From positions 1-55,098 of the forward strand of contig JASMFB010000002.1 of assembly GCA_030751995.1 (NCBI GenBank): DNA of 55,098 nt. The letters are read 5' to 3'. Each line of letters begins with the position of its first letter. Within the stretch, counting starts at the first letter, position 1. A program made the translations under genes and the position numbers. Below the pieces are notes generated by a model, which was given only the letters and a program-made list of their open reading frames with translations, made no database searches and had not been told where the DNA came from. This document shows positions 1 through 55,098 of this stretch, piece after piece. The DNA comes from Candidatus Thalassarchaeaceae archaeon. GTDB lineage: Archaea > Thermoplasmatota > Poseidoniia > Poseidoniales > Thalassarchaeaceae.

Positions 1-534
1 AGTGGGCTCATCGGCCAAAATCAATGTTGGATTAGTGATTAGCGCCCGAGCAATGGCAACACGCTGCTGCTCACCACCCGACAATGCCGCAGGCAAACCT
101 TGTGCACGGTGTCCCATGCCCAGTTCGGTCAATAGATCCAAGGCGCGTTGCTTAGCTTCCTTTGGTGACACTTTCTGATGGCGCAGTGGTTGAGCGACAT
201 TGTCGACTGCTGAAAGATGAGGCAGAAGATTGCCCTCTTGGAAGATGAAGGAAATTGTCTTCTGTCGAAGCAGAACCAATTCTTGTCCGGTGAGTCGAGT
301 CATATTGCGTCCATCGAGAGAGACATTGCCGGCACTCGGTTTCATCAATCCCCCCAAACATTTGAGCAGAGTCGATTTCCCAGAACCTGATGGACCGACA
401 ACTGCAACCGCTTCTCCTGGCTTTACCTTGACATGTAGGCCACGCAGTGCGACGACATTTCCGTCCTCCGCCTTGGATTCATAGACGTGATAGAGCGCGT
501 TGGCCTCTAGAATTGTCTGAATTTCTTCCGCCAT
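1..534 (-). CDS. ABC transporter ATP-binding protein (C-terminus cut by window edge)
   Basis: Own minus-strand translation from ATG 534..532: MAEEIQTILEANALYHVYESKAEDGNVVALRGLHVKVKPGEAVAVVGPSGSGKSTLLK...[28 protein letters not shown]. It has Walker A, a Q-loop, the ABC signature and Walker B. It is absent from the ORF track because it runs off the edge. It starts 2 nt after the permease stop codon. Confidence 0.9.
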   Translation of the reverse strand, partial: MAEEIQTILEANALYHVYESKAEDGNVVALRGLHVKVKPGEAVAVVGPSGSGKSTLLKCLGGLMKPSAGNVSLDGRNMTRLTGQELVLLRQKTISFIFQEGNLLPHLSAVDNVAQPLRHQKVSPKEAKQRALDLLTELGMGHRAQGLPAALSGGEQQRVAIARALITNPTLILADEPT

Positions 535-536
535 CT

Positions 537-3500
537 TCACTCCCCCTTGAGAACGCTAGCCAGATCAGAGCGCAGCGCCTTGCGCGTGGTAAACAGCAAT
601 GCAATGACAACCGCGGCAAACACAGCGACGGCGACAAGGCCTAGTTCGAGCCACGGCCAAACCAATTCACGACTGATGATCGAAGATTCACCACCGATGA
701 ACAATTGGAAAATGAAGCCAAAGACATTGAACAGACCGTTGAAAGACAAGGCGAGACCCATACCCAGAAGCATACCCAATGCCATTGAGACGACTATGAT
801 TGAGAGGATCTCAAACAACACCAAGCGAATGATTTGATTGGGGCTGGCACCAATCGCTTGCAGAACGGCCAACTCTTTCTGTCGCTGGGTTAGGACCAGT
901 GAAAGGAACACGAACGCAGAGGCAACCGCTGCGACGCTCGCTACGATGAATTGCAGGGTCAACAGACCAGGTGTTCCAAAGATGAGGCCACCGTTTCGTT
1001 CCACGTCATCATGCGCAGTTTCCCAATCTTGTGCACTGTCAAATCGTGAGTCGGCCTCTAGACTGATTCGAAGGGCCTTCAAATCTTCACCACTGACACC
1101 ATCAATACTGACAATCCAAGTGGTTACAGACAAGTTATCCACCCGTTCATCGCCCATTAAATCACGATAACCAGATTCGCCGATAATAACGCTAGCCTCC
1201 ATTTCACTGGTATCGACGCCAGGAATGAATTTGTGAGTACCAATATATCGCAGTGTCGTGTTATGAGCGGTTGTCTCCAAGGTCATCGAAGATAAATTAA
1301 GGGTTTTTTCTTCCCATGTGAAATTGATGTTCTTCGTATTTTTATTGTCCGGCTCAAGCAGGATGTCGCCGCCATCGGAACTCCCGCCTCTGTATGACCC
1401 CCACAAATCCAGATCGTAAGCTGCATCTTCTCCAGCGCTGAATCCACCAGTCTGGTAGGCATCCATCGCCGCTGTGACATCATCGCCGGGAATGGCTTGT
1501 GGGAACCAACGAAGAACATCGGCACTTTCGTCCAGAAGAACGTAAGCACTCATGCCTTCACCATCTTCAGGTATCAAACTCAATTGAGGTACATGGACTG
1601 CGGTAACCGTCACATCGCGTCCACTGATTTCTGCGATGGCGGCTTCGACTTCTGCCGAAGTGTTGTCTTGACCCATGACGACCTGAAGATCACTACCAAC
1701 TGAAACATCAGCGGTTCTCTCATCCACAAGTGTTCCCGTGTACCCCTGAACGGCAGCCAATGTCACGATGGATAGGGTGAGTAGCATAATCACGGCCAAT
1801 CGATTTACGGATTCCGCAGAACCACTGCCTTTCAGTCCACGCTTGACATCGGAAAGTAGTGGTGTTCGACCGAAGAAGAACTGCATGATTCGAGGGCCTG
1901 CGGCACCCAATCTACCCAGTAGCAATGCACCGCCAATCCACAGCATGAAGGGACCGAATACATTGATCAGGCCCTCTAGAAACCAATTGGTAATCAGGCC
2001 ATCTTCACTGCCATTCATCTCCATCCAAGTATCGATGGCACCAAGGGAACCAACCAAGAACAGGACCCAGTGTAACCAAACTCTCGGTTTGGCCACTTTC
2101 TGCACTTTACTGACACCCTCATCGATCTCAAGTTCCATGAAATCTTTGGTACGACTTCGTCCGAAGATGAGTGCAAGACCCATTGTCGCCATCGCCGTGA
2201 AGATTGTAGCACCAATGCTCAACCTCGGATTGACGGTGAAACCAAGTGGTTCGAACTGCATGAAACCAACACTTGCCAATACCGCTGGAACCGCTGCCAT
2301 CGCGGAGAGATATCCTAGGAACCAAGCAACGCTGGCAACGACTGCAAGTTCGAGCAGAACCATCCCACGCAGCCCCTTTGAGGTCGCACCGATGACTCGA
2401 TGAATGGAAATTTCACGTCTACGTTGTTCTAAGGATAGAATCAACCCGTAGACAAGAACCGATAGAGAAAGCACCACAATTGGAATCATGATGATGTAAT
2501 CGAATGCTTGGATTAGGCCAAGGAAGATGTTGAGGAACAGGATGGTACCGCTGATGATGTCGATGTAGTAGACTTCGACCTCACCACTCCCATAGGCACG
2601 ATTCACACGTTCACCATTGGCATCCTCTTCAAACATCACTGAACGGCCCAAATCTTCCAACCAATCCGCCGCATCTGCAGTCGATGTTGTTGGCAGCAAT
2701 GCACGATCAAGGGTCAAGCCGAGATAGATGTGGTCGTTGTCAATGAGTGCTGTGCGCTGACTTTCATTGAGTACAGTCCAGGTTGTGTAAATTGGATTGG
2801 CAGCCAGAGTTGGATTGCTTTGTGGCCATGGTTCGTAGATTCCGAGAATGGTCATGTTCTCGATTGTAATCGTATGTTGACAATGCATGAACCCCGTATC
2901 AGGGATAATCAGAATTTCACCATCACAATCCTCTTCCTCCATATCACCCGGATATGCTGTTTCAGAGGTATACGTAAAATTCAAACTCGTCAAATTATCA
3001 CCAACTTCGGCATTAGAAAGGCTGGCGATATCCGAAGGAATGTACACGCCACGTTCGGCTTCAACATCTGTAGCTGATTTCCATTCGCCTCTTTCGTAGA
3101 TGATATTCTCCGAAATACGATCCGCAATCACGCCGTCAAAGGCGCCCGGACCAAGCAATGCAATGGCGCGAGTGTTGGCCACAGGTGGTCCCGTCGTGTA
3201 CTCATAATCCCATATTCCATCAGTATCCCAGGTCCGTTCAGAATCTGTAGAATTGACTTCTTGCATCATTAACGGAACCGCATTGAATACGTTCTCGTTA
3301 CCCCAATCAAACGAACTATGCAGGCCCTTCTTACCCATGATGACTGTACAGTCAGAAAATTCGTCCATCTCCGTAAATTCATCACAAACCTCCAACAATT
3401 GTGAGGTGTTGTTGCTCCATCCATCGAGGTCATTGTAGTTGGGCTCATCGTTGAATTCAACCTTGGCATCAAAGACATTGATTTCGAGGAAGCCCTCGAA

Positions 3501-3731
3501 GAATGCTTGAGATAACCCAACACCGTAAGCAAGCACGGTTGTAATCACCAAACTAGAGAGGAAGACGCCGGCAAAGACGGCCATTCCGCGCTCACGGCCT
3601 CGCCATGCCCCAAGAGCAGCCAATCGCAAATTGTCAGGTAAATCACGTATTTTACGAGGTATATCTCGTAGTCCAGACGATTGATTATCATCTGCACCTC
3701 CTGAAAGTTTAAGCAAAAGGCGACCAATCAT
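537..3731 (-). CDS. ABC transporter permease with tandem FtsX/MacB-type modules and two large extracytoplasmic domains (1064 aa)
   Basis: An N-terminal TM helix is followed by a ~300-aa soluble domain and an FtsX-like 4-TM block (LSLEQRRREISIHRVIGATSKGLRGMVLLE). A second ~250-aa soluble domain and a second FtsX block (LTQRQKELAVLQAIGASPNQIIRLVLFE) follow. The ATG at 3731 overlaps the upstream ATPase stop (ATGA) and is preceded by GGAGGTGA. Confidence 0.85.
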   Translation of the reverse strand: MIGRLLLKLSGGADDNQSSGLRDIPRKIRDLPDNLRLAALGAWRGRERGMAVFAGVFLSSLVITTVLAYGVGLSQAFFEGFLEINVFDAKVEFNDEPNYNDLDGWSNNTSQLLEVCDEFTEMDEFSDCTVIMGKKGLHSSFDWGNENVFNAVPLMMQEVNSTDSERTWDTDGIWDYEYTTGPPVANTRAIALLGPGAFDGVIADRISENIIYERGEWKSATDVEAERGVYIPSDIASLSNAEVGDNLTSLNFTYTSETAYPGDMEEEDCDGEILIIPDTGFMHCQHTITIENMTILGIYEPWPQSNPTLAANPIYTTWTVLNESQRTALIDNDHIYLGLTLDRALLPTTSTADAADWLEDLGRSVMFEEDANGERVNRAYGSGEVEVYYIDIISGTILFLNIFLGLIQAFDYIIMIPIVVLSLSVLVYGLILSLEQRRREISIHRVIGATSKGLRGMVLLELAVVASVAWFLGYLSAMAAVPAVLASVGFMQFEPLGFTVNPRLSIGATIFTAMATMGLALIFGRSRTKDFMELEIDEGVSKVQKVAKPRVWLHWVLFLVGSLGAIDTWMEMNGSEDGLITNWFLEGLINVFGPFMLWIGGALLLGRLGAAGPRIMQFFFGRTPLLSDVKRGLKGSGSAESVNRLAVIMLLTLSIVTLAAVQGYTGTLVDERTADVSVGSDLQVVMGQDNTSAEVEAAIAEISGRDVTVTAVHVPQLSLIPEDGEGMSAYVLLDESADVLRWFPQAIPGDDVTAAMDAYQTGGFSAGEDAAYDLDLWGSYRGGSSDGGDILLEPDNKNTKNINFTWEEKTLNLSSMTLETTAHNTTLRYIGTHKFIPGVDTSEMEASVIIGESGYRDLMGDERVDNLSVTTWIVSIDGVSGEDLKALRISLEADSRFDSAQDWETAHDDVERNGGLIFGTPGLLTLQFIVASVAAVASAFVFLSLVLTQRQKELAVLQAIGASPNQIIRLVLFEILSIIVVSMALGMLLGMGLALSFNGLFNVFGFIFQLFIGGESSIISRELVWPWLELGLVAVAVFAAVVIALLFTTRKALRSDLASVLKGE

Positions 3732-3745
3732 TCTTCTTCACCTCC
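3727..3745 (-). promoter_or_regulatory. SD-spacer-ATGA translational coupling cassette (GGAGGTGAAGAAGAATGAT)
   Basis: On the minus strand, GGAGGTGA lies 7 nt before the permease ATG, which overlaps the ATPase TGA. The 19-mer at 30229..30247 is identical. Confidence 0.7.
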
Positions 3746-4450
3746 TTCTTCATCCAAGCCCCAAGCGGAACGGATGTCACTGGCTGCGACTGTACCGTCA
3801 CGAAGGAGGAGCATTCTGTCGGCCTGACTGGCCAAATCTGGATCGTGAGTCACCAGCAGAATGGAGATGGGGTTTTCTTCGTCATGACAAAGAGACTTGA
3901 ACAAGCGAAGCATATCTGCTCCAGAAGCGATGTCGAGATTGCCTGTGGGTTCGTCGGCGAGCAGCAATGGACGGTTGCCAGCAATCGCACGAGCGATGGC
4001 CACACGCTGTTGCTGTCCACCAGAAAGTTGGTCTGGAATATGGTCCATCCTGTCACTGAGATTAACACGAGCCAGGGCGTTTCGTGCGCGCTCTTCAGCC
4101 TCCTTTGACGGTACACCGGAGATTTCCAGTGCCATGGCGACATTGTCTAGCGCCGAGAGGTGGTCAAGTAGGTGAAAATCTTGGAAAATCCAACCGACGA
4201 GATTGCGCCGGACATCAACAACTGATGCTGGTCCCTTCAAACCATAGTTGCGTGATTTGAGCGTGATTTCACCACTTTCTGCAGGCAATAATCCCCCAAT
4301 GATGTTCAGTAGGGTAGATTTTCCGCACCCTGAAGGTCCCATCAGAGCAACAAGTTCGCCCGGTTCAATCTCCAGATTGATGCCCTTGAGAACCTCCAAG
4401 CGATTGGAGCCAGAACCGAAGCCCTTGGTGAGGTCATCAACTTTGAGCAC
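3728..4450 (-). CDS. ABC transporter ATP-binding protein (MacB/LolD-like)
   Basis: [12 protein letters not shown] (Walker A), [14 protein letters not shown] (signature), [12 protein letters not shown] (Walker B) and the H-loop VTHD. The start codon is GTG (cac at 4448..4450). Confidence 0.93.
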
Positions 4451-4504
4451 GGCCCAACCGCCCTACGGGCGGTTAAAGCAGTTATCCCTCGGATGTTAAG
4501 AGTC

Positions 4505-5620
4505 CTAAAGATTCGACCAAGCGGCAGAAAGTGCTGACGACCAGCGTTCGATACTGAATTCTGCTGCGCGTTTCAAAGCGATAGTGCTCGGCTGACGGCG
4601 CCCCTCCTTTGAGGCGAATTCGACAATGGCATCGACCCATTCATCCACACTGTCGTGAGGAAGCAACCATTCCTCTGGCGCAACCTCATTGTGAGCGGGC
4701 ATATCGGCCACACGAACCGGGCAACCAGAAGCCATAGCTTCCAAGGGTGGCAAACCAAACCCTTCGGCAACACTGGGGAATAGTAGCGCGTCGCAATGCT
4801 GGTAATATCCACATAGATCGATGTCCGAGAGGCGACCAACCCATCGAAGATTCACGCCCAATTCCTTGGCTCTCTTCGACAATTTGGATTTCGATTTTAT
4901 ACTCGATTCCGCACCAACCTTGTGTAGAATCACATCTCCCTTGAGGTGAGATGGAAGGCAACCCAATACTTCGACGAGGAAATCAATTCGCTTCCGTGGT
5001 TCTTCACTTCCTACACATAGTAGATTGACATTGGAGTGGTCAAGACCTTCGGGTTTGGGCAAAGGGTAGGAGAACGGATCGTAACCACCAATGTCGATAC
5101 CATGAGGAACCACTGCAATTGCCTTTTCCGGCCACAATTCACGTGCTTCGTCTGCAGTCGCCTCTGAAATGCAAATCAGCAAATCAGCTCGTCCAAGACC
5201 CCGACGAATGTGGGACAAATCTTGTCGGCGCAAGATTCCAGGGGAACGTTGACCAATGTTCACTCTGCCATGTGAGGTTTGTATGCGGCGCGGTTCCAAA
5301 TGGAACAGATCGTGGATGGTGACGCTGACGGGCAAATCACAGTGGGGTGGTACCAAGTGGGCTTGCTCCTGATCGGTGATGTGGAGAACACTTCCAGCAT
5401 TTGTTGTTGCAGCCTTGGCCACTCGTTGAGGGTGTTCACTTCGTCGGCGTCTCCAGCGTGTGAACGCTCCACCGCCGACCTCGTGTTCGATGATACCTGC
5501 AGATGTGAATCCCTTGACTTGGCCTTCCTCTAGCCGCTCGACGAGGTCGTGGTGCGCCCTTCCCAGTCCACTGGAACGGGGCAGCGCCCCACCACGAACC
5601 ACCAAAACTTGACGCGACAT
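4505..5620 (-). CDS. Glycosyltransferase, GT4/GT-B family
   Basis: The C-terminal E-x7-E region AEGFGLPPLEAMASGCPV is typical of GT4. ATG at 5620. Confidence 0.85.
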   Translation of the reverse strand: MSRQVLVVRGGALPRSSGLGRAHHDLVERLEEGQVKGFTSAGIIEHEVGGGAFTRWRRRRSEHPQRVAKAATTNAGSVLHITDQEQAHLVPPHCDLPVSVTIHDLFHLEPRRIQTSHGRVNIGQRSPGILRRQDLSHIRRGLGRADLLICISEATADEARELWPEKAIAVVPHGIDIGGYDPFSYPLPKPEGLDHSNVNLLCVGSEEPRKRIDFLVEVLGCLPSHLKGDVILHKVGAESSIKSKSKLSKRAKELGVNLRWVGRLSDIDLCGYYQHCDALLFPSVAEGFGLPPLEAMASGCPVRVADMPAHNEVAPEEWLLPHDSVDEWVDAIVEFASKEGRRQPSTIALKRAAEFSIERWSSALSAAWSNL

Positions 5621-5640
5621 CAGCCCGCCCAGCCCATGCT

Positions 5641-5650
5641 GATATTAAAC
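5641..5650. promoter_or_regulatory. Candidate shared TATA element of the divergent glycosyltransferase genes
   Basis: GATATTAAAC is the only AT-rich element in the 44-bp spacer. It lies 21-30 nt from the minus-strand ATG (5620) and 15-30 nt from the plus-strand GTGs (5665 and 5671). Confidence 0.35.
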
Positions 5651-5664
5651 GGGCGAGCGAGGGC

Positions 5665-6891
5665 GTGTGCGTGGACGGCGATTCGGACTCAAAGCCCCGC
5701 CTGCTGGTGGTGAAGGGTACCTTCGAGCAATTTGGAGGTGCTGAGCGTGATTTGTTGAACAACCTAGAAGCATGGCAAGAGCAGTTTGAGATTACCTGTG
5801 CTTCACTGCATCTTCCAACCGAGGTTCGAGAGCAACTGGAAGCATTAGATGTCCTCTTTTTGACGCCGGCAATCCCTTGGAGCAAGCCAGTTGGACGATG
5901 GTCTGAATTTCGAGCTAGGGCTTCGCGTCAAGCATCAAATCGGTGGTGGAATATGCTGGAATTGACCGAGCAGGGTCTGCGTTTGCAAGATGTCCTTGCG
6001 ACCAGCGATGCTGTCCATCTGACCAGTGGTGTCGGCAGTTTGGAATTCAGTCAATTGGTACCCAAGGATCTCCCGATTCATTACCACTGTTTGGAACCTC
6101 ATCGAGGATTGCATGAAGATGTGCTGCACCGAAATCTCGATGGTGGCCCTAAGCAAAATCTAGCACTGACGAAATTTCTCCTCGGAAAGCAACGTCGACG
6201 AGACACTTCGATGACACATGATCTCGCAGATAGGAAAAATGCGGCAATCAGTGGAAATTCACCTTGGATACAAGAAAGAATTCAATCTGTGTATGGCGAG
6301 AAATCCGGATTGCTATGGCCATCGGTGAACCTCGATGTCTGGGCTGGTGATTCGTCTTCAATCGAAGATTATGTGGTTGCGATTGGAACTGCTTCCTACG
6401 TCAAGGGCACAATGGATACTATCGACATGCTCGCTGGAACTGGGTTGACTTACCACCACGTTGGTGGAGGTTCAGAGGAAGATATTGCTACCATCCAAGC
6501 CCATGCGGCGAGCAAGGGTGTGGAACTAGTGGTCGAACCACGTCTTTCACAAGAGGCTCTTGTGAGTCTGGTCAAACGTGCTCGAGCGGTCGTATCTTTG
6601 GCGCGAGGGGAACCCTTCGGATTGACACCAATAGAAGCTCAGGCCGCTGGCACTCCTGCACTCATGGTGAATGAGGGCGGATATCGCCACACCATCGAAG
6701 ATGGTGTCACCGGGCGGTTGTTACCTCGTGGAGACTGGTCAGTCTGGCATGCTGCCCTTGAGGATGCAAGGGATACAGATACACGCGGAGCATGGTCCGA
6801 GGCGGGTCGAAAGAACATCGCGAAGATGGGTTTGCGACCCGAAGAGCAAGCGGCAACGCTTGCTTCGATAATTGACAAACTGAGAGAATGA
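5665..6891 (+). CDS. Glycosyltransferase, GT4/GT-B family
   Basis: GEPFGLTPIEAQAAGTPALMVNEGGYRHTIEDGVTGRL (E-x7-E motif). The start is GTG at 5665 or GTG at 5671. It is divergent from the other GT gene. Confidence 0.85.
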   Translation: MCVDGDSDSKPRLLVVKGTFEQFGGAERDLLNNLEAWQEQFEITCASLHLPTEVREQLEALDVLFLTPAIPWSKPVGRWSEFRARASRQASNRWWNMLELTEQGLRLQDVLATSDAVHLTSGVGSLEFSQLVPKDLPIHYHCLEPHRGLHEDVLHRNLDGGPKQNLALTKFLLGKQRRRDTSMTHDLADRKNAAISGNSPWIQERIQSVYGEKSGLLWPSVNLDVWAGDSSSIEDYVVAIGTASYVKGTMDTIDMLAGTGLTYHHVGGGSEEDIATIQAHAASKGVELVVEPRLSQEALVSLVKRARAVVSLARGEPFGLTPIEAQAAGTPALMVNEGGYRHTIEDGVTGRLLPRGDWSVWHAALEDARDTDTRGAWSEAGRKNIAKMGLRPEEQAATLASIIDKLRE

Positions 6892-6893
6892 CC

Positions 6894-8150
6894 TCAGAGA
6901 TGCTCAAACTCAAAGCGCTTGACTACTGAGCGGTATTCAAGCAGTTTGGCCTCAACATAGACGTCCTGTCCGACTGCCAATTCCATGGTATTAGGCATGC
7001 GAACACCGACGCCGGTGTCGTCAACCTCGCCAATGCAAGTATTGCCACCCCGAAATTCGTCACCCAAACCTATTCCGATGGTTTTCTCCATTTTGTCAAT
7101 TCTCAATGTGAAATCGAAGACTTGATCGCTCAAACTTTCGATGTATCGACGCTTGTCGCCAAAGAGTTTCAGTGTATCGAGATGAGCGGCCACGTCGACA
7201 ATGCTTCCGCTAGTGGAAGGGGTCGGGTGTTCAGGTTCCGGTTCGGGAACGGATTCCTCGGGAACATCCTCTTCTTCAGCAGGAGCAGATGAGTCACTTC
7301 TATCCATCAGCATTATGACTTTGAATTCCTCGAAATTAATGACTCCATCACCATCGGCATCGGCCTCATTGAGCAACGCTAGAATTTCCTCAGGAGTCAT
7401 GCGTTCACCAAGGGTGTTCATCATGAGATGCAATTCCTGGATGTCGATGACACCGTTGCCATCGCGATCAAAGAGATTGAATGCTTCTTGCATTTTGTCG
7501 GAAGGTTTCTCCTCAATGGCTTCAGGTTCTGGCTCAGGCTCAGATTCCTCAACAACTTCTTCCGGTTCTGTGGCAGAGATTGAGAAACTCGTTGTCGCCA
7601 TCATGTCATGGGCATTGTTTCGGAATAGTCGGGCTTCGTAATCGCCAGCAACGTACTGTTCTCCAACAAAAGTCACAGAACCTGCGATTTTTCCTTCGCC
7701 TGGTTGTTGGCCTCCCCCGACATACAACCAATTGGCCCCATGTTCTCCATTTGGGCTACCTGCGGGAAAGATGCCAATCCACGCATGGGGGCTACCCGAA
7801 CTTCCTGTGAACCCAACGGTGAATGGTGAGCCTTCTTCAGGTTCTGCTGTATCAACGAAGAGTGTAGCACCCTTCAGTGACTCTGCCCTTTCTCTGACTT
7901 CACCCTCTAGTCTCTGGGCCTCAGCAGCCACCTCAACGGACTTTTCCTTGGCCATACTCTCGATTCGATCCAATTCAGCCATGGCACGTTCCCGGGCTGC
8001 ATTCTGAACCACCGTTCCCGGTAGGCGTGCTATGAGTTGCTCCAGATGGTCATTGACAAGAGGGCGAATCGTGTCGATTTTTGCCGCTGGGTCTTCCAAA
8101 GCATCATGATATGCTTGGAAGGCAGCAATGAAGTCAGACTCTGAGACCAT
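6894..8150 (-). CDS. Multidomain protein with a calmodulin-like EF-hand pair (418 aa)
   Basis: Two canonical 12-residue Ca loops, DRDGNGVIDIQE and DADGDGVINFEE, lie at aa ~218-282 (nt 7305..7499). They are flanked by PE-rich acidic linkers. There is an N-terminal helical region, a beta-rich middle domain (AWIGIFPAGS...YEARLF) and a C-terminal beta domain. Confidence 0.85.
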   Translation of the reverse strand: MVSESDFIAAFQAYHDALEDPAAKIDTIRPLVNDHLEQLIARLPGTVVQNAARERAMAELDRIESMAKEKSVEVAAEAQRLEGEVRERAESLKGATLFVDTAEPEEGSPFTVGFTGSSGSPHAWIGIFPAGSPNGEHGANWLYVGGGQQPGEGKIAGSVTFVGEQYVAGDYEARLFRNNAHDMMATTSFSISATEPEEVVEESEPEPEPEAIEEKPSDKMQEAFNLFDRDGNGVIDIQELHLMMNTLGERMTPEEILALLNEADADGDGVINFEEFKVIMLMDRSDSSAPAEEEDVPEESVPEPEPEHPTPSTSGSIVDVAAHLDTLKLFGDKRRYIESLSDQVFDFTLRIDKMEKTIGIGLGDEFRGGNTCIGEVDDTGVGVRMPNTMELAVGQDVYVEAKLLEYRSVVKRFEFEHL

Positions 8151-8244
8151 GAGAGGGGCTCAACGAGAAGGGGGTTTGAATCTGATGCTTCATCCCTCTC
8201 GGCTCCGCCGTTGAATTCATGAAGCGTATTCGGGTGGGGCGGCC

Positions 8245-10320
8245 ATGAAGCCCATCGAGACCGTAGCCATCATCGGAGCCGGAAACATGGGCAGCGGTAT
8301 TGCCCAGAAGAGCGCGCAGGAGCAGTTTCCCGTTCAGATGGTTGATAGAGAGCAGCAATGGGTCAATCGTGGGCAAGAGACGATTGCGAAATTGCTGGGG
8401 GAGGCTGTGGAGAGGCGAATTTTCTCGGAAGCTCAAGTAGAAGATATCCGAGGTAGAATCACTGGAGTTGTCGGTGTCGAGAACGTTGCTGCCGATACCG
8501 ACCTCGTTATCGAAGCGGTCTTCGAAGATATTGATGTAAAAACAGCGGTTTTCAACACACTCGACGAAGCCTGTGGAGAGGAAACAATCCTTGCATCGAA
8601 CACCTCATCCCTGAGCGTCAATGCTCTGGCTGAAGCAACTGCACGCCCTGATCGGTTTGTCGGCCTACATTTCTTCTATCACCCCGCCAAGAATCGCTTA
8701 GTGGAAGTCATTCCATCGGAATTGTCTAGTGGCGAGACCGTCGCACGCGTGGAACAATACTGCAAGATGCTTGGAAAGGTCGTCATCGTCTGCAAGGATC
8801 GCCCCGGTTTCGTCGTCAATCGATTCTTTGTTCCTTGGCTGAATGAAGCGTGTCTGCTGCTCGAAGAAGGTCTGGGGACCACTGCCCAAATTGATGCAGT
8901 AGCACGCTCGGCCTTTGACATCGGCATGGGTCCTTTCGCACTGATGAATCTGACAGGTCCACCCATCGCACTTCACTCGACCAATTATCTCGCTGAGCAA
9001 CTCAATACGCCGCGGTATACGGGCGCCCAGAGTCTGAATGATCTCGTCGAGGAAGGAGTCATGTGGGAGATTGACGAGGACACCGAATGTGATGCTGAGG
9101 CTGCCAAGATTATCTCAGAACGACTGCTTGGTCAGGTGTTTGCTGTCTGCTCACAAATTGTCGCAGAAGAAATCTGTTCCATGGAGGATGTCGACCGTGG
9201 GGCCAAGGTGGGTCTGCGCTGGATGAATGGGCCATTCGAAATCATGAATGCAATTGGAATCGATGAAGCCTACCGCATGGCCAATGCCTATGCAGATCTC
9301 GCTGCATTCGATTTACCACCCTTCTTTGAAGTCAAAGCTGAAACTGGGCATCCCTGGGAATTCAATTTTGTTGATGTCGTTCAGACAGGAGGTGTCGCGA
9401 CTATTCGACTCAATAGACCCGAAGCGATGAATGCACTAAACGAGACACTGGTTGCTCAATTAGGGGCTGTGATGGACGATTTGAATGCGGACAACTCGGT
9501 TACTACCATCGTTCTAGAAGGTGCAGGAAAGGCCTTTGTCGCTGGAGCGGATGTCAAGTTCTTCGTCGACAAAATCCGTGCTGATTCTATCTCTGACATC
9601 TATGATTTCACTGCCAACGGCCATGAAGTTCTCAACAAATTGGAGAACAGTCCCAAGACCACAATTGCCCTAACCACAGGCCTAGCTCTCGGTGGTGGAC
9701 TTGAACTTGCCCTAGCCTGTGACTATCGAGTCGGCACCCGACGCAGCCAGTTCCGCTTTCCCGAAACCAGCATCGGAATCTATCCGGGCTTGGGTGGGAC
9801 GCAGCGTACCGTCCGCATCTGCGGTATTGAGGCCGCACGCTGGGCCGTGCTTGCTGGCAATTTTGTCGATTCAAAGACGGCGGATGCCCTTGGAATTCTC
9901 ACACATCTTGTCGAACCTGCTGAGGTCAGCGAGACTGTGGAATCGATTTCTGCATCGGGCAAGCCGGCGAACAAGTATCCCGGAACACCTCGTGACACAG
10001 GTCATCCAGTCGCGGCTTTTGCCAATGCGTTCTACAGTGATGGTAACATTTCTGGACTGCTCAACGGTTCGTGTCCCGATGGATTTGATGCCGAGGATCG
10101 CAACGTCGGCCGTCAACTGAAGTCCCTCAGCCGAGTAGCCCCAATCGCGTTACGGATAGCCAATGAACTACTCGACGGAGCTGTTGAAACCGGAGATGAC
10201 CTCGATGCAGGGCTGGCTCTGGAACTGTCGAACCTAGACGATATATTCGGTACGGCTGATGCTCTAGAGGGATTGTCAGCACTCATTGAAGGACGTCGGC
10301 CTACGTACACTAATTCGTGA
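8245..10320 (+). CDS. Bifunctional 3-hydroxyacyl-CoA dehydrogenase (N-terminal) / enoyl-CoA hydratase (C-terminal)
   Basis: Rossmann motif VAIIGAGNMGSGIA plus the NTSSL motif at the N-terminus. The crotonase fold is IRLNRPEAMNALN...GAGKAFVAGADVKFF...ALGGGLELALACDYRV at the C-terminus. Confidence 0.93.
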   Translation: MKPIETVAIIGAGNMGSGIAQKSAQEQFPVQMVDREQQWVNRGQETIAKLLGEAVERRIFSEAQVEDIRGRITGVVGVENVAADTDLVIEAVFEDIDVKTAVFNTLDEACGEETILASNTSSLSVNALAEATARPDRFVGLHFFYHPAKNRLVEVIPSELSSGETVARVEQYCKMLGKVVIVCKDRPGFVVNRFFVPWLNEACLLLEEGLGTTAQIDAVARSAFDIGMGPFALMNLTGPPIALHSTNYLAEQLNTPRYTGAQSLNDLVEEGVMWEIDEDTECDAEAAKIISERLLGQVFAVCSQIVAEEICSMEDVDRGAKVGLRWMNGPFEIMNAIGIDEAYRMANAYADLAAFDLPPFFEVKAETGHPWEFNFVDVVQTGGVATIRLNRPEAMNALNETLVAQLGAVMDDLNADNSVTTIVLEGAGKAFVAGADVKFFVDKIRADSISDIYDFTANGHEVLNKLENSPKTTIALTTGLALGGGLELALACDYRVGTRRSQFRFPETSIGIYPGLGGTQRTVRICGIEAARWAVLAGNFVDSKTADALGILTHLVEPAEVSETVESISASGKPANKYPGTPRDTGHPVAAFANAFYSDGNISGLLNGSCPDGFDAEDRNVGRQLKSLSRVAPIALRIANELLDGAVETGDDLDAGLALELSNLDDIFGTADALEGLSALIEGRRPTYTNS

Positions 10321-10375
10321 TTCGTAACACCGAAGCCATCATCATCTCCACCATGTGTCGCTGTGTGGGGATTGA

Positions 10376-10768
10376 ATGCAACCAGACCCGTCCCAAGCGC
10401 CGGCCATGCAGGACAGTGTTGTCGGAGGAAATGTGCATACCGGGAATGTAGTGCACAATCATTACCATGCTGCACCTCAACCAGTTGTCCAGCAAGTACC
10501 CGTACAGGCCGTCGTGCAGCAAACCTACGCCCCAGCGGCGACATACATCCCCTCAACGGGATCCAAAGATGTCGTTGTGGCCTATTTGATGTGGTTCTTC
10601 CTAGGCCTGATTGGTGGACACCGCTTCTATCTTGGTCACGTTGGTATGGGGATTCTGTACCTTTTCACCTTTGGTGGTTTTGGAATAGGTTGGGTCATTG
10701 ATGCACTCATCATGCCTCAATTGGTCCATCAGGCCAACAATCCAAACCAAGTCATCATCATTCGATGA
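10376..10768 (+). CDS. TM2 domain membrane protein
   Basis: AYLMWFFLGLIGGHRFYLGHVGMGILYLFTFGGFGIGWVIDAL matches the two-helix TM2 domain pattern. The N-terminus is rich in Q, V and H. Confidence 0.8.
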   Translation: MQPDPSQAPAMQDSVVGGNVHTGNVVHNHYHAAPQPVVQQVPVQAVVQQTYAPAATYIPSTGSKDVVVAYLMWFFLGLIGGHRFYLGHVGMGILYLFTFGGFGIGWVIDALIMPQLVHQANNPNQVIIIR

Positions 10769-10786
10769 TTGCGTTAGGCCAATGCC

Positions 10787-10975
10787 CTAATTGCGGCGAG
10801 CCAGGGCCAGCAACCCTAGGATTGATCGATGGGTGGATTTCTCTGCCAAATGTTTTCTCTCAACCGCTTTGAGTCCCTCGTATTCTGCTTCCAATTCATC
10901 AATCCAATTCTCTAACCATGCATCCATGTGTAACCCTCCAACCAGTGTTGATAGTAAACTGGTGTACACGGTCAT
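10787..10975 (-). CDS. Small hypothetical protein (62 aa; helical, acidic)
   Basis: ATG at 10975 lies 25-32 nt downstream of the TATA-like TTTAAATTA (10999..11007), which fits a leaderless mRNA. There is an amphipathic segment, DAWLENWIDELEAEYEGLKAVERKHLAEK. I recognise no homology. Confidence 0.35.
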   Translation of the reverse strand: MTVYTSLLSTLVGGLHMDAWLENWIDELEAEYEGLKAVERKHLAEKSTHRSILGLLALARRN

Positions 10976-10998
10976 ATTTAGACTGAGGAGTTGTAACG

Positions 10999-11007
10999 TT
11001 TAAATTA
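10999..11007. promoter_or_regulatory. Candidate TATA box (TTTAAATTA)
   Basis: It lies 24-32 nt upstream of the minus-strand ATG at 10975 and ~47 nt upstream of the HxlR ATG at 11054. Confidence 0.3.
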
Positions 11008-11053
11008 AGGTGCAACTTCCACACCACGTTACCTGAATAACACCTTGGTGAAA

Positions 11054-11521
11054 ATGATGCCAGAACCTCCAATGATATTGTCCCCTGAAGATATGCTAGA
11101 GATTGAATCCAGTATCGTGACCACTGAAGGAATGGGTGCGAGAATTCGCCAAATTTTTGGTGGTAATCGTTTGAGAGATAACCCAGCCTTCGGAGTACAT
11201 GACATCGCTTGGGAAGTTGAAGCCTCTGTGGATGCGCTGGATGTTTTCACCAGTCGTTGGACCATTGAAATCCTAGCGACATTGTACATTGCGGGGGATC
11301 GCCGCTTCAATGAGTTGCGAAAATTGTTGGTGGGAATTTCAAGTCGAACGCTTTCAGATAAACTTCGCAAGTGTACAGAAAATGGATTGATTGACAGAAT
11401 CGTTGTCGATGGTCCGCCAGTCCGTGTCACGTATCGTTTGACCGAGCACGGTTTGCGTGCAGGTCGATTATTGGGTCCATTGGTTGCCTACATGAAGTTG
11501 CAGAAGGGATCGGTCCAGTAA
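11054..11521 (+). CDS. HxlR-family winged-helix transcriptional regulator
   Basis: RWTIEILATLYIAGDRRFNELRKLLVGISSRTLSDKLRKCTENGLIDRIV...VTYRLTEHG is the HxlR signature. The ORF-track start at 11045 is TTG and the first ATG is at 11054. The ~60-aa N-terminal extension leaves the start uncertain. Confidence 0.8.
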   Translation: MMPEPPMILSPEDMLEIESSIVTTEGMGARIRQIFGGNRLRDNPAFGVHDIAWEVEASVDALDVFTSRWTIEILATLYIAGDRRFNELRKLLVGISSRTLSDKLRKCTENGLIDRIVVDGPPVRVTYRLTEHGLRAGRLLGPLVAYMKLQKGSVQ

Positions 11522-11531
11522 GAATAGTCAG

Positions 11532-11551
11532 ACATAGGCCACTCTATGTCC
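11532..11551 (+). promoter_or_regulatory. Inverted repeat GACATAG-N6-CTATGTC
   Basis: Perfect 7-bp arms, starting 11 nt after the HxlR stop. It could be a terminator hairpin or an operator. Confidence 0.4.
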
Positions 11552-11582
11552 GAACACTGGACCAATTGCTTCAATAAGCACT

Positions 11583-11599
11583 GAATCCCAAAGGGATTC
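11583..11599 (+). promoter_or_regulatory. Perfect palindrome GAATCCC-AAA-GGGATTC abutting a start codon
   Basis: It ends 1 nt before the ATG at 11601 of the double-wHTH gene. It is a candidate operator or a translation-blocking hairpin. Confidence 0.4.
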
Positions 11600-11600
11600 G

Positions 11601-12242
11601 ATGGCACTGCTTCAGCAATGGCACCGTCAGCGTCCTTGGCTCATGGCCGGAGTGGCTGCAGTAGGTGCCAGCCTTGGTGCAGTTATGCCTTGGAATTGGG
11701 CCGCCACAGGAGTGATTTCGAGCCGAGAAACCAATCCATGGGAACATCCGTTACGTCAGCGGATTCTGCAAGTTCTCGATACCCAACCTGGTCTAGCCTA
11801 CCGAGAGTTGCAGCGTGAACTGGGGGCAGCTAACGGTACCCTCCGCCATCATCTCGACGTTCTAATCTCAAATCGCTCAATCACTGTGGTCCCTGTCAAT
11901 GGTCGATCTTGCCACTACGCTGGCGCCCCGCAGCAAATCGAGATTCTGCGAGAGATGAATGTTGGCGATTCACAGCGTGCTGCGCGAATGATGCCGGTCG
12001 GACTTTCCGGTGCTCAGCGCATCGTTGTGGCCAGGTTGATGAAGGCGCCGCAACCCAAGAGTCAGGCCGAACTAAGTCGAGAGATGGGTCGCTCTAGAGC
12101 TACTATCCACTCTGCTATCAAGGTCTTGCGTCGTCGTGGAATTATTCACAGCCACGAACTCAAATTAGCGCCACATCTCGAGGGATTGCAAACCTCTGGC
12201 ATCGAATACGAATGGCTAGATGAGCGACCTCTTCCTGAGTAA
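11601..12242 (+). CDS. Putative transcriptional regulator with two winged-helix domains and an N-terminal hydrophobic segment
   Basis: RQRILQVLDTQPGLAYRELQRELGAANGTLRHHLDVLISNRSI is ArsR-like. A second HTH is QRIVVARLMKAPQPKSQAELSREMGRSRATIHSAIKVLRRRGII. Confidence 0.7.
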   Translation: MALLQQWHRQRPWLMAGVAAVGASLGAVMPWNWAATGVISSRETNPWEHPLRQRILQVLDTQPGLAYRELQRELGAANGTLRHHLDVLISNRSITVVPVNGRSCHYAGAPQQIEILREMNVGDSQRAARMMPVGLSGAQRIVVARLMKAPQPKSQAELSREMGRSRATIHSAIKVLRRRGIIHSHELKLAPHLEGLQTSGIEYEWLDERPLPE

Positions 12243-12332
12243 ACTCGCGTTCCAACGTGAGACGACATAGTTAGGTCTGAGTCACTTCTGATGTCGGAGG
12301 GGTTTTGAGCCCCCCTGCCCCGGGCATTACCT

Positions 12333-13433
12333 ATGTTGAACATGCGATTGGCCGAGCAGCCTGCACCCGCAGGCAGTCGAGACGTCAATCAACTGGTCAG
12401 TTGGTTGCTGGACACGCTGGAATTAGTCCGTCGGACCGGGGACGAATGGACTGGTGAAGGGGTGCATTCCCCTATCCACCGAATTCTCTGCGAACATATG
12501 CTTGCCAATCCGGGACAGGGGTGGGATGCCCAGACCTTGGGTGATGAATTGGGCCTGTCTCCGACCGCAACACAATACCAACTCGGCAAGCTCAACGAAT
12601 GTGGACTCACTGCGGCCGTGAATCGAGATGGTTGGCGAGTGCATCATCTTCGCAACGGATCGCTCTCAAATGCGGTCGAGATTATGGCTACAGAAGCACG
12701 GCTGGTCTTGGAACAACGACTTCGCGCGCTTGAAGGATGGATGGCAGAGAGCGATACGAGAATGTCCATTGTCCCGGATAAGAGGGGTGATGCACCGTTC
12801 CACATCCAGATTCGAGGAAGGGTACCTCTAACTGAAGGTCAGGACGAAATGGATGCTTTCCTAGTTGACCTAGGTCTACTAGGGGATCGCGTACGTCGAC
12901 CAGCAGACGGAAGCGCACCACTGGGGCGCCTGATGTTTGAACATCTGCTGGCAGCACATTCGCCTCTATCGCTGGACGAAGCTCTGGAACACTGGGGGAC
13001 GACTCGGCCACGACTGACACGCACCTTGGACAGATTCAGAGCCGCAGGTCTAGCAGAGAGGGTTCCACGATTGGATCGGTTACCGGTCACCTTGTGGTCT
13101 GCACTCCAAGCACAACATGGTCGCCGAGGCAGTGATTGGCTGATGAAGAAGGGTGGGCTTTCTCGCATTGATGAGAAGGTTGCCAAGAAGGTGGTCAAGG
13201 CTCTGAAAGACGGTTCATTCAATGTAGAGAAGTGTGAGAAAATCTTCTCTGGTGTTTCTCCCAATGAACAGATGATTATGCTCAACATGCTCGGTGGAAA
13301 GTTGGCTATCGGGTGGCGCCTGTGTGGCGCCAAGTCCAGCCAGGTTTGTGAGCGTGTACTGGCAAAATCGGATCGAACTTTCAGACGAATAAAGAGAGTT
13401 GCAGAGACGCTTGAAAAGGCGTTGAAGGAATAA
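12333..13433 (+). CDS. Putative winged-helix DNA-binding protein (366 aa)
   Basis: ILCEHMLANPGQGWDAQTLGDELGLSPTATQYQLGKLNECGLT is wHTH-like. A second HTH-like segment is LSLDEALEHWGTTRPRLTRTLDRFRAAGLAERV. Confidence 0.65.
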   Translation: MLNMRLAEQPAPAGSRDVNQLVSWLLDTLELVRRTGDEWTGEGVHSPIHRILCEHMLANPGQGWDAQTLGDELGLSPTATQYQLGKLNECGLTAAVNRDGWRVHHLRNGSLSNAVEIMATEARLVLEQRLRALEGWMAESDTRMSIVPDKRGDAPFHIQIRGRVPLTEGQDEMDAFLVDLGLLGDRVRRPADGSAPLGRLMFEHLLAAHSPLSLDEALEHWGTTRPRLTRTLDRFRAAGLAERVPRLDRLPVTLWSALQAQHGRRGSDWLMKKGGLSRIDEKVAKKVVKALKDGSFNVEKCEKIFSGVSPNEQMIMLNMLGGKLAIGWRLCGAKSSQVCERVLAKSDRTFRRIKRVAETLEKALKE

Positions 13434-13442
13434 TTATTCCTT
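13425..13442. promoter_or_regulatory. Loop-less 18-bp perfect palindrome AAGGAATAATTATTCCTT
   Basis: It spans the TAA stop (13434..13436) of the 366-aa wHTH gene, in the 33-bp convergent spacer with dus. Confidence 0.3.
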
Positions 13443-13466
13443 TGAGTTAAATCTTAATAATTAACA

Positions 13467-14510
13467 TCAGCGTTTGAATTCATGATGTTTCAACCCTTCT
13501 GCCATGGCGATTGCCTCAGGGACAGCCAATGTGTTGTGACTTCGGTTCGCATATCCTTCAAATGCCATATTCAGTGGTTCTCCAATCAAACGGAAATCCT
13601 TGATGGCGTGAAGGTGTGGCCTCAATTCCCTACTACCAGGAAGACCCTTGGTGAATGAGATGGCATGTTGTTTCATGTTGCGAGCCGCATAGGGGCCTCC
13701 AATTTCGTCGACCAATTCGACGTAGCGATTCCATGCCCAATGTTTCTGGCCAGCCTCATTAGCGTCGCCCCAAGGGGCATCGAAATCCCCCCAACCCAAT
13801 TCCGTCTTTATTCTTCCAAATATACAGGGATCACCAATGGCACCCCGACCAATCATCAATCCAGATGCGCCAGTTACTTCCAAGCAACGGGCGGCACTCT
13901 TTGCACCAATGATGTCACCGTTGGCAATCACAGGAACACCATAGGGTTCTGCAATATCGACCACTTGGCGAATCATATCCCAATTGGCATCTCCGCGATA
14001 TTTCTGAGATAGTGTGCGTCCATGAACACAGATTCGCAATACACCGAGTTGGGCACATCGCTCAGCGATTTCAAAGACGGTGATGGTATTTTGACTGGTT
14101 CCCAATCGCATCTTCACTGAGACCGGGACTTCGCTGGCCTGTATGCAGCGTTCAACCATAGAAATGAGATTGTCTGGATCGGCCATCATCGCCGCGCCAG
14201 CACAAGTCTTGGTGACCTTTGGCGCGGGACATCCAAAATTGAGGTCGATGACATCCGCACTTTTCGAAAGTAGGCGAGATGTTTCGACCATTTCATCTTC
14301 GATACCGCCAAAAATTTGTGGGATGAATGGGGCTTCCCGTGGATGAGTTTCAACTTTGGCCCACGATCTGGCATCTTGACGGCTGAGGCCACTGGCCGCA
14401 GTGAATTCTGTCGAAGTAAAATCAGCGCCGGCCTCTAGTGCCAACAATCGGTATGCCACATCGGTCACACCAGACATTGGTGCTAGGAACAATGGAACTT
14501 GTTCTGGCAT
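13467..14510 (-). CDS. tRNA-dihydrouridine synthase (Dus family, FMN TIM barrel)
   Basis: LAPMSGVTDVAYRLL, DLNFGCPAPKV, VHGRT, NGDI and MIGRGAIGDP motifs. The SD GAGGTGGGATC precedes the ATG at 14510. It lies 22 nt downstream of uS2. Confidence 0.85.
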   Translation of the reverse strand: MPEQVPLFLAPMSGVTDVAYRLLALEAGADFTSTEFTAASGLSRQDARSWAKVETHPREAPFIPQIFGGIEDEMVETSRLLSKSADVIDLNFGCPAPKVTKTCAGAAMMADPDNLISMVERCIQASEVPVSVKMRLGTSQNTITVFEIAERCAQLGVLRICVHGRTLSQKYRGDANWDMIRQVVDIAEPYGVPVIANGDIIGAKSAARCLEVTGASGLMIGRGAIGDPCIFGRIKTELGWGDFDAPWGDANEAGQKHWAWNRYVELVDEIGGPYAARNMKQHAISFTKGLPGSRELRPHLHAIKDFRLIGEPLNMAFEGYANRSHNTLAVPEAIAMAEGLKHHEFKR

Positions 14511-14532
14511 GATCCCACCTCACTGAGACAAC

Positions 14533-15141
14533 TCAGAAAGTGGATTCCCAATCGTTGACATCTTGCATGGTAGCCCATGTATCGTCATCCATTGTGCCGC
14601 GGCCCTTGAGAACTTCGCGGGAAAGGAGCCAGTAAATCAAGGACAGACTCTGGCGGCCCTTGTTGTTAGCTGGCAAGCAGAGATCAACATTTCGAAGATT
14701 GTTGTTAGCATCACAAATGGCGACGACGGGCATGCCACTGCTAACCGCTTCTGAGAGTGACTGTTGATCCGCCTGTGGGTCGGTTACAACGATGAGTTCA
14801 GGTTCGATGTAAGTTCGAAGACGAGGGTTAGTCAATGTGCCTGGGATGAATCGACCTACTATGTGCTTGGCGCCGATTGACTGAGCAAACATGCGGGCGG
14901 GGCGCTGACCGTATTGACGTGCGCTGACGACCAGAATGCGACTTGAGTCGTATCGGTTGAGGAATTGAGCAACGATGCGCATTCTAGAATCGGTATGTTC
15001 CAAATCAATCAAATGTAGACCTGAGCCATCTCCTTGTTCGTCACTGAGGAAGGGTTTCATGTCCGCACTCTTCTGGAGCGCACCAATGTGAACCTTGTGA
15101 ACCTCGTAGGTTTCATGAGGAACCAGCATTGAATCGGTCAT
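14533..15141 (-). CDS. rps2: 30S ribosomal protein uS2
   Basis: LLVPHETY..VHIGA, ILVVSARQYGQRPARMFA and VVTDPQADQQSLSEAVSSGMPVVAICDANNNLRNVDLCLPANNKGRQSL. The ATG at 15141 is preferred over the GTG at 15174 used by the ORF track. Confidence 0.92.
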   Translation of the reverse strand: MTDSMLVPHETYEVHKVHIGALQKSADMKPFLSDEQGDGSGLHLIDLEHTDSRMRIVAQFLNRYDSSRILVVSARQYGQRPARMFAQSIGAKHIVGRFIPGTLTNPRLRTYIEPELIVVTDPQADQQSLSEAVSSGMPVVAICDANNNLRNVDLCLPANNKGRQSLSLIYWLLSREVLKGRGTMDDDTWATMQDVNDWESTF

Positions 15142-15291
15142 GACATTGCCTCGGCGGCCTCGCCACCCACCCACTCTTCATAACCGCTTCGCTCGCGTAC
15201 ACGAGATTTTTCAATGCAGTGACACGAATAGAAGGCGATGGTGAATCAAAAGCACGGTAGCGAGGCATGTCGGAAGAATGCTTAACTTTCA

Positions 15292-16539
15292 ATGGATTCT
15301 CTCTCCCTCATGGGCGGAGATAAATCGGTTGAAGCCGCCATGAACCTTTCGAGTCCAATCTCTGAAGGAAACCAACGAAAGGATGGTTATTGGGCGAATT
15401 TGAAGGGGGTTCCGCTCCCGGTTTCTGCATCCGATTTGGAACGGCACACCTACTGCCCCGTGTCGTGGCAATTGTCGAAAGCAGGCGTCAGTGGAGAAGG
15501 TGAAGCGATTGAGAAAGGCATGGTTGCGCACGACAAAATTCATTCAAAGATGCAAGAATTCAAGCGCTCTGAAGATCATGCATCACGTGAATTGGTGATT
15601 TGGTCCTGGTGGATTACAGTATTATGTGCACTTTCTGCTGATTCAGCAGCTTTCTTCTTCGTTGGTGAAGGAGTGATTCCCGAGGAATTCATTCAGGATA
15701 TGGGTCGATATCTCATCATGTTGGCTGTCGTTTGGCTTGTGTTAGCCATCATGCTCATCTCCCTACCTTGGCGACGATGGTTGGGGCGGCCCTTCGGATT
15801 GGCCCAGCCTCCACTAATCGATAGTAGTGGATTGCAGAGTGAAAAAATGATGTCTCCATTTGAACCTGAATACAGCACTGAAAATGATAGTGACTTTGGC
15901 AAAGGTGGAGTCACAGAGGCTCGATTGTTGTTGGCTTCAATTGCAGTTGCATTACACGGTTTGGCGATTTACTGGGGGCAAAATAGAACCATTCTGACAT
16001 TTTCTCTCATCGTGGCTACATTGGCATGGTTGCTGTTCACAGCATGGCAATTGCACAGAGTACTCACCTCGGAACGAGAAGCAGGAGATGCAAGAGAAGA
16101 TGCTGGATTGGCAAAGGATGACATCTTAGCATACAGTGATGATGCAGGAGAAAGTGCTGCGTTGCTCGTCGATGAAGAAATTGGTGTGCGTGGACGACCA
16201 GATCAAATTGTGAAGATTGACAATCAATTTATCCCAGTCGAACAGAAGACTGGCAAGATTCCCAAAGAACCCCATGATAGTCATCGGATGCAATTGCTAG
16301 CCTATCTTCACCTAGTGAGCAATACGACTGGTACGATACCAGATTATGGAATTCTACGCTATGGAGGTGAGGCTCTGTTCACAGTCCCGTGGGATGATTT
16401 GGCAAGGGCTGATTTGACTAATTCAATACAAGAAATTCAGCGCCTCATGGTTGAAGGCGGGGCACAGCGAAACCACGAGAGGCCTGGTAAGTGTCGCAAT
16501 TGTTCGCGACGGAAGATGTGTCCACAGAGTTTGGTCTGA
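15292..16539 (+). CDS. Cas4-family (DUF83, PD-(D/E)XK) nuclease with a four-TM-helix insertion
   Basis: C55 (HTYCPVSW), D304 (GRPDQIV), E317-x-K319 (PVEQKTGK), Q334LLAY338 and C401-X2-C404-X5-C410 are all present. Four hydrophobic helices lie between aa ~101 and 254. The start may instead be M7 (15310) or M17 (15340). Confidence 0.8.
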   Translation: MDSLSLMGGDKSVEAAMNLSSPISEGNQRKDGYWANLKGVPLPVSASDLERHTYCPVSWQLSKAGVSGEGEAIEKGMVAHDKIHSKMQEFKRSEDHASRELVIWSWWITVLCALSADSAAFFFVGEGVIPEEFIQDMGRYLIMLAVVWLVLAIMLISLPWRRWLGRPFGLAQPPLIDSSGLQSEKMMSPFEPEYSTENDSDFGKGGVTEARLLLASIAVALHGLAIYWGQNRTILTFSLIVATLAWLLFTAWQLHRVLTSEREAGDAREDAGLAKDDILAYSDDAGESAALLVDEEIGVRGRPDQIVKIDNQFIPVEQKTGKIPKEPHDSHRMQLLAYLHLVSNTTGTIPDYGILRYGGEALFTVPWDDLARADLTNSIQEIQRLMVEGGAQRNHERPGKCRNCSRRKMCPQSLV

Positions 16540-17163
16540 TTAGTCAAAGTCGACCGTGGGTGTACATTCTTCCGGATTTTCTGGGAATGCTAGACAGGGT
16601 CGAATCACCGTCACGCGAAGCACCCAAGAATCTTGGAAATCAAGTAGGCCAACTCCTGTATCCGTACCCATGCCACGACCATCTACTGTCAAGCGCCATA
16701 GACCACTTTCACAGGGATCCAAGTTGCAATCCAATTCTGTTCGTGTCTGCGGATAAGAGCCGTTGTCTGCCATCACTTCGTAAATCGGATTAGATGTATC
16801 ACAATTGGAGCCGCTGTCGTCACACGACAATAGTTCAACATGGACATAACGCTGATCTGAATCCCCGGCATAATAATTGACAGATGTTTGGAAATTGATG
16901 ATGATTTCCTGAACTGTGTGATCAATCGAAATCTGTTCGGTCATCGTTTTCTGAACTTGGGTAGGAAGCGCTCCAGTGCCATCGATAACGAATGTGTGTG
17001 ACAAATCGTAGGGTGTACTCATTTCGCGGACCTCGGGGAATCCCCGGGCACTTTCCATCATTTCTCGTCCAATCACTAGGGAGAGGCATCCAGGCATAGC
17101 CATCGTTACGAAAAGTAACGCCATGATGGCGCTCATCGTTTTTTGACTGCGCAAGACGGGCAT
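16540..17163 (-). CDS. Secreted Cys-rich protein, probable lipoprotein (207 aa)
   Basis: The signal MPVLRSQKTMSAIMALLFVTMAMPGC has a lipobox-like Cys. The ORF-track N-terminus (to 17391) overlaps the upstream gene and was trimmed to the ATG at 17163. Confidence 0.65.
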   Translation of the reverse strand: MPVLRSQKTMSAIMALLFVTMAMPGCLSLVIGREMMESARGFPEVREMSTPYDLSHTFVIDGTGALPTQVQKTMTEQISIDHTVQEIIINFQTSVNYYAGDSDQRYVHVELLSCDDSGSNCDTSNPIYEVMADNGSYPQTRTELDCNLDPCESGLWRLTVDGRGMGTDTGVGLLDFQDSWVLRVTVIRPCLAFPENPEECTPTVDFD

Positions 17164-17169
17164 CGATGT

Positions 17170-17196
17170 CTCCCCTACCCCTTCGGTGTAGGGGAG
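17170..17196 (-). terminator. GC-rich stem-loop (9-bp stem CTCCCCTAC/GTAGGGGAG) between the 896-aa gene and the lipoprotein gene
   Basis: The arms are perfect, with 2 further C-G pairs inside the loop. A CCCCCC/GGGGG palindrome follows at 17215..17225. Confidence 0.4.
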
Positions 17197-17227
17197 GGCA
17201 TTTCTGTCTGACGGCCCCCCGGGGGTG

Positions 17228-19918
17228 TCACTCTTCCTTCTTGCGACGGCGGACGCCACGTCGCTTTGAACTGGAATCTTCCTCGATTGATTCTGATTCG
17301 GGCTCAATCTTAGTGGAAGGTTCAGGTTCATTGAGGATGGTGAAATCACTGCTCGCAGAACGGACTTCATTTCCAACCACGGTGTTGTCAATCATTGCAT
17401 CGACATTGACCTGCTGCCCCGGTAGAACTCCATCTTCGCCTGTCAATTCAAAGATCTCTTCCCGGTAGTCAGCATCCGAGGCAGTTAACTCAACATCCGC
17501 ATCCGACAAATGTCGACGTGATTCAACATCACCAAGGAATGAATCTAAATCGTGACTTGGCATTTCGTCCATGGCTTCACTCAGTTCAGTGGAGGCCACG
17601 GTATCCTCGTCTTCGGGGTCTACCGTGTCAGATGCTTCCGTGGCGAGGATATCTGTCTCCTGGGTATCGAAATAAGCCTCTGCTTCTGTGATATTTTCGT
17701 CCCACTCTCCTTCCCATTGCTCCTCGTTGAAACCGAGAGAACCTGCGTGCTTGTCGAAGCCCTCGTGACCCCGGACAATTTCGCTATCATCTTCTTCTTC
17801 AATCTCAGGCTCAACTTCAGACACTTCTGGTAGTGACTTGAATTTGCGTTCACGGCGTGAATAATGGGTGCTGATATCTTGCTCAGAACCACAATATGGG
17901 CAATGTTCGAGCATCGAAGGAATGGTAGAATTGCAATCGAGGCAATCGTGGAATTTTGCCCTACCGACTCGAAGATCGAAATCACAGTGTGGACAAATGT
18001 CTTCATCGCCCTCAATATCTCCATCACATGCTGGACAAAGGTCGTATGTTTCCCGATCGGCATCCGCCAATCCACGTCGAGTGAGAACAACGGCACCAAT
18101 CAATGCAATCAAAGCTACAAACCCGGCAACTGCAAAGAGAAGAATTGACTTAGAGTCGTCCTCTTCACCAACATCTACACCTCCTTCACGCTCTACGTTC
18201 CATTTCTTTGCGTGGGGTGTCACGCTGGTTCCATGAGGTGTGATTGAGAGTTCAATTTCCCCGGGCACCCCCACATCAATCTCACAGCGGATGGTCGCTT
18301 GTCCACCGGTTTCAAACACGAGTGGAGTTGTGGTATCCAGAGTTGTTCCAGTTGCGCGATCGACACAATCGAAGGTTTCCTCACCTGAACCGATATCTGC
18401 GACGGCGTCTATTGAATAGACATAGGTGTATCCAGCGTAAAGTGGTGGTCCGGCAGACCAACCTTCCGTGCCTAGAAGAAATCTTAGTGTAAGGTCAGAA
18501 ATCAGGCTGACTGAAGTGGTTGCAACGTTATCTGTTTCCAATCGATCGTAAGATCCTGGCGTCTTGGTCCAACTTGCCTCAAAGGGAATATCACGTGTTA
18601 CCCCTTCTGCAATAGCAGTGAATGTTGCACTGATTTGGCCCTGATTCCCAGTGTTTGAAGGTGGAATTGAGAGTGCCTTGGTTTCAATAAATTCTCCATC
18701 AAAGGTGGCCGTCAAATCTCCGGTTGCAGTTACCATACCAACATTCTGTAATGTCACTGTAAATGTAATCATGTTACCCGGCGTGGTTGTCGGTGTCTGC
18801 GGTGAGGCCCCCGTGACGACAACGTTGGGTTCCTGATAGATGGTGAGAACGGCTGATTGCAGATTATTGAAGGGATTTGACTGGGGGACATTCCATGATG
18901 AATCGATTTCCAAATCTAGGTGTATGTCGCCTGGTGTAGGATCTGTCAAATCACCGGAAGTGATGGAGACAGAATACTCAGCAAAGGCGTCGGCATCAGT
19001 GAATGATAGATTGACGATTTCCAAAGTTATTCCGTTCTGAATACGGATTTCGAGTGGCGCGGAGGTCGTGCCAGTGCCTCCATCTCGTGCGATGGTGCCA
19101 CTCACCGTCCAAGGACCGGACAAACCGGGGTCTGCCACGACAGTGGGGCCGTCAGCATGTCGGTAATCAGGCAATGTATCGATAATCATAGAACGGGATT
19201 GAGAATTATCAGCAGTGGTCGATTCAACGATATTATCTCCACTGTCTGCATTGACAACGCCGATGATGTCGTATGTACCTGCAGCCGGTGCTGTCGCAGT
19301 TTGGTTCATCCACACACTGTCTCCTGCTTGCAGAGAAGAGACAGAGAGAAGATTGGCACTTCCTGCAACTGTCAGGTCAAGATGGCTGGTAGGGGCATCC
19401 GCATGTCCTGAATTTTCAACCTTGATTTGGATTTGAATCGAATCGCCCTCGTGTGCTCCTGAAGCGGGAGACAATTCAAAATGTGCAAATCGAAGGTTGG
19501 CCAAACCCTCGACATCGAAATCATGGGAGATGATTTTTGGATCATCGTTGTGATTGACTCGAATAACCAGTGTCTGTTCGCCATCGCCCCATGCCAAATT
19601 CGTCCAAACAAAGTTGACATCTTCAAACGAACCTGCATCGATGTCTACAAATTCTAATGCTGAGGGGTTGCCCATCTGGAAGCTGTTCTTGTGGAACTCA
19701 ACAGCGACATCTTCTGCGATGATATTCGCTACATTCTGTAGTGAAAGTGTGAATGTGACGTCCCCTCCTTCAACGGCAGTTGAAGGGCTCATCGAAAGGC
19801 CCTCAGTGCTGAAAGCGACGTCCCCGGACAATTCAGCGCTAACTGAACTGGAGATTGCCAATAACGGCGCAAGGAAGAGGAGAGCGCACAGGATATGTGC
19901 TAGCGGGGGCCGCTCCAT
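17228..19918 (-). CDS. Surface protein (896 aa): signal peptide, CARDB-like beta-sandwich repeats, one TM helix, cytoplasmic double zinc ribbon and an acidic tail
   Basis: The signal peptide MERPPLAHILCALLFLAPLLAISSSVSA starts at ATG 19918. Repeats follow the pattern GGDVTFTLSLQNVANIIAEDVAVEF. The TM helix is ILLFAVAGFVALIALIGAVVLT. Two zinc ribbons follow: CPACx10CPHC and CLDCx11CPYC. Confidence 0.8.
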   Translation of the reverse strand: MERPPLAHILCALLFLAPLLAISSSVSAELSGDVAFSTEGLSMSPSTAVEGGDVTFTLSLQNVANIIAEDVAVEFHKNSFQMGNPSALEFVDIDAGSFEDVNFVWTNLAWGDGEQTLVIRVNHNDDPKIISHDFDVEGLANLRFAHFELSPASGAHEGDSIQIQIKVENSGHADAPTSHLDLTVAGSANLLSVSSLQAGDSVWMNQTATAPAAGTYDIIGVVNADSGDNIVESTTADNSQSRSMIIDTLPDYRHADGPTVVADPGLSGPWTVSGTIARDGGTGTTSAPLEIRIQNGITLEIVNLSFTDADAFAEYSVSITSGDLTDPTPGDIHLDLEIDSSWNVPQSNPFNNLQSAVLTIYQEPNVVVTGASPQTPTTTPGNMITFTVTLQNVGMVTATGDLTATFDGEFIETKALSIPPSNTGNQGQISATFTAIAEGVTRDIPFEASWTKTPGSYDRLETDNVATTSVSLISDLTLRFLLGTEGWSAGPPLYAGYTYVYSIDAVADIGSGEETFDCVDRATGTTLDTTTPLVFETGGQATIRCEIDVGVPGEIELSITPHGTSVTPHAKKWNVEREGGVDVGEEDDSKSILLFAVAGFVALIALIGAVVLTRRGLADADRETYDLCPACDGDIEGDEDICPHCDFDLRVGRAKFHDCLDCNSTIPSMLEHCPYCGSEQDISTHYSRRERKFKSLPEVSEVEPEIEEEDDSEIVRGHEGFDKHAGSLGFNEEQWEGEWDENITEAEAYFDTQETDILATEASDTVDPEDEDTVASTELSEAMDEMPSHDLDSFLGDVESRRHLSDADVELTASDADYREEIFELTGEDGVLPGQQVNVDAMIDNTVVGNEVRSASSDFTILNEPEPSTKIEPESESIEEDSSSKRRGVRRRKKEE

Positions 19919-20051
19919 GAGTTTAGGAGAACAGCCAAGGCACTTCAAACCTGCTTCCGAAATCGCCTGATAACCCCATGCAAGGGACGGCGTTGCGGGC
20001 CCCATTGGAAAGCCTTGAAGGGCGGTGCATATTGTGGGAGGATTGGTGCCG

Positions 20052-21836
20052 ATGCTTTCTCGCCGTGTCTTTCTCTCCACTTTTGTGGTGATTCTGCTCT
20101 GTGCTGTACCACATGGAGCGTGGATGACAGTCGATGCATCGGCAGGTCGGAGCGATGATTTGGACTTCAGTGGCGGCCCCAATGCAGGTCAGGTTGTCTC
20201 TGGAACGTACACGATTCTCATGACCAATGTGGTAGACATGGATTACATCAATATCGAAGTATCCGATGGATCAGTGTGGACTTCAATTGCTAATGTGACA
20301 AATGCGCCTTGGTTGTCTGCTTGGGACACCAGTTCACATAGTGATGGGGATTATCAATTGAGAATTGAAGGGACCTTGGCCAATTCAACCACGACAGGTT
20401 GGGTGGTGAGTCCGACCTTCACCATCGACAACACAGCACCCACCGGTCTCACGTTGAGTACATCTGGGGCAGTGATTGGAGACGGTTCTTCGACAATTAG
20501 CCGGGCATGGTTCACCACAGATGAGGCTGGAACGATGAATTTCGATTGGAATGGCTCAGATTCGCACCTCTCACATGCAACACTCACGAATGTTCCAGGT
20601 TCAGGAAATCCACCACAAGATGGTCCGGGTACAATTCTCAACTCCTGGGCATGGTCTCCTGGTGACTTAACAGAAGGAACATGGAATTCCGTTCTATCGG
20701 TGTTTGATGAAGGCGGAAATTCAGCGCAGACCTCCATTCACATCGGAATTGATCGAAGTGGACCTGAAGTAGGAACGCCATCGCTATCGGTGGCCACGGG
20801 GAGTTGGAGTGATGCAACAACCCTGATTTTCAACGGTTTATCCAGCGGAGCAACAGACAATGATGGATCTGGGATTACCACCTACCACGTACGCGATAGT
20901 ACTGATGAATGGGCAGATATTGGGTCTGCAGGTTCTGGGTCGATGAGTTTGGACGAAGGTGTGCGCACGATTCAATTTCGTGCCGTGGATCGAGTCGGTA
21001 ACATCGGTGATTCACTCGACGTGACGATGATGATTGATCGTTCTGCACCTGTGGCAGGGGGATGGATTCTGCCGGAACTTACAGATTCCCTGAGTGGACA
21101 AGTGGCGGTCAGTATCGATGCAACCGATGCAAATGCCGGAATTGCCACCACCTCATGCAGTATTGAATACGGATTTGATTCCAATGGCGCGGGTTCAACG
21201 CCTGACATTTCTTCCGATTGGCTCAGTGTAGGTTCAGGGACCTCAAACTCACTCTCCGCTGCAATCGATTGGTCTACTCGTGCCGGGCAATTCCTTTCTC
21301 TACGTTCAACACTCGTCGATACGGCAGGAAATACGGTCACCACTCCGGCTTCACATTTCCTCATCTTACCGGGGCTTGACTTCTCCATCTCCGATGCATC
21401 ACTGGATCGCCTCGTTGTACGAGCTGGCTCGCAAGATACGGTCCAACTTGAAGCCAATATCGACACCAACGAAGTCTACCCCGGGAGCGTCGTTGTTCGA
21501 GTTGAAAGTGCCCCAGCGAGCCGTGATTCAATGACTGAATGGACAACCTTGAATTCGGTTGCAATCAGTACGGGGTCTCTCATGGATCAACAAGAGCGAG
21601 TTGTTGTGGACATCACATTGCTGACAGCGGGTGAATTTGACATACGCGTCATCGTTGACCCTGATGACTCGATTTCTGAACGTGACGAGGGTAATAATGA
21701 GGCATTCCTCCTCATCGGAGCAGCGAACCCGGAGGTCATCGGCTCGGTGTCTGGCTTTGCACCAGACCTAGTGCTCTTGCTTCTTGCAGGCTTGTTTGCC
21801 AGTCGAGTACTCAAACGTCGGGAATCGGCGTCTTGA
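20052..21836 (+). CDS. Secreted Ig-like repeat protein with a C-terminal TM anchor (594 aa)
   Basis: The SD GGGAGGA lies 10 nt before the ATG at 20052. The signal is MLSRRVFLSTFVVILLCAVPHGA. Modules end in IDNTAPT, IDRSGPE and IDRSAPV. A CARDB-like end (DEGNNEAFLL) is followed by SGFAPDLVLLLLAGLFASRVLKRR. Confidence 0.8.
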   Translation: MLSRRVFLSTFVVILLCAVPHGAWMTVDASAGRSDDLDFSGGPNAGQVVSGTYTILMTNVVDMDYINIEVSDGSVWTSIANVTNAPWLSAWDTSSHSDGDYQLRIEGTLANSTTTGWVVSPTFTIDNTAPTGLTLSTSGAVIGDGSSTISRAWFTTDEAGTMNFDWNGSDSHLSHATLTNVPGSGNPPQDGPGTILNSWAWSPGDLTEGTWNSVLSVFDEGGNSAQTSIHIGIDRSGPEVGTPSLSVATGSWSDATTLIFNGLSSGATDNDGSGITTYHVRDSTDEWADIGSAGSGSMSLDEGVRTIQFRAVDRVGNIGDSLDVTMMIDRSAPVAGGWILPELTDSLSGQVAVSIDATDANAGIATTSCSIEYGFDSNGAGSTPDISSDWLSVGSGTSNSLSAAIDWSTRAGQFLSLRSTLVDTAGNTVTTPASHFLILPGLDFSISDASLDRLVVRAGSQDTVQLEANIDTNEVYPGSVVVRVESAPASRDSMTEWTTLNSVAISTGSLMDQQERVVVDITLLTAGEFDIRVIVDPDDSISERDEGNNEAFLLIGAANPEVIGSVSGFAPDLVLLLLAGLFASRVLKRRESAS

Positions 21837-21843
21837 AAGAGGA

Positions 21844-21861
21844 GCCCCCGGTCGCGGGGGC
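21844..21861 (+). terminator. Stem-loop GCCCCCG-GTCG-CGGGGGC after the 594-aa gene
   Basis: A 7-bp GC stem starting 8 nt after the TGA (21834..21836) and ending 2 nt before the KH-gene ATG (21864). Confidence 0.4.
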
Positions 21862-21863
21862 CG

Positions 21864-22586
21864 ATGGAAGGCCTCGCCCGAATTCCCCAAGACCGAATTG
21901 CGGTATTGATTGGACGTAAGGGCGCCACGCGTCGGGCACTGGAGAAAGCCACCAAATCATCACTCCACATCGATTCGACCAGTGGCGATGTCTCCGTGGA
22001 ATGGAACGAGGAATTTGATCCAATTCTGCGTATGAAACTCCCCGATGTTATTCGCGCCATTGGCAGAGGGATGAATCCGGAACGAGCTCTTCAGTTGCTC
22101 AATGACGATCATCATCTCAGACTCTATGATATGCGAGAATATGTAGGGAAGAGTCCCAACCAACAAAGACGAATTCGAAGTAGACTGATTGGTCGTAATG
22201 GACGAATTCGAGAATTGATTGAAGAGCATTCGGGTTCAGAAATCGCAATCTACGGTTCCACCGTTGTGATTATCGGTGATGAAGAGGCGCTCCCGTTGGC
22301 TGGTCAAGCGATTGAGAGATTGTTGCAGGGCGCGGAGCATTCGTCTGTTCTGAAGCATCTTGAAACCGAACGCCGCAAGAAACGCATGTCCTCACGCAAT
22401 CTGGAATCCATCGATACTAGAGGTGATAGTGATCGATTTGAGGCACTGGTACCGGGCCTTGATGCTGCTCGACTCAAGAGAGAACGTCGATACAAAGATG
22501 CGCAAGTCAACCCAGATGATGAAGGAGAAGTCGGGGAAATGATGGAACTCGCTGAAGACGAATCGATTGAATACGAAGAAGAATAA
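21864..22586 (+). CDS. KH-domain RNA-binding protein (archaeal Dim2/Pno1-like)
   Basis: IPQDRIAVLIGRKGATRRALEKAT and LIGRNGRIRELIEEHSGSEIAIYG give two KH GxxG motifs. It sits in the conserved archaeal neighbourhood with Rio and aIF-1A. Confidence 0.85.
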   Translation: MEGLARIPQDRIAVLIGRKGATRRALEKATKSSLHIDSTSGDVSVEWNEEFDPILRMKLPDVIRAIGRGMNPERALQLLNDDHHLRLYDMREYVGKSPNQQRRIRSRLIGRNGRIRELIEEHSGSEIAIYGSTVVIIGDEEALPLAGQAIERLLQGAEHSSVLKHLETERRKKRMSSRNLESIDTRGDSDRFEALVPGLDAARLKRERRYKDAQVNPDDEGEVGEMMELAEDESIEYEEE

Positions 22587-23522
22587 TCAGTATAGTACGT
22601 TGGCCATGGCTTCGGCCACATCAACATCAACACCTTGCTTCTGTGCCCATTCAACCAATCTAGTGACATCGCGAACGAGGAATTCCTCCGCATTTGGATG
22701 GGCTTTCGTCACTGCTTGGCCTACGTCGATGATTCGTGGCTCACCCTGGTGCCAGAGGATGTTGTATTCACTGAAATCTGCATGGACGAGGTCCGCTTCT
22801 TGCCAACACACTCGCAACCAATTCAACAATTCATCGAATATGGGTGCTGCATCCTCAACCTCGACATCGCGGAGTCGTGGGCTTGGTCCTTCTGAATTTC
22901 CCAGATAATCCATGACCAGTACATTTCGAAAGAGGGCATGTGGTTCTGGAACACGCAGACCATGCTTGGACATCCTCATCATATTGCGGTGTTCTTTCCT
23001 GACCCAGATATTGACCAGTTCGTGATGACGGCGGCGAAGTCCGCCGAATCTTGGGTCACCCTCAATGTATTGCATTAGTCCTTTGAACACAGCATTGCTG
23101 GTGTGAAAAATCTTCACTGCAGCCACTCCATTGGGTGTAGTAGCATGGAACACGTGCGCTTCTTTCCCACGAGCGATTGGCCAATCAAGGGTGTCGATAT
23201 GCCCCTGTTGCATCAGTTTGTAGATTGCAAGAAGTGTGCGCTGATCGAAAACTTGGTCAAAAACACGACGATCTACCCACTCAAACTTACCCGTGCCTAG
23301 AACGCCCTCCAATCGGTGCTCAATCTCTTTGAAAATCGAAGCGTATTTCTTCTCCTTCATCCACGACCAAGAATCCTGTTTCTTGTCCATTTCAGAGTGA
23401 AGGTGCTTCTCAGCATCAGCGGCATTCCATTTCTCTTCTGCGAGAGCGATATTCTCGGCCTCTATTGAAAGTTCAACTTCCGTGGGGTCCGCATCCAAAT
23501 CGACATTCTCAGAATCTCCCAA
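22587..23522 (-). CDS. rio1: RIO-type serine/threonine protein kinase (Rio1-like)
   Basis: ARGKEAHVFHA, LVHADFSEYNILW and IIDVGQAV. The ORF-track start is TTG. The start is uncertain; see the finding on the orphan SD at 23582..23588. Confidence 0.88.
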   Translation of the reverse strand: MGDSENVDLDADPTEVELSIEAENIALAEEKWNAADAEKHLHSEMDKKQDSWSWMKEKKYASIFKEIEHRLEGVLGTGKFEWVDRRVFDQVFDQRTLLAIYKLMQQGHIDTLDWPIARGKEAHVFHATTPNGVAAVKIFHTSNAVFKGLMQYIEGDPRFGGLRRRHHELVNIWVRKEHRNMMRMSKHGLRVPEPHALFRNVLVMDYLGNSEGPSPRLRDVEVEDAAPIFDELLNWLRVCWQEADLVHADFSEYNILWHQGEPRIIDVGQAVTKAHPNAEEFLVRDVTRLVEWAQKQGVDVDVAEAMANVLY

Positions 23523-23587
23523 TTCCGCCCAATCACGAGACTCGCCTTCGCGACGAGCCTTGCGGCGCCGAGCGATGATTACACCTC

Positions 23588-24190
23588 CTATGCTGGGCCG
23601 AACAGGCTGTCGATGTCGTCGTCAGTTACGTCATCTAATGGCTCTGGTTCAGCCGCCGGTGCGGGTTCAGGTTCATCCGCTACAGGTTCTTCATCGGTGA
23701 TTTCTTCAGTTTCTTCTGCTTCTTCAACAGATTCGACCTCTTCTTCAACCGGTGCAGCCTCCGGTTCGGCATCGTCGCCTCCACCGAAAATACCTGCATC
23801 GTCAAGATCATCCCAAGTTTCGGTTCCGCTGCCAAATAAGTCTACAATTTCAGGCAGGACTCCTTTTCGAGATAGATAGAGGGATTGTGTCTTGGAATAG
23901 CGCTTCTTCACATCGGCTTTGGCATCTTGGAAATCCCAAGGTTGAACGACGATGAGATCTCCTTCACGCACCCATTGGCGCCGGCGCATCTTCCCTGGAA
24001 TTCGAGCCAAACGGGTCTCTCCATCCGCGCAGACGACCCGGACCCTTCGACCGCCCAGAATCTGGTCGGCAATGGCAAACATTTCGTTGATTCTCACATT
24101 GGGAAGTGGGACTCTGATCTTGTCGCTGGAATCGCCTTCAAGCTGCGCGAGCAACTCTTCATCGACTGTTTCCTCTCGACGTCGTCCCAT
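23588..24190 (-). CDS. eif1a: Translation initiation factor aIF-1A with an 80-aa acidic C-terminal extension
   Basis: The S1/OB core is MFAIADQILGGRRVRVVCADGETRLARIPGKMRRRQWVREGDLIVVQPWDFQDAKADVKKRY. The ATG at 24190 is aa 35 of the track ORF. A TATA-like box lies ~30 nt upstream. Confidence 0.9.
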   Translation of the reverse strand: MGRRREETVDEELLAQLEGDSSDKIRVPLPNVRINEMFAIADQILGGRRVRVVCADGETRLARIPGKMRRRQWVREGDLIVVQPWDFQDAKADVKKRYSKTQSLYLSRKGVLPEIVDLFGSGTETWDDLDDAGIFGGGDDAEPEAAPVEEEVESVEEAEETEEITDEEPVADEPEPAPAAEPEPLDDVTDDDIDSLFGPA

Positions 24191-24218
24191 GGTAACAGCC
24201 CGCCGAATCGACCGCCCT

Positions 24219-24226
24219 ACATAAAC
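24219..24226 (-). promoter_or_regulatory. Candidate TATA box (minus strand GTTTATGT) for aIF-1A
   Basis: It lies 29-36 nt upstream of the ATG at 24190, in the 76-nt spacer after nuoN. This is consistent with a leaderless or short-leader mRNA. Confidence 0.3.
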
Positions 24227-24266
24227 ACGGAGGCGCCAAAGAGGGGCGCTATTTGACGGCCTTGGC

Positions 24267-26024
24267 TCAACTAAACAGTGCCGCAGCAGCATCTGCAGCC
24301 GCCGATGCTAGGACATCTGCCAATACACCGAATCCAAAGACAACTGCACCCATCGTACAGAGCATGATTGCGATTCTGAGCATTGGGGCCCTCGATAGGC
24401 GCAGATTGCGGTCGGATTCATCATAGAACATGACGACACATATTCGCAGATAATAGAACAAGGATATCGCACTGTTGATGAAGATAAGAATGGCCAACCA
24501 GAACACCCAGGATAGAGAATCCATGGCTTCTGAAAGGCTGGCTCCGGTGACATCGCCAACCGTGCTTGAGATGATGCCACTTACCATCATCAACTTCGAT
24601 AGGAAGCCAGCCAGAGGTGGAACGCCTGCCAATGCCAACATGAAAATCATCATCGAGATAGCAATCAACGGATCGCGACGAGCAAGGCCATGATAGTGCT
24701 CCAGTTCGTATCCTCGACCTTCACATTCCAGCAGAGAAATGACAAGGAATGCCCCTAGTTTGAACGTGACCAGCACAGCCAGGTGGAACATGATAGCTGT
24801 TGCAATCAATTGGCTTCCTTCGCCCGGTCCAAGCGCACCGATGGCAGCAATACCAGCTAGGATATATCCCGCGTGGGCAACACTGGAATACGCCAACATT
24901 CGCTTCGGGTTTCGGCTGCCCAATGCTGCAATGTTACCCCATGTCATGGTAATCGCGGCAATAGCGCCAATGAGGATTGTCCAATCACTGCCATCATCAG
25001 CCAATGTAATGCCGATGAGTACACGCATTAGAGCGACGAAGCCCATCGCCTTGCTCGCAGTTGCAAGAACGCCAGCAACCGGTCCACTGGCCCCTGAATA
25101 TGCATCGGGTGCCGCAAAGTGGAATGGAACAGCACTGACCTTGAATCCAAACGCTACCAACATCATCCCAAGACCAATGGTTGCCAATCCATTGGGCCCT
25201 TCAGTGGCCCACTTTGCAGCGAGGCCTCCAGAGCCGTAAATGGCCAAATCACCATTCCAAATGTACAGCATTGAGATACCGTATAGGCCAATGGCACTGG
25301 CCACACTTCCAACGATGAAATACTTCACACCAGCTTCTGGGCCCTCCTGCGTTTCCTTGTTGAATGCGATTAGAACATAGGAAGCCATGCTCGCCAATTC
25401 AAGGCCGACGAATAGAATGAACAGATTGGTCGAAAGAGCGACGGTGCACATGCCCAGAGCGACCATCAGAATGAGTAAGGCGAAGTCGACTTGTCTTCGA
25501 TTGTTCAACAGACGGGCTAGACGTCGAGTTTCTACGACTTCGTCATCTTGAGTCTTGAGAGCAATACGGTGGTGGGGAGTTGCCGGCAATCGATCCCAAT
25601 TGGCGATGAGCGCGAGAAGCAATGCACCCGTGAAGATCATCTCCATCAAGCGGCTGAAAGCATCGACACGCAGAATATGCGTGCCATCTGAAGCACAGTC
25701 CTGAACTAAGCCATTCATCGTCACGCAGGCTTCAGCGACACCGACGCCTGAATCAAGCATCTGACTAAATAGGGCAGTGATGAATGAGGCGAAGAGTGTG
25801 AAGGCTGCAATCGCTGCAGGCATCCGAGGATCTCCAGTAACAGAGAATCGCTTTCCACCGATGAGGTAGGGAATTCGGATGCTCGTACCTGGAATCGGCA
25901 GACGGAATGTTGCGTTGCCCAAATTGGGCACGAGAATCATCGCCACAATGCCGAGCAGTAGAATCCACTCGGGCATCAATGTCGCGACCATGTCAGGGCC
26001 GCTGAACAGCGTACCTACGTTCAT
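24267..26024 (-). CDS. nuoN: NADH-quinone oxidoreductase (complex I-like) subunit N
   Basis: Polytopic antiporter-like subunit of 585 aa. ATGA overlap with nuoM, and the SD GGAGGTGA lies 4 nt upstream. Confidence 0.88.
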   Translation of the reverse strand: MNVGTLFSGPDMVATLMPEWILLLGIVAMILVPNLGNATFRLPIPGTSIRIPYLIGGKRFSVTGDPRMPAAIAAFTLFASFITALFSQMLDSGVGVAEACVTMNGLVQDCASDGTHILRVDAFSRLMEMIFTGALLLALIANWDRLPATPHHRIALKTQDDEVVETRRLARLLNNRRQVDFALLILMVALGMCTVALSTNLFILFVGLELASMASYVLIAFNKETQEGPEAGVKYFIVGSVASAIGLYGISMLYIWNGDLAIYGSGGLAAKWATEGPNGLATIGLGMMLVAFGFKVSAVPFHFAAPDAYSGASGPVAGVLATASKAMGFVALMRVLIGITLADDGSDWTILIGAIAAITMTWGNIAALGSRNPKRMLAYSSVAHAGYILAGIAAIGALGPGEGSQLIATAIMFHLAVLVTFKLGAFLVISLLECEGRGYELEHYHGLARRDPLIAISMMIFMLALAGVPPLAGFLSKLMMVSGIISSTVGDVTGASLSEAMDSLSWVFWLAILIFINSAISLFYYLRICVVMFYDESDRNLRLSRAPMLRIAIMLCTMGAVVFGFGVLADVLASAAADAAAALFS

Positions 26025-27640
26025 GGGTTCACCTCCGGGGGATAAATGACGTTCTCAACCAATAGAGATGCCCAATCAGACATCATCTCAAACATCCCGA
26101 AGAAGTCTGGATAAATACCGTAGATGATTGCCAGAGCACCAAGAATGAGCATTCCTGTGTTCTCATGCCATGTGATATCGCGAGGCTCCTCATCGCGCAT
26201 TGTTGGTGGAAGTTGAGCCTCCCCTTCACCTTCGAAGATTGTGCGCTGCATGCTCCACAGGTAGTAAGCGGCAGTGATGATGAGTGTGAGAGCGGGTAGA
26301 ATGACCCACCAACCGAAGGCCATGTAGAAAGCGATGAGAACTGCAACCTCAGCAACGAAGCCAGCCATCAGAGGTAGTCCAAGACTGCCCATCCATCCAA
26401 CCATCATGTGGGCACTCATCCACGGACTATGGTGGGCTAAACCACGCATGGAATCGATCTCCAGCGTGTGATAATGATGCTTGAATGAACCACAGACTGC
26501 GAACAAGAGTGGGCTGATGATACCGTGCGCGAACATCATGAAGATGGCACCGGCGATTCCAAGTGGTTGGAGTGTGGCTACACCGAGGAAGATGAGTCCC
26601 ATGTGACTCACCGAAGAATAGGCGACCATGCGCTTGAGGTTCATCTGCCCAAGGCAAACTACGGCGCCATAGACGAGGCTGACCATACCGAGCACTAGCA
26701 GTAGTGTTTGGAATTGGATGACCTGATCGGGGAAGAGTGTCACACCGAGGCGAAGGAAGCCGTACGCACCCATCTTCAGCATAACGCCAGCTAGCAACAT
26801 CGATCCCGCAGTAGGGGCCTGTACGTGGGCATCAGGCAACCAAGTGTGAACGGGTACGCTCGGCATCTTGGTTGCAAATCCAATCAGCATCAGCAGGAAG
26901 ACGACGCTGCGCAATCCCTCGGCTGCTATGAAGTTCGTACTGGTTTCCATCAGAATGAAATCAAACGATTTACCAGTGATGTTGCCAACCCAACTCGCAT
27001 CGTTGTTGAAGTACATCACAAGGATGCCTGCGAGCATGAATACGCTGGCCGTGAAGGTGTAGATGAAGAACTTCTGTGCAGCGTAACGGCGGTCACTGCC
27101 ACCCCACATCAGAATCAGGAAGAACATTGGAATCAATGTCAATTCCCAGAATACATAGAAGACAAACAAATCCAGACTGACGAATACCCCGATGAGTGCT
27201 CCTTCCATCATCAGGATGAGACTGTGGAAGTATGCACCCTTCTTGGCATTCCACTCTACCACCATGGTAATCGGAATCAATAGTGTGGTCAGCCAGACCA
27301 TTGGGAACGAAAGCGCGTCGATTCCGACGTGCCATGAGACTCCGATGCTGCTGATCAATGTGCAGGAACCGGTGCTCACAGCACCGACTTCGCAGTTCTG
27401 ATACAGGTATTCGCCCCACGCCAATCCGAATGTTTCCTCTAAGCCGATGAGGGTCGCCATGAGCAACATCAGCAGAGCGATGCTGAGGTTGACTAATCGA
27501 ATCGGATTGGCTAGCATCTCTCGCTTCTCACCATCTGCCATCCAATGAACGAGCATCAGCAGCAGTGCGCCAGTGATTGGCAGCAGGGTGAGAACAGTTA
27601 ACGGGTTGCCGAGCATTGTGATAATTTCTGTAATCTCCAT
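26021..27640 (-). CDS. nuoM: Complex I subunit M
   Basis: Antiporter-like subunit with PVHTWLPDAHVQAPTAGSMLLAGVMLKMGAYG. It directly abuts the nuoL stop. Confidence 0.92.
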   Translation of the reverse strand: MEITEIITMLGNPLTVLTLLPITGALLLMLVHWMADGEKREMLANPIRLVNLSIALLMLLMATLIGLEETFGLAWGEYLYQNCEVGAVSTGSCTLISSIGVSWHVGIDALSFPMVWLTTLLIPITMVVEWNAKKGAYFHSLILMMEGALIGVFVSLDLFVFYVFWELTLIPMFFLILMWGGSDRRYAAQKFFIYTFTASVFMLAGILVMYFNNDASWVGNITGKSFDFILMETSTNFIAAEGLRSVVFLLMLIGFATKMPSVPVHTWLPDAHVQAPTAGSMLLAGVMLKMGAYGFLRLGVTLFPDQVIQFQTLLLVLGMVSLVYGAVVCLGQMNLKRMVAYSSVSHMGLIFLGVATLQPLGIAGAIFMMFAHGIISPLLFAVCGSFKHHYHTLEIDSMRGLAHHSPWMSAHMMVGWMGSLGLPLMAGFVAEVAVLIAFYMAFGWWVILPALTLIITAAYYLWSMQRTIFEGEGEAQLPPTMRDEEPRDITWHENTGMLILGALAIIYGIYPDFFGMFEMMSDWASLLVENVIYPPEVNP

Positions 27641-29917
27641 TCACGCCACCCCCCATAGAATGCCGATGATGGCCAGCATGCCGACTGTGGCCATGAGCAG
27701 GTAGTCGCTTGCGCGTCCAGTGGTGAATTGTCGCAACCAGGCACTTGTCGATTGACTTCCAGATTCAATTCCTTTGATGACACCATCCACCCAATTCTTG
27801 TCAATCCATGCGGAAATCTTCGCCAATGGGATAATTGTCTTGGCAATCAAATATTCATAGAAATCATCGATGTATAGGCGGTTGTGAAGTGCTTGTGCGA
27901 ATCCACCTTCAGCGAGTTCGCCCACGTCGGTGTGACCTGCCCTTCCCGAAAGATCGACCAACCAGGAAACCATCGGTGTTGCAACCTCACCATCATCAAG
28001 GCGCCCACCATGCATACGAGCAGCGATGAATGGCCCCAATCCCGCAGATAGGAGGATGGCGGTCCATCCAACGAGTTTCAAGGTCGTCTCCGCAGGCAAG
28101 AAGGCGTGCTCAAGAGTGTATAGTAGTCCGTGCGAGGATAGATGTGCCGAATCTGGGTTTTCTCCAAGGAAATGCTGGAAGCCATACATGGCCAGTAGTA
28201 TTCCACCAAATGCAGTCACAAAAGAGAGAGTGACCAGTGGCGTCTTAATCCACGGTGTATCTTCATGAACGTGCTGGGCGGCCTCTGTCTTTGCCTTTCC
28301 AGCGAAGGTCATGAACCACATTCTCGACATGTAGAATCCAGTCATGCCAGCGGTTGCCAGAACCAATAGTGCAGGGAAGAGAATCATCTCGCCGCCGTGT
28401 AGGTAAACGTTCCATGCTTGTCCTATGATGCCTTCCTTGGACCAGAATCCACCAATGAGGGGGATGCCGATAATCGACATTGAACCCAACATCATCGCGA
28501 TACTGGTGACAGGGAGTTTACTGGCCAAGCCACCCATGTTCCGCATGTCTTGTGGATCGAAATCGTGGTGGTCATCATCGTCGTACAAGTGTACATGGTC
28601 GTGCGCGTGATGCATCTCATGGATGACTGAACCCGAAGCCATGAACAACATTCCTTTGGCCATGGCGTGATTGAAGAGATGGAACAAGGCCGCACCAAAG
28701 GCAATCGTTGCCAGATGGTGATGTCCATTATTTGCAAACCAACATGCGGCCCCCAATCCGGTGAAGATGTAGGCTAGTTGACTCATCGTCGAATATGCTA
28801 GAACTCGTTTGATGTCATTGGCCACGAAGGCAATGAACGCAGCCATACATGCGGTGATTCCACCTACCCATGCAATCAGCATCGCAAGATCTGAGAGATC
28901 TCCTTCAAAATGATGCTCGCTGAATAGCGGGAACATTCGGGCCACCAGATACAGACCTGCGTTCACCATCGTAGCAGCGTGGATGAGGGCCGAGACAGGG
29001 GTTGGACCTTCCATGGCGTCAGGCAACCAGACGTGCAGTGGGAATTGTGCGGACTTGCCGACACAACCGATGAACATGAAGAAGAGAGGCCACTGGAGAT
29101 CTGCGCCGTGAACTGCGCCACCCAATGTGGGATCTCCAAAGATGACAGCGAACTCAAGGCTGTGGTACAGGTCGTAGAGCATGAATAGGCCGACCATCAG
29201 GAAAACGTCACCCACACGCGTGGTGAGGAATGCTTTCTTGGCCGCAGCAGCCGCACTGGGCTTCTCCCAATAGAATCCGATTAACAGATATGAACAGAGA
29301 CCCATGATTTCCCAGAAGATGAACAACCAAAGGAAGCTGTCAGCCAGCACCATCCCAAACATACCCATGCTGAATAGTAAGAATTCTGCGAAGAATCGAT
29401 GGTTACGGTCCTCATTGATTGGGTCCGTGGTCATGTATCCAATGGCAAACCAGCAGATGAGGAAACACAGGAAGGTAGCAACAAACAACACTGTCAGAGA
29501 GACGCTGTCAATCCAGATTCCAAAACTCAATGCAGACTCAGAGAGGGCATTGCCTTCAACGAGGAGGTCGAAGGTGATCCAATCGAAAATTTCCTCTGGT
29601 TCACCGAAGTGTGCGTGGTGCGCAAAGAATTCGACAATGAGCCAAATAGTCAATGCCAATGTAATGGCTAGTGCGGTTAGAGCAACGATTCCGCCCTCTT
29701 TCAGTTGGTGTTTCCACAAATCTTTGCCTTTACAGATTTGTCCGATGATTAAAATCGCAGGGAACACAGCGAGAGGGACTGCGACGATTAGGAATGAACT
29801 GAAACGGATATCGAATCCAATCGAGTCCGGGTTCATCCGAAGGATGACGAAGAGGAATGAAACCAGAATGAGGATTGGGAGGATTAGATTCCAATCAGAT
29901 TTGTTTTGTTCTTCCAT
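27641..29917 (-). CDS. nuoL: Complex I subunit L (758 aa)
   Basis: GKSAQFPLHVWLPDAMEGPTPVSALIHAATMVNAGLYL, followed by a long C-terminal extension (lateral helix region). SD GGAGGTGA plus 5 nt precede the ATG. Confidence 0.92.
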   Translation of the reverse strand: MEEQNKSDWNLILPILILVSFLFVILRMNPDSIGFDIRFSSFLIVAVPLAVFPAILIIGQICKGKDLWKHQLKEGGIVALTALAITLALTIWLIVEFFAHHAHFGEPEEIFDWITFDLLVEGNALSESALSFGIWIDSVSLTVLFVATFLCFLICWFAIGYMTTDPINEDRNHRFFAEFLLFSMGMFGMVLADSFLWLFIFWEIMGLCSYLLIGFYWEKPSAAAAAKKAFLTTRVGDVFLMVGLFMLYDLYHSLEFAVIFGDPTLGGAVHGADLQWPLFFMFIGCVGKSAQFPLHVWLPDAMEGPTPVSALIHAATMVNAGLYLVARMFPLFSEHHFEGDLSDLAMLIAWVGGITACMAAFIAFVANDIKRVLAYSTMSQLAYIFTGLGAACWFANNGHHHLATIAFGAALFHLFNHAMAKGMLFMASGSVIHEMHHAHDHVHLYDDDDHHDFDPQDMRNMGGLASKLPVTSIAMMLGSMSIIGIPLIGGFWSKEGIIGQAWNVYLHGGEMILFPALLVLATAGMTGFYMSRMWFMTFAGKAKTEAAQHVHEDTPWIKTPLVTLSFVTAFGGILLAMYGFQHFLGENPDSAHLSSHGLLYTLEHAFLPAETTLKLVGWTAILLSAGLGPFIAARMHGGRLDDGEVATPMVSWLVDLSGRAGHTDVGELAEGGFAQALHNRLYIDDFYEYLIAKTIIPLAKISAWIDKNWVDGVIKGIESGSQSTSAWLRQFTTGRASDYLLMATVGMLAIIGILWGVA

Positions 29918-29930
29918 TCATCTCACCTCC

Positions 29931-30233
29931 TCAATGCTTCAGTAGCGTGACCTCGTCCAATGAAATCGTACCTCGTTGGCTGTACAATGCCAGGAATATA
30001 GCCAATCCAACAGCCACCTCGGCGGCTGCGATTGCAATGGCAATTGAAGTGTACACCCATCCATCGATGTTCTCGTAATGCGCAGCCCCTGCAACGAAGT
30101 TCAGGTTGACCGCATTGAGCATGATCTCGATACACATCAAGACAATGATGGCATTCTTGCGTGTGAAAACGCCCACCAATCCAATGCAGAACAGGAATGC
30201 GCCCAAGCCGGCAATCCAACTGGGTTCGATCAT
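29931..30233 (-). CDS. nuoK: Complex I subunit K
   Basis: A 100-aa, 3-TM protein with LMCIEIMLNAVNLNFV and AIAIAAAEVAVGLAI. ATGA overlap with nuoJ2. Confidence 0.92.
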   Translation of the reverse strand: MIEPSWIAGLGAFLFCIGLVGVFTRKNAIIVLMCIEIMLNAVNLNFVAGAAHYENIDGWVYTSIAIAIAAAEVAVGLAIFLALYSQRGTISLDEVTLLKH

Positions 30234-30247
30234 TCTTCTTCACCTCC
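30229..30247 (-). promoter_or_regulatory. SD-spacer-ATGA translational coupling cassette (GGAGGTGAAGAAGAATGAT)
   Basis: Exact copy of the 19-mer at 3727..3745, here at the nuoJ2/nuoK junction. Confidence 0.7.
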
Positions 30248-30505
30248 GTGAAGTTCCCACATGAGATTCGTCTTGCGCTCATCTCGGACCAAGTAGGCGG
30301 CACCGGCCATGGCCATGGCCAATAGTGCCCCGAGAACTACCAATGTGAAGGCCCAATCATTGAGAACCGCTGTGGCGAATTCCAAGGTAGTCATGCTGTC
30401 TGAACCGGTTACTGGGTCCCAGTTTACTGGATCCATGAGTACAGCGAGTAGTAGACCGAGCAAGCCAACAACGCCGAGACGGGCAAAGGTGCTCATCAAC
30501 CTCAT
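30230..30505 (-). CDS. nuoJ2: Complex I subunit J, C-terminal half (split NuoJ)
   Basis: A 91-aa membrane protein (LVVLGALLAMAMAGAAYLVRDERK). ATGA overlap with nuoJ1, and its own SD GGAGGAGGAT. Confidence 0.8.
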   Translation of the reverse strand: MRLMSTFARLGVVGLLGLLLAVLMDPVNWDPVTGSDSMTTLEFATAVLNDWAFTLVVLGALLAMAMAGAAYLVRDERKTNLMWELHGGEEE

Positions 30506-30810
30506 TCAAAATCCTCCTCCATGATTTGTCGGCGAGAGAGCATTACACCGAAGGCAAAGACCAGCATTACGCTGCCAAGATAAACCAGAATCTGAATGGC
30601 CGCAAGCATCTCAGCATTGGCCAGCAGGAATACTCCTGCAACCGCAAAGAAGCACATGATGAGAGCAAGCATCGAGTGGGCTACTCGCTTTGAGTAGACA
30701 GTGCCCAGAGCGCCGCCAATGGCTATGATGGCCATGATGCCGAAGGCGATTCCTTCAACGGATGCAAAAATGTCCCCAATTGGGTCCATGATGAATGCGG
30801 GTAATTCCAT
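30502..30810 (-). CDS. nuoJ1: Complex I subunit J, N-terminal half (split NuoJ)
   Basis: HSMLALIMCFFAVAGVFLLANAEMLAAIQILVYLGSVMLVFAFGVML is the NuoJ/ND6 core. SD AAGGAGG. Confidence 0.85.
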   Translation of the reverse strand: MELPAFIMDPIGDIFASVEGIAFGIMAIIAIGGALGTVYSKRVAHSMLALIMCFFAVAGVFLLANAEMLAAIQILVYLGSVMLVFAFGVMLSRRQIMEEDFE

Positions 30811-30812
30811 TT

Positions 30813-31790
30813 TCAGGCCTCCTTGGATGCTTTTGCTGCAGCTTTCTCAGCCTTCTTTCTTGCTTGATCCGCGCGCTTCGCTAGTTCGCGGTCAACCGCT
30901 TCTGCATGTTGTACGGGTAAGACACGGGTGCGGTCAGCATCGAACCAGAGATCTTCTCTGGTGAATCCAGACATGCCATCGTATTCGTTGGTCATGAAGA
31001 AGGAATTGAATGGGCAGGATTCCATACACAGGCCACAGAACATACAGCGACCAATGTCGATTCGCCCCGATACAATGTCTACTTCGGCGCCGACCAAGTC
31101 GTCTGACGTGACGTCCTCAACTGAACCCGAAGCATTCCATCGGACACTGATTGTATCTCCTGTCAGATTGATGACTTCACCAAATTCATACTCTTCGGGT
31201 GGTGCTTCGTGAGCGGTGGAAAGTTGGAAATTTTCTGCTGCTTCTTCACTACCTTCAAGTCGACGCGCAGCCATTCCGCCGACTTCGAGTTCAACGCCGA
31301 AGCCGTGGTCATCATCGCCTTCCTCGGTCATGTCCAGAACGTTGACGCGGGTCTCGGTTTCCATGTGAAGACAATCGTTGGGGCAAATGCGCACACAGGC
31401 CTTGCACGCTGTGCATGTTTCCCAGATGACGCCTATTCGACCATTGTAATTGCCCGGAACGAAGAGCCATGGTTCCATCTCCTCAAGACGTTCGTAAGGA
31501 TACATCACGGTGACTGGGCGCTCAAAGTGAGGGAACAATTCAGTGGTCTCTCGATCGGGGGCATAGGTTTGATCAACGACAGGGTGAGCTTGTGCTGTGT
31601 ACATCTCCCGTTCAGCATCGGTAAGCAACTCCGTCTTCTGTCCATGGTAGGGTTTGCTGCGTCCATGTGATTTCAGGAATTTTGAACGGCCGATGTACGG
31701 AATGGTTCGAAGAGCCGCCTTGAGAGTAATCCACATTGGACGAACAATGAGGTTGCGGAAATTCGGAGTTGCATGCTTGTGATATGCCAT
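30813..31790 (-). CDS. nuoI: Complex I subunit I (2x[4Fe-4S] ferredoxin) with large insertions
   Basis: CTACKACVRICP and CMFCGLCMESCP motifs. The ATG at 31790 with SD GGAAGTGAT is preferred over the GTG at 31799. About 325 aa, against ~160 aa for typical NuoI. Confidence 0.88.
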   Translation of the reverse strand: MAYHKHATPNFRNLIVRPMWITLKAALRTIPYIGRSKFLKSHGRSKPYHGQKTELLTDAEREMYTAQAHPVVDQTYAPDRETTELFPHFERPVTVMYPYERLEEMEPWLFVPGNYNGRIGVIWETCTACKACVRICPNDCLHMETETRVNVLDMTEEGDDDHGFGVELEVGGMAARRLEGSEEAAENFQLSTAHEAPPEEYEFGEVINLTGDTISVRWNASGSVEDVTSDDLVGAEVDIVSGRIDIGRCMFCGLCMESCPFNSFFMTNEYDGMSGFTREDLWFDADRTRVLPVQHAEAVDRELAKRADQARKKAEKAAAKASKEA

Positions 31791-31795
31791 CTGAA

Positions 31796-33241
31796 TCACT
31801 TCCTGTGTTGGCCTGGACTGGCCACATCTACTGTCTGTACACTGAATGGTCGAGTTTGTGCTTCCAATGCCTCTGGGTCTTCATCGATCGATAACAAGAT
31901 GAATAGAACTAGGCTGATTGAGGAAATCAGAATCGGGACGAGGATGGGCCATTCTTCCTTGACGCCGTCATAAGCCCACAGACGCAGTACGGTGGCCATG
32001 GCCAAATTGACGAGACTCAATGGAAGCAACCAGCGCCATCCGAACTCAAGAATCTGATCTGTACGTACGCGATGAAGAGCGGCGCGGAACCAGACGAAGA
32101 AGATGAAGATAAACCAAGCCTTGAGGAAGACCCAAGTGATGTGTGGGATGTAATGGATGAAGGGAATAGTGTCTTCCAATGGGGCTTCCCAACCACCGAG
32201 GAAGAAGTGTGCAAACAGTAGGCACGCCGCGTATGTGCGTAGATATTCTGATGCGAACATCAATCCCCAGCGCATGCCGCCGTATTCTGTCCACCATCCT
32301 TCTACCAGTTCAGCCTCAGCTTCGGGCATATCGAACGGGATTCGCTCGACTTCAGCAACCATTACGACGATGAATAGGACCGCGCCCAGGGGAAGGAGGA
32401 ATATGTTCCAAACACCGCTGTCGGCTTGGAATTCGATGACTTCCACCAAATTGAATGAGCCAGACAGCACGACTACGCTCAAAACTGTAACAAGAAGTGG
32501 AATCTCGTATGCCGTTAGTTGAGCAGCGGAACGGATTCCGCCGAGTAAAGTGTACTTATTGTTGGATGACCAACCGGCAAAGAATACACCCAGAGGAGCG
32601 ACGCTGAATACTGCCATCAGGAAGAGGATGGACATCTCGGAATTATTCGAATGGAAATTCGGCCCCAGTGGAATGAATGTGAAACACATCACTGTTGTCG
32701 CGATAATGAGGAATGGTGCAATCTCAAACACATATCGATCGGCTTTCTCGGGAACCATGTGTTCCTTGGTAAGGAACTTCATGCCATCCGCCAAGTTCTG
32801 GAAGAAGCCCGGTAGTAGCCACCAAACTCCGTGATATGAGCGATTTTGTACACGGGAAACCGCTTCGAGTTTGTGGTCGTTCCCAGCGATTTCATTCAGT
32901 GCCTTGTTGAGCATACCAATGGGAACACCAGTGCCGAATGGCAGTTGGTTCCACCATTCACCGGCAGTTACGCCATTCTCTCCAACCCACAGACTTCGAA
33001 GTGATGTGCGCGCACCACGGCGATCCATGAATCGACCGAGCAACTTTCGCTCCATCCAGAGGAGAACCAAGAGAGTGGTCATTATGCCACCAAAAACCAT
33101 GACGCACATCATGAATTCAGTGAGGAACCAAGCCACACTGTCTGTGTACTCCCAGTGACGTGACATTCCAATTGTGTTCTCTGACACGAAATCCATCGCA
33201 GTGCGAACCCAATCGCGCATATTGATGATATCTTCAGTCAT
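31796..33241 (-). CDS. nuoH: Complex I subunit H with a loop insertion
   Basis: WMERKLLGRFMDRRG...NLADGMKFLTKE...EAELVEGWWTEYGGMRWGLMF. The ATG at 33241 follows the SD GGTGAT. The GTG at 33250 lies inside that SD. Confidence 0.9.
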   Translation of the reverse strand: MTEDIINMRDWVRTAMDFVSENTIGMSRHWEYTDSVAWFLTEFMMCVMVFGGIMTTLLVLLWMERKLLGRFMDRRGARTSLRSLWVGENGVTAGEWWNQLPFGTGVPIGMLNKALNEIAGNDHKLEAVSRVQNRSYHGVWWLLPGFFQNLADGMKFLTKEHMVPEKADRYVFEIAPFLIIATTVMCFTFIPLGPNFHSNNSEMSILFLMAVFSVAPLGVFFAGWSSNNKYTLLGGIRSAAQLTAYEIPLLVTVLSVVVLSGSFNLVEVIEFQADSGVWNIFLLPLGAVLFIVVMVAEVERIPFDMPEAEAELVEGWWTEYGGMRWGLMFASEYLRTYAACLLFAHFFLGGWEAPLEDTIPFIHYIPHITWVFLKAWFIFIFFVWFRAALHRVRTDQILEFGWRWLLPLSLVNLAMATVLRLWAYDGVKEEWPILVPILISSISLVLFILLSIDEDPEALEAQTRPFSVQTVDVASPGQHRK

Positions 33242-33246
33242 GTGAA

Positions 33247-34383
33247 TCACCTGTCAGTTTCTCCAATACAAGGGTCAAATGAGCCCATGATTGCAGGGAT
33301 GTCTGCAATCTTGTAGCCAATCATGCACTTGGCAGCGTAGGGGATTGTGATGAACATCGGACTGCGGATGGAAACGCGGTAGGGGTGTTTTCCACGTCCT
33401 TCACCACCGCCTGCGAGGTAGAACATCGACTCTCCGCGACTGTCCTCGAAATGATGGTGGCCAGTTTGGCCCTCAGCAGCGCGTGCAGGCGCTTTGGCGA
33501 GGATTGCTGGGTCGCCCGGCTCATGATAGGTTTCAGAACCGCCGGGCATCTTGTCAAGACCGTCGAGAATCATCAAGGCGCTCTGGCGCATTTCCTCAAC
33601 ACGAACTCGATATCGGTCGTAGCAATCGCTACCCTTGATGGAGGGGCGTTCGACCGAAGGTTCCCAATCCAATTCATCGTACACAGAGTATGGGTGTGCC
33701 CATCGAACGTCGTAATTATGACCCGCTGCGCGGACATTGGGGCCGCTGACACCGTGATTGATCATCTCCTCTGCCTTGGCATAACCAACGCCTTGCGTGC
33801 GAACTAGGAAGATGGTGCTCTCATCCAGCAGGGCTTCGTATTCCTGGATACGGTCTAGGAATAGTTTGAGTTTAGCACGGCAGCGCATGGCGAATCCTAT
33901 GGGTAAATCACGCTTGACGCCACCCACGCGAGGGAAATTATAGTGCATTCGAGAACCGCCGAGTTCCTGCATAAGATCCATCATCATCTCACGCTCGCGG
34001 AGGCACCAAACCATGCCCGTCAAATTGCCAACATCGGGGCAGTACGCACCCAACCACATCAGGTGACTGGCGATGCGTTGCAGTTCTACGGCAACCATTC
34101 GAATGTATTCTGCGCGTTCGGGCACTTCGACCTCAAGCAAATCTTCAGCCGCGTAGATGTAAGCATGTGACCAGGTATTGGCGCTGGCATAACAGAGGCG
34201 GTCACAATACGGAATAATCTGAGTGAAATCACGGGCCTCGCAAATCTTCTCGACGCCGCGGTGGATGTAACCTAGATCCGGTTCAGTATCGACAACCGTC
34301 TCGCCGTCGATCTTGACCTTGAGGGTCCACAATCCATGCGTCATGGGGTGTTGGGGGCCCATGGAAATCCACATTTCTGCCAT
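33247..34383 (-). CDS. nuoD: Complex I subunit D
   Basis: MGPQHPMTHGLWTLKVKIDGE...HRGVEK...DRLCYASA, ending DPCIGETDR. TAATG overlap with nuoC. Confidence 0.95.
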   Translation of the reverse strand: MAEMWISMGPQHPMTHGLWTLKVKIDGETVVDTEPDLGYIHRGVEKICEARDFTQIIPYCDRLCYASANTWSHAYIYAAEDLLEVEVPERAEYIRMVAVELQRIASHLMWLGAYCPDVGNLTGMVWCLREREMMMDLMQELGGSRMHYNFPRVGGVKRDLPIGFAMRCRAKLKLFLDRIQEYEALLDESTIFLVRTQGVGYAKAEEMINHGVSGPNVRAAGHNYDVRWAHPYSVYDELDWEPSVERPSIKGSDCYDRYRVRVEEMRQSALMILDGLDKMPGGSETYHEPGDPAILAKAPARAAEGQTGHHHFEDSRGESMFYLAGGGEGRGKHPYRVSIRSPMFITIPYAAKCMIGYKIADIPAIMGSFDPCIGETDR

Positions 34384-35042
34384 TACTTCACCCTCCCAGA
34401 ATCTTCGGGCTTTCTTCCAAAGCCCTGCGGATCGTCATACATCTCATTGAATTCTTGGTAACGCAACTTGTGCTGCTTCTGTAGTGGGTGATAGCCAGTT
34501 GGAGAATCGTGTGGAAGGAGTACGCGACGCATCCCTACATGGCCTTCGAAATCGATACCAACAAGATCCCAAGTCTCTTTCTCGTTCCAATCCGCACCGA
34601 CCCAGATGTCTGCTACACTGGGAACACAGGGCTCACGGGTGTCGGGGATTGTCATTGAAATCTCAAATTCCATGGGAACCGAGTTGCCTGAGAGAGCACC
34701 CACATCGACCTTGGTTTCATGGACGCGCTTATTGACAACCGGCGGGTTGACAACTCCAGTTCGCAGGAGATGTACAACAACTTGCCAGGCTGCATCGGCA
34801 TTTTCGGGCCAATGTATGCCAGTGACCATCGAACAGTAATCTACACTCTTGGATTTCTTCAGCCACAGAGCTAGTTCGCGCCATTCGCTGGCAACAACTT
34901 CGATGTAGACGTAGGCGTGCTTGCGGCGGCCCCCTGTATGGTGGCGTACTTCTGCGTTGACAGCATCACCAAAATCAGAAACATCGTTGACGAGTTCAGT
35001 CGCCGCGGAGAGAACTTGTTCTGCTGTGATTTCCTTTGCCAT
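34383..35042 (-). CDS. nuoC: Complex I subunit C
   Basis: WNEKETWDLVGIDFEGHVGMRRVLLP is the NuoC 30-kDa subunit signature. Confidence 0.9.
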   Translation of the reverse strand: MAKEITAEQVLSAATELVNDVSDFGDAVNAEVRHHTGGRRKHAYVYIEVVASEWRELALWLKKSKSVDYCSMVTGIHWPENADAAWQVVVHLLRTGVVNPPVVNKRVHETKVDVGALSGNSVPMEFEISMTIPDTREPCVPSVADIWVGADWNEKETWDLVGIDFEGHVGMRRVLLPHDSPTGYHPLQKQHKLRYQEFNEMYDDPQGFGRKPEDSGRVK

Positions 35043-35051
35043 CTCAACCCC

Positions 35052-35645
35052 TCAGTCATCGGCGACGATGATTGGTGTACCGCGCGCTTCGGTCTCCCCA
35101 CTCGGTACTGCACCGATGCGGATAATTTTCTCACGCAACTTCCCGAACCCATCGATTAGGGCCTCGGGTCGTGGTGGACAACCTGGAATGTAAACATCTA
35201 CCGGAATCACCGTGTCAACACCTTCGAGGATGTTGTAAGACTGAAAGTATGGTCCGCCTGAAATCGCGCATTCGCCCATGGCGATGCACCACTTGGGTTC
35301 TGGCATCTGCTCCCACAATCGAACGATGGGATCGGCGAACTTCTTGGAAATTGGGCCATTGACTAGCAATACATCGCATTGACGTGGGCTGCTACGGAAT
35401 ACTACACCAAAACTCTCAGCATCGAATCGTGGTGCACCTGCTGCGGCCATTTCTAGAGCACAGCACTTGATTCCTAGGTGGAGTGGGAACAGGGATTTTC
35501 GTTGCGCCCAATTCAGGAAGCGCCCACCGAGTACACCGATGAAATCCTTCATGCGCGAAGCTTCCAGCGCCTTGTCGTTGAGGTCGCCAATCATGTCGAG
35601 TAGGCCCCGACTGCTGAACGCGGTGTAATTCTGTCCTTCATCCAT
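35052..35645 (-). CDS. nuoB: Complex I subunit B
   Basis: GIKCCALEM, AMGECAISGG and PGCPPRPE (N2 cluster ligands). The ATG at 35645 is preceded by GAGGTGAT. The track start at 35690 would overlap nuoA by 35 nt. Confidence 0.92.
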   Translation of the reverse strand: MDEGQNYTAFSSRGLLDMIGDLNDKALEASRMKDFIGVLGGRFLNWAQRKSLFPLHLGIKCCALEMAAAGAPRFDAESFGVVFRSSPRQCDVLLVNGPISKKFADPIVRLWEQMPEPKWCIAMGECAISGGPYFQSYNILEGVDTVIPVDVYIPGCPPRPEALIDGFGKLREKIIRIGAVPSGETEARGTPIIVADD

Positions 35646-35655
35646 CACAATCACC

Positions 35656-36126
35656 TCAGATGTAGATTCGTCCTCTCTTTCTGAAAACATACCAAACGCC
35701 CAAGCCCATCAGGCCAAGGAAGACAAGGAGTGTGACCAAAGCACCCGTGGCGGCCTCAACGCTGCCATCCGCCCCGGGAGCGGCTGTGTGGTCGGCATTC
35801 ATGGCAACGATGCCGGCAAATGCGAGGAACATGAATGCAATGTCAAAGACGAGGAATATGATGGCATACCAATAGTACTGGAAATGGAAATCGATCATCG
35901 CGTCTCCGACCGGGTCTGCGCCGCACTCATAGGTACTCAAACGGCGAACATACAGGGATTGGTCTGACTCGTATCCATCAAGTAGGAAACTGCGAAGTTT
36001 CGTTGGATCATTTGGGTCTGGCATCGGACGTAAAAACCGAGAAAGAACGAAGCCACCGAGGGGAAATCCTATGCCAACAATGGTCATCAAAGCCAGCGAG
36101 AGATAGGCTGCTGAAACAGAGGGCAT
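35656..36126 (-). CDS. nuoA: Complex I subunit A
   Basis: A 156-aa, 3-TM protein with YECGADPVGDAMIDFHFQYYWYAIIFLVFDIAFMFL. It is the first gene of the operon. Confidence 0.88.
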   Translation of the reverse strand: MPSVSAAYLSLALMTIVGIGFPLGGFVLSRFLRPMPDPNDPTKLRSFLLDGYESDQSLYVRRLSTYECGADPVGDAMIDFHFQYYWYAIIFLVFDIAFMFLAFAGIVAMNADHTAAPGADGSVEAATGALVTLLVFLGLMGLGVWYVFRKRGRIYI

Positions 36127-36134
36127 ATTGGAGC

Positions 36135-36162
36135 CTCAAGGGAACCCATAGGGTTCCTTGAG
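36135..36162 (-). terminator. Imperfect 12-bp stem-loop (CTCAAGGGAACCC-ATA-GGGTTCCTTGAG) between the surface operon and nuoA
   Basis: 7 bp, a 1-nt bulge, then 5 bp. It starts 62 nt after the stop of the 912-aa gene and ends 9 nt before the nuoA ATG. Confidence 0.45.
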
Positions 36163-36223
36163 CCCTTCGACTCAAAGAGGCATCATAAGCATATCCAGCG
36201 AGCCATCGGCCGAGAGAGCAGAC

Positions 36224-38962
36224 TCACAGACCGATACTACGACGGCGGTTGCGCCAAATCGTTGTCAATATTGTGACGCCGAGAACGCTGATGACCGACC
36301 AAGATACGATGTTCCAAGTCTCTGAGGACAAACCGAATACACTGTCGTCGAGAATGGACCGGACGGTCATATCCACAGGTTGTGCAGCCACAGGTGCACT
36401 CTCTGGGGTGACGATGAGGGTGAATTCAAATTCATCCTCTACAGGCATCTGAACAGGGGGTTTGACTCGAACTCGAATCGTCGATGATTCCCCTGGCTGT
36501 AGCAGCAGATCGGTTTGCTCGATATCGATGGTCCAGCCCCTCAATCCTTCAGTCGATGAAATTTCAATTTGTTCTTCGATGTTGCCACTGTTGGTAATCT
36601 GTACCATGAAATCGGTGAATTCCGGATGGGTTGTATTCTGTATTGCGCCACCTTCAACCATGACATCTAGATCGTGTACAGTGGCGATTGAGACCACGAT
36701 GTCCACACAAGAAGGTGAGGCTGTGTTTCGCATCGATGCGGCACATACACGTACCACACCAGCTTCTCCGTTCATACTCTGATCCATGCCCATTACTGAG
36801 AGTGTGATATTGGCGTAATATGTTCGTGAATCGTCAGGGAGTGTGAATACACCCGGTGCCAATTCTTCTGTGTCCGCACTTAGCGATGTTGAAATCGTTG
36901 AATCCATTCCTTCGATGGTGAATAGAGCCTGTTCGACATAAGGTGATGTTCCGATATCGCTGAAGAGCATTGCAACTGTCGTCTGACCGCCGGGTGGCAT
37001 GGTGATGCTCATGGAATCAGGCGCCCCTTGTGGGTCAGCCAAAATCAATTGCATCATGTAATCATAATTTGAGACGCGCGCTGTCACGGTCTTCGTGAAT
37101 TCATTGGATGGAGAGGAAACAATGTTGACTTTCATCTGAACCTGTAGGTAATCGCCCTCATCCTCACTCTGGATGTGTATTCGCAAGTACACCTGTTGTG
37201 ACTGGCCGGCATTCAAGGAAATCTGTGTCACTTCATTGTCTGAATTATCCACATAGATGGATTGCCATGAAGGTGTAGCACAGGAACCTGGCTGATTCGG
37301 GTCACAGGCACGCAATCTGAAAGAATCCTGAACGTTCCCATTGTTGTGAACTGTCAATGGGAAGTCGATTGTCTGGTCGCTCCGTCCGGTTTGATCAGTT
37401 GAGAGGACGGATCCATCAACATCGTGGCGCTCGGCGACAGATACCTGAAGATCATCGGTAATCTCGATGGATGAATCACCACTACTAGTCACGGTGAGGG
37501 TGATGGTTACTGTGTCATCTGCGAGCGCATCTAGCGGAACGAAAACCTCCACGGACACTTGCGTCTGATGATCCTGTTGCGGCTCGTGCTTACCCAACAA
37601 GGACACCGTGGATGAACTCAATGTGACCGTCCACCCACCGGGGACGGGTGTGTGTCCGATGGCAAAGGTGTCAGGGCCATTGCCTTGATTGGTTATTGTC
37701 AACCCAGTAGATTGTGATGTTCCTGGTTCAACATTGTTGAGATAGTTGCTACTGAGGGAAGCTGAACCACCGTATGATTGGCCCACCGTCACTTGAAGAA
37801 TAGCATAACATCGCTCGTTGTTTCCATCCAAGCCACGAATTCTAATCTCGGTGGTACTGTCTGCGGGCATGCTGTCGTCAGGAGAAACGTCGAATGAGAT
37901 GGCAGCCTCTCCATTTCCGTTATCGTAAGGCAAACTTCGCTGACTGACTTCAGGAGTAACCCAGTTGGCTTTCGGGCCAGATTTTCCAAAGCCGACGGTC
38001 CAATCACTGTTGCCCGCATTGGATAGCATGAAATTGCCTGATGAAGAAGCCCCGGGTGCAATTGTCATCGAAGTGGGGGAAACCGTGGCTTCACACTCGT
38101 GAAGTTCTGGTATGTTCAGTGTAACTGAGAGATTGTCTTGTGCTGCATCTGTACCAGGGGGTGGCGCGGGTGCGGTAACGGTTGCACGGGTGATGAAGCA
38201 ATGAGAACCTGCTTCTGTCTGTTCTCCATCTGGAACCTCGACGGTGACCGTAACTGTTTCCTCATCGTCGGCATTCAATTGAACCTGAGTAGGATCTACT
38301 GTGGCCTCCAGGCCATCCGAACGACAACTGGAATCTTCATCCATCTCAATGGATATTGTCTCCTGAGTCTGCCCTGTATTCTTGACTGTGATCGACCATT
38401 CTACCTCTTCGGCACCATTGTCATAATTCTTTGTCGCTTGGCTGGATGTGAGTTCGACACCCTGAGCTGCGTTACCTGAACCCTCGCCAAGGGTGGTTGT
38501 CACGACAACATCCGCTTGAGCCGGTGCGCCCGGTGTTCCAGCCGGCGAGGCTGTTGCAGTCACTGTCGTGTCACATTCATCTGCAGTCTGTTCCCCCTCA
38601 GTCACGTTCACCGTGAGTGTCACTTGCTCGTTGGAATTGGGTGAAATGGTACCCGATACCTGCTCAATCGCACTGGTGTAACCCTGACAACCTCCGGCCT
38701 CTTGGCTGGTCGCCAATTGAACTGTGATGTCCTCATCGCCCGTGTTTCGAACGGTGATCGTATACTCTGCAGGTTCCCCTGGAGATGCCTCCTTAGAGGA
38801 TGAATCAGATGTCAGTGTGACATCGGCTTCGGCAGCAGCAAGTGGGCTTGCAAGCACGAATAACATCAGTGCGACAACCGAAAGGGTGCGTCGACGCGCG
38901 GGTGGGCGCATGAGGGGGCCACGTAGTGGCTCCCTCAAAAGGCCCCCTGCTTCTCGATTCAA
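36224..38962 (-). CDS. Surface protein with ~7 CARDB/NEW3-like beta-sandwich repeats and a C-terminal TM anchor (912 aa)
   Basis: Repeat pattern: AEYTITVRNTGDEDITV, EWSITVKNTGQTQETISI, TGLTITNQGNGPDTFAI, FPLTVHNNGNVQDSF and FMVQITNSGNIEEQIEI. The Arg-rich signal is MRPPARRRTLSVVALMLFVLASPLAAA. The TTG start at 38962 follows the SD GAGGTGA and overlaps the protease stop (TTGA). The alternative ATG is at 38911. Confidence 0.8.
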   Translation of the reverse strand: MNREAGGLLREPLRGPLMRPPARRRTLSVVALMLFVLASPLAAAEADVTLTSDSSSKEASPGEPAEYTITVRNTGDEDITVQLATSQEAGGCQGYTSAIEQVSGTISPNSNEQVTLTVNVTEGEQTADECDTTVTATASPAGTPGAPAQADVVVTTTLGEGSGNAAQGVELTSSQATKNYDNGAEEVEWSITVKNTGQTQETISIEMDEDSSCRSDGLEATVDPTQVQLNADDEETVTVTVEVPDGEQTEAGSHCFITRATVTAPAPPPGTDAAQDNLSVTLNIPELHECEATVSPTSMTIAPGASSSGNFMLSNAGNSDWTVGFGKSGPKANWVTPEVSQRSLPYDNGNGEAAISFDVSPDDSMPADSTTEIRIRGLDGNNERCYAILQVTVGQSYGGSASLSSNYLNNVEPGTSQSTGLTITNQGNGPDTFAIGHTPVPGGWTVTLSSSTVSLLGKHEPQQDHQTQVSVEVFVPLDALADDTVTITLTVTSSGDSSIEITDDLQVSVAERHDVDGSVLSTDQTGRSDQTIDFPLTVHNNGNVQDSFRLRACDPNQPGSCATPSWQSIYVDNSDNEVTQISLNAGQSQQVYLRIHIQSEDEGDYLQVQMKVNIVSSPSNEFTKTVTARVSNYDYMMQLILADPQGAPDSMSITMPPGGQTTVAMLFSDIGTSPYVEQALFTIEGMDSTISTSLSADTEELAPGVFTLPDDSRTYYANITLSVMGMDQSMNGEAGVVRVCAASMRNTASPSCVDIVVSIATVHDLDVMVEGGAIQNTTHPEFTDFMVQITNSGNIEEQIEISSTEGLRGWTIDIEQTDLLLQPGESSTIRVRVKPPVQMPVEDEFEFTLIVTPESAPVAAQPVDMTVRSILDDSVFGLSSETWNIVSWSVISVLGVTILTTIWRNRRRSIGL

Positions 38963-41900
38963 GAATTCACCTCTTCAACGAAGGTACCGACATCTGCTTG
39001 GCAATTACGACATACAACAAGGGCGGCTGCGCTGCACGCAAATCCTGATTGATGATATCGAGCGCCGCAACCGGGACATGCTCGACGGACGCCAGAAATT
39101 GGTTTGTTACAACCCCAACACACAACTTCTGGCGTTGTTTTCTGACTCTGAGGAGGGGGGGTCGCACCGGAGAATGCAGCAGGAGGGGGTGGGGCCAAGG
39201 TTGGAGAGGCCTGATTCCCCTTCAACCGAACGATGAGCATACCGGCAACGACAAGTCCGACCACGATGAATATTAGCAAGAAGACAACTGTCATGGTTGT
39301 CCCACTTCCACCCTCTGTTCCCAGAGATGGATCATTGGCGACATCCAATATTGCGGAATGTGTGGAACCGTGCATATTGGAGTTTTCAAAACTGAGTGAA
39401 ATAAGATTCTCGCCGGGTGAATCGGGCACGATACGGACACGAAGACCCTGTGATTCACCGATGGCCAAATCCACAATATCTGAATCTTCGACTTCAGCGG
39501 TCCATCCTTCGGGGGCCTCGATGATGACACGTTCCTGAACGACGGTGTTACCTACATTCAATATTTCAAAATGCAACAGGGAGGATTGGTCGGCCATTGA
39601 TTCTTCGATTGAAAGAGTCGTCCAGATGACATTGGGTTCTGCCGCGACTGGAATCAGGGCTCCTGCGGAACGCTCGATACCATCAGCATTGATGGTCAAG
39701 CCGATTTCTGGTTGCCAGCCTGCCATGGCAAAGTTGGGTGCAGTGATGATGCAATTGGCTTCTGACGAGCCACCAGCAGCAATCTCTGACACCGGATCAC
39801 AAATCCCTTCCCAAGTGGAATCGGGCAAATCGATACTCAGAACGGGTGTCCAAGCTGAACTCCCATCGTTGATAATCAGCCAGTGGCCTACGAAACCAGG
39901 TGTACCGGTGGGAATTTCTGACAATGCTGCACCCTGTGAATCAGAAATTCCAGTGAATGTCAGAACGGGTTTGGCTTCCTCGACGACATCCAATTGACCT
40001 TCCCACGTAATTCGATAACCGCCCTGTGTTGTCAGATGAAGTGTTAACGAACCCCCCACTGCTAAGCCATTTCCTTCAAGGCCGAGCATATAGGATGCGG
40101 ATTCACCAATCGGGATTGTGATTGAATTTAAGCCAGCGATTACCGACCAACCTCCGGGCCTTGCGTCGACGTTGGGATAGAGTGTCAATTCCGTGTTGCC
40201 TAGATTCGTAATTGTGTATTGAAGGTAAACGGTTGAATCTGGGCGAAGAACGCTTGGAGTGGATTCTGCTTCGATGATTGCGGAATCGAACTCAATGACC
40301 TCCATCTGAATCGAATAGGACCACGATTGAGTGGGGTCAATTTGGGAAGTAACGCGCAGGATTGCCTCCATGTTCTGACCTGCGGGCGGAGGAGTGCCAA
40401 GTTGCGGTGTCACAGTCATTTCGACGGTGCGAGCGCCGTTTAGCGGAATTGCTCCCGTTGAACCAGAAGCGGTGCCTATTGAAGAACCAAGATTGTCTAG
40501 CCCCACCCACCATCCAATGGGCGATTCGATGAACAGATTGTAGCCCTGTGCACCATTACCCTCATTGAGGACATCGACCTCAAACATTGTCGTAGTAGAT
40601 GGATGAACTTGCAAGACCGAGAATGGCGCTTGGAAAGAAATCTCAGGCAAGAGGGGGACATCGAGAGTTAGAGTCAGGGGGAAATCGATGTTGTTGTCAT
40701 CATCGGTCGCTGTGATTGTCAATTGATACAATCCAGGGGCAGGGGATTCATCGTGCACCATCGTGAAACCAAGCGACGATGATTGTGAACCGTTGAGTGC
40801 GAAACTCGTCTGAGTGAAAGATGTGAACCACGCGGTCATCATCTGTCCATTATTGATTCTCATTGGTGTTGATGCACTGATTGATGCATTGGTAGATATG
40901 AGTGCAGTGTTGCGAATTTCCAATTGCCATGAGGTGCTAGTCTGGCTAGCTTCTTCAATCTCTAGGACAGTCTCTGATGTGGAAACACGTACACCGGGAG
41001 CACTGACAGCAACTGGGATTTCGAAGAGATTGTTGTCTTCGTCAATCTCCTCTTCAAGATGGTCGGGATCAATGACGATGGTAATCGCCTGTGTGCCCTC
41101 GTTGATGGGTGTCCAATCCCAAGTTGCCCAGCGAATCATTCCGGGCCCGATATCGATGGTAACTTCACCAAGATTCTGGGTGCCAGCAATAGCTTCGATG
41201 CGAAGACCGTCCGCACTACCGCCACCCTGATTTTCAATCTGAATTGAAATCTGGCAGACTTCGTTCACCTGAGGAATAGAAGTTGACAATTGGAAGGACG
41301 TTGGGATAGGAAGTGGGTCGCTCCTCAAATCATTGACCCCGGCCCCTCGGACTGCGAGAGCGAATGGTTGATCGCTACGCTGTCCACCGTGTGCGACATC
41401 GGTGATTTGAACTGTCCAAACTCCCGAATCTGCTTGATCGATAAGGACGACTTCGACGTTGTTCAAATCATCGGCATCTCCACCTGTAGTCGAACGACCA
41501 TTGGCGAAATCATTGCCCTTGTATATCGTCCCATCAGGCGCAGTGATGACCATATCGAGATTGTTTTGCAATTGTGTGGACGACCATGTGCTGCCTGGAT
41601 AATCAGACCACGTCAGAACGGCTTTGAATGGCGTATTTCCACGACTGAGATTGAATTGGTATTCTCGAGTTTGTCCGCTACGAACCGTGTTGCGATCATC
41701 GACCCAAACACCAGTATCTGTTCCGGGCATGAGGGAATTCGCGAGATTTACCCTGCCCCAGCCCTCATTCATGTTGGGTATATCTCGAGAACCGGTGTCC
41801 TCTGCACCAAGAATGAGCATTCCCTTGATGAGGGCGCCCTGTGGTGAGGGGCGACCTGCCACTTCCATCAGATATTCACGAATGAGAACAGAGGCACCTG

Positions 41901-43479
41901 CTGCATTGGGGGCAGCCATTGAAGTGCCACTGTATTCCAAATACCACTGGCTGGACCAAGTTGCGCCACTCGTATCTGTAGCATCTTGACTGAGGCAAGA
42001 GCGGACCCAAGAGCCTGGTGCGGTGACATCGGGTTTGATGCGACCATCATCGGTAGGCCCCCGACTACTGCCATCAGAGAGAGTGCTTGGAGCGCCACCA
42101 CCGCGATTGTGATGATTGCCCACGGCAACGGCGTTCTTGGCAGTTGCAGGTGGTGTAATCGTATCTGAATCAGGGCCGTCATTGCCAGCAGAAATCAGTA
42201 CGAGCATTCCATTGTAGGACCAAAACTGATCATACTGGTTTGTTCGACTGTCGGTATCCTCACTGCTGGTGGTATATTCACCATAGTAGCCATCCATTCC
42301 CCATGAGTTTGTGTGGATGTAGGAATTGCCTTCGTAGGCCTTTCTGATGAGGGTGTCCATACTGACGCCGCCGAAATTACCGCTGTCATCATCCTCCATT
42401 GCTTGGAATCGTAGACTGGCTTGTGGAGCCACACCTGCATATCCACCCCTGCTGCCGTTGCCCAGAACAGTACAAGCGACATGCGTGCCATGCCCTGAAT
42501 GTTCATCCTCGGTTGAGGAATCACCCCAAATGACAGACTCAACGTGTTGAATGCGACCATCAAAGTCACCGTGATCTCGATCGATCCCTGAATCAGCGAC
42601 AGTGACCGTGTGGCCACTACCATTCAATCCAACGACGAAGTAATTCGAGACATCGTCAGCCCTCATATGACCCACTGCAACGTTATTGTCGATGCTGAAG
42701 ATTGGTTCAAGGCTGAGCCAAGATAGGGCGGGTTCAGCAGCCACCGTGGCAATATCCTCCAGTGAAAGCAGGCCATGATGCCGGCCAGTGTCAATCGGAC
42801 GATATGATGTCAGGTAAGTGGCTGCTGTTTGGTCCAAATCACCCATTAGACCGGGCAATCGAACATGGTCCTGTGGAGTGGAATAATCCGCCAATCTCCA
42901 ACCCGAGAGTTGAACTGCGGTTGAGGGAGGAGCGTCCAGTGGGAGACTAGAGGCTTCAGAGAGAAGGTCACTGACGTGGTGGTCGACCATGAAGGCCAAC
43001 GGAAGTGGGTGAACGGCAGCCACGACGGGTAGTTCGGCAGCTGCAGCGATGGCTTGAGGGTGGCCCTGAATCAGGAAGCCCGATGGAGGAATATGGGCAC
43101 GAATTTCAATGCCTGGTAATTCGGTCAACGCCACACGACCTGGCCATAGACCCACATCTCCATCGATGAGGACCAGAGCGATATCTGTTCGAATTGTGGT
43201 CAAAATCTCGGGAACCTCGGCATCAGATTGCAAACCGTCGATGGTAAACATCCCGATATGGGTGTCAGCGGTGGTTTCCCGAATTTGCTCTTCGCCATCC
43301 CAACTCGCAGAAGGATGTGCGCTTCCAATGCTGTCGGGATCCGGGTGGAGTTCGATTCGTTCAATGCCCGATGCCCCCTCTTCTTCAACTTCGGGAATTG
43401 ATGAAGAAGGGGTCGAAAATGGGGATACTACCGACAGTAATAGGATGCCGAGAATACAGAATACAATTCGATGCCGCAT
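38959..43479 (-). CDS. Subtilisin-like serine protease (peptidase S8) with a long repeat stalk, a TM helix and a cytoplasmic zinc ribbon (~1506 aa)
   Basis: Catalytic motifs in track numbering are VADSGID (D324), HGTHVA (H358), SAGNDG (N461) and GTSMAAP (S548). A P/PPC-like domain is LTWSDYPGS...NNLDMVITAPDG...NNVEVV. Six or more CARDB-like repeats are followed by the TM helix VVFLLIFIVVGLVVAGMLIV and the ribbon CWGCx9CPGC. The ATG at 43479 gives the signal MRHRIVFCILGILLLSVV. Confidence 0.9.
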   Translation of the reverse strand: MRHRIVFCILGILLLSVVSPFSTPSSSIPEVEEEGASGIERIELHPDPDSIGSAHPSASWDGEEQIRETTADTHIGMFTIDGLQSDAEVPEILTTIRTDIALVLIDGDVGLWPGRVALTELPGIEIRAHIPPSGFLIQGHPQAIAAAAELPVVAAVHPLPLAFMVDHHVSDLLSEASSLPLDAPPSTAVQLSGWRLADYSTPQDHVRLPGLMGDLDQTAATYLTSYRPIDTGRHHGLLSLEDIATVAAEPALSWLSLEPIFSIDNNVAVGHMRADDVSNYFVVGLNGSGHTVTVADSGIDRDHGDFDGRIQHVESVIWGDSSTEDEHSGHGTHVACTVLGNGSRGGYAGVAPQASLRFQAMEDDDSGNFGGVSMDTLIRKAYEGNSYIHTNSWGMDGYYGEYTTSSEDTDSRTNQYDQFWSYNGMLVLISAGNDGPDSDTITPPATAKNAVAVGNHHNRGGGAPSTLSDGSSRGPTDDGRIKPDVTAPGSWVRSCLSQDATDTSGATWSSQWYLEYSGTSMAAPNAAGASVLIREYLMEVAGRPSPQGALIKGMLILGAEDTGSRDIPNMNEGWGRVNLANSLMPGTDTGVWVDDRNTVRSGQTREYQFNLSRGNTPFKAVLTWSDYPGSTWSSTQLQNNLDMVITAPDGTIYKGNDFANGRSTTGGDADDLNNVEVVLIDQADSGVWTVQITDVAHGGQRSDQPFALAVRGAGVNDLRSDPLPIPTSFQLSTSIPQVNEVCQISIQIENQGGGSADGLRIEAIAGTQNLGEVTIDIGPGMIRWATWDWTPINEGTQAITIVIDPDHLEEEIDEDNNLFEIPVAVSAPGVRVSTSETVLEIEEASQTSTSWQLEIRNTALISTNASISASTPMRINNGQMMTAWFTSFTQTSFALNGSQSSSLGFTMVHDESPAPGLYQLTITATDDDNNIDFPLTLTLDVPLLPEISFQAPFSVLQVHPSTTTMFEVDVLNEGNGAQGYNLFIESPIGWWVGLDNLGSSIGTASGSTGAIPLNGARTVEMTVTPQLGTPPPAGQNMEAILRVTSQIDPTQSWSYSIQMEVIEFDSAIIEAESTPSVLRPDSTVYLQYTITNLGNTELTLYPNVDARPGGWSVIAGLNSITIPIGESASYMLGLEGNGLAVGGSLTLHLTTQGGYRITWEGQLDVVEEAKPVLTFTGISDSQGAALSEIPTGTPGFVGHWLIINDGSSAWTPVLSIDLPDSTWEGICDPVSEIAAGGSSEANCIITAPNFAMAGWQPEIGLTINADGIERSAGALIPVAAEPNVIWTTLSIEESMADQSSLLHFEILNVGNTVVQERVIIEAPEGWTAEVEDSDIVDLAIGESQGLRVRIVPDSPGENLISLSFENSNMHGSTHSAILDVANDPSLGTEGGSGTTMTVVFLLIFIVVGLVVAGMLIVRLKGNQASPTLAPPPPAAFSGATPPPQSQKTTPEVVCWGCNKPISGVRRACPGCGARYHQSGFACSAAALVVCRNCQADVGTFVEEVNS

Positions 43480-43553
43480 ACGACTCCCCAATGGTGGGGG
43501 TTGCCGAGACCACTTTCTATCTTCCCTACTCTTGACGACACCTATGGTGTCGT

Positions 43554-44228
43554 TCACAGCCAACTTCGCTCTGCATCGAGGGTATGACTCTCGAAGGTAT
43601 ATTCGCCAACTTCAATGATCCAAGATTGCTTGGAAACGGCGCCATCATAGTTGTCGTAATCAAGTGTGACCTCAATGTTGTAGAGTTCCCAAATTGATTC
43701 GCCGGTAATCATCAATTCAAGGGTGTCGCCAGCAATCGATGTGTGTGCTAAGAGAGAACCCACCTCAAAATGAGTGGAATTCAGAATTTCGCCATCCTGA
43801 TTGGAGAAGGAAGCATCGATTTCGACGTTTGCGATAGGGCGGCTACCATAGTTGTGGAGTTCTATGAGAACGACGTGGCCGGGACCGCCCTGTTTGTAGA
43901 CCACATCTACCTCGACAGCATCTCGAGGAACTACCCAGAAGCCGAGTGCGAAAATACTGAACATCAAGGCAGCCATGAATACTGAAGCGAGGACAACGCG
44001 TGTCGGCGTTACAATGCCGACAACTTCACGCGCCCGGATGTAGGCCTGCTCGGCAATTTCTCGTTGTTCCTCCGACGGTTCAAAGTCGTCCTTGAACACC
44101 TTTTTCTTCATCCGTTTGATTCGATCTGTCAGACTAATCTTAGAATCGTCCGCCGCTTCAAGTTCGGGATTGTCGGGGTCACCAACCAGCGTGTACATTC
44201 CCTCAATCTCTTCGTCCTTCTTCGCCAT
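43554..44228 (-). CDS. Type II membrane protein with an external beta-rich domain (224 aa)
   Basis: MAKKDEE... acidic/basic cytoplasmic N-terminus, the TM helix VLASVFMAALMFSIFALGFWVV and a ~130-aa external domain. The SD GGGGTGAT overlaps the stop of the upstream 1468-aa gene, with a 4-nt spacer. Confidence 0.65.
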   Translation of the reverse strand: MAKKDEEIEGMYTLVGDPDNPELEAADDSKISLTDRIKRMKKKVFKDDFEPSEEQREIAEQAYIRAREVVGIVTPTRVVLASVFMAALMFSIFALGFWVVPRDAVEVDVVYKQGGPGHVVLIELHNYGSRPIANVEIDASFSNQDGEILNSTHFEVGSLLAHTSIAGDTLELMITGESIWELYNIEVTLDYDNYDGAVSKQSWIIEVGEYTFESHTLDAERSWL

Positions 44229-44232
44229 GAAA

Positions 44233-47200
44233 TCACCCCGCCAATGTGGCCACTCCCGTGGCAATGGCCGTGGTCAGCGGCTCAGGCAATAGATAGTGAG
44301 TGGTTTGGGCATTCGTTCCCATCAAATTGAGTAGAGAAAGGTCAGAAGCCAAACCGTTGACGCCGATTGTAGTACCTGTTGGAACGCCACCAGTGACCTG
44401 TGCATCAATCAATACGGCTCGACCGTCAAATGAGAATTTTCCGATGTCTACGGATGCTCGGGCGTTAGCGATGATTCGGCCACCACGAACGTCCTCAATC
44501 GTGACAATGGGATACGCACTACCCAGATAACTCAGATGAATCGTTGCACTCTTGAGATTCTCGCCCGCAGCTTCCAGTTGTTCAAGCCAAACACCGGGCT
44601 GAGTAGGAACGTCGTTTTGACGGAGATAGAGTCGTTCAATACCGTTGCCACTGCTCATAACCCTCAGACCGAATTCTTCGGTCGGCTCGAGGCTCATGTG
44701 GCTGGCAAGGTTCTGTGCTAGCAGTAAACTATCGCCACGAGCCTCAACAGCCCGGCCGGTGGTAGAAATGAACAAATCCATTCCTGGTCCCGAAGATGAG
44801 AATATCAGGGTCGACATTCCTTGGAAACTTACTGGCTTAGTGATGTCGAAAACGGTGGAAGGTGCGGTTGTCAGATTCATCTGTCGAGGGAGTTCATGCA
44901 AGAATACCGTTGCAGGCCACCATTTCCCTGCATTGAATCGGTTCATCTGTAGCATCAGTGAATCAATCGAAAGGCCTGTTTGCCCAGGATCTTCAGCCTC
45001 CATTCCAACAGAGAGCGTTGACCCCAAAGATGCGGTCATGTCCAATTGTTCAGGGATGCCTTGCAGCAGCAATTCGTATCGAGTGGATTCAGTCCGATCC
45101 AGCAATGTCACGTGGATTGCATCTAATGATCGACTCATCTCATAATTACTGAAAATAGATAATTGTGGGACAACTGGACGATAATCGGTGGTAATCTGTG
45201 ATTCAATCTTCAAATCAGTGGATTGGCCCGGTTCAAATCCGATTAGCATGAGATGTAGGTCGCGACCGTTGTAATTGTTGACCTCGACCATGAATTCTGG
45301 ATTCGCAGGTACCCACCCCTCCAATTCGATATCGATATCCCAACGATCAGTAACAGTGAGGTTCTGATAATTGATTGAAAGATCAATGGATGGTGCGAGA
45401 TTGGGCAACCAGACACGCGCTCTGAAGGCGGTGTGATTATCCTCAGCGAGGTCCGCCTCCATCGAAATACCGTGCAACCATTCTGGCTCATCGAGTGCCA
45501 TTCGACCTTGTTGCGCATCGATAACTAGATCGAAACTCTGATCTGCATCCAGTTCGACACCGAATGAGAAGTCGGAGCGTTGATCATCGATTGCACCACC
45601 TGTTACGCTGGTTACCAATTCTCCAAGCATCCCATTCACACTCTGTCCAAAATCAGTGAATCCAGCAAGGAAGAATGCGATACCTGCAAGGCCTTCGTCG
45701 GTGGTGAATTGTGGTACATCCAGAGCGCTGGCCTCACCCACACCACCCTGTGGAACCTCGATTGCCAGATTTGAGGGCAGGGGGTCGAGGAGGACGTGCG
45801 CGGTCAATCCGTCAGCCGGGGATTCGTGAGTCGTCTGATCCATAATCACCGCGTGGAAGGGCGAATCACCCGGCCCAACAAGGAATCCAGTTCCACGACC
45901 AGCCTCACCAGGAACTCCAGGCATCTCCGCACCGAGGAAGCCAACTTCCGTGATTCCATGCACACGAGCAGAGAGTGTGGCCTCCCCTGCATCTTGGTCT
46001 TGCATGAAGAGGAAATGGTCGCCATCCATTGTTTTGGGATCGGTGGCGTTGGAAATCATCAACGAAAGAGAGCCAATTGGGGTTTGAGATATCCAAGAGA
46101 CGTCATCACCGATGGCCATCGTGAAATTGCCAGGCAACATGTCGATGTCCAAGACCTGTCTCTGCTGCCCTTCACGACCAGCATAAACGACCTCGACAAT
46201 GTCTCGGTCCGAGGTGAAGGTGAGTTCGGATTCTGTGACATCGATTTCAAGAGAAGCTGGATGGTTAGAGAGATAGACGTATTGGAAATCGCTGTCAGGG
46301 AGATCTATGTTTCCAAATTCATCGTCATGATGTTCAAGGAAGAGGACTCGTAATGGATCGCCGCCGACCGCACCCATCGAAATTTGCTGCGATTGTGTCG
46401 AGGCATCATCGATGATGTGGAGTGAGTGAAGGCCTTCATGGTGCAAACTCATGGCGATTGGAGCCAGTTTGTCGACCTCTCCATGGCGACCCTGGATAAT
46501 CGTCGTACTCTTGTCATCTGCCAACAGTAAATGTGGACCAAAAGCAATCGGAATATCGGTTGAGCCCATCACCAATTGAAGAAGGCCAATGGGCATGGGT
46601 TGACGGCCCACTTCGAAATGGGTGAGCAACTCCAGATGTATTGCAGTACCTTGTGTGGCACTGCCTGTGCTGCCACTGATTACATCGACCAGCGCATTCG
46701 GAATGCTGTTGATTATGTTTGAAATGTCGATGAAGAGATCGACAACGGCGAGAATCGTTACATCAAGAATCTTGGAGAAAACATCGAGACTGTCGTCTAA
46801 TGTTCCTACTTCTTGTTCATCGCTTCCGCCGAGCCAAAAATCTCCGTAGAGAAGGAGGCCTTTTGGTAGATTTTCTGCATTCATCCGTGTCATCCGATGA
46901 TCTGTTTCGGCACCCTCGCGTTGGAACCAAGAAACATATTCCAACGATGTGACTGATTGTGTTGAACGCAACATAACTAGGGTATTGGGTGGATTTTGAG
47001 GGTCGATTGGGAGCGTTGGGTCATTGACGTTCGGCGTTGAATCACGAGTGAAATTCTTGATGCCGAGAATCAACGATAAACGGCTCGGAATTTGCCCTGG
47101 AAGTTCAGGCTGAGAAGCGCTGCCCAACATCTGGAAACAGCGTTCAATCTCCAGCGGCGTCATCGTTCCAGAAGGCATGCCACGCAACCAAACCAAGGTT

Positions 47201-48639
47201 TCACTGACATTCCCGTAGGGTTCAGATGAACTCTCCCTGAATGCACTTTTATTCTCATGGAAATGCAGCCACAAATCAGCGCGCTCATCGGCATAATATT
47301 CGATTGAGGTAAGGCCATCTTCACCGATTGTACCCGAACCCGTCGGAAGGACGTTGTCCGTTCGAATTGTCAAATCGACAATCGATGGCAATAGGTATGA
47401 CGTTGAATTGGGGTGGACTCCGACTTCAAGATAGGATAACTCCCATAGTTCCCTGTTATTGCTGCTGTCTGCTGGTGCGAAATGTCCGTAACCAAACCCA
47501 ACACCAACCCGACAATCGTGGGTCCAAGAGGCGTTGAGATGATGCGCATTGGGTTGGTAATGTGGTGGACACTGGGTTTGTCCGTCATTGTCGATTTGTA
47601 TGGAAATAGGTGCAGAGAGTGCAGCAATAGTGACTCCTGTGTCCGTTGAGTTACCGGGTGTACCTGATGAAAATCCTGAGGCTAGCAAAGCCAATGCAGC
47701 CAATAGTTCAGATCCTGCTGATGTTAAATCAAACCAGAATCGCTCAAATCCAACTTGGAGGGCCCAATCGGTAGGTGGTATGGTGAAGTGAGAATCAATC
47801 AACCAAACGTATGATTCGCCCGATGAAGTTGGATTGATTCCATAAGCGAAGGGTTTCATCAAAGAGACTTCCAAGGTTTCCATCACACTCCAGATTTGAG
47901 CGGATGGATTGATGACCTCAACTCGATATTCAATCGTTGGTTCCAACCATAATTGAGTCGGGACTGGGGAGCCCATGACACCCCACCCGACTCCAGGGGA
48001 TGCATCGAAACCGATTGTCAAACCGACACGGATGTCGGGATTTTCGACGGTGGCTGTATTCGGATCATCGTCACCATCGATATCGATTTCATGCATCAAT
48101 GGATCTTGGCTAAACAGACTCAGTAGAGACGCTGAGAATGGGACAACAGTGAATTTCTCGTGATTGGGGCCATTATTCTGGGCTTGATATTCAGACCAGA
48201 TGATGTAGTCGGTGAGATTGACCAATGTCCCCCAAATCGTGTCAACTAGACCGGGTGGAGCATCATCACCTAGCAAGATGTCAATTGGTTTAGGATGATC
48301 AACTCCGATTGGATCAGAGGGTTCAATGGCCAAGCCATCTAGGGCTGTATCGATGTGTGTTAACGGGTCCTGAGAACCGATAGAACGAACTCCATTACGA
48401 ACCGGCGAAAGAGAATTCTCTGCCTGTAATTCAATCTGGTCACTATCGAGCATTAAGTCACGTGTTGCCAAAACATCGTGTAATTCAGATACAATCCCGA
48501 AATCTTCAGCCCGAACCTGGGCAGCCTCAACGGCCATGAAGGGACTCAACATTGGAAGGATGAGGACAAGGACGAGTGCCACACTAGTTCTATCTCGAGC
48601 GCTGGGCGCTGCCAGAATGAGACGTGTACTATCCTCCAT
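44233..48639 (-). CDS. Giant secreted protein of unknown function (1468 aa)
   Basis: An uninterrupted ORF with the N-terminal signal/anchor RTSVALVLVLILPMLSPFMAVEAAQ. I recognise no domain motif. The ATG at 48639 is preferred; the GTG is at 48651. Confidence 0.75.
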   Translation of the reverse strand: MEDSTRLILAAPSARDRTSVALVLVLILPMLSPFMAVEAAQVRAEDFGIVSELHDVLATRDLMLDSDQIELQAENSLSPVRNGVRSIGSQDPLTHIDTALDGLAIEPSDPIGVDHPKPIDILLGDDAPPGLVDTIWGTLVNLTDYIIWSEYQAQNNGPNHEKFTVVPFSASLLSLFSQDPLMHEIDIDGDDDPNTATVENPDIRVGLTIGFDASPGVGWGVMGSPVPTQLWLEPTIEYRVEVINPSAQIWSVMETLEVSLMKPFAYGINPTSSGESYVWLIDSHFTIPPTDWALQVGFERFWFDLTSAGSELLAALALLASGFSSGTPGNSTDTGVTIAALSAPISIQIDNDGQTQCPPHYQPNAHHLNASWTHDCRVGVGFGYGHFAPADSSNNRELWELSYLEVGVHPNSTSYLLPSIVDLTIRTDNVLPTGSGTIGEDGLTSIEYYADERADLWLHFHENKSAFRESSSEPYGNVSETLVWLRGMPSGTMTPLEIERCFQMLGSASQPELPGQIPSRLSLILGIKNFTRDSTPNVNDPTLPIDPQNPPNTLVMLRSTQSVTSLEYVSWFQREGAETDHRMTRMNAENLPKGLLLYGDFWLGGSDEQEVGTLDDSLDVFSKILDVTILAVVDLFIDISNIINSIPNALVDVISGSTGSATQGTAIHLELLTHFEVGRQPMPIGLLQLVMGSTDIPIAFGPHLLLADDKSTTIIQGRHGEVDKLAPIAMSLHHEGLHSLHIIDDASTQSQQISMGAVGGDPLRVLFLEHHDDEFGNIDLPDSDFQYVYLSNHPASLEIDVTESELTFTSDRDIVEVVYAGREGQQRQVLDIDMLPGNFTMAIGDDVSWISQTPIGSLSLMISNATDPKTMDGDHFLFMQDQDAGEATLSARVHGITEVGFLGAEMPGVPGEAGRGTGFLVGPGDSPFHAVIMDQTTHESPADGLTAHVLLDPLPSNLAIEVPQGGVGEASALDVPQFTTDEGLAGIAFFLAGFTDFGQSVNGMLGELVTSVTGGAIDDQRSDFSFGVELDADQSFDLVIDAQQGRMALDEPEWLHGISMEADLAEDNHTAFRARVWLPNLAPSIDLSINYQNLTVTDRWDIDIELEGWVPANPEFMVEVNNYNGRDLHLMLIGFEPGQSTDLKIESQITTDYRPVVPQLSIFSNYEMSRSLDAIHVTLLDRTESTRYELLLQGIPEQLDMTASLGSTLSVGMEAEDPGQTGLSIDSLMLQMNRFNAGKWWPATVFLHELPRQMNLTTAPSTVFDITKPVSFQGMSTLIFSSSGPGMDLFISTTGRAVEARGDSLLLAQNLASHMSLEPTEEFGLRVMSSGNGIERLYLRQNDVPTQPGVWLEQLEAAGENLKSATIHLSYLGSAYPIVTIEDVRGGRIIANARASVDIGKFSFDGRAVLIDAQVTGGVPTGTTIGVNGLASDLSLLNLMGTNAQTTHYLLPEPLTTAIATGVATLAG

Positions 48640-48669
48640 GTTGGTATACACTGCCGCCCGCTCCGCCTA

Positions 48670-48686
48670 AAGGGTCTCCGACCCTT
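48670..48686 (-). terminator. Stem-loop AAGGGTC-TCC-GACCCTT between the PKD protein gene and the giant ORF
   Basis: A perfect 7-bp stem in the 80-nt intercistronic spacer. Confidence 0.35.
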
Positions 48687-48719
48687 GTGCGCGAGGGACT
48701 GGCATTCACAATGGTGCTC

Positions 48720-51131
48720 TCAACGCCGTATGGTGCTTCGATTTCCACACTTTGGACAATCGATTTGCGCTTGCTCAATTCCAAGGGGCATATCGACGGC
48801 GTAGTGTTGGCCGCATTCTCCGCAGCTGCCAACGACCTCTGAGGTCTGTGGGTCTGCAGGAGCGGTTTCGGGGGCCGTTGGTACTGGCTCAGGTTCAGGG
48901 GCAGCGACTGGAGCGGATTGTTGGCTCGGTTGATTCAACGCATCTGGAAGTTGTATTCCACCGGAAATTACTCTGGAACGTTCAGTTGGAACGCTCACGG
49001 GTTTGGGATCCGGCTTGGGCTCAGGTTCGGGTTGTGCAACAGGAGTCGCATCAGGTTCTTCGAAGGCTGAAAGTAAATCGCTGTCATCAATGACTCCAGA
49101 TTGAATTGGAATTGGCGCTTGTTGAGCACCGTATCCGGAACCCACACCGGCAATTTGCGCCATCTCATCGCCACCTCCGCTGCGTTGGAATCCTCTCGAT
49201 GCACCTCCACCTCGATTCTGGAACATCGCCAATTGCTCCTCTCGTTCGGGTTGGTGGGCAGCTTCGGCTTCTTCAGCGGCGGTTCGGGCGGCTTCTTCAG
49301 CCATCAATTCTTGATGTGTACGCCTCTGATTCATCCATCGGAACGAGAAAATTCCACCTGCAATCACTGCAAGCACCAACAAAATGGCACCACCTGCAAA
49401 CACCATCGTCATCGCCGATGCTCCAGAAGAAGGTTGGGCCTCTACGTGGACATTCAATTCACGGGTAGATGACAAGCCCTGTTCATTGGTGACTGTGCAG
49501 GTAATGGAGTAGTCTCCGCTCTTAGTAAACTTCCAAGAGACCAAATCACCTGTCGCCTGAGCATCATTCTTTGTATCTCCATCTTCATCGATATCGACGT
49601 TGCGATCGAAATCCCAACTCCACGTGAGGCCGGGTGAATTCGGGTCGGTGGCATTGAGGCGCCATGTGTTCTCTTCTCCAGCCACCACATCTGTTGGTCC
49701 CGTGATGGGGTCCAGCACCGGCGAGGTTCGATCCTGGATTACGACAACGATAGAAAGGGAATCTGTCAAATTCGCGGAATCGTAAACACGCAATTCGACA
49801 CTGTGGTTTCCAACAGAAGAGAAACTGTAGGTGAACGAATTTCCAGAGCCCATATCTGATTGGACGAGCAGGCCATCGGCATACCATTCCTCACGATCGA
49901 TTCCAAAATTGTCCAATGAAGAGCTGGTGACTGTGAAGGATTCGTCAAATCCGCGAACCAGATTATTGCCACCATTGATGATTGGCGTGGGTAGAGTTGC
50001 GTCATCAACATCGATGGAGATTGATGATGTGTCAATACGACCATCGACTCCATTGATGCGGAGATTGACGTCGAAAGTGCCTTCAGCGGGCCAAGAAACT
50101 TCGGCCCACGATTGTGTCAACTCAAATATTCCATCATCGTCCAAATCCCATTCATAGGCAGCAGTATCCACTTGATTGGAGAGATTGGGCGTGCTATTTG
50201 CGGAAATCGTCACCGCCTCACCAACATCCACGGTTGCTGAGGCATCACTGGTGATGGTCGCATCCAGAATCGGCATCAGGGTTACGATGACTGTGAAACT
50301 CGCTTCGGTTGAACCATCGCCTCCGCCGGCCGGTCCAGCCTCATTGTCTGCGTACAGATAGAGAGGCTGATTTGCATAGGTCGAATCGACCGTCCAGACG
50401 ACGCTGTCTTCGGTTGTGACCTGTAGAAGGTCGGCCCCTGTAATTCGGAACTCTGGGGGATTTCCATCAAGGTAACTGAGGCGCTGATTATCGGTGAGAA
50501 GGAAGAGATCTGGGTCGCCAGACATCGGAATCGCACTAATTGAAATCTGCGTGCCTTCATCGAGAATTAGAGAATTCTCATCCACCAATTTCGTGTGACT
50601 GTTAGTGTCCAGATTGACAAGGGCGTCGTGAATGGTCCAATGACTCTGAGTTGGGAATGAAATATCGAGGCTGGCCTGTAGCATACTACCACCCTGTGCC
50701 CCTTGGTCATCGTCACCAAGATGATCGAGATTGTCTAGAACAACGTACCAATTCTTCGCGCTCTCATCGGTGGGTACCGTCCAATGCCAACGAGCTGAAC
50801 CCACCATGTCCTCGAACACCGTTTCCTCAGCCCAATATGTTGGTGAGCGATAGGATTGGTCGTTTGCATAGACTTGCAGTGCAGCGTTTCTAAAGACAAG
50901 GAAGTCAAAATTAACATCGCCTGTCACATCGAATTCAACGATGGTTCCGGGGGCCAAAGTTCCCAATGCAATCTGCTCACAACTCTGGTCCGAAATCATG
51001 ATTGGATCTGGCATTGAACCCATGTCGGTCGTGCCACAAACCGTGGAACGTCCTTCACCAGCAGCACTCAAAGAAAGAGTAGACATCACAAGAAGAGTGA
51101 CGAGGATGAGCACCACACGTGCGTGTCGCAT
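48720..51131 (-). CDS. Surface protein (~803 aa): signal peptide, two beta-sandwich modules, three PKD-like domains, a TM helix and a cytoplasmic tail ending in a zinc ribbon
   Basis: The signal is MRHARVVLILVTLLVMSTLSLSAAG. PKD-like segments are AAYEWDLDDDGIFE and LTWSWDFDRNVDIDEDGD...GDYSITCTVTNEQGLSS. The TM helix is MVFAGGAILLVLAVIAGGIFSF. The C-terminal ribbon is CGECx19CPKC. Confidence 0.8.
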   Translation of the reverse strand: MRHARVVLILVTLLVMSTLSLSAAGEGRSTVCGTTDMGSMPDPIMISDQSCEQIALGTLAPGTIVEFDVTGDVNFDFLVFRNAALQVYANDQSYRSPTYWAEETVFEDMVGSARWHWTVPTDESAKNWYVVLDNLDHLGDDDQGAQGGSMLQASLDISFPTQSHWTIHDALVNLDTNSHTKLVDENSLILDEGTQISISAIPMSGDPDLFLLTDNQRLSYLDGNPPEFRITGADLLQVTTEDSVVWTVDSTYANQPLYLYADNEAGPAGGGDGSTEASFTVIVTLMPILDATITSDASATVDVGEAVTISANSTPNLSNQVDTAAYEWDLDDDGIFELTQSWAEVSWPAEGTFDVNLRINGVDGRIDTSSISIDVDDATLPTPIINGGNNLVRGFDESFTVTSSSLDNFGIDREEWYADGLLVQSDMGSGNSFTYSFSSVGNHSVELRVYDSANLTDSLSIVVVIQDRTSPVLDPITGPTDVVAGEENTWRLNATDPNSPGLTWSWDFDRNVDIDEDGDTKNDAQATGDLVSWKFTKSGDYSITCTVTNEQGLSSTRELNVHVEAQPSSGASAMTMVFAGGAILLVLAVIAGGIFSFRWMNQRRTHQELMAEEAARTAAEEAEAAHQPEREEQLAMFQNRGGGASRGFQRSGGGDEMAQIAGVGSGYGAQQAPIPIQSGVIDDSDLLSAFEEPDATPVAQPEPEPKPDPKPVSVPTERSRVISGGIQLPDALNQPSQQSAPVAAPEPEPVPTAPETAPADPQTSEVVGSCGECGQHYAVDMPLGIEQAQIDCPKCGNRSTIRR

Positions 51132-51181
51132 AATTAACTCGCCCGATTCTTTCACGTTTGAAGGTCGCCCATGACAGTGTA

Positions 51182-52288
51182 TCACAGATTCATCGTGTTC
51201 CAACCGCTTTCTACCCGAACATGATGGAATACATTTCCATCTGCGTCAATCTCAAACCAATCGCCATCCATAGTGGCTGCGACTGAACCTGAGAAGTTCT
51301 CTCGGGCCTCACTGACCAGTGGAGAAATGGATTCGAAACGGCTCGAATAGTGTGTCAATGCAAGGGCACTGGCCTTGCAGGATGTTGCGTGCCGTGCAGC
51401 GTCGGCTGCGGTTGAGTGGTGGTATTGGGTTGCCTTTTCCTGCTTGTCTGCCATGAATGTAGCTTCATGGAGTAAAAGACGGGGGGCACTCGGCAGATTT
51501 TCTGCATCAAATCCAATGGGCCCATGGGCGGTATCTCCACTCACCATCAAACTGGATCCCGGGCGTGGTTCACTGCGGAAACTGTCGGGGGTCAGTGATT
51601 CGCCATCGATGGTGATGTTCTGGCCTTGGGCAAGTTGGCTAATCTGCGCCTTTGACAAGCCCATTTCATTTGCACGCTCTATGTCGAATTTACCCGCTCC
51701 CCCGTTCGACTCAAAGTGATATCCACATGAGGGTACACCATGGTGCGTGGGAACGATGGTCACAGTTACTCCTTCAAGAGGTTGAATTGGAGATTTGAAC
51801 GGCTGGTCATCCTCGATGGGAATGAGGACCCAATCAATTGGGTATGAAGCGTCTTCATCCTTGGTCCCAATGGCTTGCCATTGTGAAAATAGAATAGCCA
51901 AGTCTGTCGAAGATATTTCGCTGTCCACTGGCGGTGCTTCACCGGGGTGTTGCGTAGCCCAATCAATGGCGGCCTGGGTCGAAGGACCCATGACAACCAT
52001 GCGATTGCGGCGTCCATCCAAATCCAGTGTCTGTAACAATGGCAACAGGCCCCAAGTATGATCCAAGTGGCCGTGAGTCAGAAAAATCGCGCGTACGCGA
52101 GAGATTCGAGTTCGATTCTCTAGCCCACTTGATTTGAGGGCCCGATTGTGATCCATCATGCGCATCTGCATACCTTCGCCACAATCAATGAGAGCGAGTC
52201 CGCCCGGGGTGTTCAACACTGAACCTGAGACGGATCGACCATGGGCAAAACGGGCACTAGACGTGCCAAGCACATGCAACTCAAACAC
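51182..52288 (-). CDS. rnz: Ribonuclease Z (metallo-beta-lactamase fold tRNA 3' endonuclease)
   Basis: VLGTSSARFAHGRSVSGSVL...LIDCGEG, LTHGHLDHTWGL (HxHxDH) and LLLHEATF...HSTAADAA...LALTHYSSRF. The start codon is GTG. Confidence 0.85.
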   Translation of the reverse strand: MFELHVLGTSSARFAHGRSVSGSVLNTPGGLALIDCGEGMQMRMMDHNRALKSSGLENRTRISRVRAIFLTHGHLDHTWGLLPLLQTLDLDGRRNRMVVMGPSTQAAIDWATQHPGEAPPVDSEISSTDLAILFSQWQAIGTKDEDASYPIDWVLIPIEDDQPFKSPIQPLEGVTVTIVPTHHGVPSCGYHFESNGGAGKFDIERANEMGLSKAQISQLAQGQNITIDGESLTPDSFRSEPRPGSSLMVSGDTAHGPIGFDAENLPSAPRLLLHEATFMADKQEKATQYHHSTAADAARHATSCKASALALTHYSSRFESISPLVSEARENFSGSVAATMDGDWFEIDADGNVFHHVRVESGWNTMNL

Positions 52289-52367
52289 TGGTATCCCTCA
52301 CGCATCAACAGAACGGCACCCACTTTCACAGGCGGCGCCCCAACCTTTCGGGAAAATCCATCCCATT

Positions 52368-52631
52368 TCAAGGGTTCACTGGTTCACGAGGGATGGGTGT
52401 AGGTGGAAACCACCGCAAAAGAACGACATCTTCGACCGCTCGAATCCATCTCCAAGGAATGGCAACGTGAATGCGATCCTCGACTAATTCAGCCGGAGGA
52501 TTGGTGACAAACAAATGCGTACATGTCCATCCGTCCGAATCTACGACGGTGTCGTGAACCGTGCCTAGCAATCTGCCATCGGGCAAGATGACTGGCATAC
52601 CGCGAAGTTCGGATGCGACGGCTTCTCCCAT
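52368..52631 (-). CDS. PRC-barrel domain protein (87 aa)
   Basis: LRGMPVILPDGRLLGTVHDTVVDSDGWTCTHLFV matches the PRC-barrel pattern. ATG at 52631. Confidence 0.7.
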   Translation of the reverse strand: MGEAVASELRGMPVILPDGRLLGTVHDTVVDSDGWTCTHLFVTNPPAELVEDRIHVAIPWRWIRAVEDVVLLRWFPPTPIPREPVNP

Positions 52632-52682
52632 CAGCGAGCGGTGAGATAGGGCTGCCCATCAACCTTCGGCCTGAAATCAGGC

Positions 52683-53282
52683 TTACTTGCCACGGTTTTG
52701 GTTGGCCTTGAGAGAAGGGCGGAGCTTCTCAGCGCCCTTACCCTTGTTGCGCAGACCACGCCCGCGCTTGCCGGCGCTGGTCTTGCCACGGTGAACTCGA
52801 CCGGAGTGGCGGCTGCCAGTAATCCAACCAAGTTGCTTGTCGTTCTGAATTGAAGGGTGTTGAGGGTCGAGGAGAATACATTCGTAGAACTTGTTCTTTC
52901 CATCTTCGCCAACCCAGTATGAGTTGAGAACCTCTAGGTTCGGGAATTTTCGTGCTACGCGCTCCTCAGCGATACGCTGGATGCTCTTGGCCATGGTAAT
53001 CTTGCGCATTCCCATCTTGCTGGGCTTTCGCTTCATGTTGATCTTGGACTTGCGCAGTCCACCACGGCGAACACGCGTTCGAACCACGACAACACCTTGC
53101 TTGGCCTTGTAGCCCATTCGACGGGCAGCATCCAAGCGAGTTGGGCGCTCGATTCGGTGAATGACTGGGTCCCGACGCCACTGTGTCATACGGTCACGAC
53201 GGTAATCGGTTGGAATGGAATCTTTTGGTCGCTTCCAAGTGTCGCGAACAGCGTGATGTAGTGAACGAGCCATGGTAGTCAC
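52683..53282 (-). CDS. rpl15e: 50S ribosomal protein eL15 (L15e)
   Basis: [44 protein letters not shown]...[14 protein letters not shown] is diagnostic of L15e. Confidence 0.95.
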
Positions 53283-53312
53283 CCTTTGGAGCGTTCCGCC
53301 GACCTGCTCCCC

Positions 53313-53318
53313 CTATAT
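53313..53318 (-). promoter_or_regulatory. Candidate TATA box (minus strand CATATAGG) for rpl15e
   Basis: CTATAT on the plus strand lies 31-36 nt upstream of the ATG at 53282. Confidence 0.35.
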
Positions 53319-53341
53319 GAGCGTCCCGCTGAATATGGAAG

Positions 53342-53356
53342 CCTCCCGTAGGGAGG
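53342..53356 (-). terminator. Stem-loop CCTCCC-GTA-GGGAGG just 3' of tRNA-Tyr
   Basis: A 6-bp perfect stem starting 5 nt after the encoded CCA. It lies between the tRNA and the rpl15e promoter. Confidence 0.35.
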
Positions 53357-53360
53357 TAAG

Positions 53361-53470
53361 TGGTCCGAGCGGCCGGATTTGAACCAGCGATTCCCTGATG
53401 GCTGCCTTGTCTACAACCGTGGATTTCACGTCTACAGTCAGGTGCATTGGCCAGGCTATGCTACGCTCGG
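53361..53470 (-). tRNA. tRNA-Tyr (anticodon GUA) with a 32-nt intron at 37/38 and an encoded CCA
   Basis: Hand fold of the minus strand: acceptor CCGAGCG/CGCUCGG, D stem GCAU/AUGC, anticodon stem CCUGA/UCAGG, loop CUGUAG|A, T arm GCUGG-UUCAAAU-CCGGC, discriminator A plus CCA. Exons are 53470..53432 and 53399..53361, and the intron is 53431..53400. A bulge-helix-bulge core is visible: the 4-bp helix CUGU/GCAG flanked by the 3-nt bulges AGA and CCA. Confidence 0.85.
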
Positions 53471-53632
53471 GTTGAATTCGCCCATCGTCACCGGCTATTT
53501 GTGCGTAGCGCCTTCATTCTGGGCTATCAGGTACAGTCGGGAATTGGGCTTCCTATGCGGGCTTCAACCGCGATGGTTAATACGTGGTGCAAGACGAACT
53601 CGACATTACAGGTGTAACCTGTGGTGGATGCC

Positions 53633-54808
53633 ATGGATGGGGAACAAGTGACTGAACAGGGGTCTGGAACTCCGCTCGGGCCAGCCTACGAGGAATTGGT
53701 GGGTGAATTGAAGCGTGATTTGGATAACAAGCAGTCTACTGCATTGCTCAACGAGGATGTTTCCAATTTTGGTGTTCCAGATCCACGAATTCTCATCTGC
53801 GGTTGTGGCGGTTCAGGTAACAACACGATGAACAGAATCACCCATCTTGGAGTTGAAGGTGCCATCACCGTTGCCATCAACACCGACAAACAACATCTCG
53901 ATCACACCCGAGCTTTGCAGAAACTTCTGGTCGGACGTCACATCACCCGCGGATTGGGTGCTGGAGGCGATCCCTCAACTGGAAGGAAGTGTGCTGAGGC
54001 AGGGAGAGATGTCATCACTCAGATTGTCTCAGGTGCAGACCTTGTTTTCATCACCGCTGGACTAGGCGGAGGAACTGGAACTGGAATCGCACCGATTGTG
54101 GCTGAGGAAGCCAAGCGTTCTGGCGCACTTGTGGTCGCTGTGGTGACTACGCCGTTCCAAGTTGAGCGGCGTCAAAGGATGCTGCGCGCCCTAGAAGGAT
54201 TAGAGGCACTGCGTCAGGAAGCAGATGCTGTTCTGGTTTTGGACAACAACCGACTCCTGCACTACGTGCCAAATCTACCATTGGATGAGGCCTTCAGCAT
54301 CATGGACCAGTTGATTGCTGAAATTGTCAAGGGAATTGTCGAAACAATCACCCTGCCCAGCCTGATTAATCTCGACTTCGCGGATGTTCGAACCATCATG
54401 AAGGGTGGCGGTGTCACAATGATGCTGTACGGTGAGAGCGATCGTGGCCCAGAAGAGGTTGTTCACGAATCATTGAATCATCCCTTGCTTGACATCGACA
54501 TCGATGGTGCGACCGGCGCGTTGATTCACGTCACGGGTGGACCGTACATGACACTGGAACAAGCCAGCCAGGTGGTCGATTTGATGACCGGACGATTGAG
54601 TCCAGATGCCAACGTGATTTTCGGTGCAAGACAGGATCCTGGCTTTGGAGATACCATCAAAATCATGGCGATTATTACCGGCGTTGCCAACGACCGATTG
54701 ACCGATGCGGTGATGGAACCCGACAAGTTAGGTGAAGCACTCAATATCGCTCGACAGCGAGGCGCTCAAGGACCCGGATTTGGTTCGATTCAGCGCTTTG
54801 ATTCGTGA
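53633..54808 (+). CDS. ftsZ: Cell division GTPase FtsZ
   Basis: [15 protein letters not shown], the tubulin signature [17 protein letters not shown], and [11 protein letters not shown]. The ATG at 53633 is preferred over the GTG at 53621. Confidence 0.95.
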
Positions 54809-54867
54809 TTTGGCCTTTAGGCCATACAACCCGAATGCTCAAACGGGGCCGATGTTACCGTTGTTCC

Positions 54868-55098
54868 ATGGACCGCCGTGGCCTCACTGTGACCCTCATC
54901 GCTCTGATGATGGTCGTCATGCTGACATCTTCAACAACCGCATCGCCGGGAATTGAAGCAGGTATCATGCAATCGCCGGGCTCGGAAGATGGGCAACCAG
55001 ATGCAGAGAACAACACGCTCTATTTGTTCGGCAATGCACAACTCACCAACTGCTTCTCTAAGTTCAACAATACCGATGCAGAGAGTGCGAACTACGGT
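54868..55098 (+). CDS. Secreted protein, N-terminal fragment (runs off window)
   Basis: Own translation from ATG 54868: MDRRGLTVTLIALMMVVMLTSSTTASPGIEAGIMQSPGSEDGQPDAENNTLYLFGNAQLTNCF... This is signal-peptide-like and remains open to the window end. It is not in the ORF track. Confidence 0.5.
   Translation, partial: MDRRGLTVTLIALMMVVMLTSSTTASPGIEAGIMQSPGSEDGQPDAENNTLYLFGNAQLTNCFSKFNNTDAESANYG

Follow-up and report, generated by a model that had tools for sequence, protein, structure and literature searches.

A Cas4 domain split by two predicted transmembrane hairpins in a core gene of Poseidoniales archaea

Cas4 is known as a soluble protein that assists CRISPR adaptation, and Cas4-family nucleases also occur as solo proteins encoded outside CRISPR-cas loci. 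What would a Cas4-type nuclease do if it were built into the membrane and encoded among housekeeping genes? This question is raised by a 415-codon ORF of Candidatus Thalassarchaeaceae archaeon (Poseidoniales). It lies on contig JASMFB010000002.1, in a stretch of 55,098 nt that was analysed as a whole and is called the window below. The ORF was verified at 15292..16539 on the + strand, where all features described here are located, and its reading frame is intact. Its product, referred to as TM-Cas4, is very probably an integral-membrane PD-(D/E)XK Fe-S nuclease of the Cas4 family whose function does not depend on CRISPR.

Most homologs are 403-409 aa long, and M7 of the ORF is invariant among them. 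In an alignment of loci, the ATG upstream of M7 is replaced by GTG or missing in relatives. A GCTTAAC box (15280..15286), whose GCTTA core is invariant in six aligned Poseidoniales loci, is found 27 nt 5' of the M7 ATG. Because the M7 ATG is invariant, the upstream ATG is not, and the box stands at this distance, translation probably starts at M7 (nt 15310), giving a coding sequence of 409 aa (15310..16539) instead of the listed one that begins at 15292. The distance fits the TATA-to-start spacing usual for archaea. Judged by this spacing, the box is probably a TATA-like promoter element and the transcript leaderless. Residues are numbered in the 415-codon ORF below.

The Cas4 domain and its membrane insert

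The ORF product scores 39.9 bits against Pfam Cas_Cas4 (PF01930; cutoff 22.7) and 36.7 bits against Pfam PDDEXK_1 (cutoff 22), and it passes NCBIfam TIGR00372 cas4 marginally (65.4 bits, cutoff 65). The profile searches that the original prediction had proposed therefore all end above the curated cutoffs. PADLOC models for Cas4 give up to 75.9 bits. The same prediction, made from the bare sequence, had listed the Cas4 hallmark residues in their proper order; the peptides it quoted are found where it placed them, and the catalytic and Fe-S residues it listed are invariant in relatives. The catalytic residues follow one another as a His (H80), D304 of motif II, E317-x-K319 of motif III, and Q334-x3-Y338. 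Across 24 homologs with identities down to 50%, these six residues and the cysteines C55, C401, C404, and C410 do not vary. Since every catalytic residue is invariant, the enzyme is probably active. In 19 relatives reaching down to about 27% identity, the same residues are again invariant except for E317, which is nearly so. W59 and G76 are likewise invariant in the TM-Cas4 alignments.

A PDB search with a single TM-Cas4 sequence gives weak partial matches alone (E = 0.2-0.4). With the insert excised from the family profile, positions 10-229 of 230 align with residues 4-202 of the Cas4 chain 8d3l_I in one alignment (E = 7e-10), which spans the N-terminal Cys, the G..H helix, and the C-terminal CX2CX5C. 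All four cysteines fall on the corresponding Cys positions of 8d3l_I, the C-terminal triad being aligned with CNNCSLQSIC. The N-terminal 94 aa alone match no NCBIfam model; this segment is recognisable by its motifs and by the family profile. Foldseek ranks Cas4 chains first, those in 8d3l and 7mi4 (E = 4e-5 to 4e-4), followed by MGME1 and Dna2. In P0144, a relative with two transmembrane (TM) helices, PDDEXK_1 matches end to end across the hairpin. The AlphaFold2 model is of moderate confidence, with a mean pLDDT of 68, 60-74 for the helices, and about 50 around the Cys triad. We conclude that the ORF product is a complete Cas4 domain split by two predicted transmembrane hairpins, an insert of about 165 residues located between the helix of the metal-ligand His and the first beta strand. 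C55 and C401/C404/C410 would ligate an Fe-S cluster; that C55 reaches the triad in the fold is suggested indirectly, by the alignment with a solved Cas4 over its whole length and by the invariance of the four cysteines.

Four hydrophobic helices in two pairs, with a loop of about 50 aa between the pairs, had been predicted. Hydropathy and the model both find them, at aa 101-125, 136-160, 207-231, and 234-256, and the loop is 51 aa long. In a 19-residue Kyte-Doolittle window their maxima are, in this order, 1.66, 2.81, below 1.6, and 2.04; with a 17-residue window and a threshold of 1.4 all four are detected. In the AlphaFold2 model they form two helical hairpins outside the nuclease fold. Lys and Arg amount to 0.16-0.26 per residue on the nuclease side versus 0.05-0.09 in the intra-hairpin loops, a 2-4-fold difference, and this holds in all three size classes of the family. 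This positive-inside bias and the position of the helices in the model argue against a buried soluble core, which the original prediction had named as the finding that would speak against it. By hydropathy and the positive-inside rule, the insert is predicted to consist of transmembrane hairpins with both ends inside (N-in/C-in), placing the nuclease in the cytoplasm.

Because the helix number is even, both halves of the Cas4 domain, including the N-terminal Cys and the C-terminal triad, are on the same side of the membrane, a placement that we regard as strongly supported. An even number had been predicted for this protein. It is found not only here (four) but also in 295 of 298 full-length relatives (2, 4, or 8), a proportion that overstates the independent observations as the sequences are phylogenetically related and fall into three size classes. 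The requirement that the two halves share one side is reflected in these helix counts. In other Thermoplasmatota, the 2, 4, or 8 inserted helices correspond to one, two, or four copies of the hairpin unit. The hairpins are homologous repeats, with a median of 24 bits against the hairpin profile (0.8 for reversed and -0.5 for shuffled sequences), and their conservation (0.60-0.61) is close to that of the nuclease core (0.67). DUF2339 was considered as a source of the hairpin module and rejected; one of 15 eight-TM relatives matches it, at 29.7 bits, below the cutoff of 33.6.

Along the protein, the Cas4 domain is preceded by a beta-hairpin extension (aa 27-45; 15370..15426) with invariant or nearly invariant columns in Poseidoniales (D31, G32, W34, G39, LPVSASDLE); it is modelled as short strands with pLDDT 83-93. 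The N-terminal Cas4 part (aa 46-95; 15427..15576) contains YC55P..W59 and the G76-x3-H80 helix, and is assigned by invariance and by its alignment to the N-terminus of 8d3l_I. The G76-x3-H80 helix runs directly into TM1, as one unbroken helix in the model (aa 71-122). Hairpin 1 (TM1, aa 101-125, and TM2, aa 136-160; 15592..15771) is supported by hydropathy, model helices, and a conservation of 0.61. It is a divergent repeat unit, which reaches no more than 5.5 bits with the hairpin profile of the family, and has W104, W106, W107, D117, F121, and F123 as invariant residues. Next comes a juxtamembrane motif, P159-W-R-x3-G-x-P-F-G-L-A-Q-P-P174 (15766..15813), predicted to be cytoplasmic. It has invariant columns and is the best-conserved stretch of the protein in Poseidoniales (mean pairwise identity 0.88 vs 0.67 in the nuclease core), and it diverges in remoter clades. 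The acidic loop that follows (aa 175-205; 15814..15906) is variable, with a pairwise identity of 0.27. It would also be cytoplasmic and is probably disordered (pLDDT below 50 for aa 168-205).

Hairpin 2 (15907..16059) consists of TM3 (aa 207-231, with invariant H222) and TM4 (aa 234-256, with invariant W246). It is the canonical repeat unit of the family (26.8 bits against the hairpin profile, 1.9 bits when reversed) and adjoins the nuclease; relatives align to the query from about aa 210-240 on. The PD-(D/E)XK nuclease core (aa 278-392; 16123..16467) contains GRPD304, E317-x-K319, and Q334-x3-Y338 and is identified by Pfam, NCBIfam, PADLOC, Foldseek, and residue invariance. The protein's invariant cysteine triad, C401-x2-C404-x5-C410, is encoded at 16492..16521 and would bind the cluster together with C55.

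Distribution and gene neighbourhood

The TM-Cas4 gene is carried by 220 Poseidoniales species-representative genomes from both Poseidoniales families, a count that applies to this order since the genome scan used a Poseidoniales alignment as query. It sits between uS2 and orf283, a conserved gene of unknown function. Of 80 Poseidoniales loci, 76 have uS2 upstream, 74 have orf283 downstream in convergent orientation, and 73 contain Dus; the same arrangement is found at 49% identity. The survey of related genomes called for by the original prediction thus finds the insertion conserved and the neighbours to be housekeeping genes. In Poseidoniales TM-Cas4 is a single, monocistronic, and vertically inherited gene, and its family occurs in several Thermoplasmatota lineages, so that it is not peculiar to this window; both statements are strongly supported.

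A link to CRISPR had been denied in the original prediction, and the denial is strengthened by the housekeeping synteny. A repeat search finds no CRISPR-like repeats in the 55-kb window, and Pfam scans find no cas genes among its gene-like ORFs of at least 150 aa (short overlapping ORFs and cas2-sized ORFs were left out). Beside the sampled homologs there are no cas genes or arrays, and the flanks are housekeeping genes in all sampled lineages. TM-Cas4 is therefore without the cas1/cas2 genes or array alongside that mark a CRISPR-adaptation Cas4. It has what defines a solo-Cas4, a location outside CRISPR-cas loci and mobile elements with conserved chromosomal synteny. Defence genes are adjacent in none of the sampled lineages, nor is another defence-system component found in the neighbourhood. 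From PADLOC, only the nuclease-core models of Cas4 and of DruK (Druantia) match. With no system-specific component and no island context, TM-Cas4 is not a known PADLOC-DB defence system. A search of viral contigs found no TM-Cas4 relatives.

Outside Poseidoniales the gene usually has a different neighbour. In seven of nine such loci, a gene of the C15orf41 family (PF14811) is found directly upstream of TM-Cas4 on the same strand. This archaeal protein has N-terminal HTH-like helices and a C-terminal PD-(D/E)XK-type motif (TPD...ExK). Its sequence has no match in the PDB, and a fold search against the PDB gives a non-significant best E of 0.078, with PD-(D/E)XK nucleases making up most of the top matches. 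Defects in the human member, CDIN1, lead to chromatin bridges between erythroblast nuclei. Human CDIN1 has the same predicted architecture as the archaeal protein, and its nuclease activity is not demonstrated (PMC7261414). The PF14811 (TPD) gene is found neither in the window nor within 5 kb of the 80 Poseidoniales loci, and the best 120 of 491 PF14811 matches include none named Poseidoniales. Because no TPD gene is found within 5 kb there, the argument from this partner reaches Poseidoniales solely via homology of the Cas4 proteins.

Relation to known nucleases and membrane systems

The closest structural and profile matches of TM-Cas4 are the CRISPR Cas4 proteins (8d3l of type I-C, the type I-G fusion 7mi4, and the stand-alone 4ic1 and 4r5q). 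The catalytic and cluster residues align, at about 20% identity to the solved structures; TM-Cas4 differs in having no cas1, cas2, or array nearby, in its large insertion, and in being embedded in the membrane. Solo-Cas4 proteins (Hudaiberdiev et al. 2017, PMC5704561; Methanosarcina mazei, PMC12501428) share the domain and all motifs. They are also encoded away from cas genes and are suspected to act in repair or defence. The known ones, however, are soluble and about 170-220 aa long, while TM-Cas4 has two hairpins (elsewhere one or four) inside the domain and, unlike them, is a lineage-wide syntenic core gene. Transmembrane segments are mentioned neither in the phylogenomic study of Cas4 (PMC5704561) nor in the M. 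mazei Solo-Cas4 paper (PMC12501428). In the literature searched for membrane or transmembrane Cas4, no description of this family was found; a 2026 mSphere paper concerns another protein, a soluble Cas4-DEDD fusion. TM-Cas4 thus appears to be an undescribed family.

The nuclease domains of RecB/AddB/AdnAB, Dna2, Exo5, and MGME1 have the same fold class and depend on DNA ends, and in AddB, Dna2, and Exo5 the N-terminal and C-terminal portions are bridged by an Fe-S cluster. TM-Cas4 is not a member of these groups; it lacks a helicase or other soluble partner domain, and its scores against them are far below those against Cas4. Some anti-phage systems, such as Zorya, are linked to the membrane and pair a sensor there with an effector in the cytoplasm. 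Kiwa (KwaA/KwaB, PMC11785009) is another example. Such systems may be functional analogues, in that a multi-span membrane module is coupled to a DNA-targeting activity at the inner face. In contrast to Kiwa and Zorya, to which it has no sequence relationship, TM-Cas4 is a single polypeptide and belongs to a core-gene context, not a defence island.

Possible roles at the membrane

TM-Cas4 is best read as a constitutive DNA-end nuclease that is anchored in the membrane, with its catalytic domain on the cytoplasmic side. Where the chain enters and leaves the bilayer, its helices carry on into those of the catalytic domain, so that the TM helices would hold the nuclease at the inner face of the membrane. 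The nucleases Cas4, RecB, Dna2, and MGME1 take free DNA ends or single-stranded DNA as substrates. By analogy, the substrates of TM-Cas4 would be the same, and an intact circular chromosome would not offer them. Given tethering and end-dependence together, TM-Cas4 would process those DNA ends that form at the membrane or come to it. Maintenance of DNA at membrane sites and breakdown of incoming linear DNA are its candidate roles. Outside Poseidoniales, a housekeeping role would be exercised jointly with the adjacent C15orf41/CDIN1-like HTH-nuclease.

Judged from gene context, we consider a housekeeping role in maintaining DNA at the membrane somewhat likelier than dedicated defence at the stage of entry. 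In the latter case TM-Cas4 would be an innate nuclease that attacks incoming linear DNA of viruses or plasmids at its free ends, with hairpins that may respond to disturbance of the membrane and so gate the nuclease. This is possible, though we consider it the less probable case. Cas4-family enzymes work on DNA ends, the nuclease is predicted in the cytoplasm next to the membrane, the continuity of the H80 helix with TM1 makes coupling of membrane and active site feasible, no CRISPR system is seen in the window, and the nuclease core also matches the Druantia DruK models. However, these PADLOC matches concern the generic nuclease core only. In 220 species genomes the gene keeps its place among housekeeping genes and is not part of a variable island, the sampled lineages have no defence genes next to it, and there is no sign of the patchy distribution typical of defence genes, no viral homolog, and no obvious counter-defence signature. 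The core-gene status and the CDIN1-like partner found elsewhere point to housekeeping DNA metabolism at least as strongly as to the uptake, entry-stage defence, or vesicle DNA processing originally proposed. Core-gene status may also be compatible with a constitutive anti-virus role. RecBCD serves both DNA maintenance and defence, so the two roles can coexist. A bolder and improbable idea is that the hairpin module is a sensor of membrane state that switches the Fe-S nuclease on, and that with the CDIN1-like partner it forms an ancient archaeal system for cutting DNA at the membrane. Membrane and active site would then be coupled from the His80 helix to TM1 and from TM4 to the helix leading to the catalytic strands. 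The trigger would be a change of membrane state, such as curvature or tension where a septum closes at division or where a virus enters, and TM-Cas4 and the CDIN1-like HTH-nuclease would cut DNA that is caught at the membrane or comes in across it. If true, this would be the first functional handle on the CDIN1 family.

Other explanations depart further from a membrane-anchored DNA-end nuclease. The protein would be a catalytically silent anchor if its Cas4 fold only bound DNA or a partner, for example as a chromosome tether. Exapted non-catalytic Cas4 derivatives do exist, the TTV1 nucleocapsid protein being an example (PMC4625639), and the strong conservation of the Poseidoniales-specific PWR..PFGLAQPP loop suggests a binding interface. 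Such an anchor is quite unlikely, as the full active site and the four cysteines are kept to about 50% identity and, apart from the nearly invariant E317, to about 27%. TM-Cas4 could also serve in trans as the adaptation Cas4 of cas1-cas2 modules elsewhere in the genome. Solo cas4 genes can aid adaptation in some archaea (bioRxiv 10.1101/486738), and the TIGR00372 score is barely over the cutoff. We regard this as highly improbable; cas genes and arrays are absent from the 55-kb window (scanned ORFs) and from the surroundings of sampled homologs, TM-Cas4 is near-universal and syntenic in Poseidoniales, unlike CRISPR-Cas, and a Cas4 tethered to the membrane would not easily fit the Cas4-Cas1-Cas2 integration complex of 8d3l and 7mi4. 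Finally, a membrane gene and cas4 fragments might have been joined by an assembly, fusion, or annotation artefact, or the helices might be a buried soluble core; in favour there is nothing but the unusual architecture and a TM3 below the strict Kyte-Doolittle threshold. This reading has practically no chance and is effectively refuted, since the orthologs in 220 species genomes are one contiguous protein and not two genes, in hundreds of independent assemblies, with the frame intact. Moreover, the insert is conserved and positive-inside, the hairpin number changes by twos, and the helices are modelled outside the nuclease fold.

TM-Cas4 belongs to the core genes of Poseidoniales, which are among the most abundant archaea of the ocean. 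Its product is predicted to be built into the membrane and its context is free of CRISPR, and this solo-Cas4 lineage thus speaks for a cellular function of Cas4 at the membrane, be it ancestral or parallel. Transmembrane hairpins inside an Fe-S nuclease domain, the cluster being predicted, are an unusual architecture, and the family is a clear example in which the insertion of domains and the expansion of repeats can be studied in membrane proteins. Through the operon link to C15orf41/CDIN1 homologs, a human disease gene gains a prokaryotic setting that is tractable. Note that databases label TM-Cas4 proteins simply "Cas4". As a pipeline label, "CRISPR-associated protein Cas4" could inflate the apparent prevalence of CRISPR in metagenome-assembled genomes of Thermoplasmatota.

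Cas4 identity and translation start

The open reading frame at 15292..16539 (+) is intact (415 codons), and its translation contains every peptide quoted in the original prediction. Two of six aligned loci have GTG in place of the ATG at 15292 and one lacks it; the ATG of M7 (nt 15310; residues are numbered in the 415-aa frame) is invariant in all six. Also invariant there is the core of a GCTTAAC box (15280-15286) located 27 nt 5' of M7. This spacing is consistent with an archaeal TATA box and a leaderless mRNA, suggesting that GCTTAAC is a TATA-like box and that the transcript is leaderless. Because of the invariant M7 and the conserved box upstream, the product is probably 409 aa, starting at M7 rather than at the annotated ATG. 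The modal length among the closest homologs is also 409 aa.

The Cas4 and PD-(D/E)XK assignment proposed earlier from motifs is borne out by profile searches: Pfam Cas_Cas4 (39.9 bits, cutoff 22.7), Pfam PDDEXK_1 (36.7 bits, cutoff 22), NCBIfam TIGR00372 "cas4" (65.4 bits for 15292-16536, barely above its equivalog cutoff of 65), and the PADLOC Cas4 models (up to 75.9 bits). As single-sequence matches, all of these span only aa ~285-411. The hallmark residues already recognized (C55, D304, E317-x-K319, Q334, Y338, and C401/C404/C410), together with H80, are invariant in 24 Poseidoniales homologs. They stay so in 19 relatives whose identity falls as low as 27%, except for E317, which is nearly invariant there.

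When the hydrophobic insert was removed from 20 diverse family members and the resulting profile was searched against the PDB, the top match was Cas4 (8d3l_I, E = 7e-10). The alignment is one unbroken stretch (profile positions 10-229 of 230) and takes in the N-terminal YCP..W, the G...H helix, and the C-terminal C-x2-C-S-x4-C. In P0144, which is the smallest relative and has two transmembrane (TM) helices, PDDEXK_1 is matched end to end across the hairpin. The N-terminal piece alone, searched as a single sequence, gives no significant match, so the conclusion that the domain is whole rests on the family profile. Judged by this profile, the protein is a whole Cas4 domain carrying an insertion. 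Its fold and chemistry are those of Cas4, and the nuclease is complete and probably active.

Hairpins inside the nuclease domain

Four hydrophobic segments (aa 101-125, 136-160, 207-231, and 234-256) lie between the YC55P motif and the nuclease core. Their number agrees with the original prediction, which had called all four strongly hydrophobic; Kyte-Doolittle hydropathy is strong for two (2.81 and 2.04) and moderate for another (1.66), and a slightly looser window is needed to pick up TM3. Counting hydrophobic peaks from the N-terminal Cys to GRPD in 298 full-length relatives gives two in 20, four in 262, and eight in 13. An odd count, which would have spoken against the proposed topology, is found in only three; these are probably threshold misses, since the protein lengths fall inside or close to the even classes. 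Note that the relatives share kinship, and the true weight of this parity is that of three size classes, all even. Among 50%-identity representatives, Lys plus Arg density is 0.16-0.26 per residue in nuclease-side segments and 0.05-0.09 in the short loops within hairpins (7-12 aa). This bias, the positive-inside rule, is seen in all three size classes. These sequence patterns strongly support that the helices behave as transmembrane hairpins and that the nuclease is cytoplasmic.

A profile built from the nuclease-nearest hairpin scores a median of 24 bits on the other hairpins; reversed and shuffled controls give 0.8 and -0.5, respectively. By these scores, therefore, the hairpins are duplicated, homologous repeat units. 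In the window protein, hairpin 2 (TM3 and TM4) is the canonical unit with 26.8 bits and hairpin 1 (TM1 and TM2) is divergent with 5.5 bits. Within Poseidoniales, mean pairwise identity is 0.60-0.61 for the hairpins compared with 0.67 for the nuclease core, and the most conserved stretch is a juxtamembrane PWR...G.PFGLAQPP (aa 159-174, identity 0.88). Two polar intramembrane residues, D117 in TM1 and H222 in TM3, are invariant in the 24 Poseidoniales homologs. The conservation of the hairpins and juxtamembrane motif and the invariance of these two residues suggest that the membrane part has a role beyond anchoring.

An AlphaFold2 model from 24 homologs (mean pLDDT 68, pTM 0.58) shows the inserted helices as two long helical hairpins. 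The Cas4 His helix continues unbroken into TM1 (aa 71-122), another helix (aa 234-270) runs from TM4 toward the first beta strand, and the loop at aa 168-205 is disordered. The closest PDB folds are the Cas4 subunits of 8d3l and 7mi4 (type I-C and I-G Cas4-Cas1-Cas2 complexes; E = 4e-5 to 4e-4), with MGME1 and Dna2 next. If the modelled helices are rigid from the membrane to the catalytic domain, regulation by the state of the membrane is conceivable.

Distribution and gene neighbourhood

The closest homologs are ~400-415 aa, and those named come from Poseidoniales, Thalassarchaeaceae, or Thermoplasmatota MAGs; the window protein is 89% identical to its match in a Thalassarchaeaceae MAG. With one genome scanned per species, relatives are found in 220 genomes of both Thalassarchaeaceae (MGIIb) and Poseidoniaceae (MGIIa), and no split into two genes indicative of a fusion artefact is seen. 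Searching 1.84 billion cluster representatives exhaustively gives 860 matches at E <= 1e-3, and nearly all of the best 150, short fragments aside, have hydrophobic segments. No relatives were found in the viral contigs searched. Among the cluster representatives, two-TM proteins are ~270 aa (one cluster named Poseidoniia), four-TM proteins ~330 aa (Thermoplasmata and Methanomassiliicoccales), and eight-TM proteins ~500-600 aa (one named Thermoplasmata).

Some relatives depart from this plan. P0123 (481 aa, four-TM) has an extra acidic domain of ~100 aa (residues ~105-205) in the hairpin 1 loop predicted to be external; this would be an extracellular add-on and fits a loop that faces outward. 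P0208 (635 aa, eight-TM; cluster members P0557 and P0558) lacks the N-terminal Cys segment and has ~150 extra C-terminal residues. Of 15 eight-TM proteins scanned with Pfam, one has a TRAM match (E = 1.5e-15); it is most likely P0208, given the repeated C-terminal sequence of the latter. In a separate class of ~170-180 aa (P0224-P0269, e.g., P0232, P0242, and P0250; one named Anaerolineaceae bacterium), a single N-terminal hydrophobic helix leads directly to the Cas4 core and C-terminal Cys triad without the N-terminal Cys/His segment. Membrane-anchored Cas4 cores may thus also exist in bacteria.

Among 80 Poseidoniales loci returned, 76 have uS2 upstream, 73 contain Dus, and 74 have orf283, an unannotated gene of ~260-280 aa, in convergent orientation downstream. 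This gene order is conserved at 49% identity. Being divergent from uS2 and convergent with orf283, the Cas4-family gene is monocistronic. As proposed earlier, the window has no CRISPR-like array by repeat search, and Pfam scans of its gene-like ORFs of at least 150 aa (cas2-sized ORFs are below this size) revealed no cas or other defence genes. The Pfam content is housekeeping and surface genes: an ABC transporter, glycosyltransferases, an EF-hand protein, a beta-oxidation enzyme, HTH regulators, Dus, uS2, CARDB and subtilase surface proteins, KH, RIO1, eIF1A, a Nuo operon, eL15, and FtsZ. Distant relatives likewise sit in a housekeeping context at every locus sampled. There is strong support for vertical inheritance of the gene and for its independence of CRISPR loci.

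Several other genes of the window have features of their own. Next to the Cas4 gene, orf283 (16540-17391, -) follows with zero intergenic gap, has no Pfam match, and begins with a hydrophobic segment whose last residues, AMPGC, resemble a lipobox. The TTG listed as its start probably lies too far 5', because the homolog at locus L001 is 262 aa. A 984-aa CARDB/DUF11 surface protein (17228-20182, -) adjoins the locus in 72 of 80 genomes; a late hydrophobic segment precedes a double zinc-ribbon and an extended acidic tail, so it looks like a surface protein whose zinc-ribbon domain is cytoplasmic. A 418-aa protein (6894-8150, -) contains paired calcium-binding EF-hands; PMC9258230 mentions families of calcium-binding proteins that are specific to the two subgroups of Poseidoniales. 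A run of very large ORFs occupies 38959-51203 (-): 1534 aa (subtilase and CARDB), 236 and 1472 aa (both without a Pfam match), and 827 aa with PKD domains. The window's only short direct repeat (48886 and 49018) falls within the 827-aa ORF.

Partner gene and possible role

In seven of nine sampled non-Poseidoniales loci, two of them reached from the partner's side, a same-strand TPD gene lies immediately 5' of the four-TM gene with a gap of 35-60 bp. The loci concerned (L004:6191-7996; also L006, L007, L008, L009, L090, L094, L096, and L097) come from Thermoplasmata, Methanomassiliicoccales, and related MAGs. The partner (~250-290 aa) matches Pfam PF14811 "TPD" at E ~ 1e-42 and is named "C15orf41 family protein" by NCBI. 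Human C15orf41/CDIN1 is described in PMC7261414 as combining two HTH domains with a predicted PD-(D/E)XK nuclease for which no activity has been demonstrated. The archaeal protein has an HTH-like N-terminus and a KTPD...W-I-E-S-K signature (the TPD...ExK nuclease motif). Its model is confident (pLDDT 90.6), and its fold matches are mostly PD-(D/E)XK nucleases, none significant (best E = 0.078). This adjacency places the family of the human disease gene CDIN1 in an operon setting in prokaryotes. No TPD gene is found in the window or within 5 kb in the 80 Poseidoniales loci. In the two exceptions among the nine, a Metallophos phosphoesterase or a P-type ATPase is upstream instead. The former, a calcineurin-like phosphoesterase (28.4 bits) filling the TPD slot in one Thermoplasmatota lineage (L091:3151-3954), may be an alternative partner or a coincidence.

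It is strongly supported that repeated hairpins inserted within the domain tether the nuclease to the membrane on its cytoplasmic side. Like Cas4, RecB/AddB, Dna2, and MGME1, it would need free DNA ends or single-stranded DNA. Since an intact circular chromosome presents none, the enzyme would act on ends appearing at the membrane. Such ends could arise from cellular events, e.g., repair or DNA caught at division, and a housekeeping role of this kind is given roughly even chances. They could instead belong to incoming linear DNA, a target considered rather unlikely: the housekeeping locus is fixed, the gene is near-universal and absent from viruses and defence islands, and sister lineages have a CDIN1-like nuclease partner, all of which favour housekeeping. 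The two roles are compatible, not exclusive.

No description of a transmembrane Cas4 was found in the open-access literature; transmembrane segments are never mentioned in a Cas4 phylogenomics study, nor in a solo-Cas4 biochemistry paper. Public databases already contain family members, labelled with generic Cas4 names; the family has thus been seen but not described. Its new features are the hairpin repeats inserted within the domain, the location in the membrane, the status of a core gene, and the linkage to the CDIN1 family. Because the TIGR00372 score is barely above its cutoff, pipelines name some members "CRISPR-associated protein Cas4" and others "Dna2/Cas4 domain-containing protein"; labels among homologs also include "CRISPR-associated exonuclease Cas4". 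This split naming probably gives rise to false CRISPR-Cas calls in MAGs of Thermoplasmatota.

Follow-up and report, generated by a model that had tools for sequence, protein, structure and literature searches.

A conserved cluster of surface-protein genes in Poseidoniales archaea and the undescribed gene pair at its core

The archaeal S-layer proteins whose structures have been solved are arrays of Ig-like domains. In the Sulfolobales, the sla genes lie adjacent to one another. Tetrabrachion of Staphylothermus marinus binds the subtilase STABLE, so that a coat with a built-in protease has a precedent, and pyrolysin-type envelope subtilases also occur in archaea. SlaA is a secreted, β-rich protein of 120–180 kDa, and SlaB is a membrane-anchored β-sandwich protein (PMC6911244).

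The locus considered here belongs to an archaeon of Marine Group II (MGIIb, Poseidoniales) and lies in a window of 55,098 nucleotides, by which we mean the whole stretch of DNA that was analyzed. Marine Group II (MGII) archaea are among the most abundant archaea of the surface oceans, and to our knowledge none has been cultured. Our literature search returned no paper on an S-layer in these archaea and no description of the MGII cell envelope. A cluster for five surface proteins, present in every genome examined, is an obvious place to look for the coat, the virus receptors, and the protein-feeding apparatus of these cells.

Gene order across the Poseidoniales

A reading of the sequence alone had described five co-directional genes for surface proteins that take up 27% of the window between RNase Z (rnz), rpl15e, and the nuo operon. 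The five open reading frames and their positions on the minus strand (Table 1), the extent of the block, and its flanks (rnz and rpl15e at one end, nuoA-D at the other) were all confirmed. Spacers of 80, 4, and 74 nt are present as sequence, as is a TTGA start/stop overlap. The domain calls also stand, with Pfam PKD domains in one product, Peptidase_S8, CARDB, and NEW3 in the protease, and FixG_C/NEW3-type Ig repeats in another. Signal peptides, transmembrane (TM) helices, and pI values of 4.0–4.4 mark all five products as surface or membrane proteins. Further similar surface proteins are encoded in the window at 17228..21836. PADLOC models of anti-phage defense systems gave no matches, and PHROG models gave a single one, of the Ig-repeat protein to a family with no assigned function (E 0.002).

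Table 1. Genes and sequence elements of the block, in window coordinates
Feature	Coordinates	Strand	Remarks
PKD-domain surface protein	48720..51131	(-)	803 aa; ORF and start, Pfam
Orphan, 1468 aa	44233..48639	(-)	without Pfam match
Type II membrane protein, 224 aa, partner of the orphan	43554..44228	(-)	topology, profile-profile match
S8 subtilase	38959..43479	(-)	1506 aa; Pfam, PDB matches
Ig-repeat surface protein	36224..38911	(-)	895 aa from ATG 38911; longest ORF, from TTG 38962, 912 aa
Tight orphan/224-aa junction, GGGG-TGA-TTTC-ATG	44226..44239	(-)	spacer 4 nt
Box CCTTTTGAGGG, candidate promoter of the Ig-repeat gene	38932..38942	(-)	inside the 17-codon extension of the longest ORF
A/T-rich box TTCAAACGTGAAAG, candidate promoter element	51149..51162	(-)	31–18 nt upstream of the PKD ATG
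Orphan-gene spacer element, hairpin AAGGGTC-GGA-GACCCTT into box CCCTTTAGG	48666..48692	(-)	conserved
Hairpin ACGACACC-ATA-GGTGTCGT	43535..43553	(-)	directly 3' of the 224-aa gene stop
Box AAGATAGAAAG, TATA-like	43513..43523	(-)	44–34 nt upstream of the S8 ATG
G+C-rich hairpin close upstream of the S8 start	43484..43500	(-)	covarying arms

Synteny, which the sequence-only reading had named as a check, extends far beyond close kin. The order PKD–orphan–224-aa–S8–Ig has no violations in 167 loci drawn from MGIIa and MGIIb, both families of the order, and 116 of these loci carry all five genes. Relatives of the orphan are encoded in 323–387 stretches of species-representative genomes; identity to the orphan is 67–95% in MGIIb MAGs and 30–35% in Poseidonia/Poseidoniaceae, including the 2012 MG-II reference genome CM001443.1. 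The housekeeping flanks, rpl15e upstream and nuoA-D downstream, are, however, as syntenic as the five genes, so order alone says little about function.

It is possible that, the orphan/partner pair aside, the genes are functionally unconnected and owe their adjacency to an rpl15e-to-nuo region that is rarely rearranged in these streamlined genomes. That the protease, PKD, and Ig genes stay in line with the pair may simply mirror the generally high synteny of the region, as rpl15e and nuoA-D are kept in the same loci without a plausible functional link, every gene seems to have a promoter-like box of its own, and similar surface proteins are encoded elsewhere in the window. The upstream flank does rearrange, however: rnz is absent from 22 of the 113 loci with enough upstream sequence, and an ftsZ-like gene flips orientation among loci. 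The five genes, by contrast, were never reordered or lost in the 167 loci despite divergence of their proteins to 25–45% identity. Even in a divergent lineage (L172) in which the PKD gene is set apart from the rest by four genes, two of which are on the opposite strand, the orphan, partner, S8, and Ig genes are still together. We regard a cluster without functional connections beyond the pair as unlikely, if deserving of serious weight.

The orphan and its partner

The orphan (pI 4.3, about 158 kDa) has a signal peptide, two N-terminal helices, and long up-and-down β meanders, with two conserved hydrophobic helices at about residues 620–655 and 985–1012. The longest predicted helices span 28–36 residues, without a long coiled-coil stalk. 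At the C terminus, an H-x-L-x-P-E-P motif is followed by 14 hydrophobic residues and a final Gly (...HYLLPEPLTTAIATGVATLAG). Full-length homologues occur in all Poseidoniales loci. No match was found in Pfam, NCBIfam, PADLOC, or PHROG or by a sequence-profile search of the PDB, and a Foldseek comparison with PDB and BFVD gave none either (TM ≤ 0.13). Modeled with AF2 in two halves (pLDDT 73 and 79, pTM 0.74 for both), the protein is confidently predicted to consist of long β meanders, a fold that appears to have no relative among PDB and BFVD structures.

Three candidate identities were rejected. Outer-membrane β-barrels (ushers, TonB-dependent receptors, LptD, BamA) were the top nominal Foldseek matches, with TM 0.07–0.13, rmsd >25 Å, and probability ≤0.3. 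For known S-layer proteins (SlaA/SlaB, halobacterial csg, Nitrosopumilus SLP), no homology emerged from the Pfam, NCBIfam, PDB-profile, or Foldseek comparisons; the sole S-layer entry in the Foldseek list was 7zgx, at TM 0.11. An archaeosortase-type sorting signal (PGF-CTERM, PEF-CTERM, and relatives) was set aside on the 14 residues after PEP, the lack of a basic cluster, and the lack of an NCBIfam match.

Sequons N477 and N529 of the orphan, which also fit a surface location, are found in 138 of 138 sequences. Invariant positions in the orphan are numerous (His, Asp, Glu, Trp, and Pro) and include two Cys. In MGIIa, the orphan has an insert with EF-hand/dockerin-like DG(R/K)I..E loops. The constraint on the orphan exceeds that on many S-layer proteins and could reflect binding or catalysis.

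The partner (about 25 kDa) consists of an acidic/basic cytoplasmic N terminus of ∼75 residues, a TM helix at 76–101, and a β-rich ectodomain of ∼120 residues with the conserved motifs VPRD..VY.Q.G.GH, HN.GSR, and AHSS.AGD.LE. It has no Pfam match; a weak hit to the FxLYD domain (E 0.005) falls below the cut-off. Its gene follows that of the orphan at the sole junction of the block that is tightly coupled everywhere. Across the order, 126 of 155 loci have the first ATG at −1 to 11 nt (mode 4 nt), a Shine-Dalgarno-like GGGGTGA covers the end of the orphan gene (last codon and stop), and GGGTGA-N4-ATG is kept throughout the clade of the window. The first of the two coupled junctions that had been proposed is real and conserved.

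The pair also occurs outside the Poseidoniales. An exhaustive profile search of 1.84 billion representative proteins yielded an orphan family of 270 members, including remote full-length proteins of 1200–1840 aa from other uncultured archaea. In seven remote contexts with separate genes, the orphan homologue is followed by a small gene at −4 to +37 nt; five of these small genes are complete, one context (L169) is the NCBI copy of another (L168), and the seventh is truncated where its contig stops. The five complete products are type II membrane proteins of 148–203 aa that match the 224-aa family by hhalign with 99% probability (E 8e-18). A pairwise BLAST of the 224-aa protein against one remote partner was non-significant (E 0.26), so the homology rests on profile comparison. 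None of the seven contexts has an S8, PKD, or Ig gene adjacent to the pair. At one remote locus (L171), the opposite strand encodes a PKD-domain solute-binding protein about 7.6 kb upstream.

One protein, on one metagenomic contig, fuses orphan and partner. In this fusion (P0279), the C-terminal motif of the orphan is extended to a full TM helix and is followed by a basic loop, a second TM helix, and the partner ectodomain. Its topology is coherent only if the orphan tail sits in the membrane. Taken together, the conserved tight junction, the remote co-occurrence, and the fusion indicate that the two proteins almost certainly form a complex, and we infer from the same sequence features that they pair physically. 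The pair is the core of the cluster and a new, previously undescribed archaeal protein family.

This complex could be something other than structural, such as a scaffold that binds substrates or particles and passes them to the protease, a β-sheet protein that handles lipids or polymers, or a protein for cell-cell or virus interaction. Such roles could explain the many invariant polar and aromatic residues and the Cys pair, the two hydrophobic helices in an otherwise β protein, and the loop insert of the MGIIa orphans, and the nominal Foldseek neighbors are large, ligand-handling antiparallel β sheets and barrels, all at noise level. We nevertheless consider a non-structural device improbable, as no enzyme, transporter, adhesin, or fusion-protein family is matched by sequence or fold, and the pair in the remote lineages has neither a protease nor a transporter gene as its neighbor.

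Flanking proteins and intergenic elements

The protease has a signal peptide, an N-terminal region of ∼260 residues, a KP-43-type catalytic domain with β-barrel at about 265–709, CARDB and further Ig-like domains, a TM helix at 1391–1420, and a cytoplasmic tail with CWxC..CPxCGARYH..C..CxxC. Pfam assigns Peptidase_S8 (PF00082; 7e-43, 147 bits against a cut-off of 21.8) and CARDB (1e-13). Residues 265–709 align end to end with 1wmd and 5fax (chain residues 1–431, E 1e-74), and residues 469–560 give a weak local sequence match to the Gram-positive cell-envelope proteinases 5xya and 6vjb. The triad and oxyanion Asn motifs read VADSGID, HGTHVA, NSWG, and SGTSMAAP, and a regular-expression search found DSG, HGTH, NSWG, and GTSMA all present in 121 of 135 full-length loci. 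By its triad order, oxyanion Asn, profile, and catalytic plus β-barrel layout, the protease is a peptidase of family S8, subgroup KP-43, and is predicted to be catalytically intact. A role in feeding seems probable. Extracellular S8 peptidases are encoded by all MGII MAGs (PMC6864105), and among reads attributed to MG-II peptidases, S08A is dominant (PMC5069720).

The PKD protein has a signal peptide, an ectodomain of ∼570 residues with two PKD domains, a TM helix at 571–599, and a low-complexity cytoplasmic tail of ∼200 residues that ends in a CxxC...CxxC zinc ribbon. Two stretches match PKD_4 (PF18911; 4e-16, 59 bits against a cut-off of 27) and two match PF00801 (46.7 bits against 23.5). 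Both CxxC motifs are present in 141 of 145 loci, and the zinc-binding tail of the protease in 116 of 134. A zinc ribbon on both proteins suggests an intracellular partner; a conserved cytoplasmic ribbon is an uncommon feature of an extracellular protease and may couple the exterior of the cell to its interior. The Ig-repeat protein has a signal peptide, repeated Ig-like domains, and a C-terminal TM helix followed by RNRRR. It matches NCBIfam choice-of-anchor T (NF041740; 100.2 bits against a cut-off of 70) in four stretches and the Pfam families FixG_C, NEW3, and HYDIN/VesB-like Ig; a comparison with PDB sequences gave no match.

The second coupled junction of the sequence-only reading, the TTGA overlap of the S8 and Ig genes, did not hold up. 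A −4 overlap occurs in only nine of 130 loci, all from the clade of the window, and other clades have 44–73 nt from the S8 stop to the first ATG of the Ig gene. TTG 38962 is probably not a start, given the clade-limited overlap, the conserved box inside the extension, and the typical signal peptide (MRPPARRRTLSVVALMLFVLASPLAAA) that ATG 38911 opens. Because of this box and signal peptide, the Ig protein is more likely 895 aa in length; the overlap is most likely a longest-ORF artifact, with the gene probably starting at ATG 38911 after a 47-nt spacer. The TTTTGA of the CCTTTTGAGGG box starts 29 nt upstream of that ATG, the order-wide consensus at −34..−21 is AGcCtTTtGAggGg, and of 77 unique spacers, 34 have a TTT[AT] that begins at −29.

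Comparable A/T-rich boxes precede four of the five ATGs. In the three long spacers and the rnz/PKD spacer, the box is found order-wide at a fixed distance from the downstream ATG, and other genes in the window have one at the same distance from their own ATG. The PKD gene has the consensus TTgAAGtGg at −31..−21, drawn from 57 unique rnz/PKD spacers and accompanied by a peak in A+T. For the orphan gene, TTTAGG starts 32 nt before the ATG. The AAGATAGAAAG box of the S8 spacer is invariant in the clade of the window, with an equivalent GATAAAG, GATATAG, or TATCAAA in every clade of the order.

Stable hairpins accompany some of these boxes. The one before the orphan gene has compensatory variants (CTGT-AGA-ACAG in L010 and L029), and the 46-nt stretch that holds it (48655..48700) folds at −24 kcal/mol (z −3.0); the element may be a terminator, a promoter, or both. 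The stem of the hairpin after the 224-aa gene is invariant and its loop variable in the clade of the window, and another MGIIb clade has a different hairpin, CACGACC-nnn-GGTCGTG, at the same site. Its 27-nt stretch (43531..43557) folds at −12.4 kcal/mol (z −4.75), with none of 200 shuffles as stable, and the hairpin could serve as a 3'-end/terminator element or a protein-binding palindrome. The hairpin near the S8 start is weak in the window alone (−11.3 kcal/mol, z −1.5). Its arms covary between subclades (CCCCA/TGGGG versus GGCCCCCTC/GAGGGGGCC), and its 3' arm (GGGGAG or GAGGGGG) is a Shine-Dalgarno-like motif.

The conserved A/T-rich boxes are candidate promoters, and the T-rich ones could be terminator elements instead or in addition. 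Their fixed distances, with the hairpins, suggest that the block comprises four transcription units. Also improbable is the earlier view of a single 15-kb operon whose products, in fixed stoichiometry, form one surface proteolytic or adhesive machine around the S8 protease: the shared strand, spacers of 4–80 nt, order unbroken in both families, surface exposure of every product, and zinc ribbons common to protease and PKD protein fit it, but there is a single tight junction, the TTGA overlap is clade-specific and probably no start, promoter-like boxes and hairpins are conserved in every long spacer, the housekeeping flanks are equally syntenic, and the genes are not adjacent wherever they occur, the PKD gene being split off in L172 and the remote lineages retaining the pair only.

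Proposed role and comparison with known systems

The reading that we prefer, with middling confidence, is that the block is a conserved MGII cell-envelope gene cluster, not one operon for a five-subunit machine, and that its core is an anchored orphan/partner surface complex, a probable part of the coat, beside a membrane-anchored feeding protease. The core would be an old two-gene module. The orphan would be secreted and held at the membrane by its short hydrophobic C terminus, and the partner, made from the same transcript by coupled translation, would insert with its N terminus on the cytoplasmic side. The TM helix of the partner could then pack against the C-terminal tail of the orphan, and its β-sandwich ectodomain against the membrane-proximal part, to give an anchored heteromeric surface complex. 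We think it most likely that this complex belongs to the structure of the surface coat, arranged as canopy plus anchor like SlaA/SlaB.

Around the pair, Poseidoniales have three further genes, each with promoter-like elements. The PKD and Ig-repeat proteins would be single-pass and extracellular, and the KP-43-type subtilase, on its long CARDB/Ig stalk, would digest external protein at the cell surface, in keeping with the peptide-based heterotrophy of MGII archaea. More tentatively, and with the balance in our view against it, the pair might be the main coat (S-layer) of Poseidoniales and related uncultured archaea, with a fold that has no solved relative, anchoring by two membrane helices, and the zinc ribbon–tailed protease and PKD protein embedded in it and linked to the cytoplasm. 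The pair is a concrete target for metaproteomics, for antibodies or FISH-correlative cryo-ET, and for structural work.

The statement that the block has no characterized equivalent is half right: no homologous system turned up for the five genes, but functional analogues exist in Sulfolobus SlaA/SlaB and in Staphylothermus tetrabrachion with its bound subtilase. The protease shares with KP-43 and SubHal of Bacillus (1wmd, 5fax) the catalytic domain and C-terminal β-barrel, the Asp/His/Ser triad, and the oxyanion Asn. Whereas the Bacillus enzymes are secreted proteins of ∼430 aa, the archaeal one adds ∼680 aa of CARDB/Ig-like sequence, a TM helix, and a Cys-rich cytoplasmic tail. Like lactococcal PrtP and streptococcal ScpC/CEP (5xya, 6vjb), the Gram-positive cell-envelope proteinases that provide peptides or cut host proteins, it is a giant, multidomain, surface-anchored S8 enzyme. 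Those proteinases, however, belong to another subtilase subgroup, differ in domain order, use LPXTG/sortase instead of a TM helix for anchoring, and have no orphan/partner pair.

With tetrabrachion and STABLE, the block shares a very large subtilisin-family protease at the archaeal cell surface, there on or beside the surface-layer protein and here possibly beside a candidate one, but here the protease has its own TM anchor and cytoplasmic zinc ribbon, and the orphan lacks the long coiled-coil stalk. The predicted fold of the orphan, long β meanders plus hydrophobic helices, also departs from the Ig-like arrays of the solved archaeal S-layer proteins. SlaA/SlaB differ from the pair in that no sequence or fold similarity was detected, the partner is a type II protein with a single small ectodomain and no coiled coil, and the orphan has a short hydrophobic C terminus of its own. 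The likeness to a coat, read here from genes and models, lies in the pairing itself: a large, secreted, β-rich, glycosylated, and fast-evolving protein together with a smaller, membrane-anchored β-sandwich protein (PMC6911244).

A five-gene cluster conserved across the Poseidoniales

Five long minus-strand open reading frames occupy positions 36224..51131, with RNase Z (rnz) and rpl15e flanking one end and nuoA-D the opposite end. A sequence-only reading of this region was largely correct in what it observed: the five co-directional frames, the intergenic spacers of 80, 4, and 74 nt, and a TTGA overlap at the final junction are present as described, and its domain calls are upheld by Pfam and NCBIfam. 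These give a PKD domain in the first protein, Peptidase_S8 (147 bits) with CARDB and NEW3 in the subtilase, and FixG_C/NEW3-type Ig repeats with a "choice-of-anchor T" match (100 bits) in the last. The 1468-aa protein, here called the orphan, and the 224-aa protein, its partner, have no match in either database. An alternative orphan start, GTG 48651, was ruled out, as it is not conserved among relatives.

Features of the cluster and of the rest of the window (negative positions are counted from the downstream ATG)
Feature	Position	Strand	Description
PKD-domain protein	48720..51131	-	803 aa
Orphan	44233..48639	-	1468 aa; no family match
Small membrane protein (partner)	43554..44228	-	224 aa
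Subtilase (S8)	38959..43479	-	1506 aa
Ig-repeat protein	36224..38962	-	912 aa from the start in the sequence-only reading
PKD-protein tail	48720..48830	-	terminal CxxC..CPxC ribbon, 141/145 loci
S8 cytoplasmic tail	38959..39150	-	CWxC..CPxCGARYH..C..CxxC, 116/134 loci
Box before PKD ATG	-31..-21	-	TTgAAGtGg, fixed position
Box before orphan ATG	48666-48674	-	CCCTTTAGG, TTTAGG at -32
Box before S8 ATG	43513-23	-	AAGATAGAAAG in the window's clade
Box before Ig-repeat ATG	38932-42	-	CCTTTTGAGGG
Hairpin directly after 224-aa stop	43535..43553	-	perfect 8-bp, ACGACACC-nnn-GGTGTCGT
Further surface gene	17228..20182	-	984 aa; CARDB + DUF11, TM helix, cytoplasmic double zinc ribbon
Further surface gene	20025..21836	+	603 aa; Ig-like/CARDB; divergent to the 17228..20182 gene
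tRNA	53364..53470	-	107 nt; between rpl15e and ftsZ-like gene
Further envelope-related genes	537..8150		MacB-like pair (1064-aa FtsX-type permease + ABC ATPase); two divergent GT4 glycosyltransferases; 418-aa protein with EF-hand pairs

Proteins from MGIIb (Thalassarchaeaceae) MAGs share 67-95% identity with the orphan. Alignment-based scans, with each species represented by a single genome, gave 323 and 387 stretches encoding a relative; Poseidonia/Poseidoniaceae (MGIIa) are among them, as is CM001443.1, the original MG-II genome of 2012. We fetched 167 loci and placed the five proteins and their neighbors by tblastn. The sequence-only reading had made its case depend on conservation of gene order, and the order PKD, orphan, 224-aa, S8, Ig on a single strand is indeed kept, with 0 violations in 167 loci; the cluster is therefore a core feature of the whole order. 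All five genes are found in 116 loci, 96 of which also carry both flanks. Identity between the two families is only 25-45% for the five proteins and 67-83% for rpl15e and nuoB.

Conserved order is nonetheless weak evidence of a functional link because rpl15e and nuoA-D hold their positions equally well. Mere synteny of unrelated surface genes, the orphan/partner pair excepted, is an explanation that we consider unlikely. The upstream flank is variable: rnz is absent in 22 of the 113 loci having enough upstream sequence, and an ftsZ-like gene inverts among loci. In one divergent lineage (L172), four genes, two of them on the opposite strand, lie between the PKD gene and the orphan. Several MGIIa genomes (L117, L118, L129, L131, L147, L150, and L153) have the Ig-repeat gene separated from nuoA by an additional ~0.8-1.6 kb, room for a further gene that MGIIb lacks. 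The tRNA beside rpl15e, which scores 50 bits in Rfam and is not reported by ARAGORN, is probably an intron-containing archaeal tRNA.

The orphan and its membrane partner

The small gene begins, at its first ATG, -1 to 11 nt from the orphan stop in 126/155 loci and exactly 4 nt from it in 63, making this the sole tight junction across the order. In the window's clade, the junction reads GGGTGA-N4-ATG, which complements the 3' end of archaeal 16S well, and predicted translational coupling at this junction is accepted.

The pairing extends well beyond the order. An exhaustive profile search over 1.84 billion representative proteins returned an orphan family of 270 members, whose deep branches are 1200-1840 aa long, are free of Pfam domains, and share the same C-terminal motif. 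We inspected eight remote loci representing seven different members (L168 also appears as its NCBI copy, L169), with a separate orphan gene in seven and a fusion in one (L176). A small gene follows the orphan homologue at -4 to +37 nt in 7/7 of the separate-gene loci. Five of the small proteins are complete, type II membrane proteins of 148-203 aa, and the one in L177 ends at the contig edge. The partner and a remote small protein show no significant similarity by pairwise BLAST; their homology emerged from a profile comparison, which aligned the five complete proteins with the 224-aa family over 121 columns (99% probability, E 8e-18). No protease, PKD, or Ig gene lies beside the pair in the seven separate-gene loci; in L171, a solute-binding protein with a PKD domain is encoded ~7.6 kb upstream on the opposite strand. 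For the remote clade, a genome scan gave one Lake Tanganyika MAG labeled only Methanobacteriota, and a protein search returned mostly close relatives.

The fusion protein, P0279, is a single case on one metagenomic contig. Its orphan-like part ends with the C-terminal motif lengthened into a full TM helix, followed by a basic loop, a second TM helix, and then the ectodomain of the partner. Such a topology would be sensible only if the orphan tail sits in the membrane and the partner N terminus is cytoplasmic. In the fusion locus (1035..5852 and 6631..7905 of L176), a serpin gene lies 0.8 kb away on the other strand. Taken together, the remote pairing, the homology of the small proteins, and the fusion establish the orphan/partner pair as the evolutionary unit, and the sequences indicate that the pair almost certainly acts as a membrane-anchored complex.

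The orphan itself carries a signal peptide and has a predicted pI of 4.3; it contains three cysteines (two invariant) and two N-glycosylation sequons kept in 138/138 aligned sequences. Its conserved C terminus consists of H-x-L-x-P-E-P, ~14 hydrophobic residues, and a final Gly. AlphaFold2 models of two overlapping halves, built from alignments of 25 and 20 sequences (pLDDT 73 and 79; pTM 0.74 for both), predict an almost all-beta protein with runs of 10-14-residue strands separated by short turns; the predicted helices are two at the N terminus and two conserved hydrophobic ones at ~620-655 and 985-1012. Foldseek matches for both halves in the PDB and for the C half in BFVD do not rise above noise (TM <= 0.13), and beta-barrel matches (usher, TonB receptors, LptD) were dismissed as artefacts of beta-meander 3Di strings. 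The orphan sequence profile has no match in the PDB, and PADLOC, PHROGs, the PDB profile search, and Rfam gave no relevant match. A search for internal duplication by hhalign of the halves recovered just their 20-residue overlap; neither half duplicates the other. An archaeosortase signal at the C terminus and an outer-membrane barrel were each tested and rejected. MGIIa homologues (P0055, P0095, P0099, and P0133) contain a ~100-aa insert (~1060-1150 of P0055), absent from MGIIb, with repeated (I/A)LEDG(R/K)(I/V)xxxE loops that resemble EF-hand or dockerin calcium-binding loops.

We propose that the orphan would be exported and glycosylated at the conserved sites, and that its short tail and the cotranslated partner would jointly keep it at the membrane. 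A structural role, as part of a surface coat, is the favored reading of the resulting complex. This coat role is the weakest step of the mechanism and is put forward tentatively, since the predicted fold does not resemble those of known S-layer proteins. That the pair is a non-structural functional device strikes us as improbable.

Promoter-like boxes and transcription units

The tight orphan/224-aa junction is one of the two coupled junctions in the earlier proposal of one operon encoding one machine, a proposal that is right only in part. The other junction, the TTGA overlap with TTG 38962 as the Ig start, is found in only 9/130 loci, all close relatives; in other clades, 44-73 nt separate the S8 stop from the first ATG of the Ig gene. 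We reject the TTGA start because it is clade-restricted, because the box CCTTTTGAGGG falls within the would-be 17-codon extension, and because ATG 38911 opens a canonical signal peptide. The TTTTGA of this box begins 29 nt before ATG 38911, a placement found in 34/77 unique spacers from both families.

Similar A/T-rich boxes, also fixed in position, lie ahead of the PKD, orphan, and S8 ATGs (see table), with GATAAAG, GATATAG, or TATCAAA as the S8 spacer box in other clades. Across the window, an A/T-rich box ~34-22 nt ahead of the ATG is seen in most genes preceded by a spacer, and a G-rich stretch often comes next; examples are CATATAGGGGG upstream of rpl15e and GGTTTTGAGCC upstream of the gene at 12333. 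The boxes are consistent with TATA boxes of leaderless or short-leader archaeal mRNAs, and their common distance from the ATG suggests that transcripts in this organism are mostly leaderless. T-rich boxes could also, or instead, be terminators. The spacer motifs are absent from the supplements of the Red Sea TSS study.

Hairpins accompany these boxes. For the one directly after the 224-aa stop, the surrounding 27-nt stretch folds at -12.4 kcal/mol (z -4.75); the site is listed at the same position in seven loci (L052, L056, L060, L069, L072, L073, and L085), and a different hairpin, CACGACC-nnn-GGTCGTG, takes its place in another MGIIb clade. Its possible roles include an RNA 3'-end element and a protein-binding palindrome upstream of the candidate S8 promoter box. 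The PKD/orphan spacer hairpin (-24 kcal/mol, z -3.0) has compensatory variants in relatives. Ahead of the S8 start, hairpin arms co-vary between subclades, which pair in registers one column apart. We infer four probable transcription units: PKD, orphan plus small gene, S8, and Ig. Boxes, hairpins, and the L172 arrangement speak against a single unit, and a true five-protein operon machine is improbable.

Surface proteins of the cluster and comparison with known systems

From its sequence, the subtilase is classed as a regular S8 member of the KP-43 type with an unusual extension. Residues 265-709, comprising the subtilisin domain and beta-barrel, align end to end with KP-43 and SubHal (1wmd, 5fax; E 1e-74), and the Asp/His/Ser/Asn motifs are present, with all four matched by regex in 121/135 full-length loci. 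The catalytic part is followed by CARDB, more Ig-like domains, and a TM helix. The PKD protein has a parallel build of ectodomain, TM helix, ~200-aa low-complexity tail, and terminal zinc ribbon; the Cys-rich cytoplasmic tails of both proteins are kept across the whole order. The Ig-repeat protein has a plain TM anchor. We know of no role described for a zinc ribbon on a subtilase; the ribbons on the S8 and PKD proteins imply a putative cytoplasmic contact. The 984-aa protein elsewhere in the window shares the ectodomain-TM-zinc-ribbon build. Extracellular S8 peptidases are encoded by all MGII MAGs (PMC6864105), and S08A takes the largest share of reads assigned to MG-II peptidases (PMC5069720); the five-gene cluster is not described in either paper.

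From the genes around the pair would come an exoprotease that is anchored in the membrane on a stalk and serves peptide feeding, along with two surface proteins of the Ig/PKD type. We give roughly even weight for and against this whole reading, a cell-envelope cluster with an anchored orphan/partner complex and a feeding protease. A literature search found no paper on this cluster or on a Poseidoniales S-layer. What is new is an order-wide envelope cluster, built around a two-protein family without a fold match, in an abundant uncultured archaeal group, and we judge it worth follow-up.

A protease associated with a surface coat has a precedent in the tetrabrachion of Staphylothermus, to which a subtilase is bound. 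Orphan and partner differ from both tetrabrachion and SlaA/SlaB of the Sulfolobales in showing no sequence or fold similarity, in their anchor topology, and in the absence of a coiled coil; membership in either family is not supported. By working principle, SlaA/SlaB is the closest system: its beta-rich canopy protein of 120-180 kDa pairs with a smaller beta-sandwich protein anchored in the membrane, and both evolve fast (PMC6911244).
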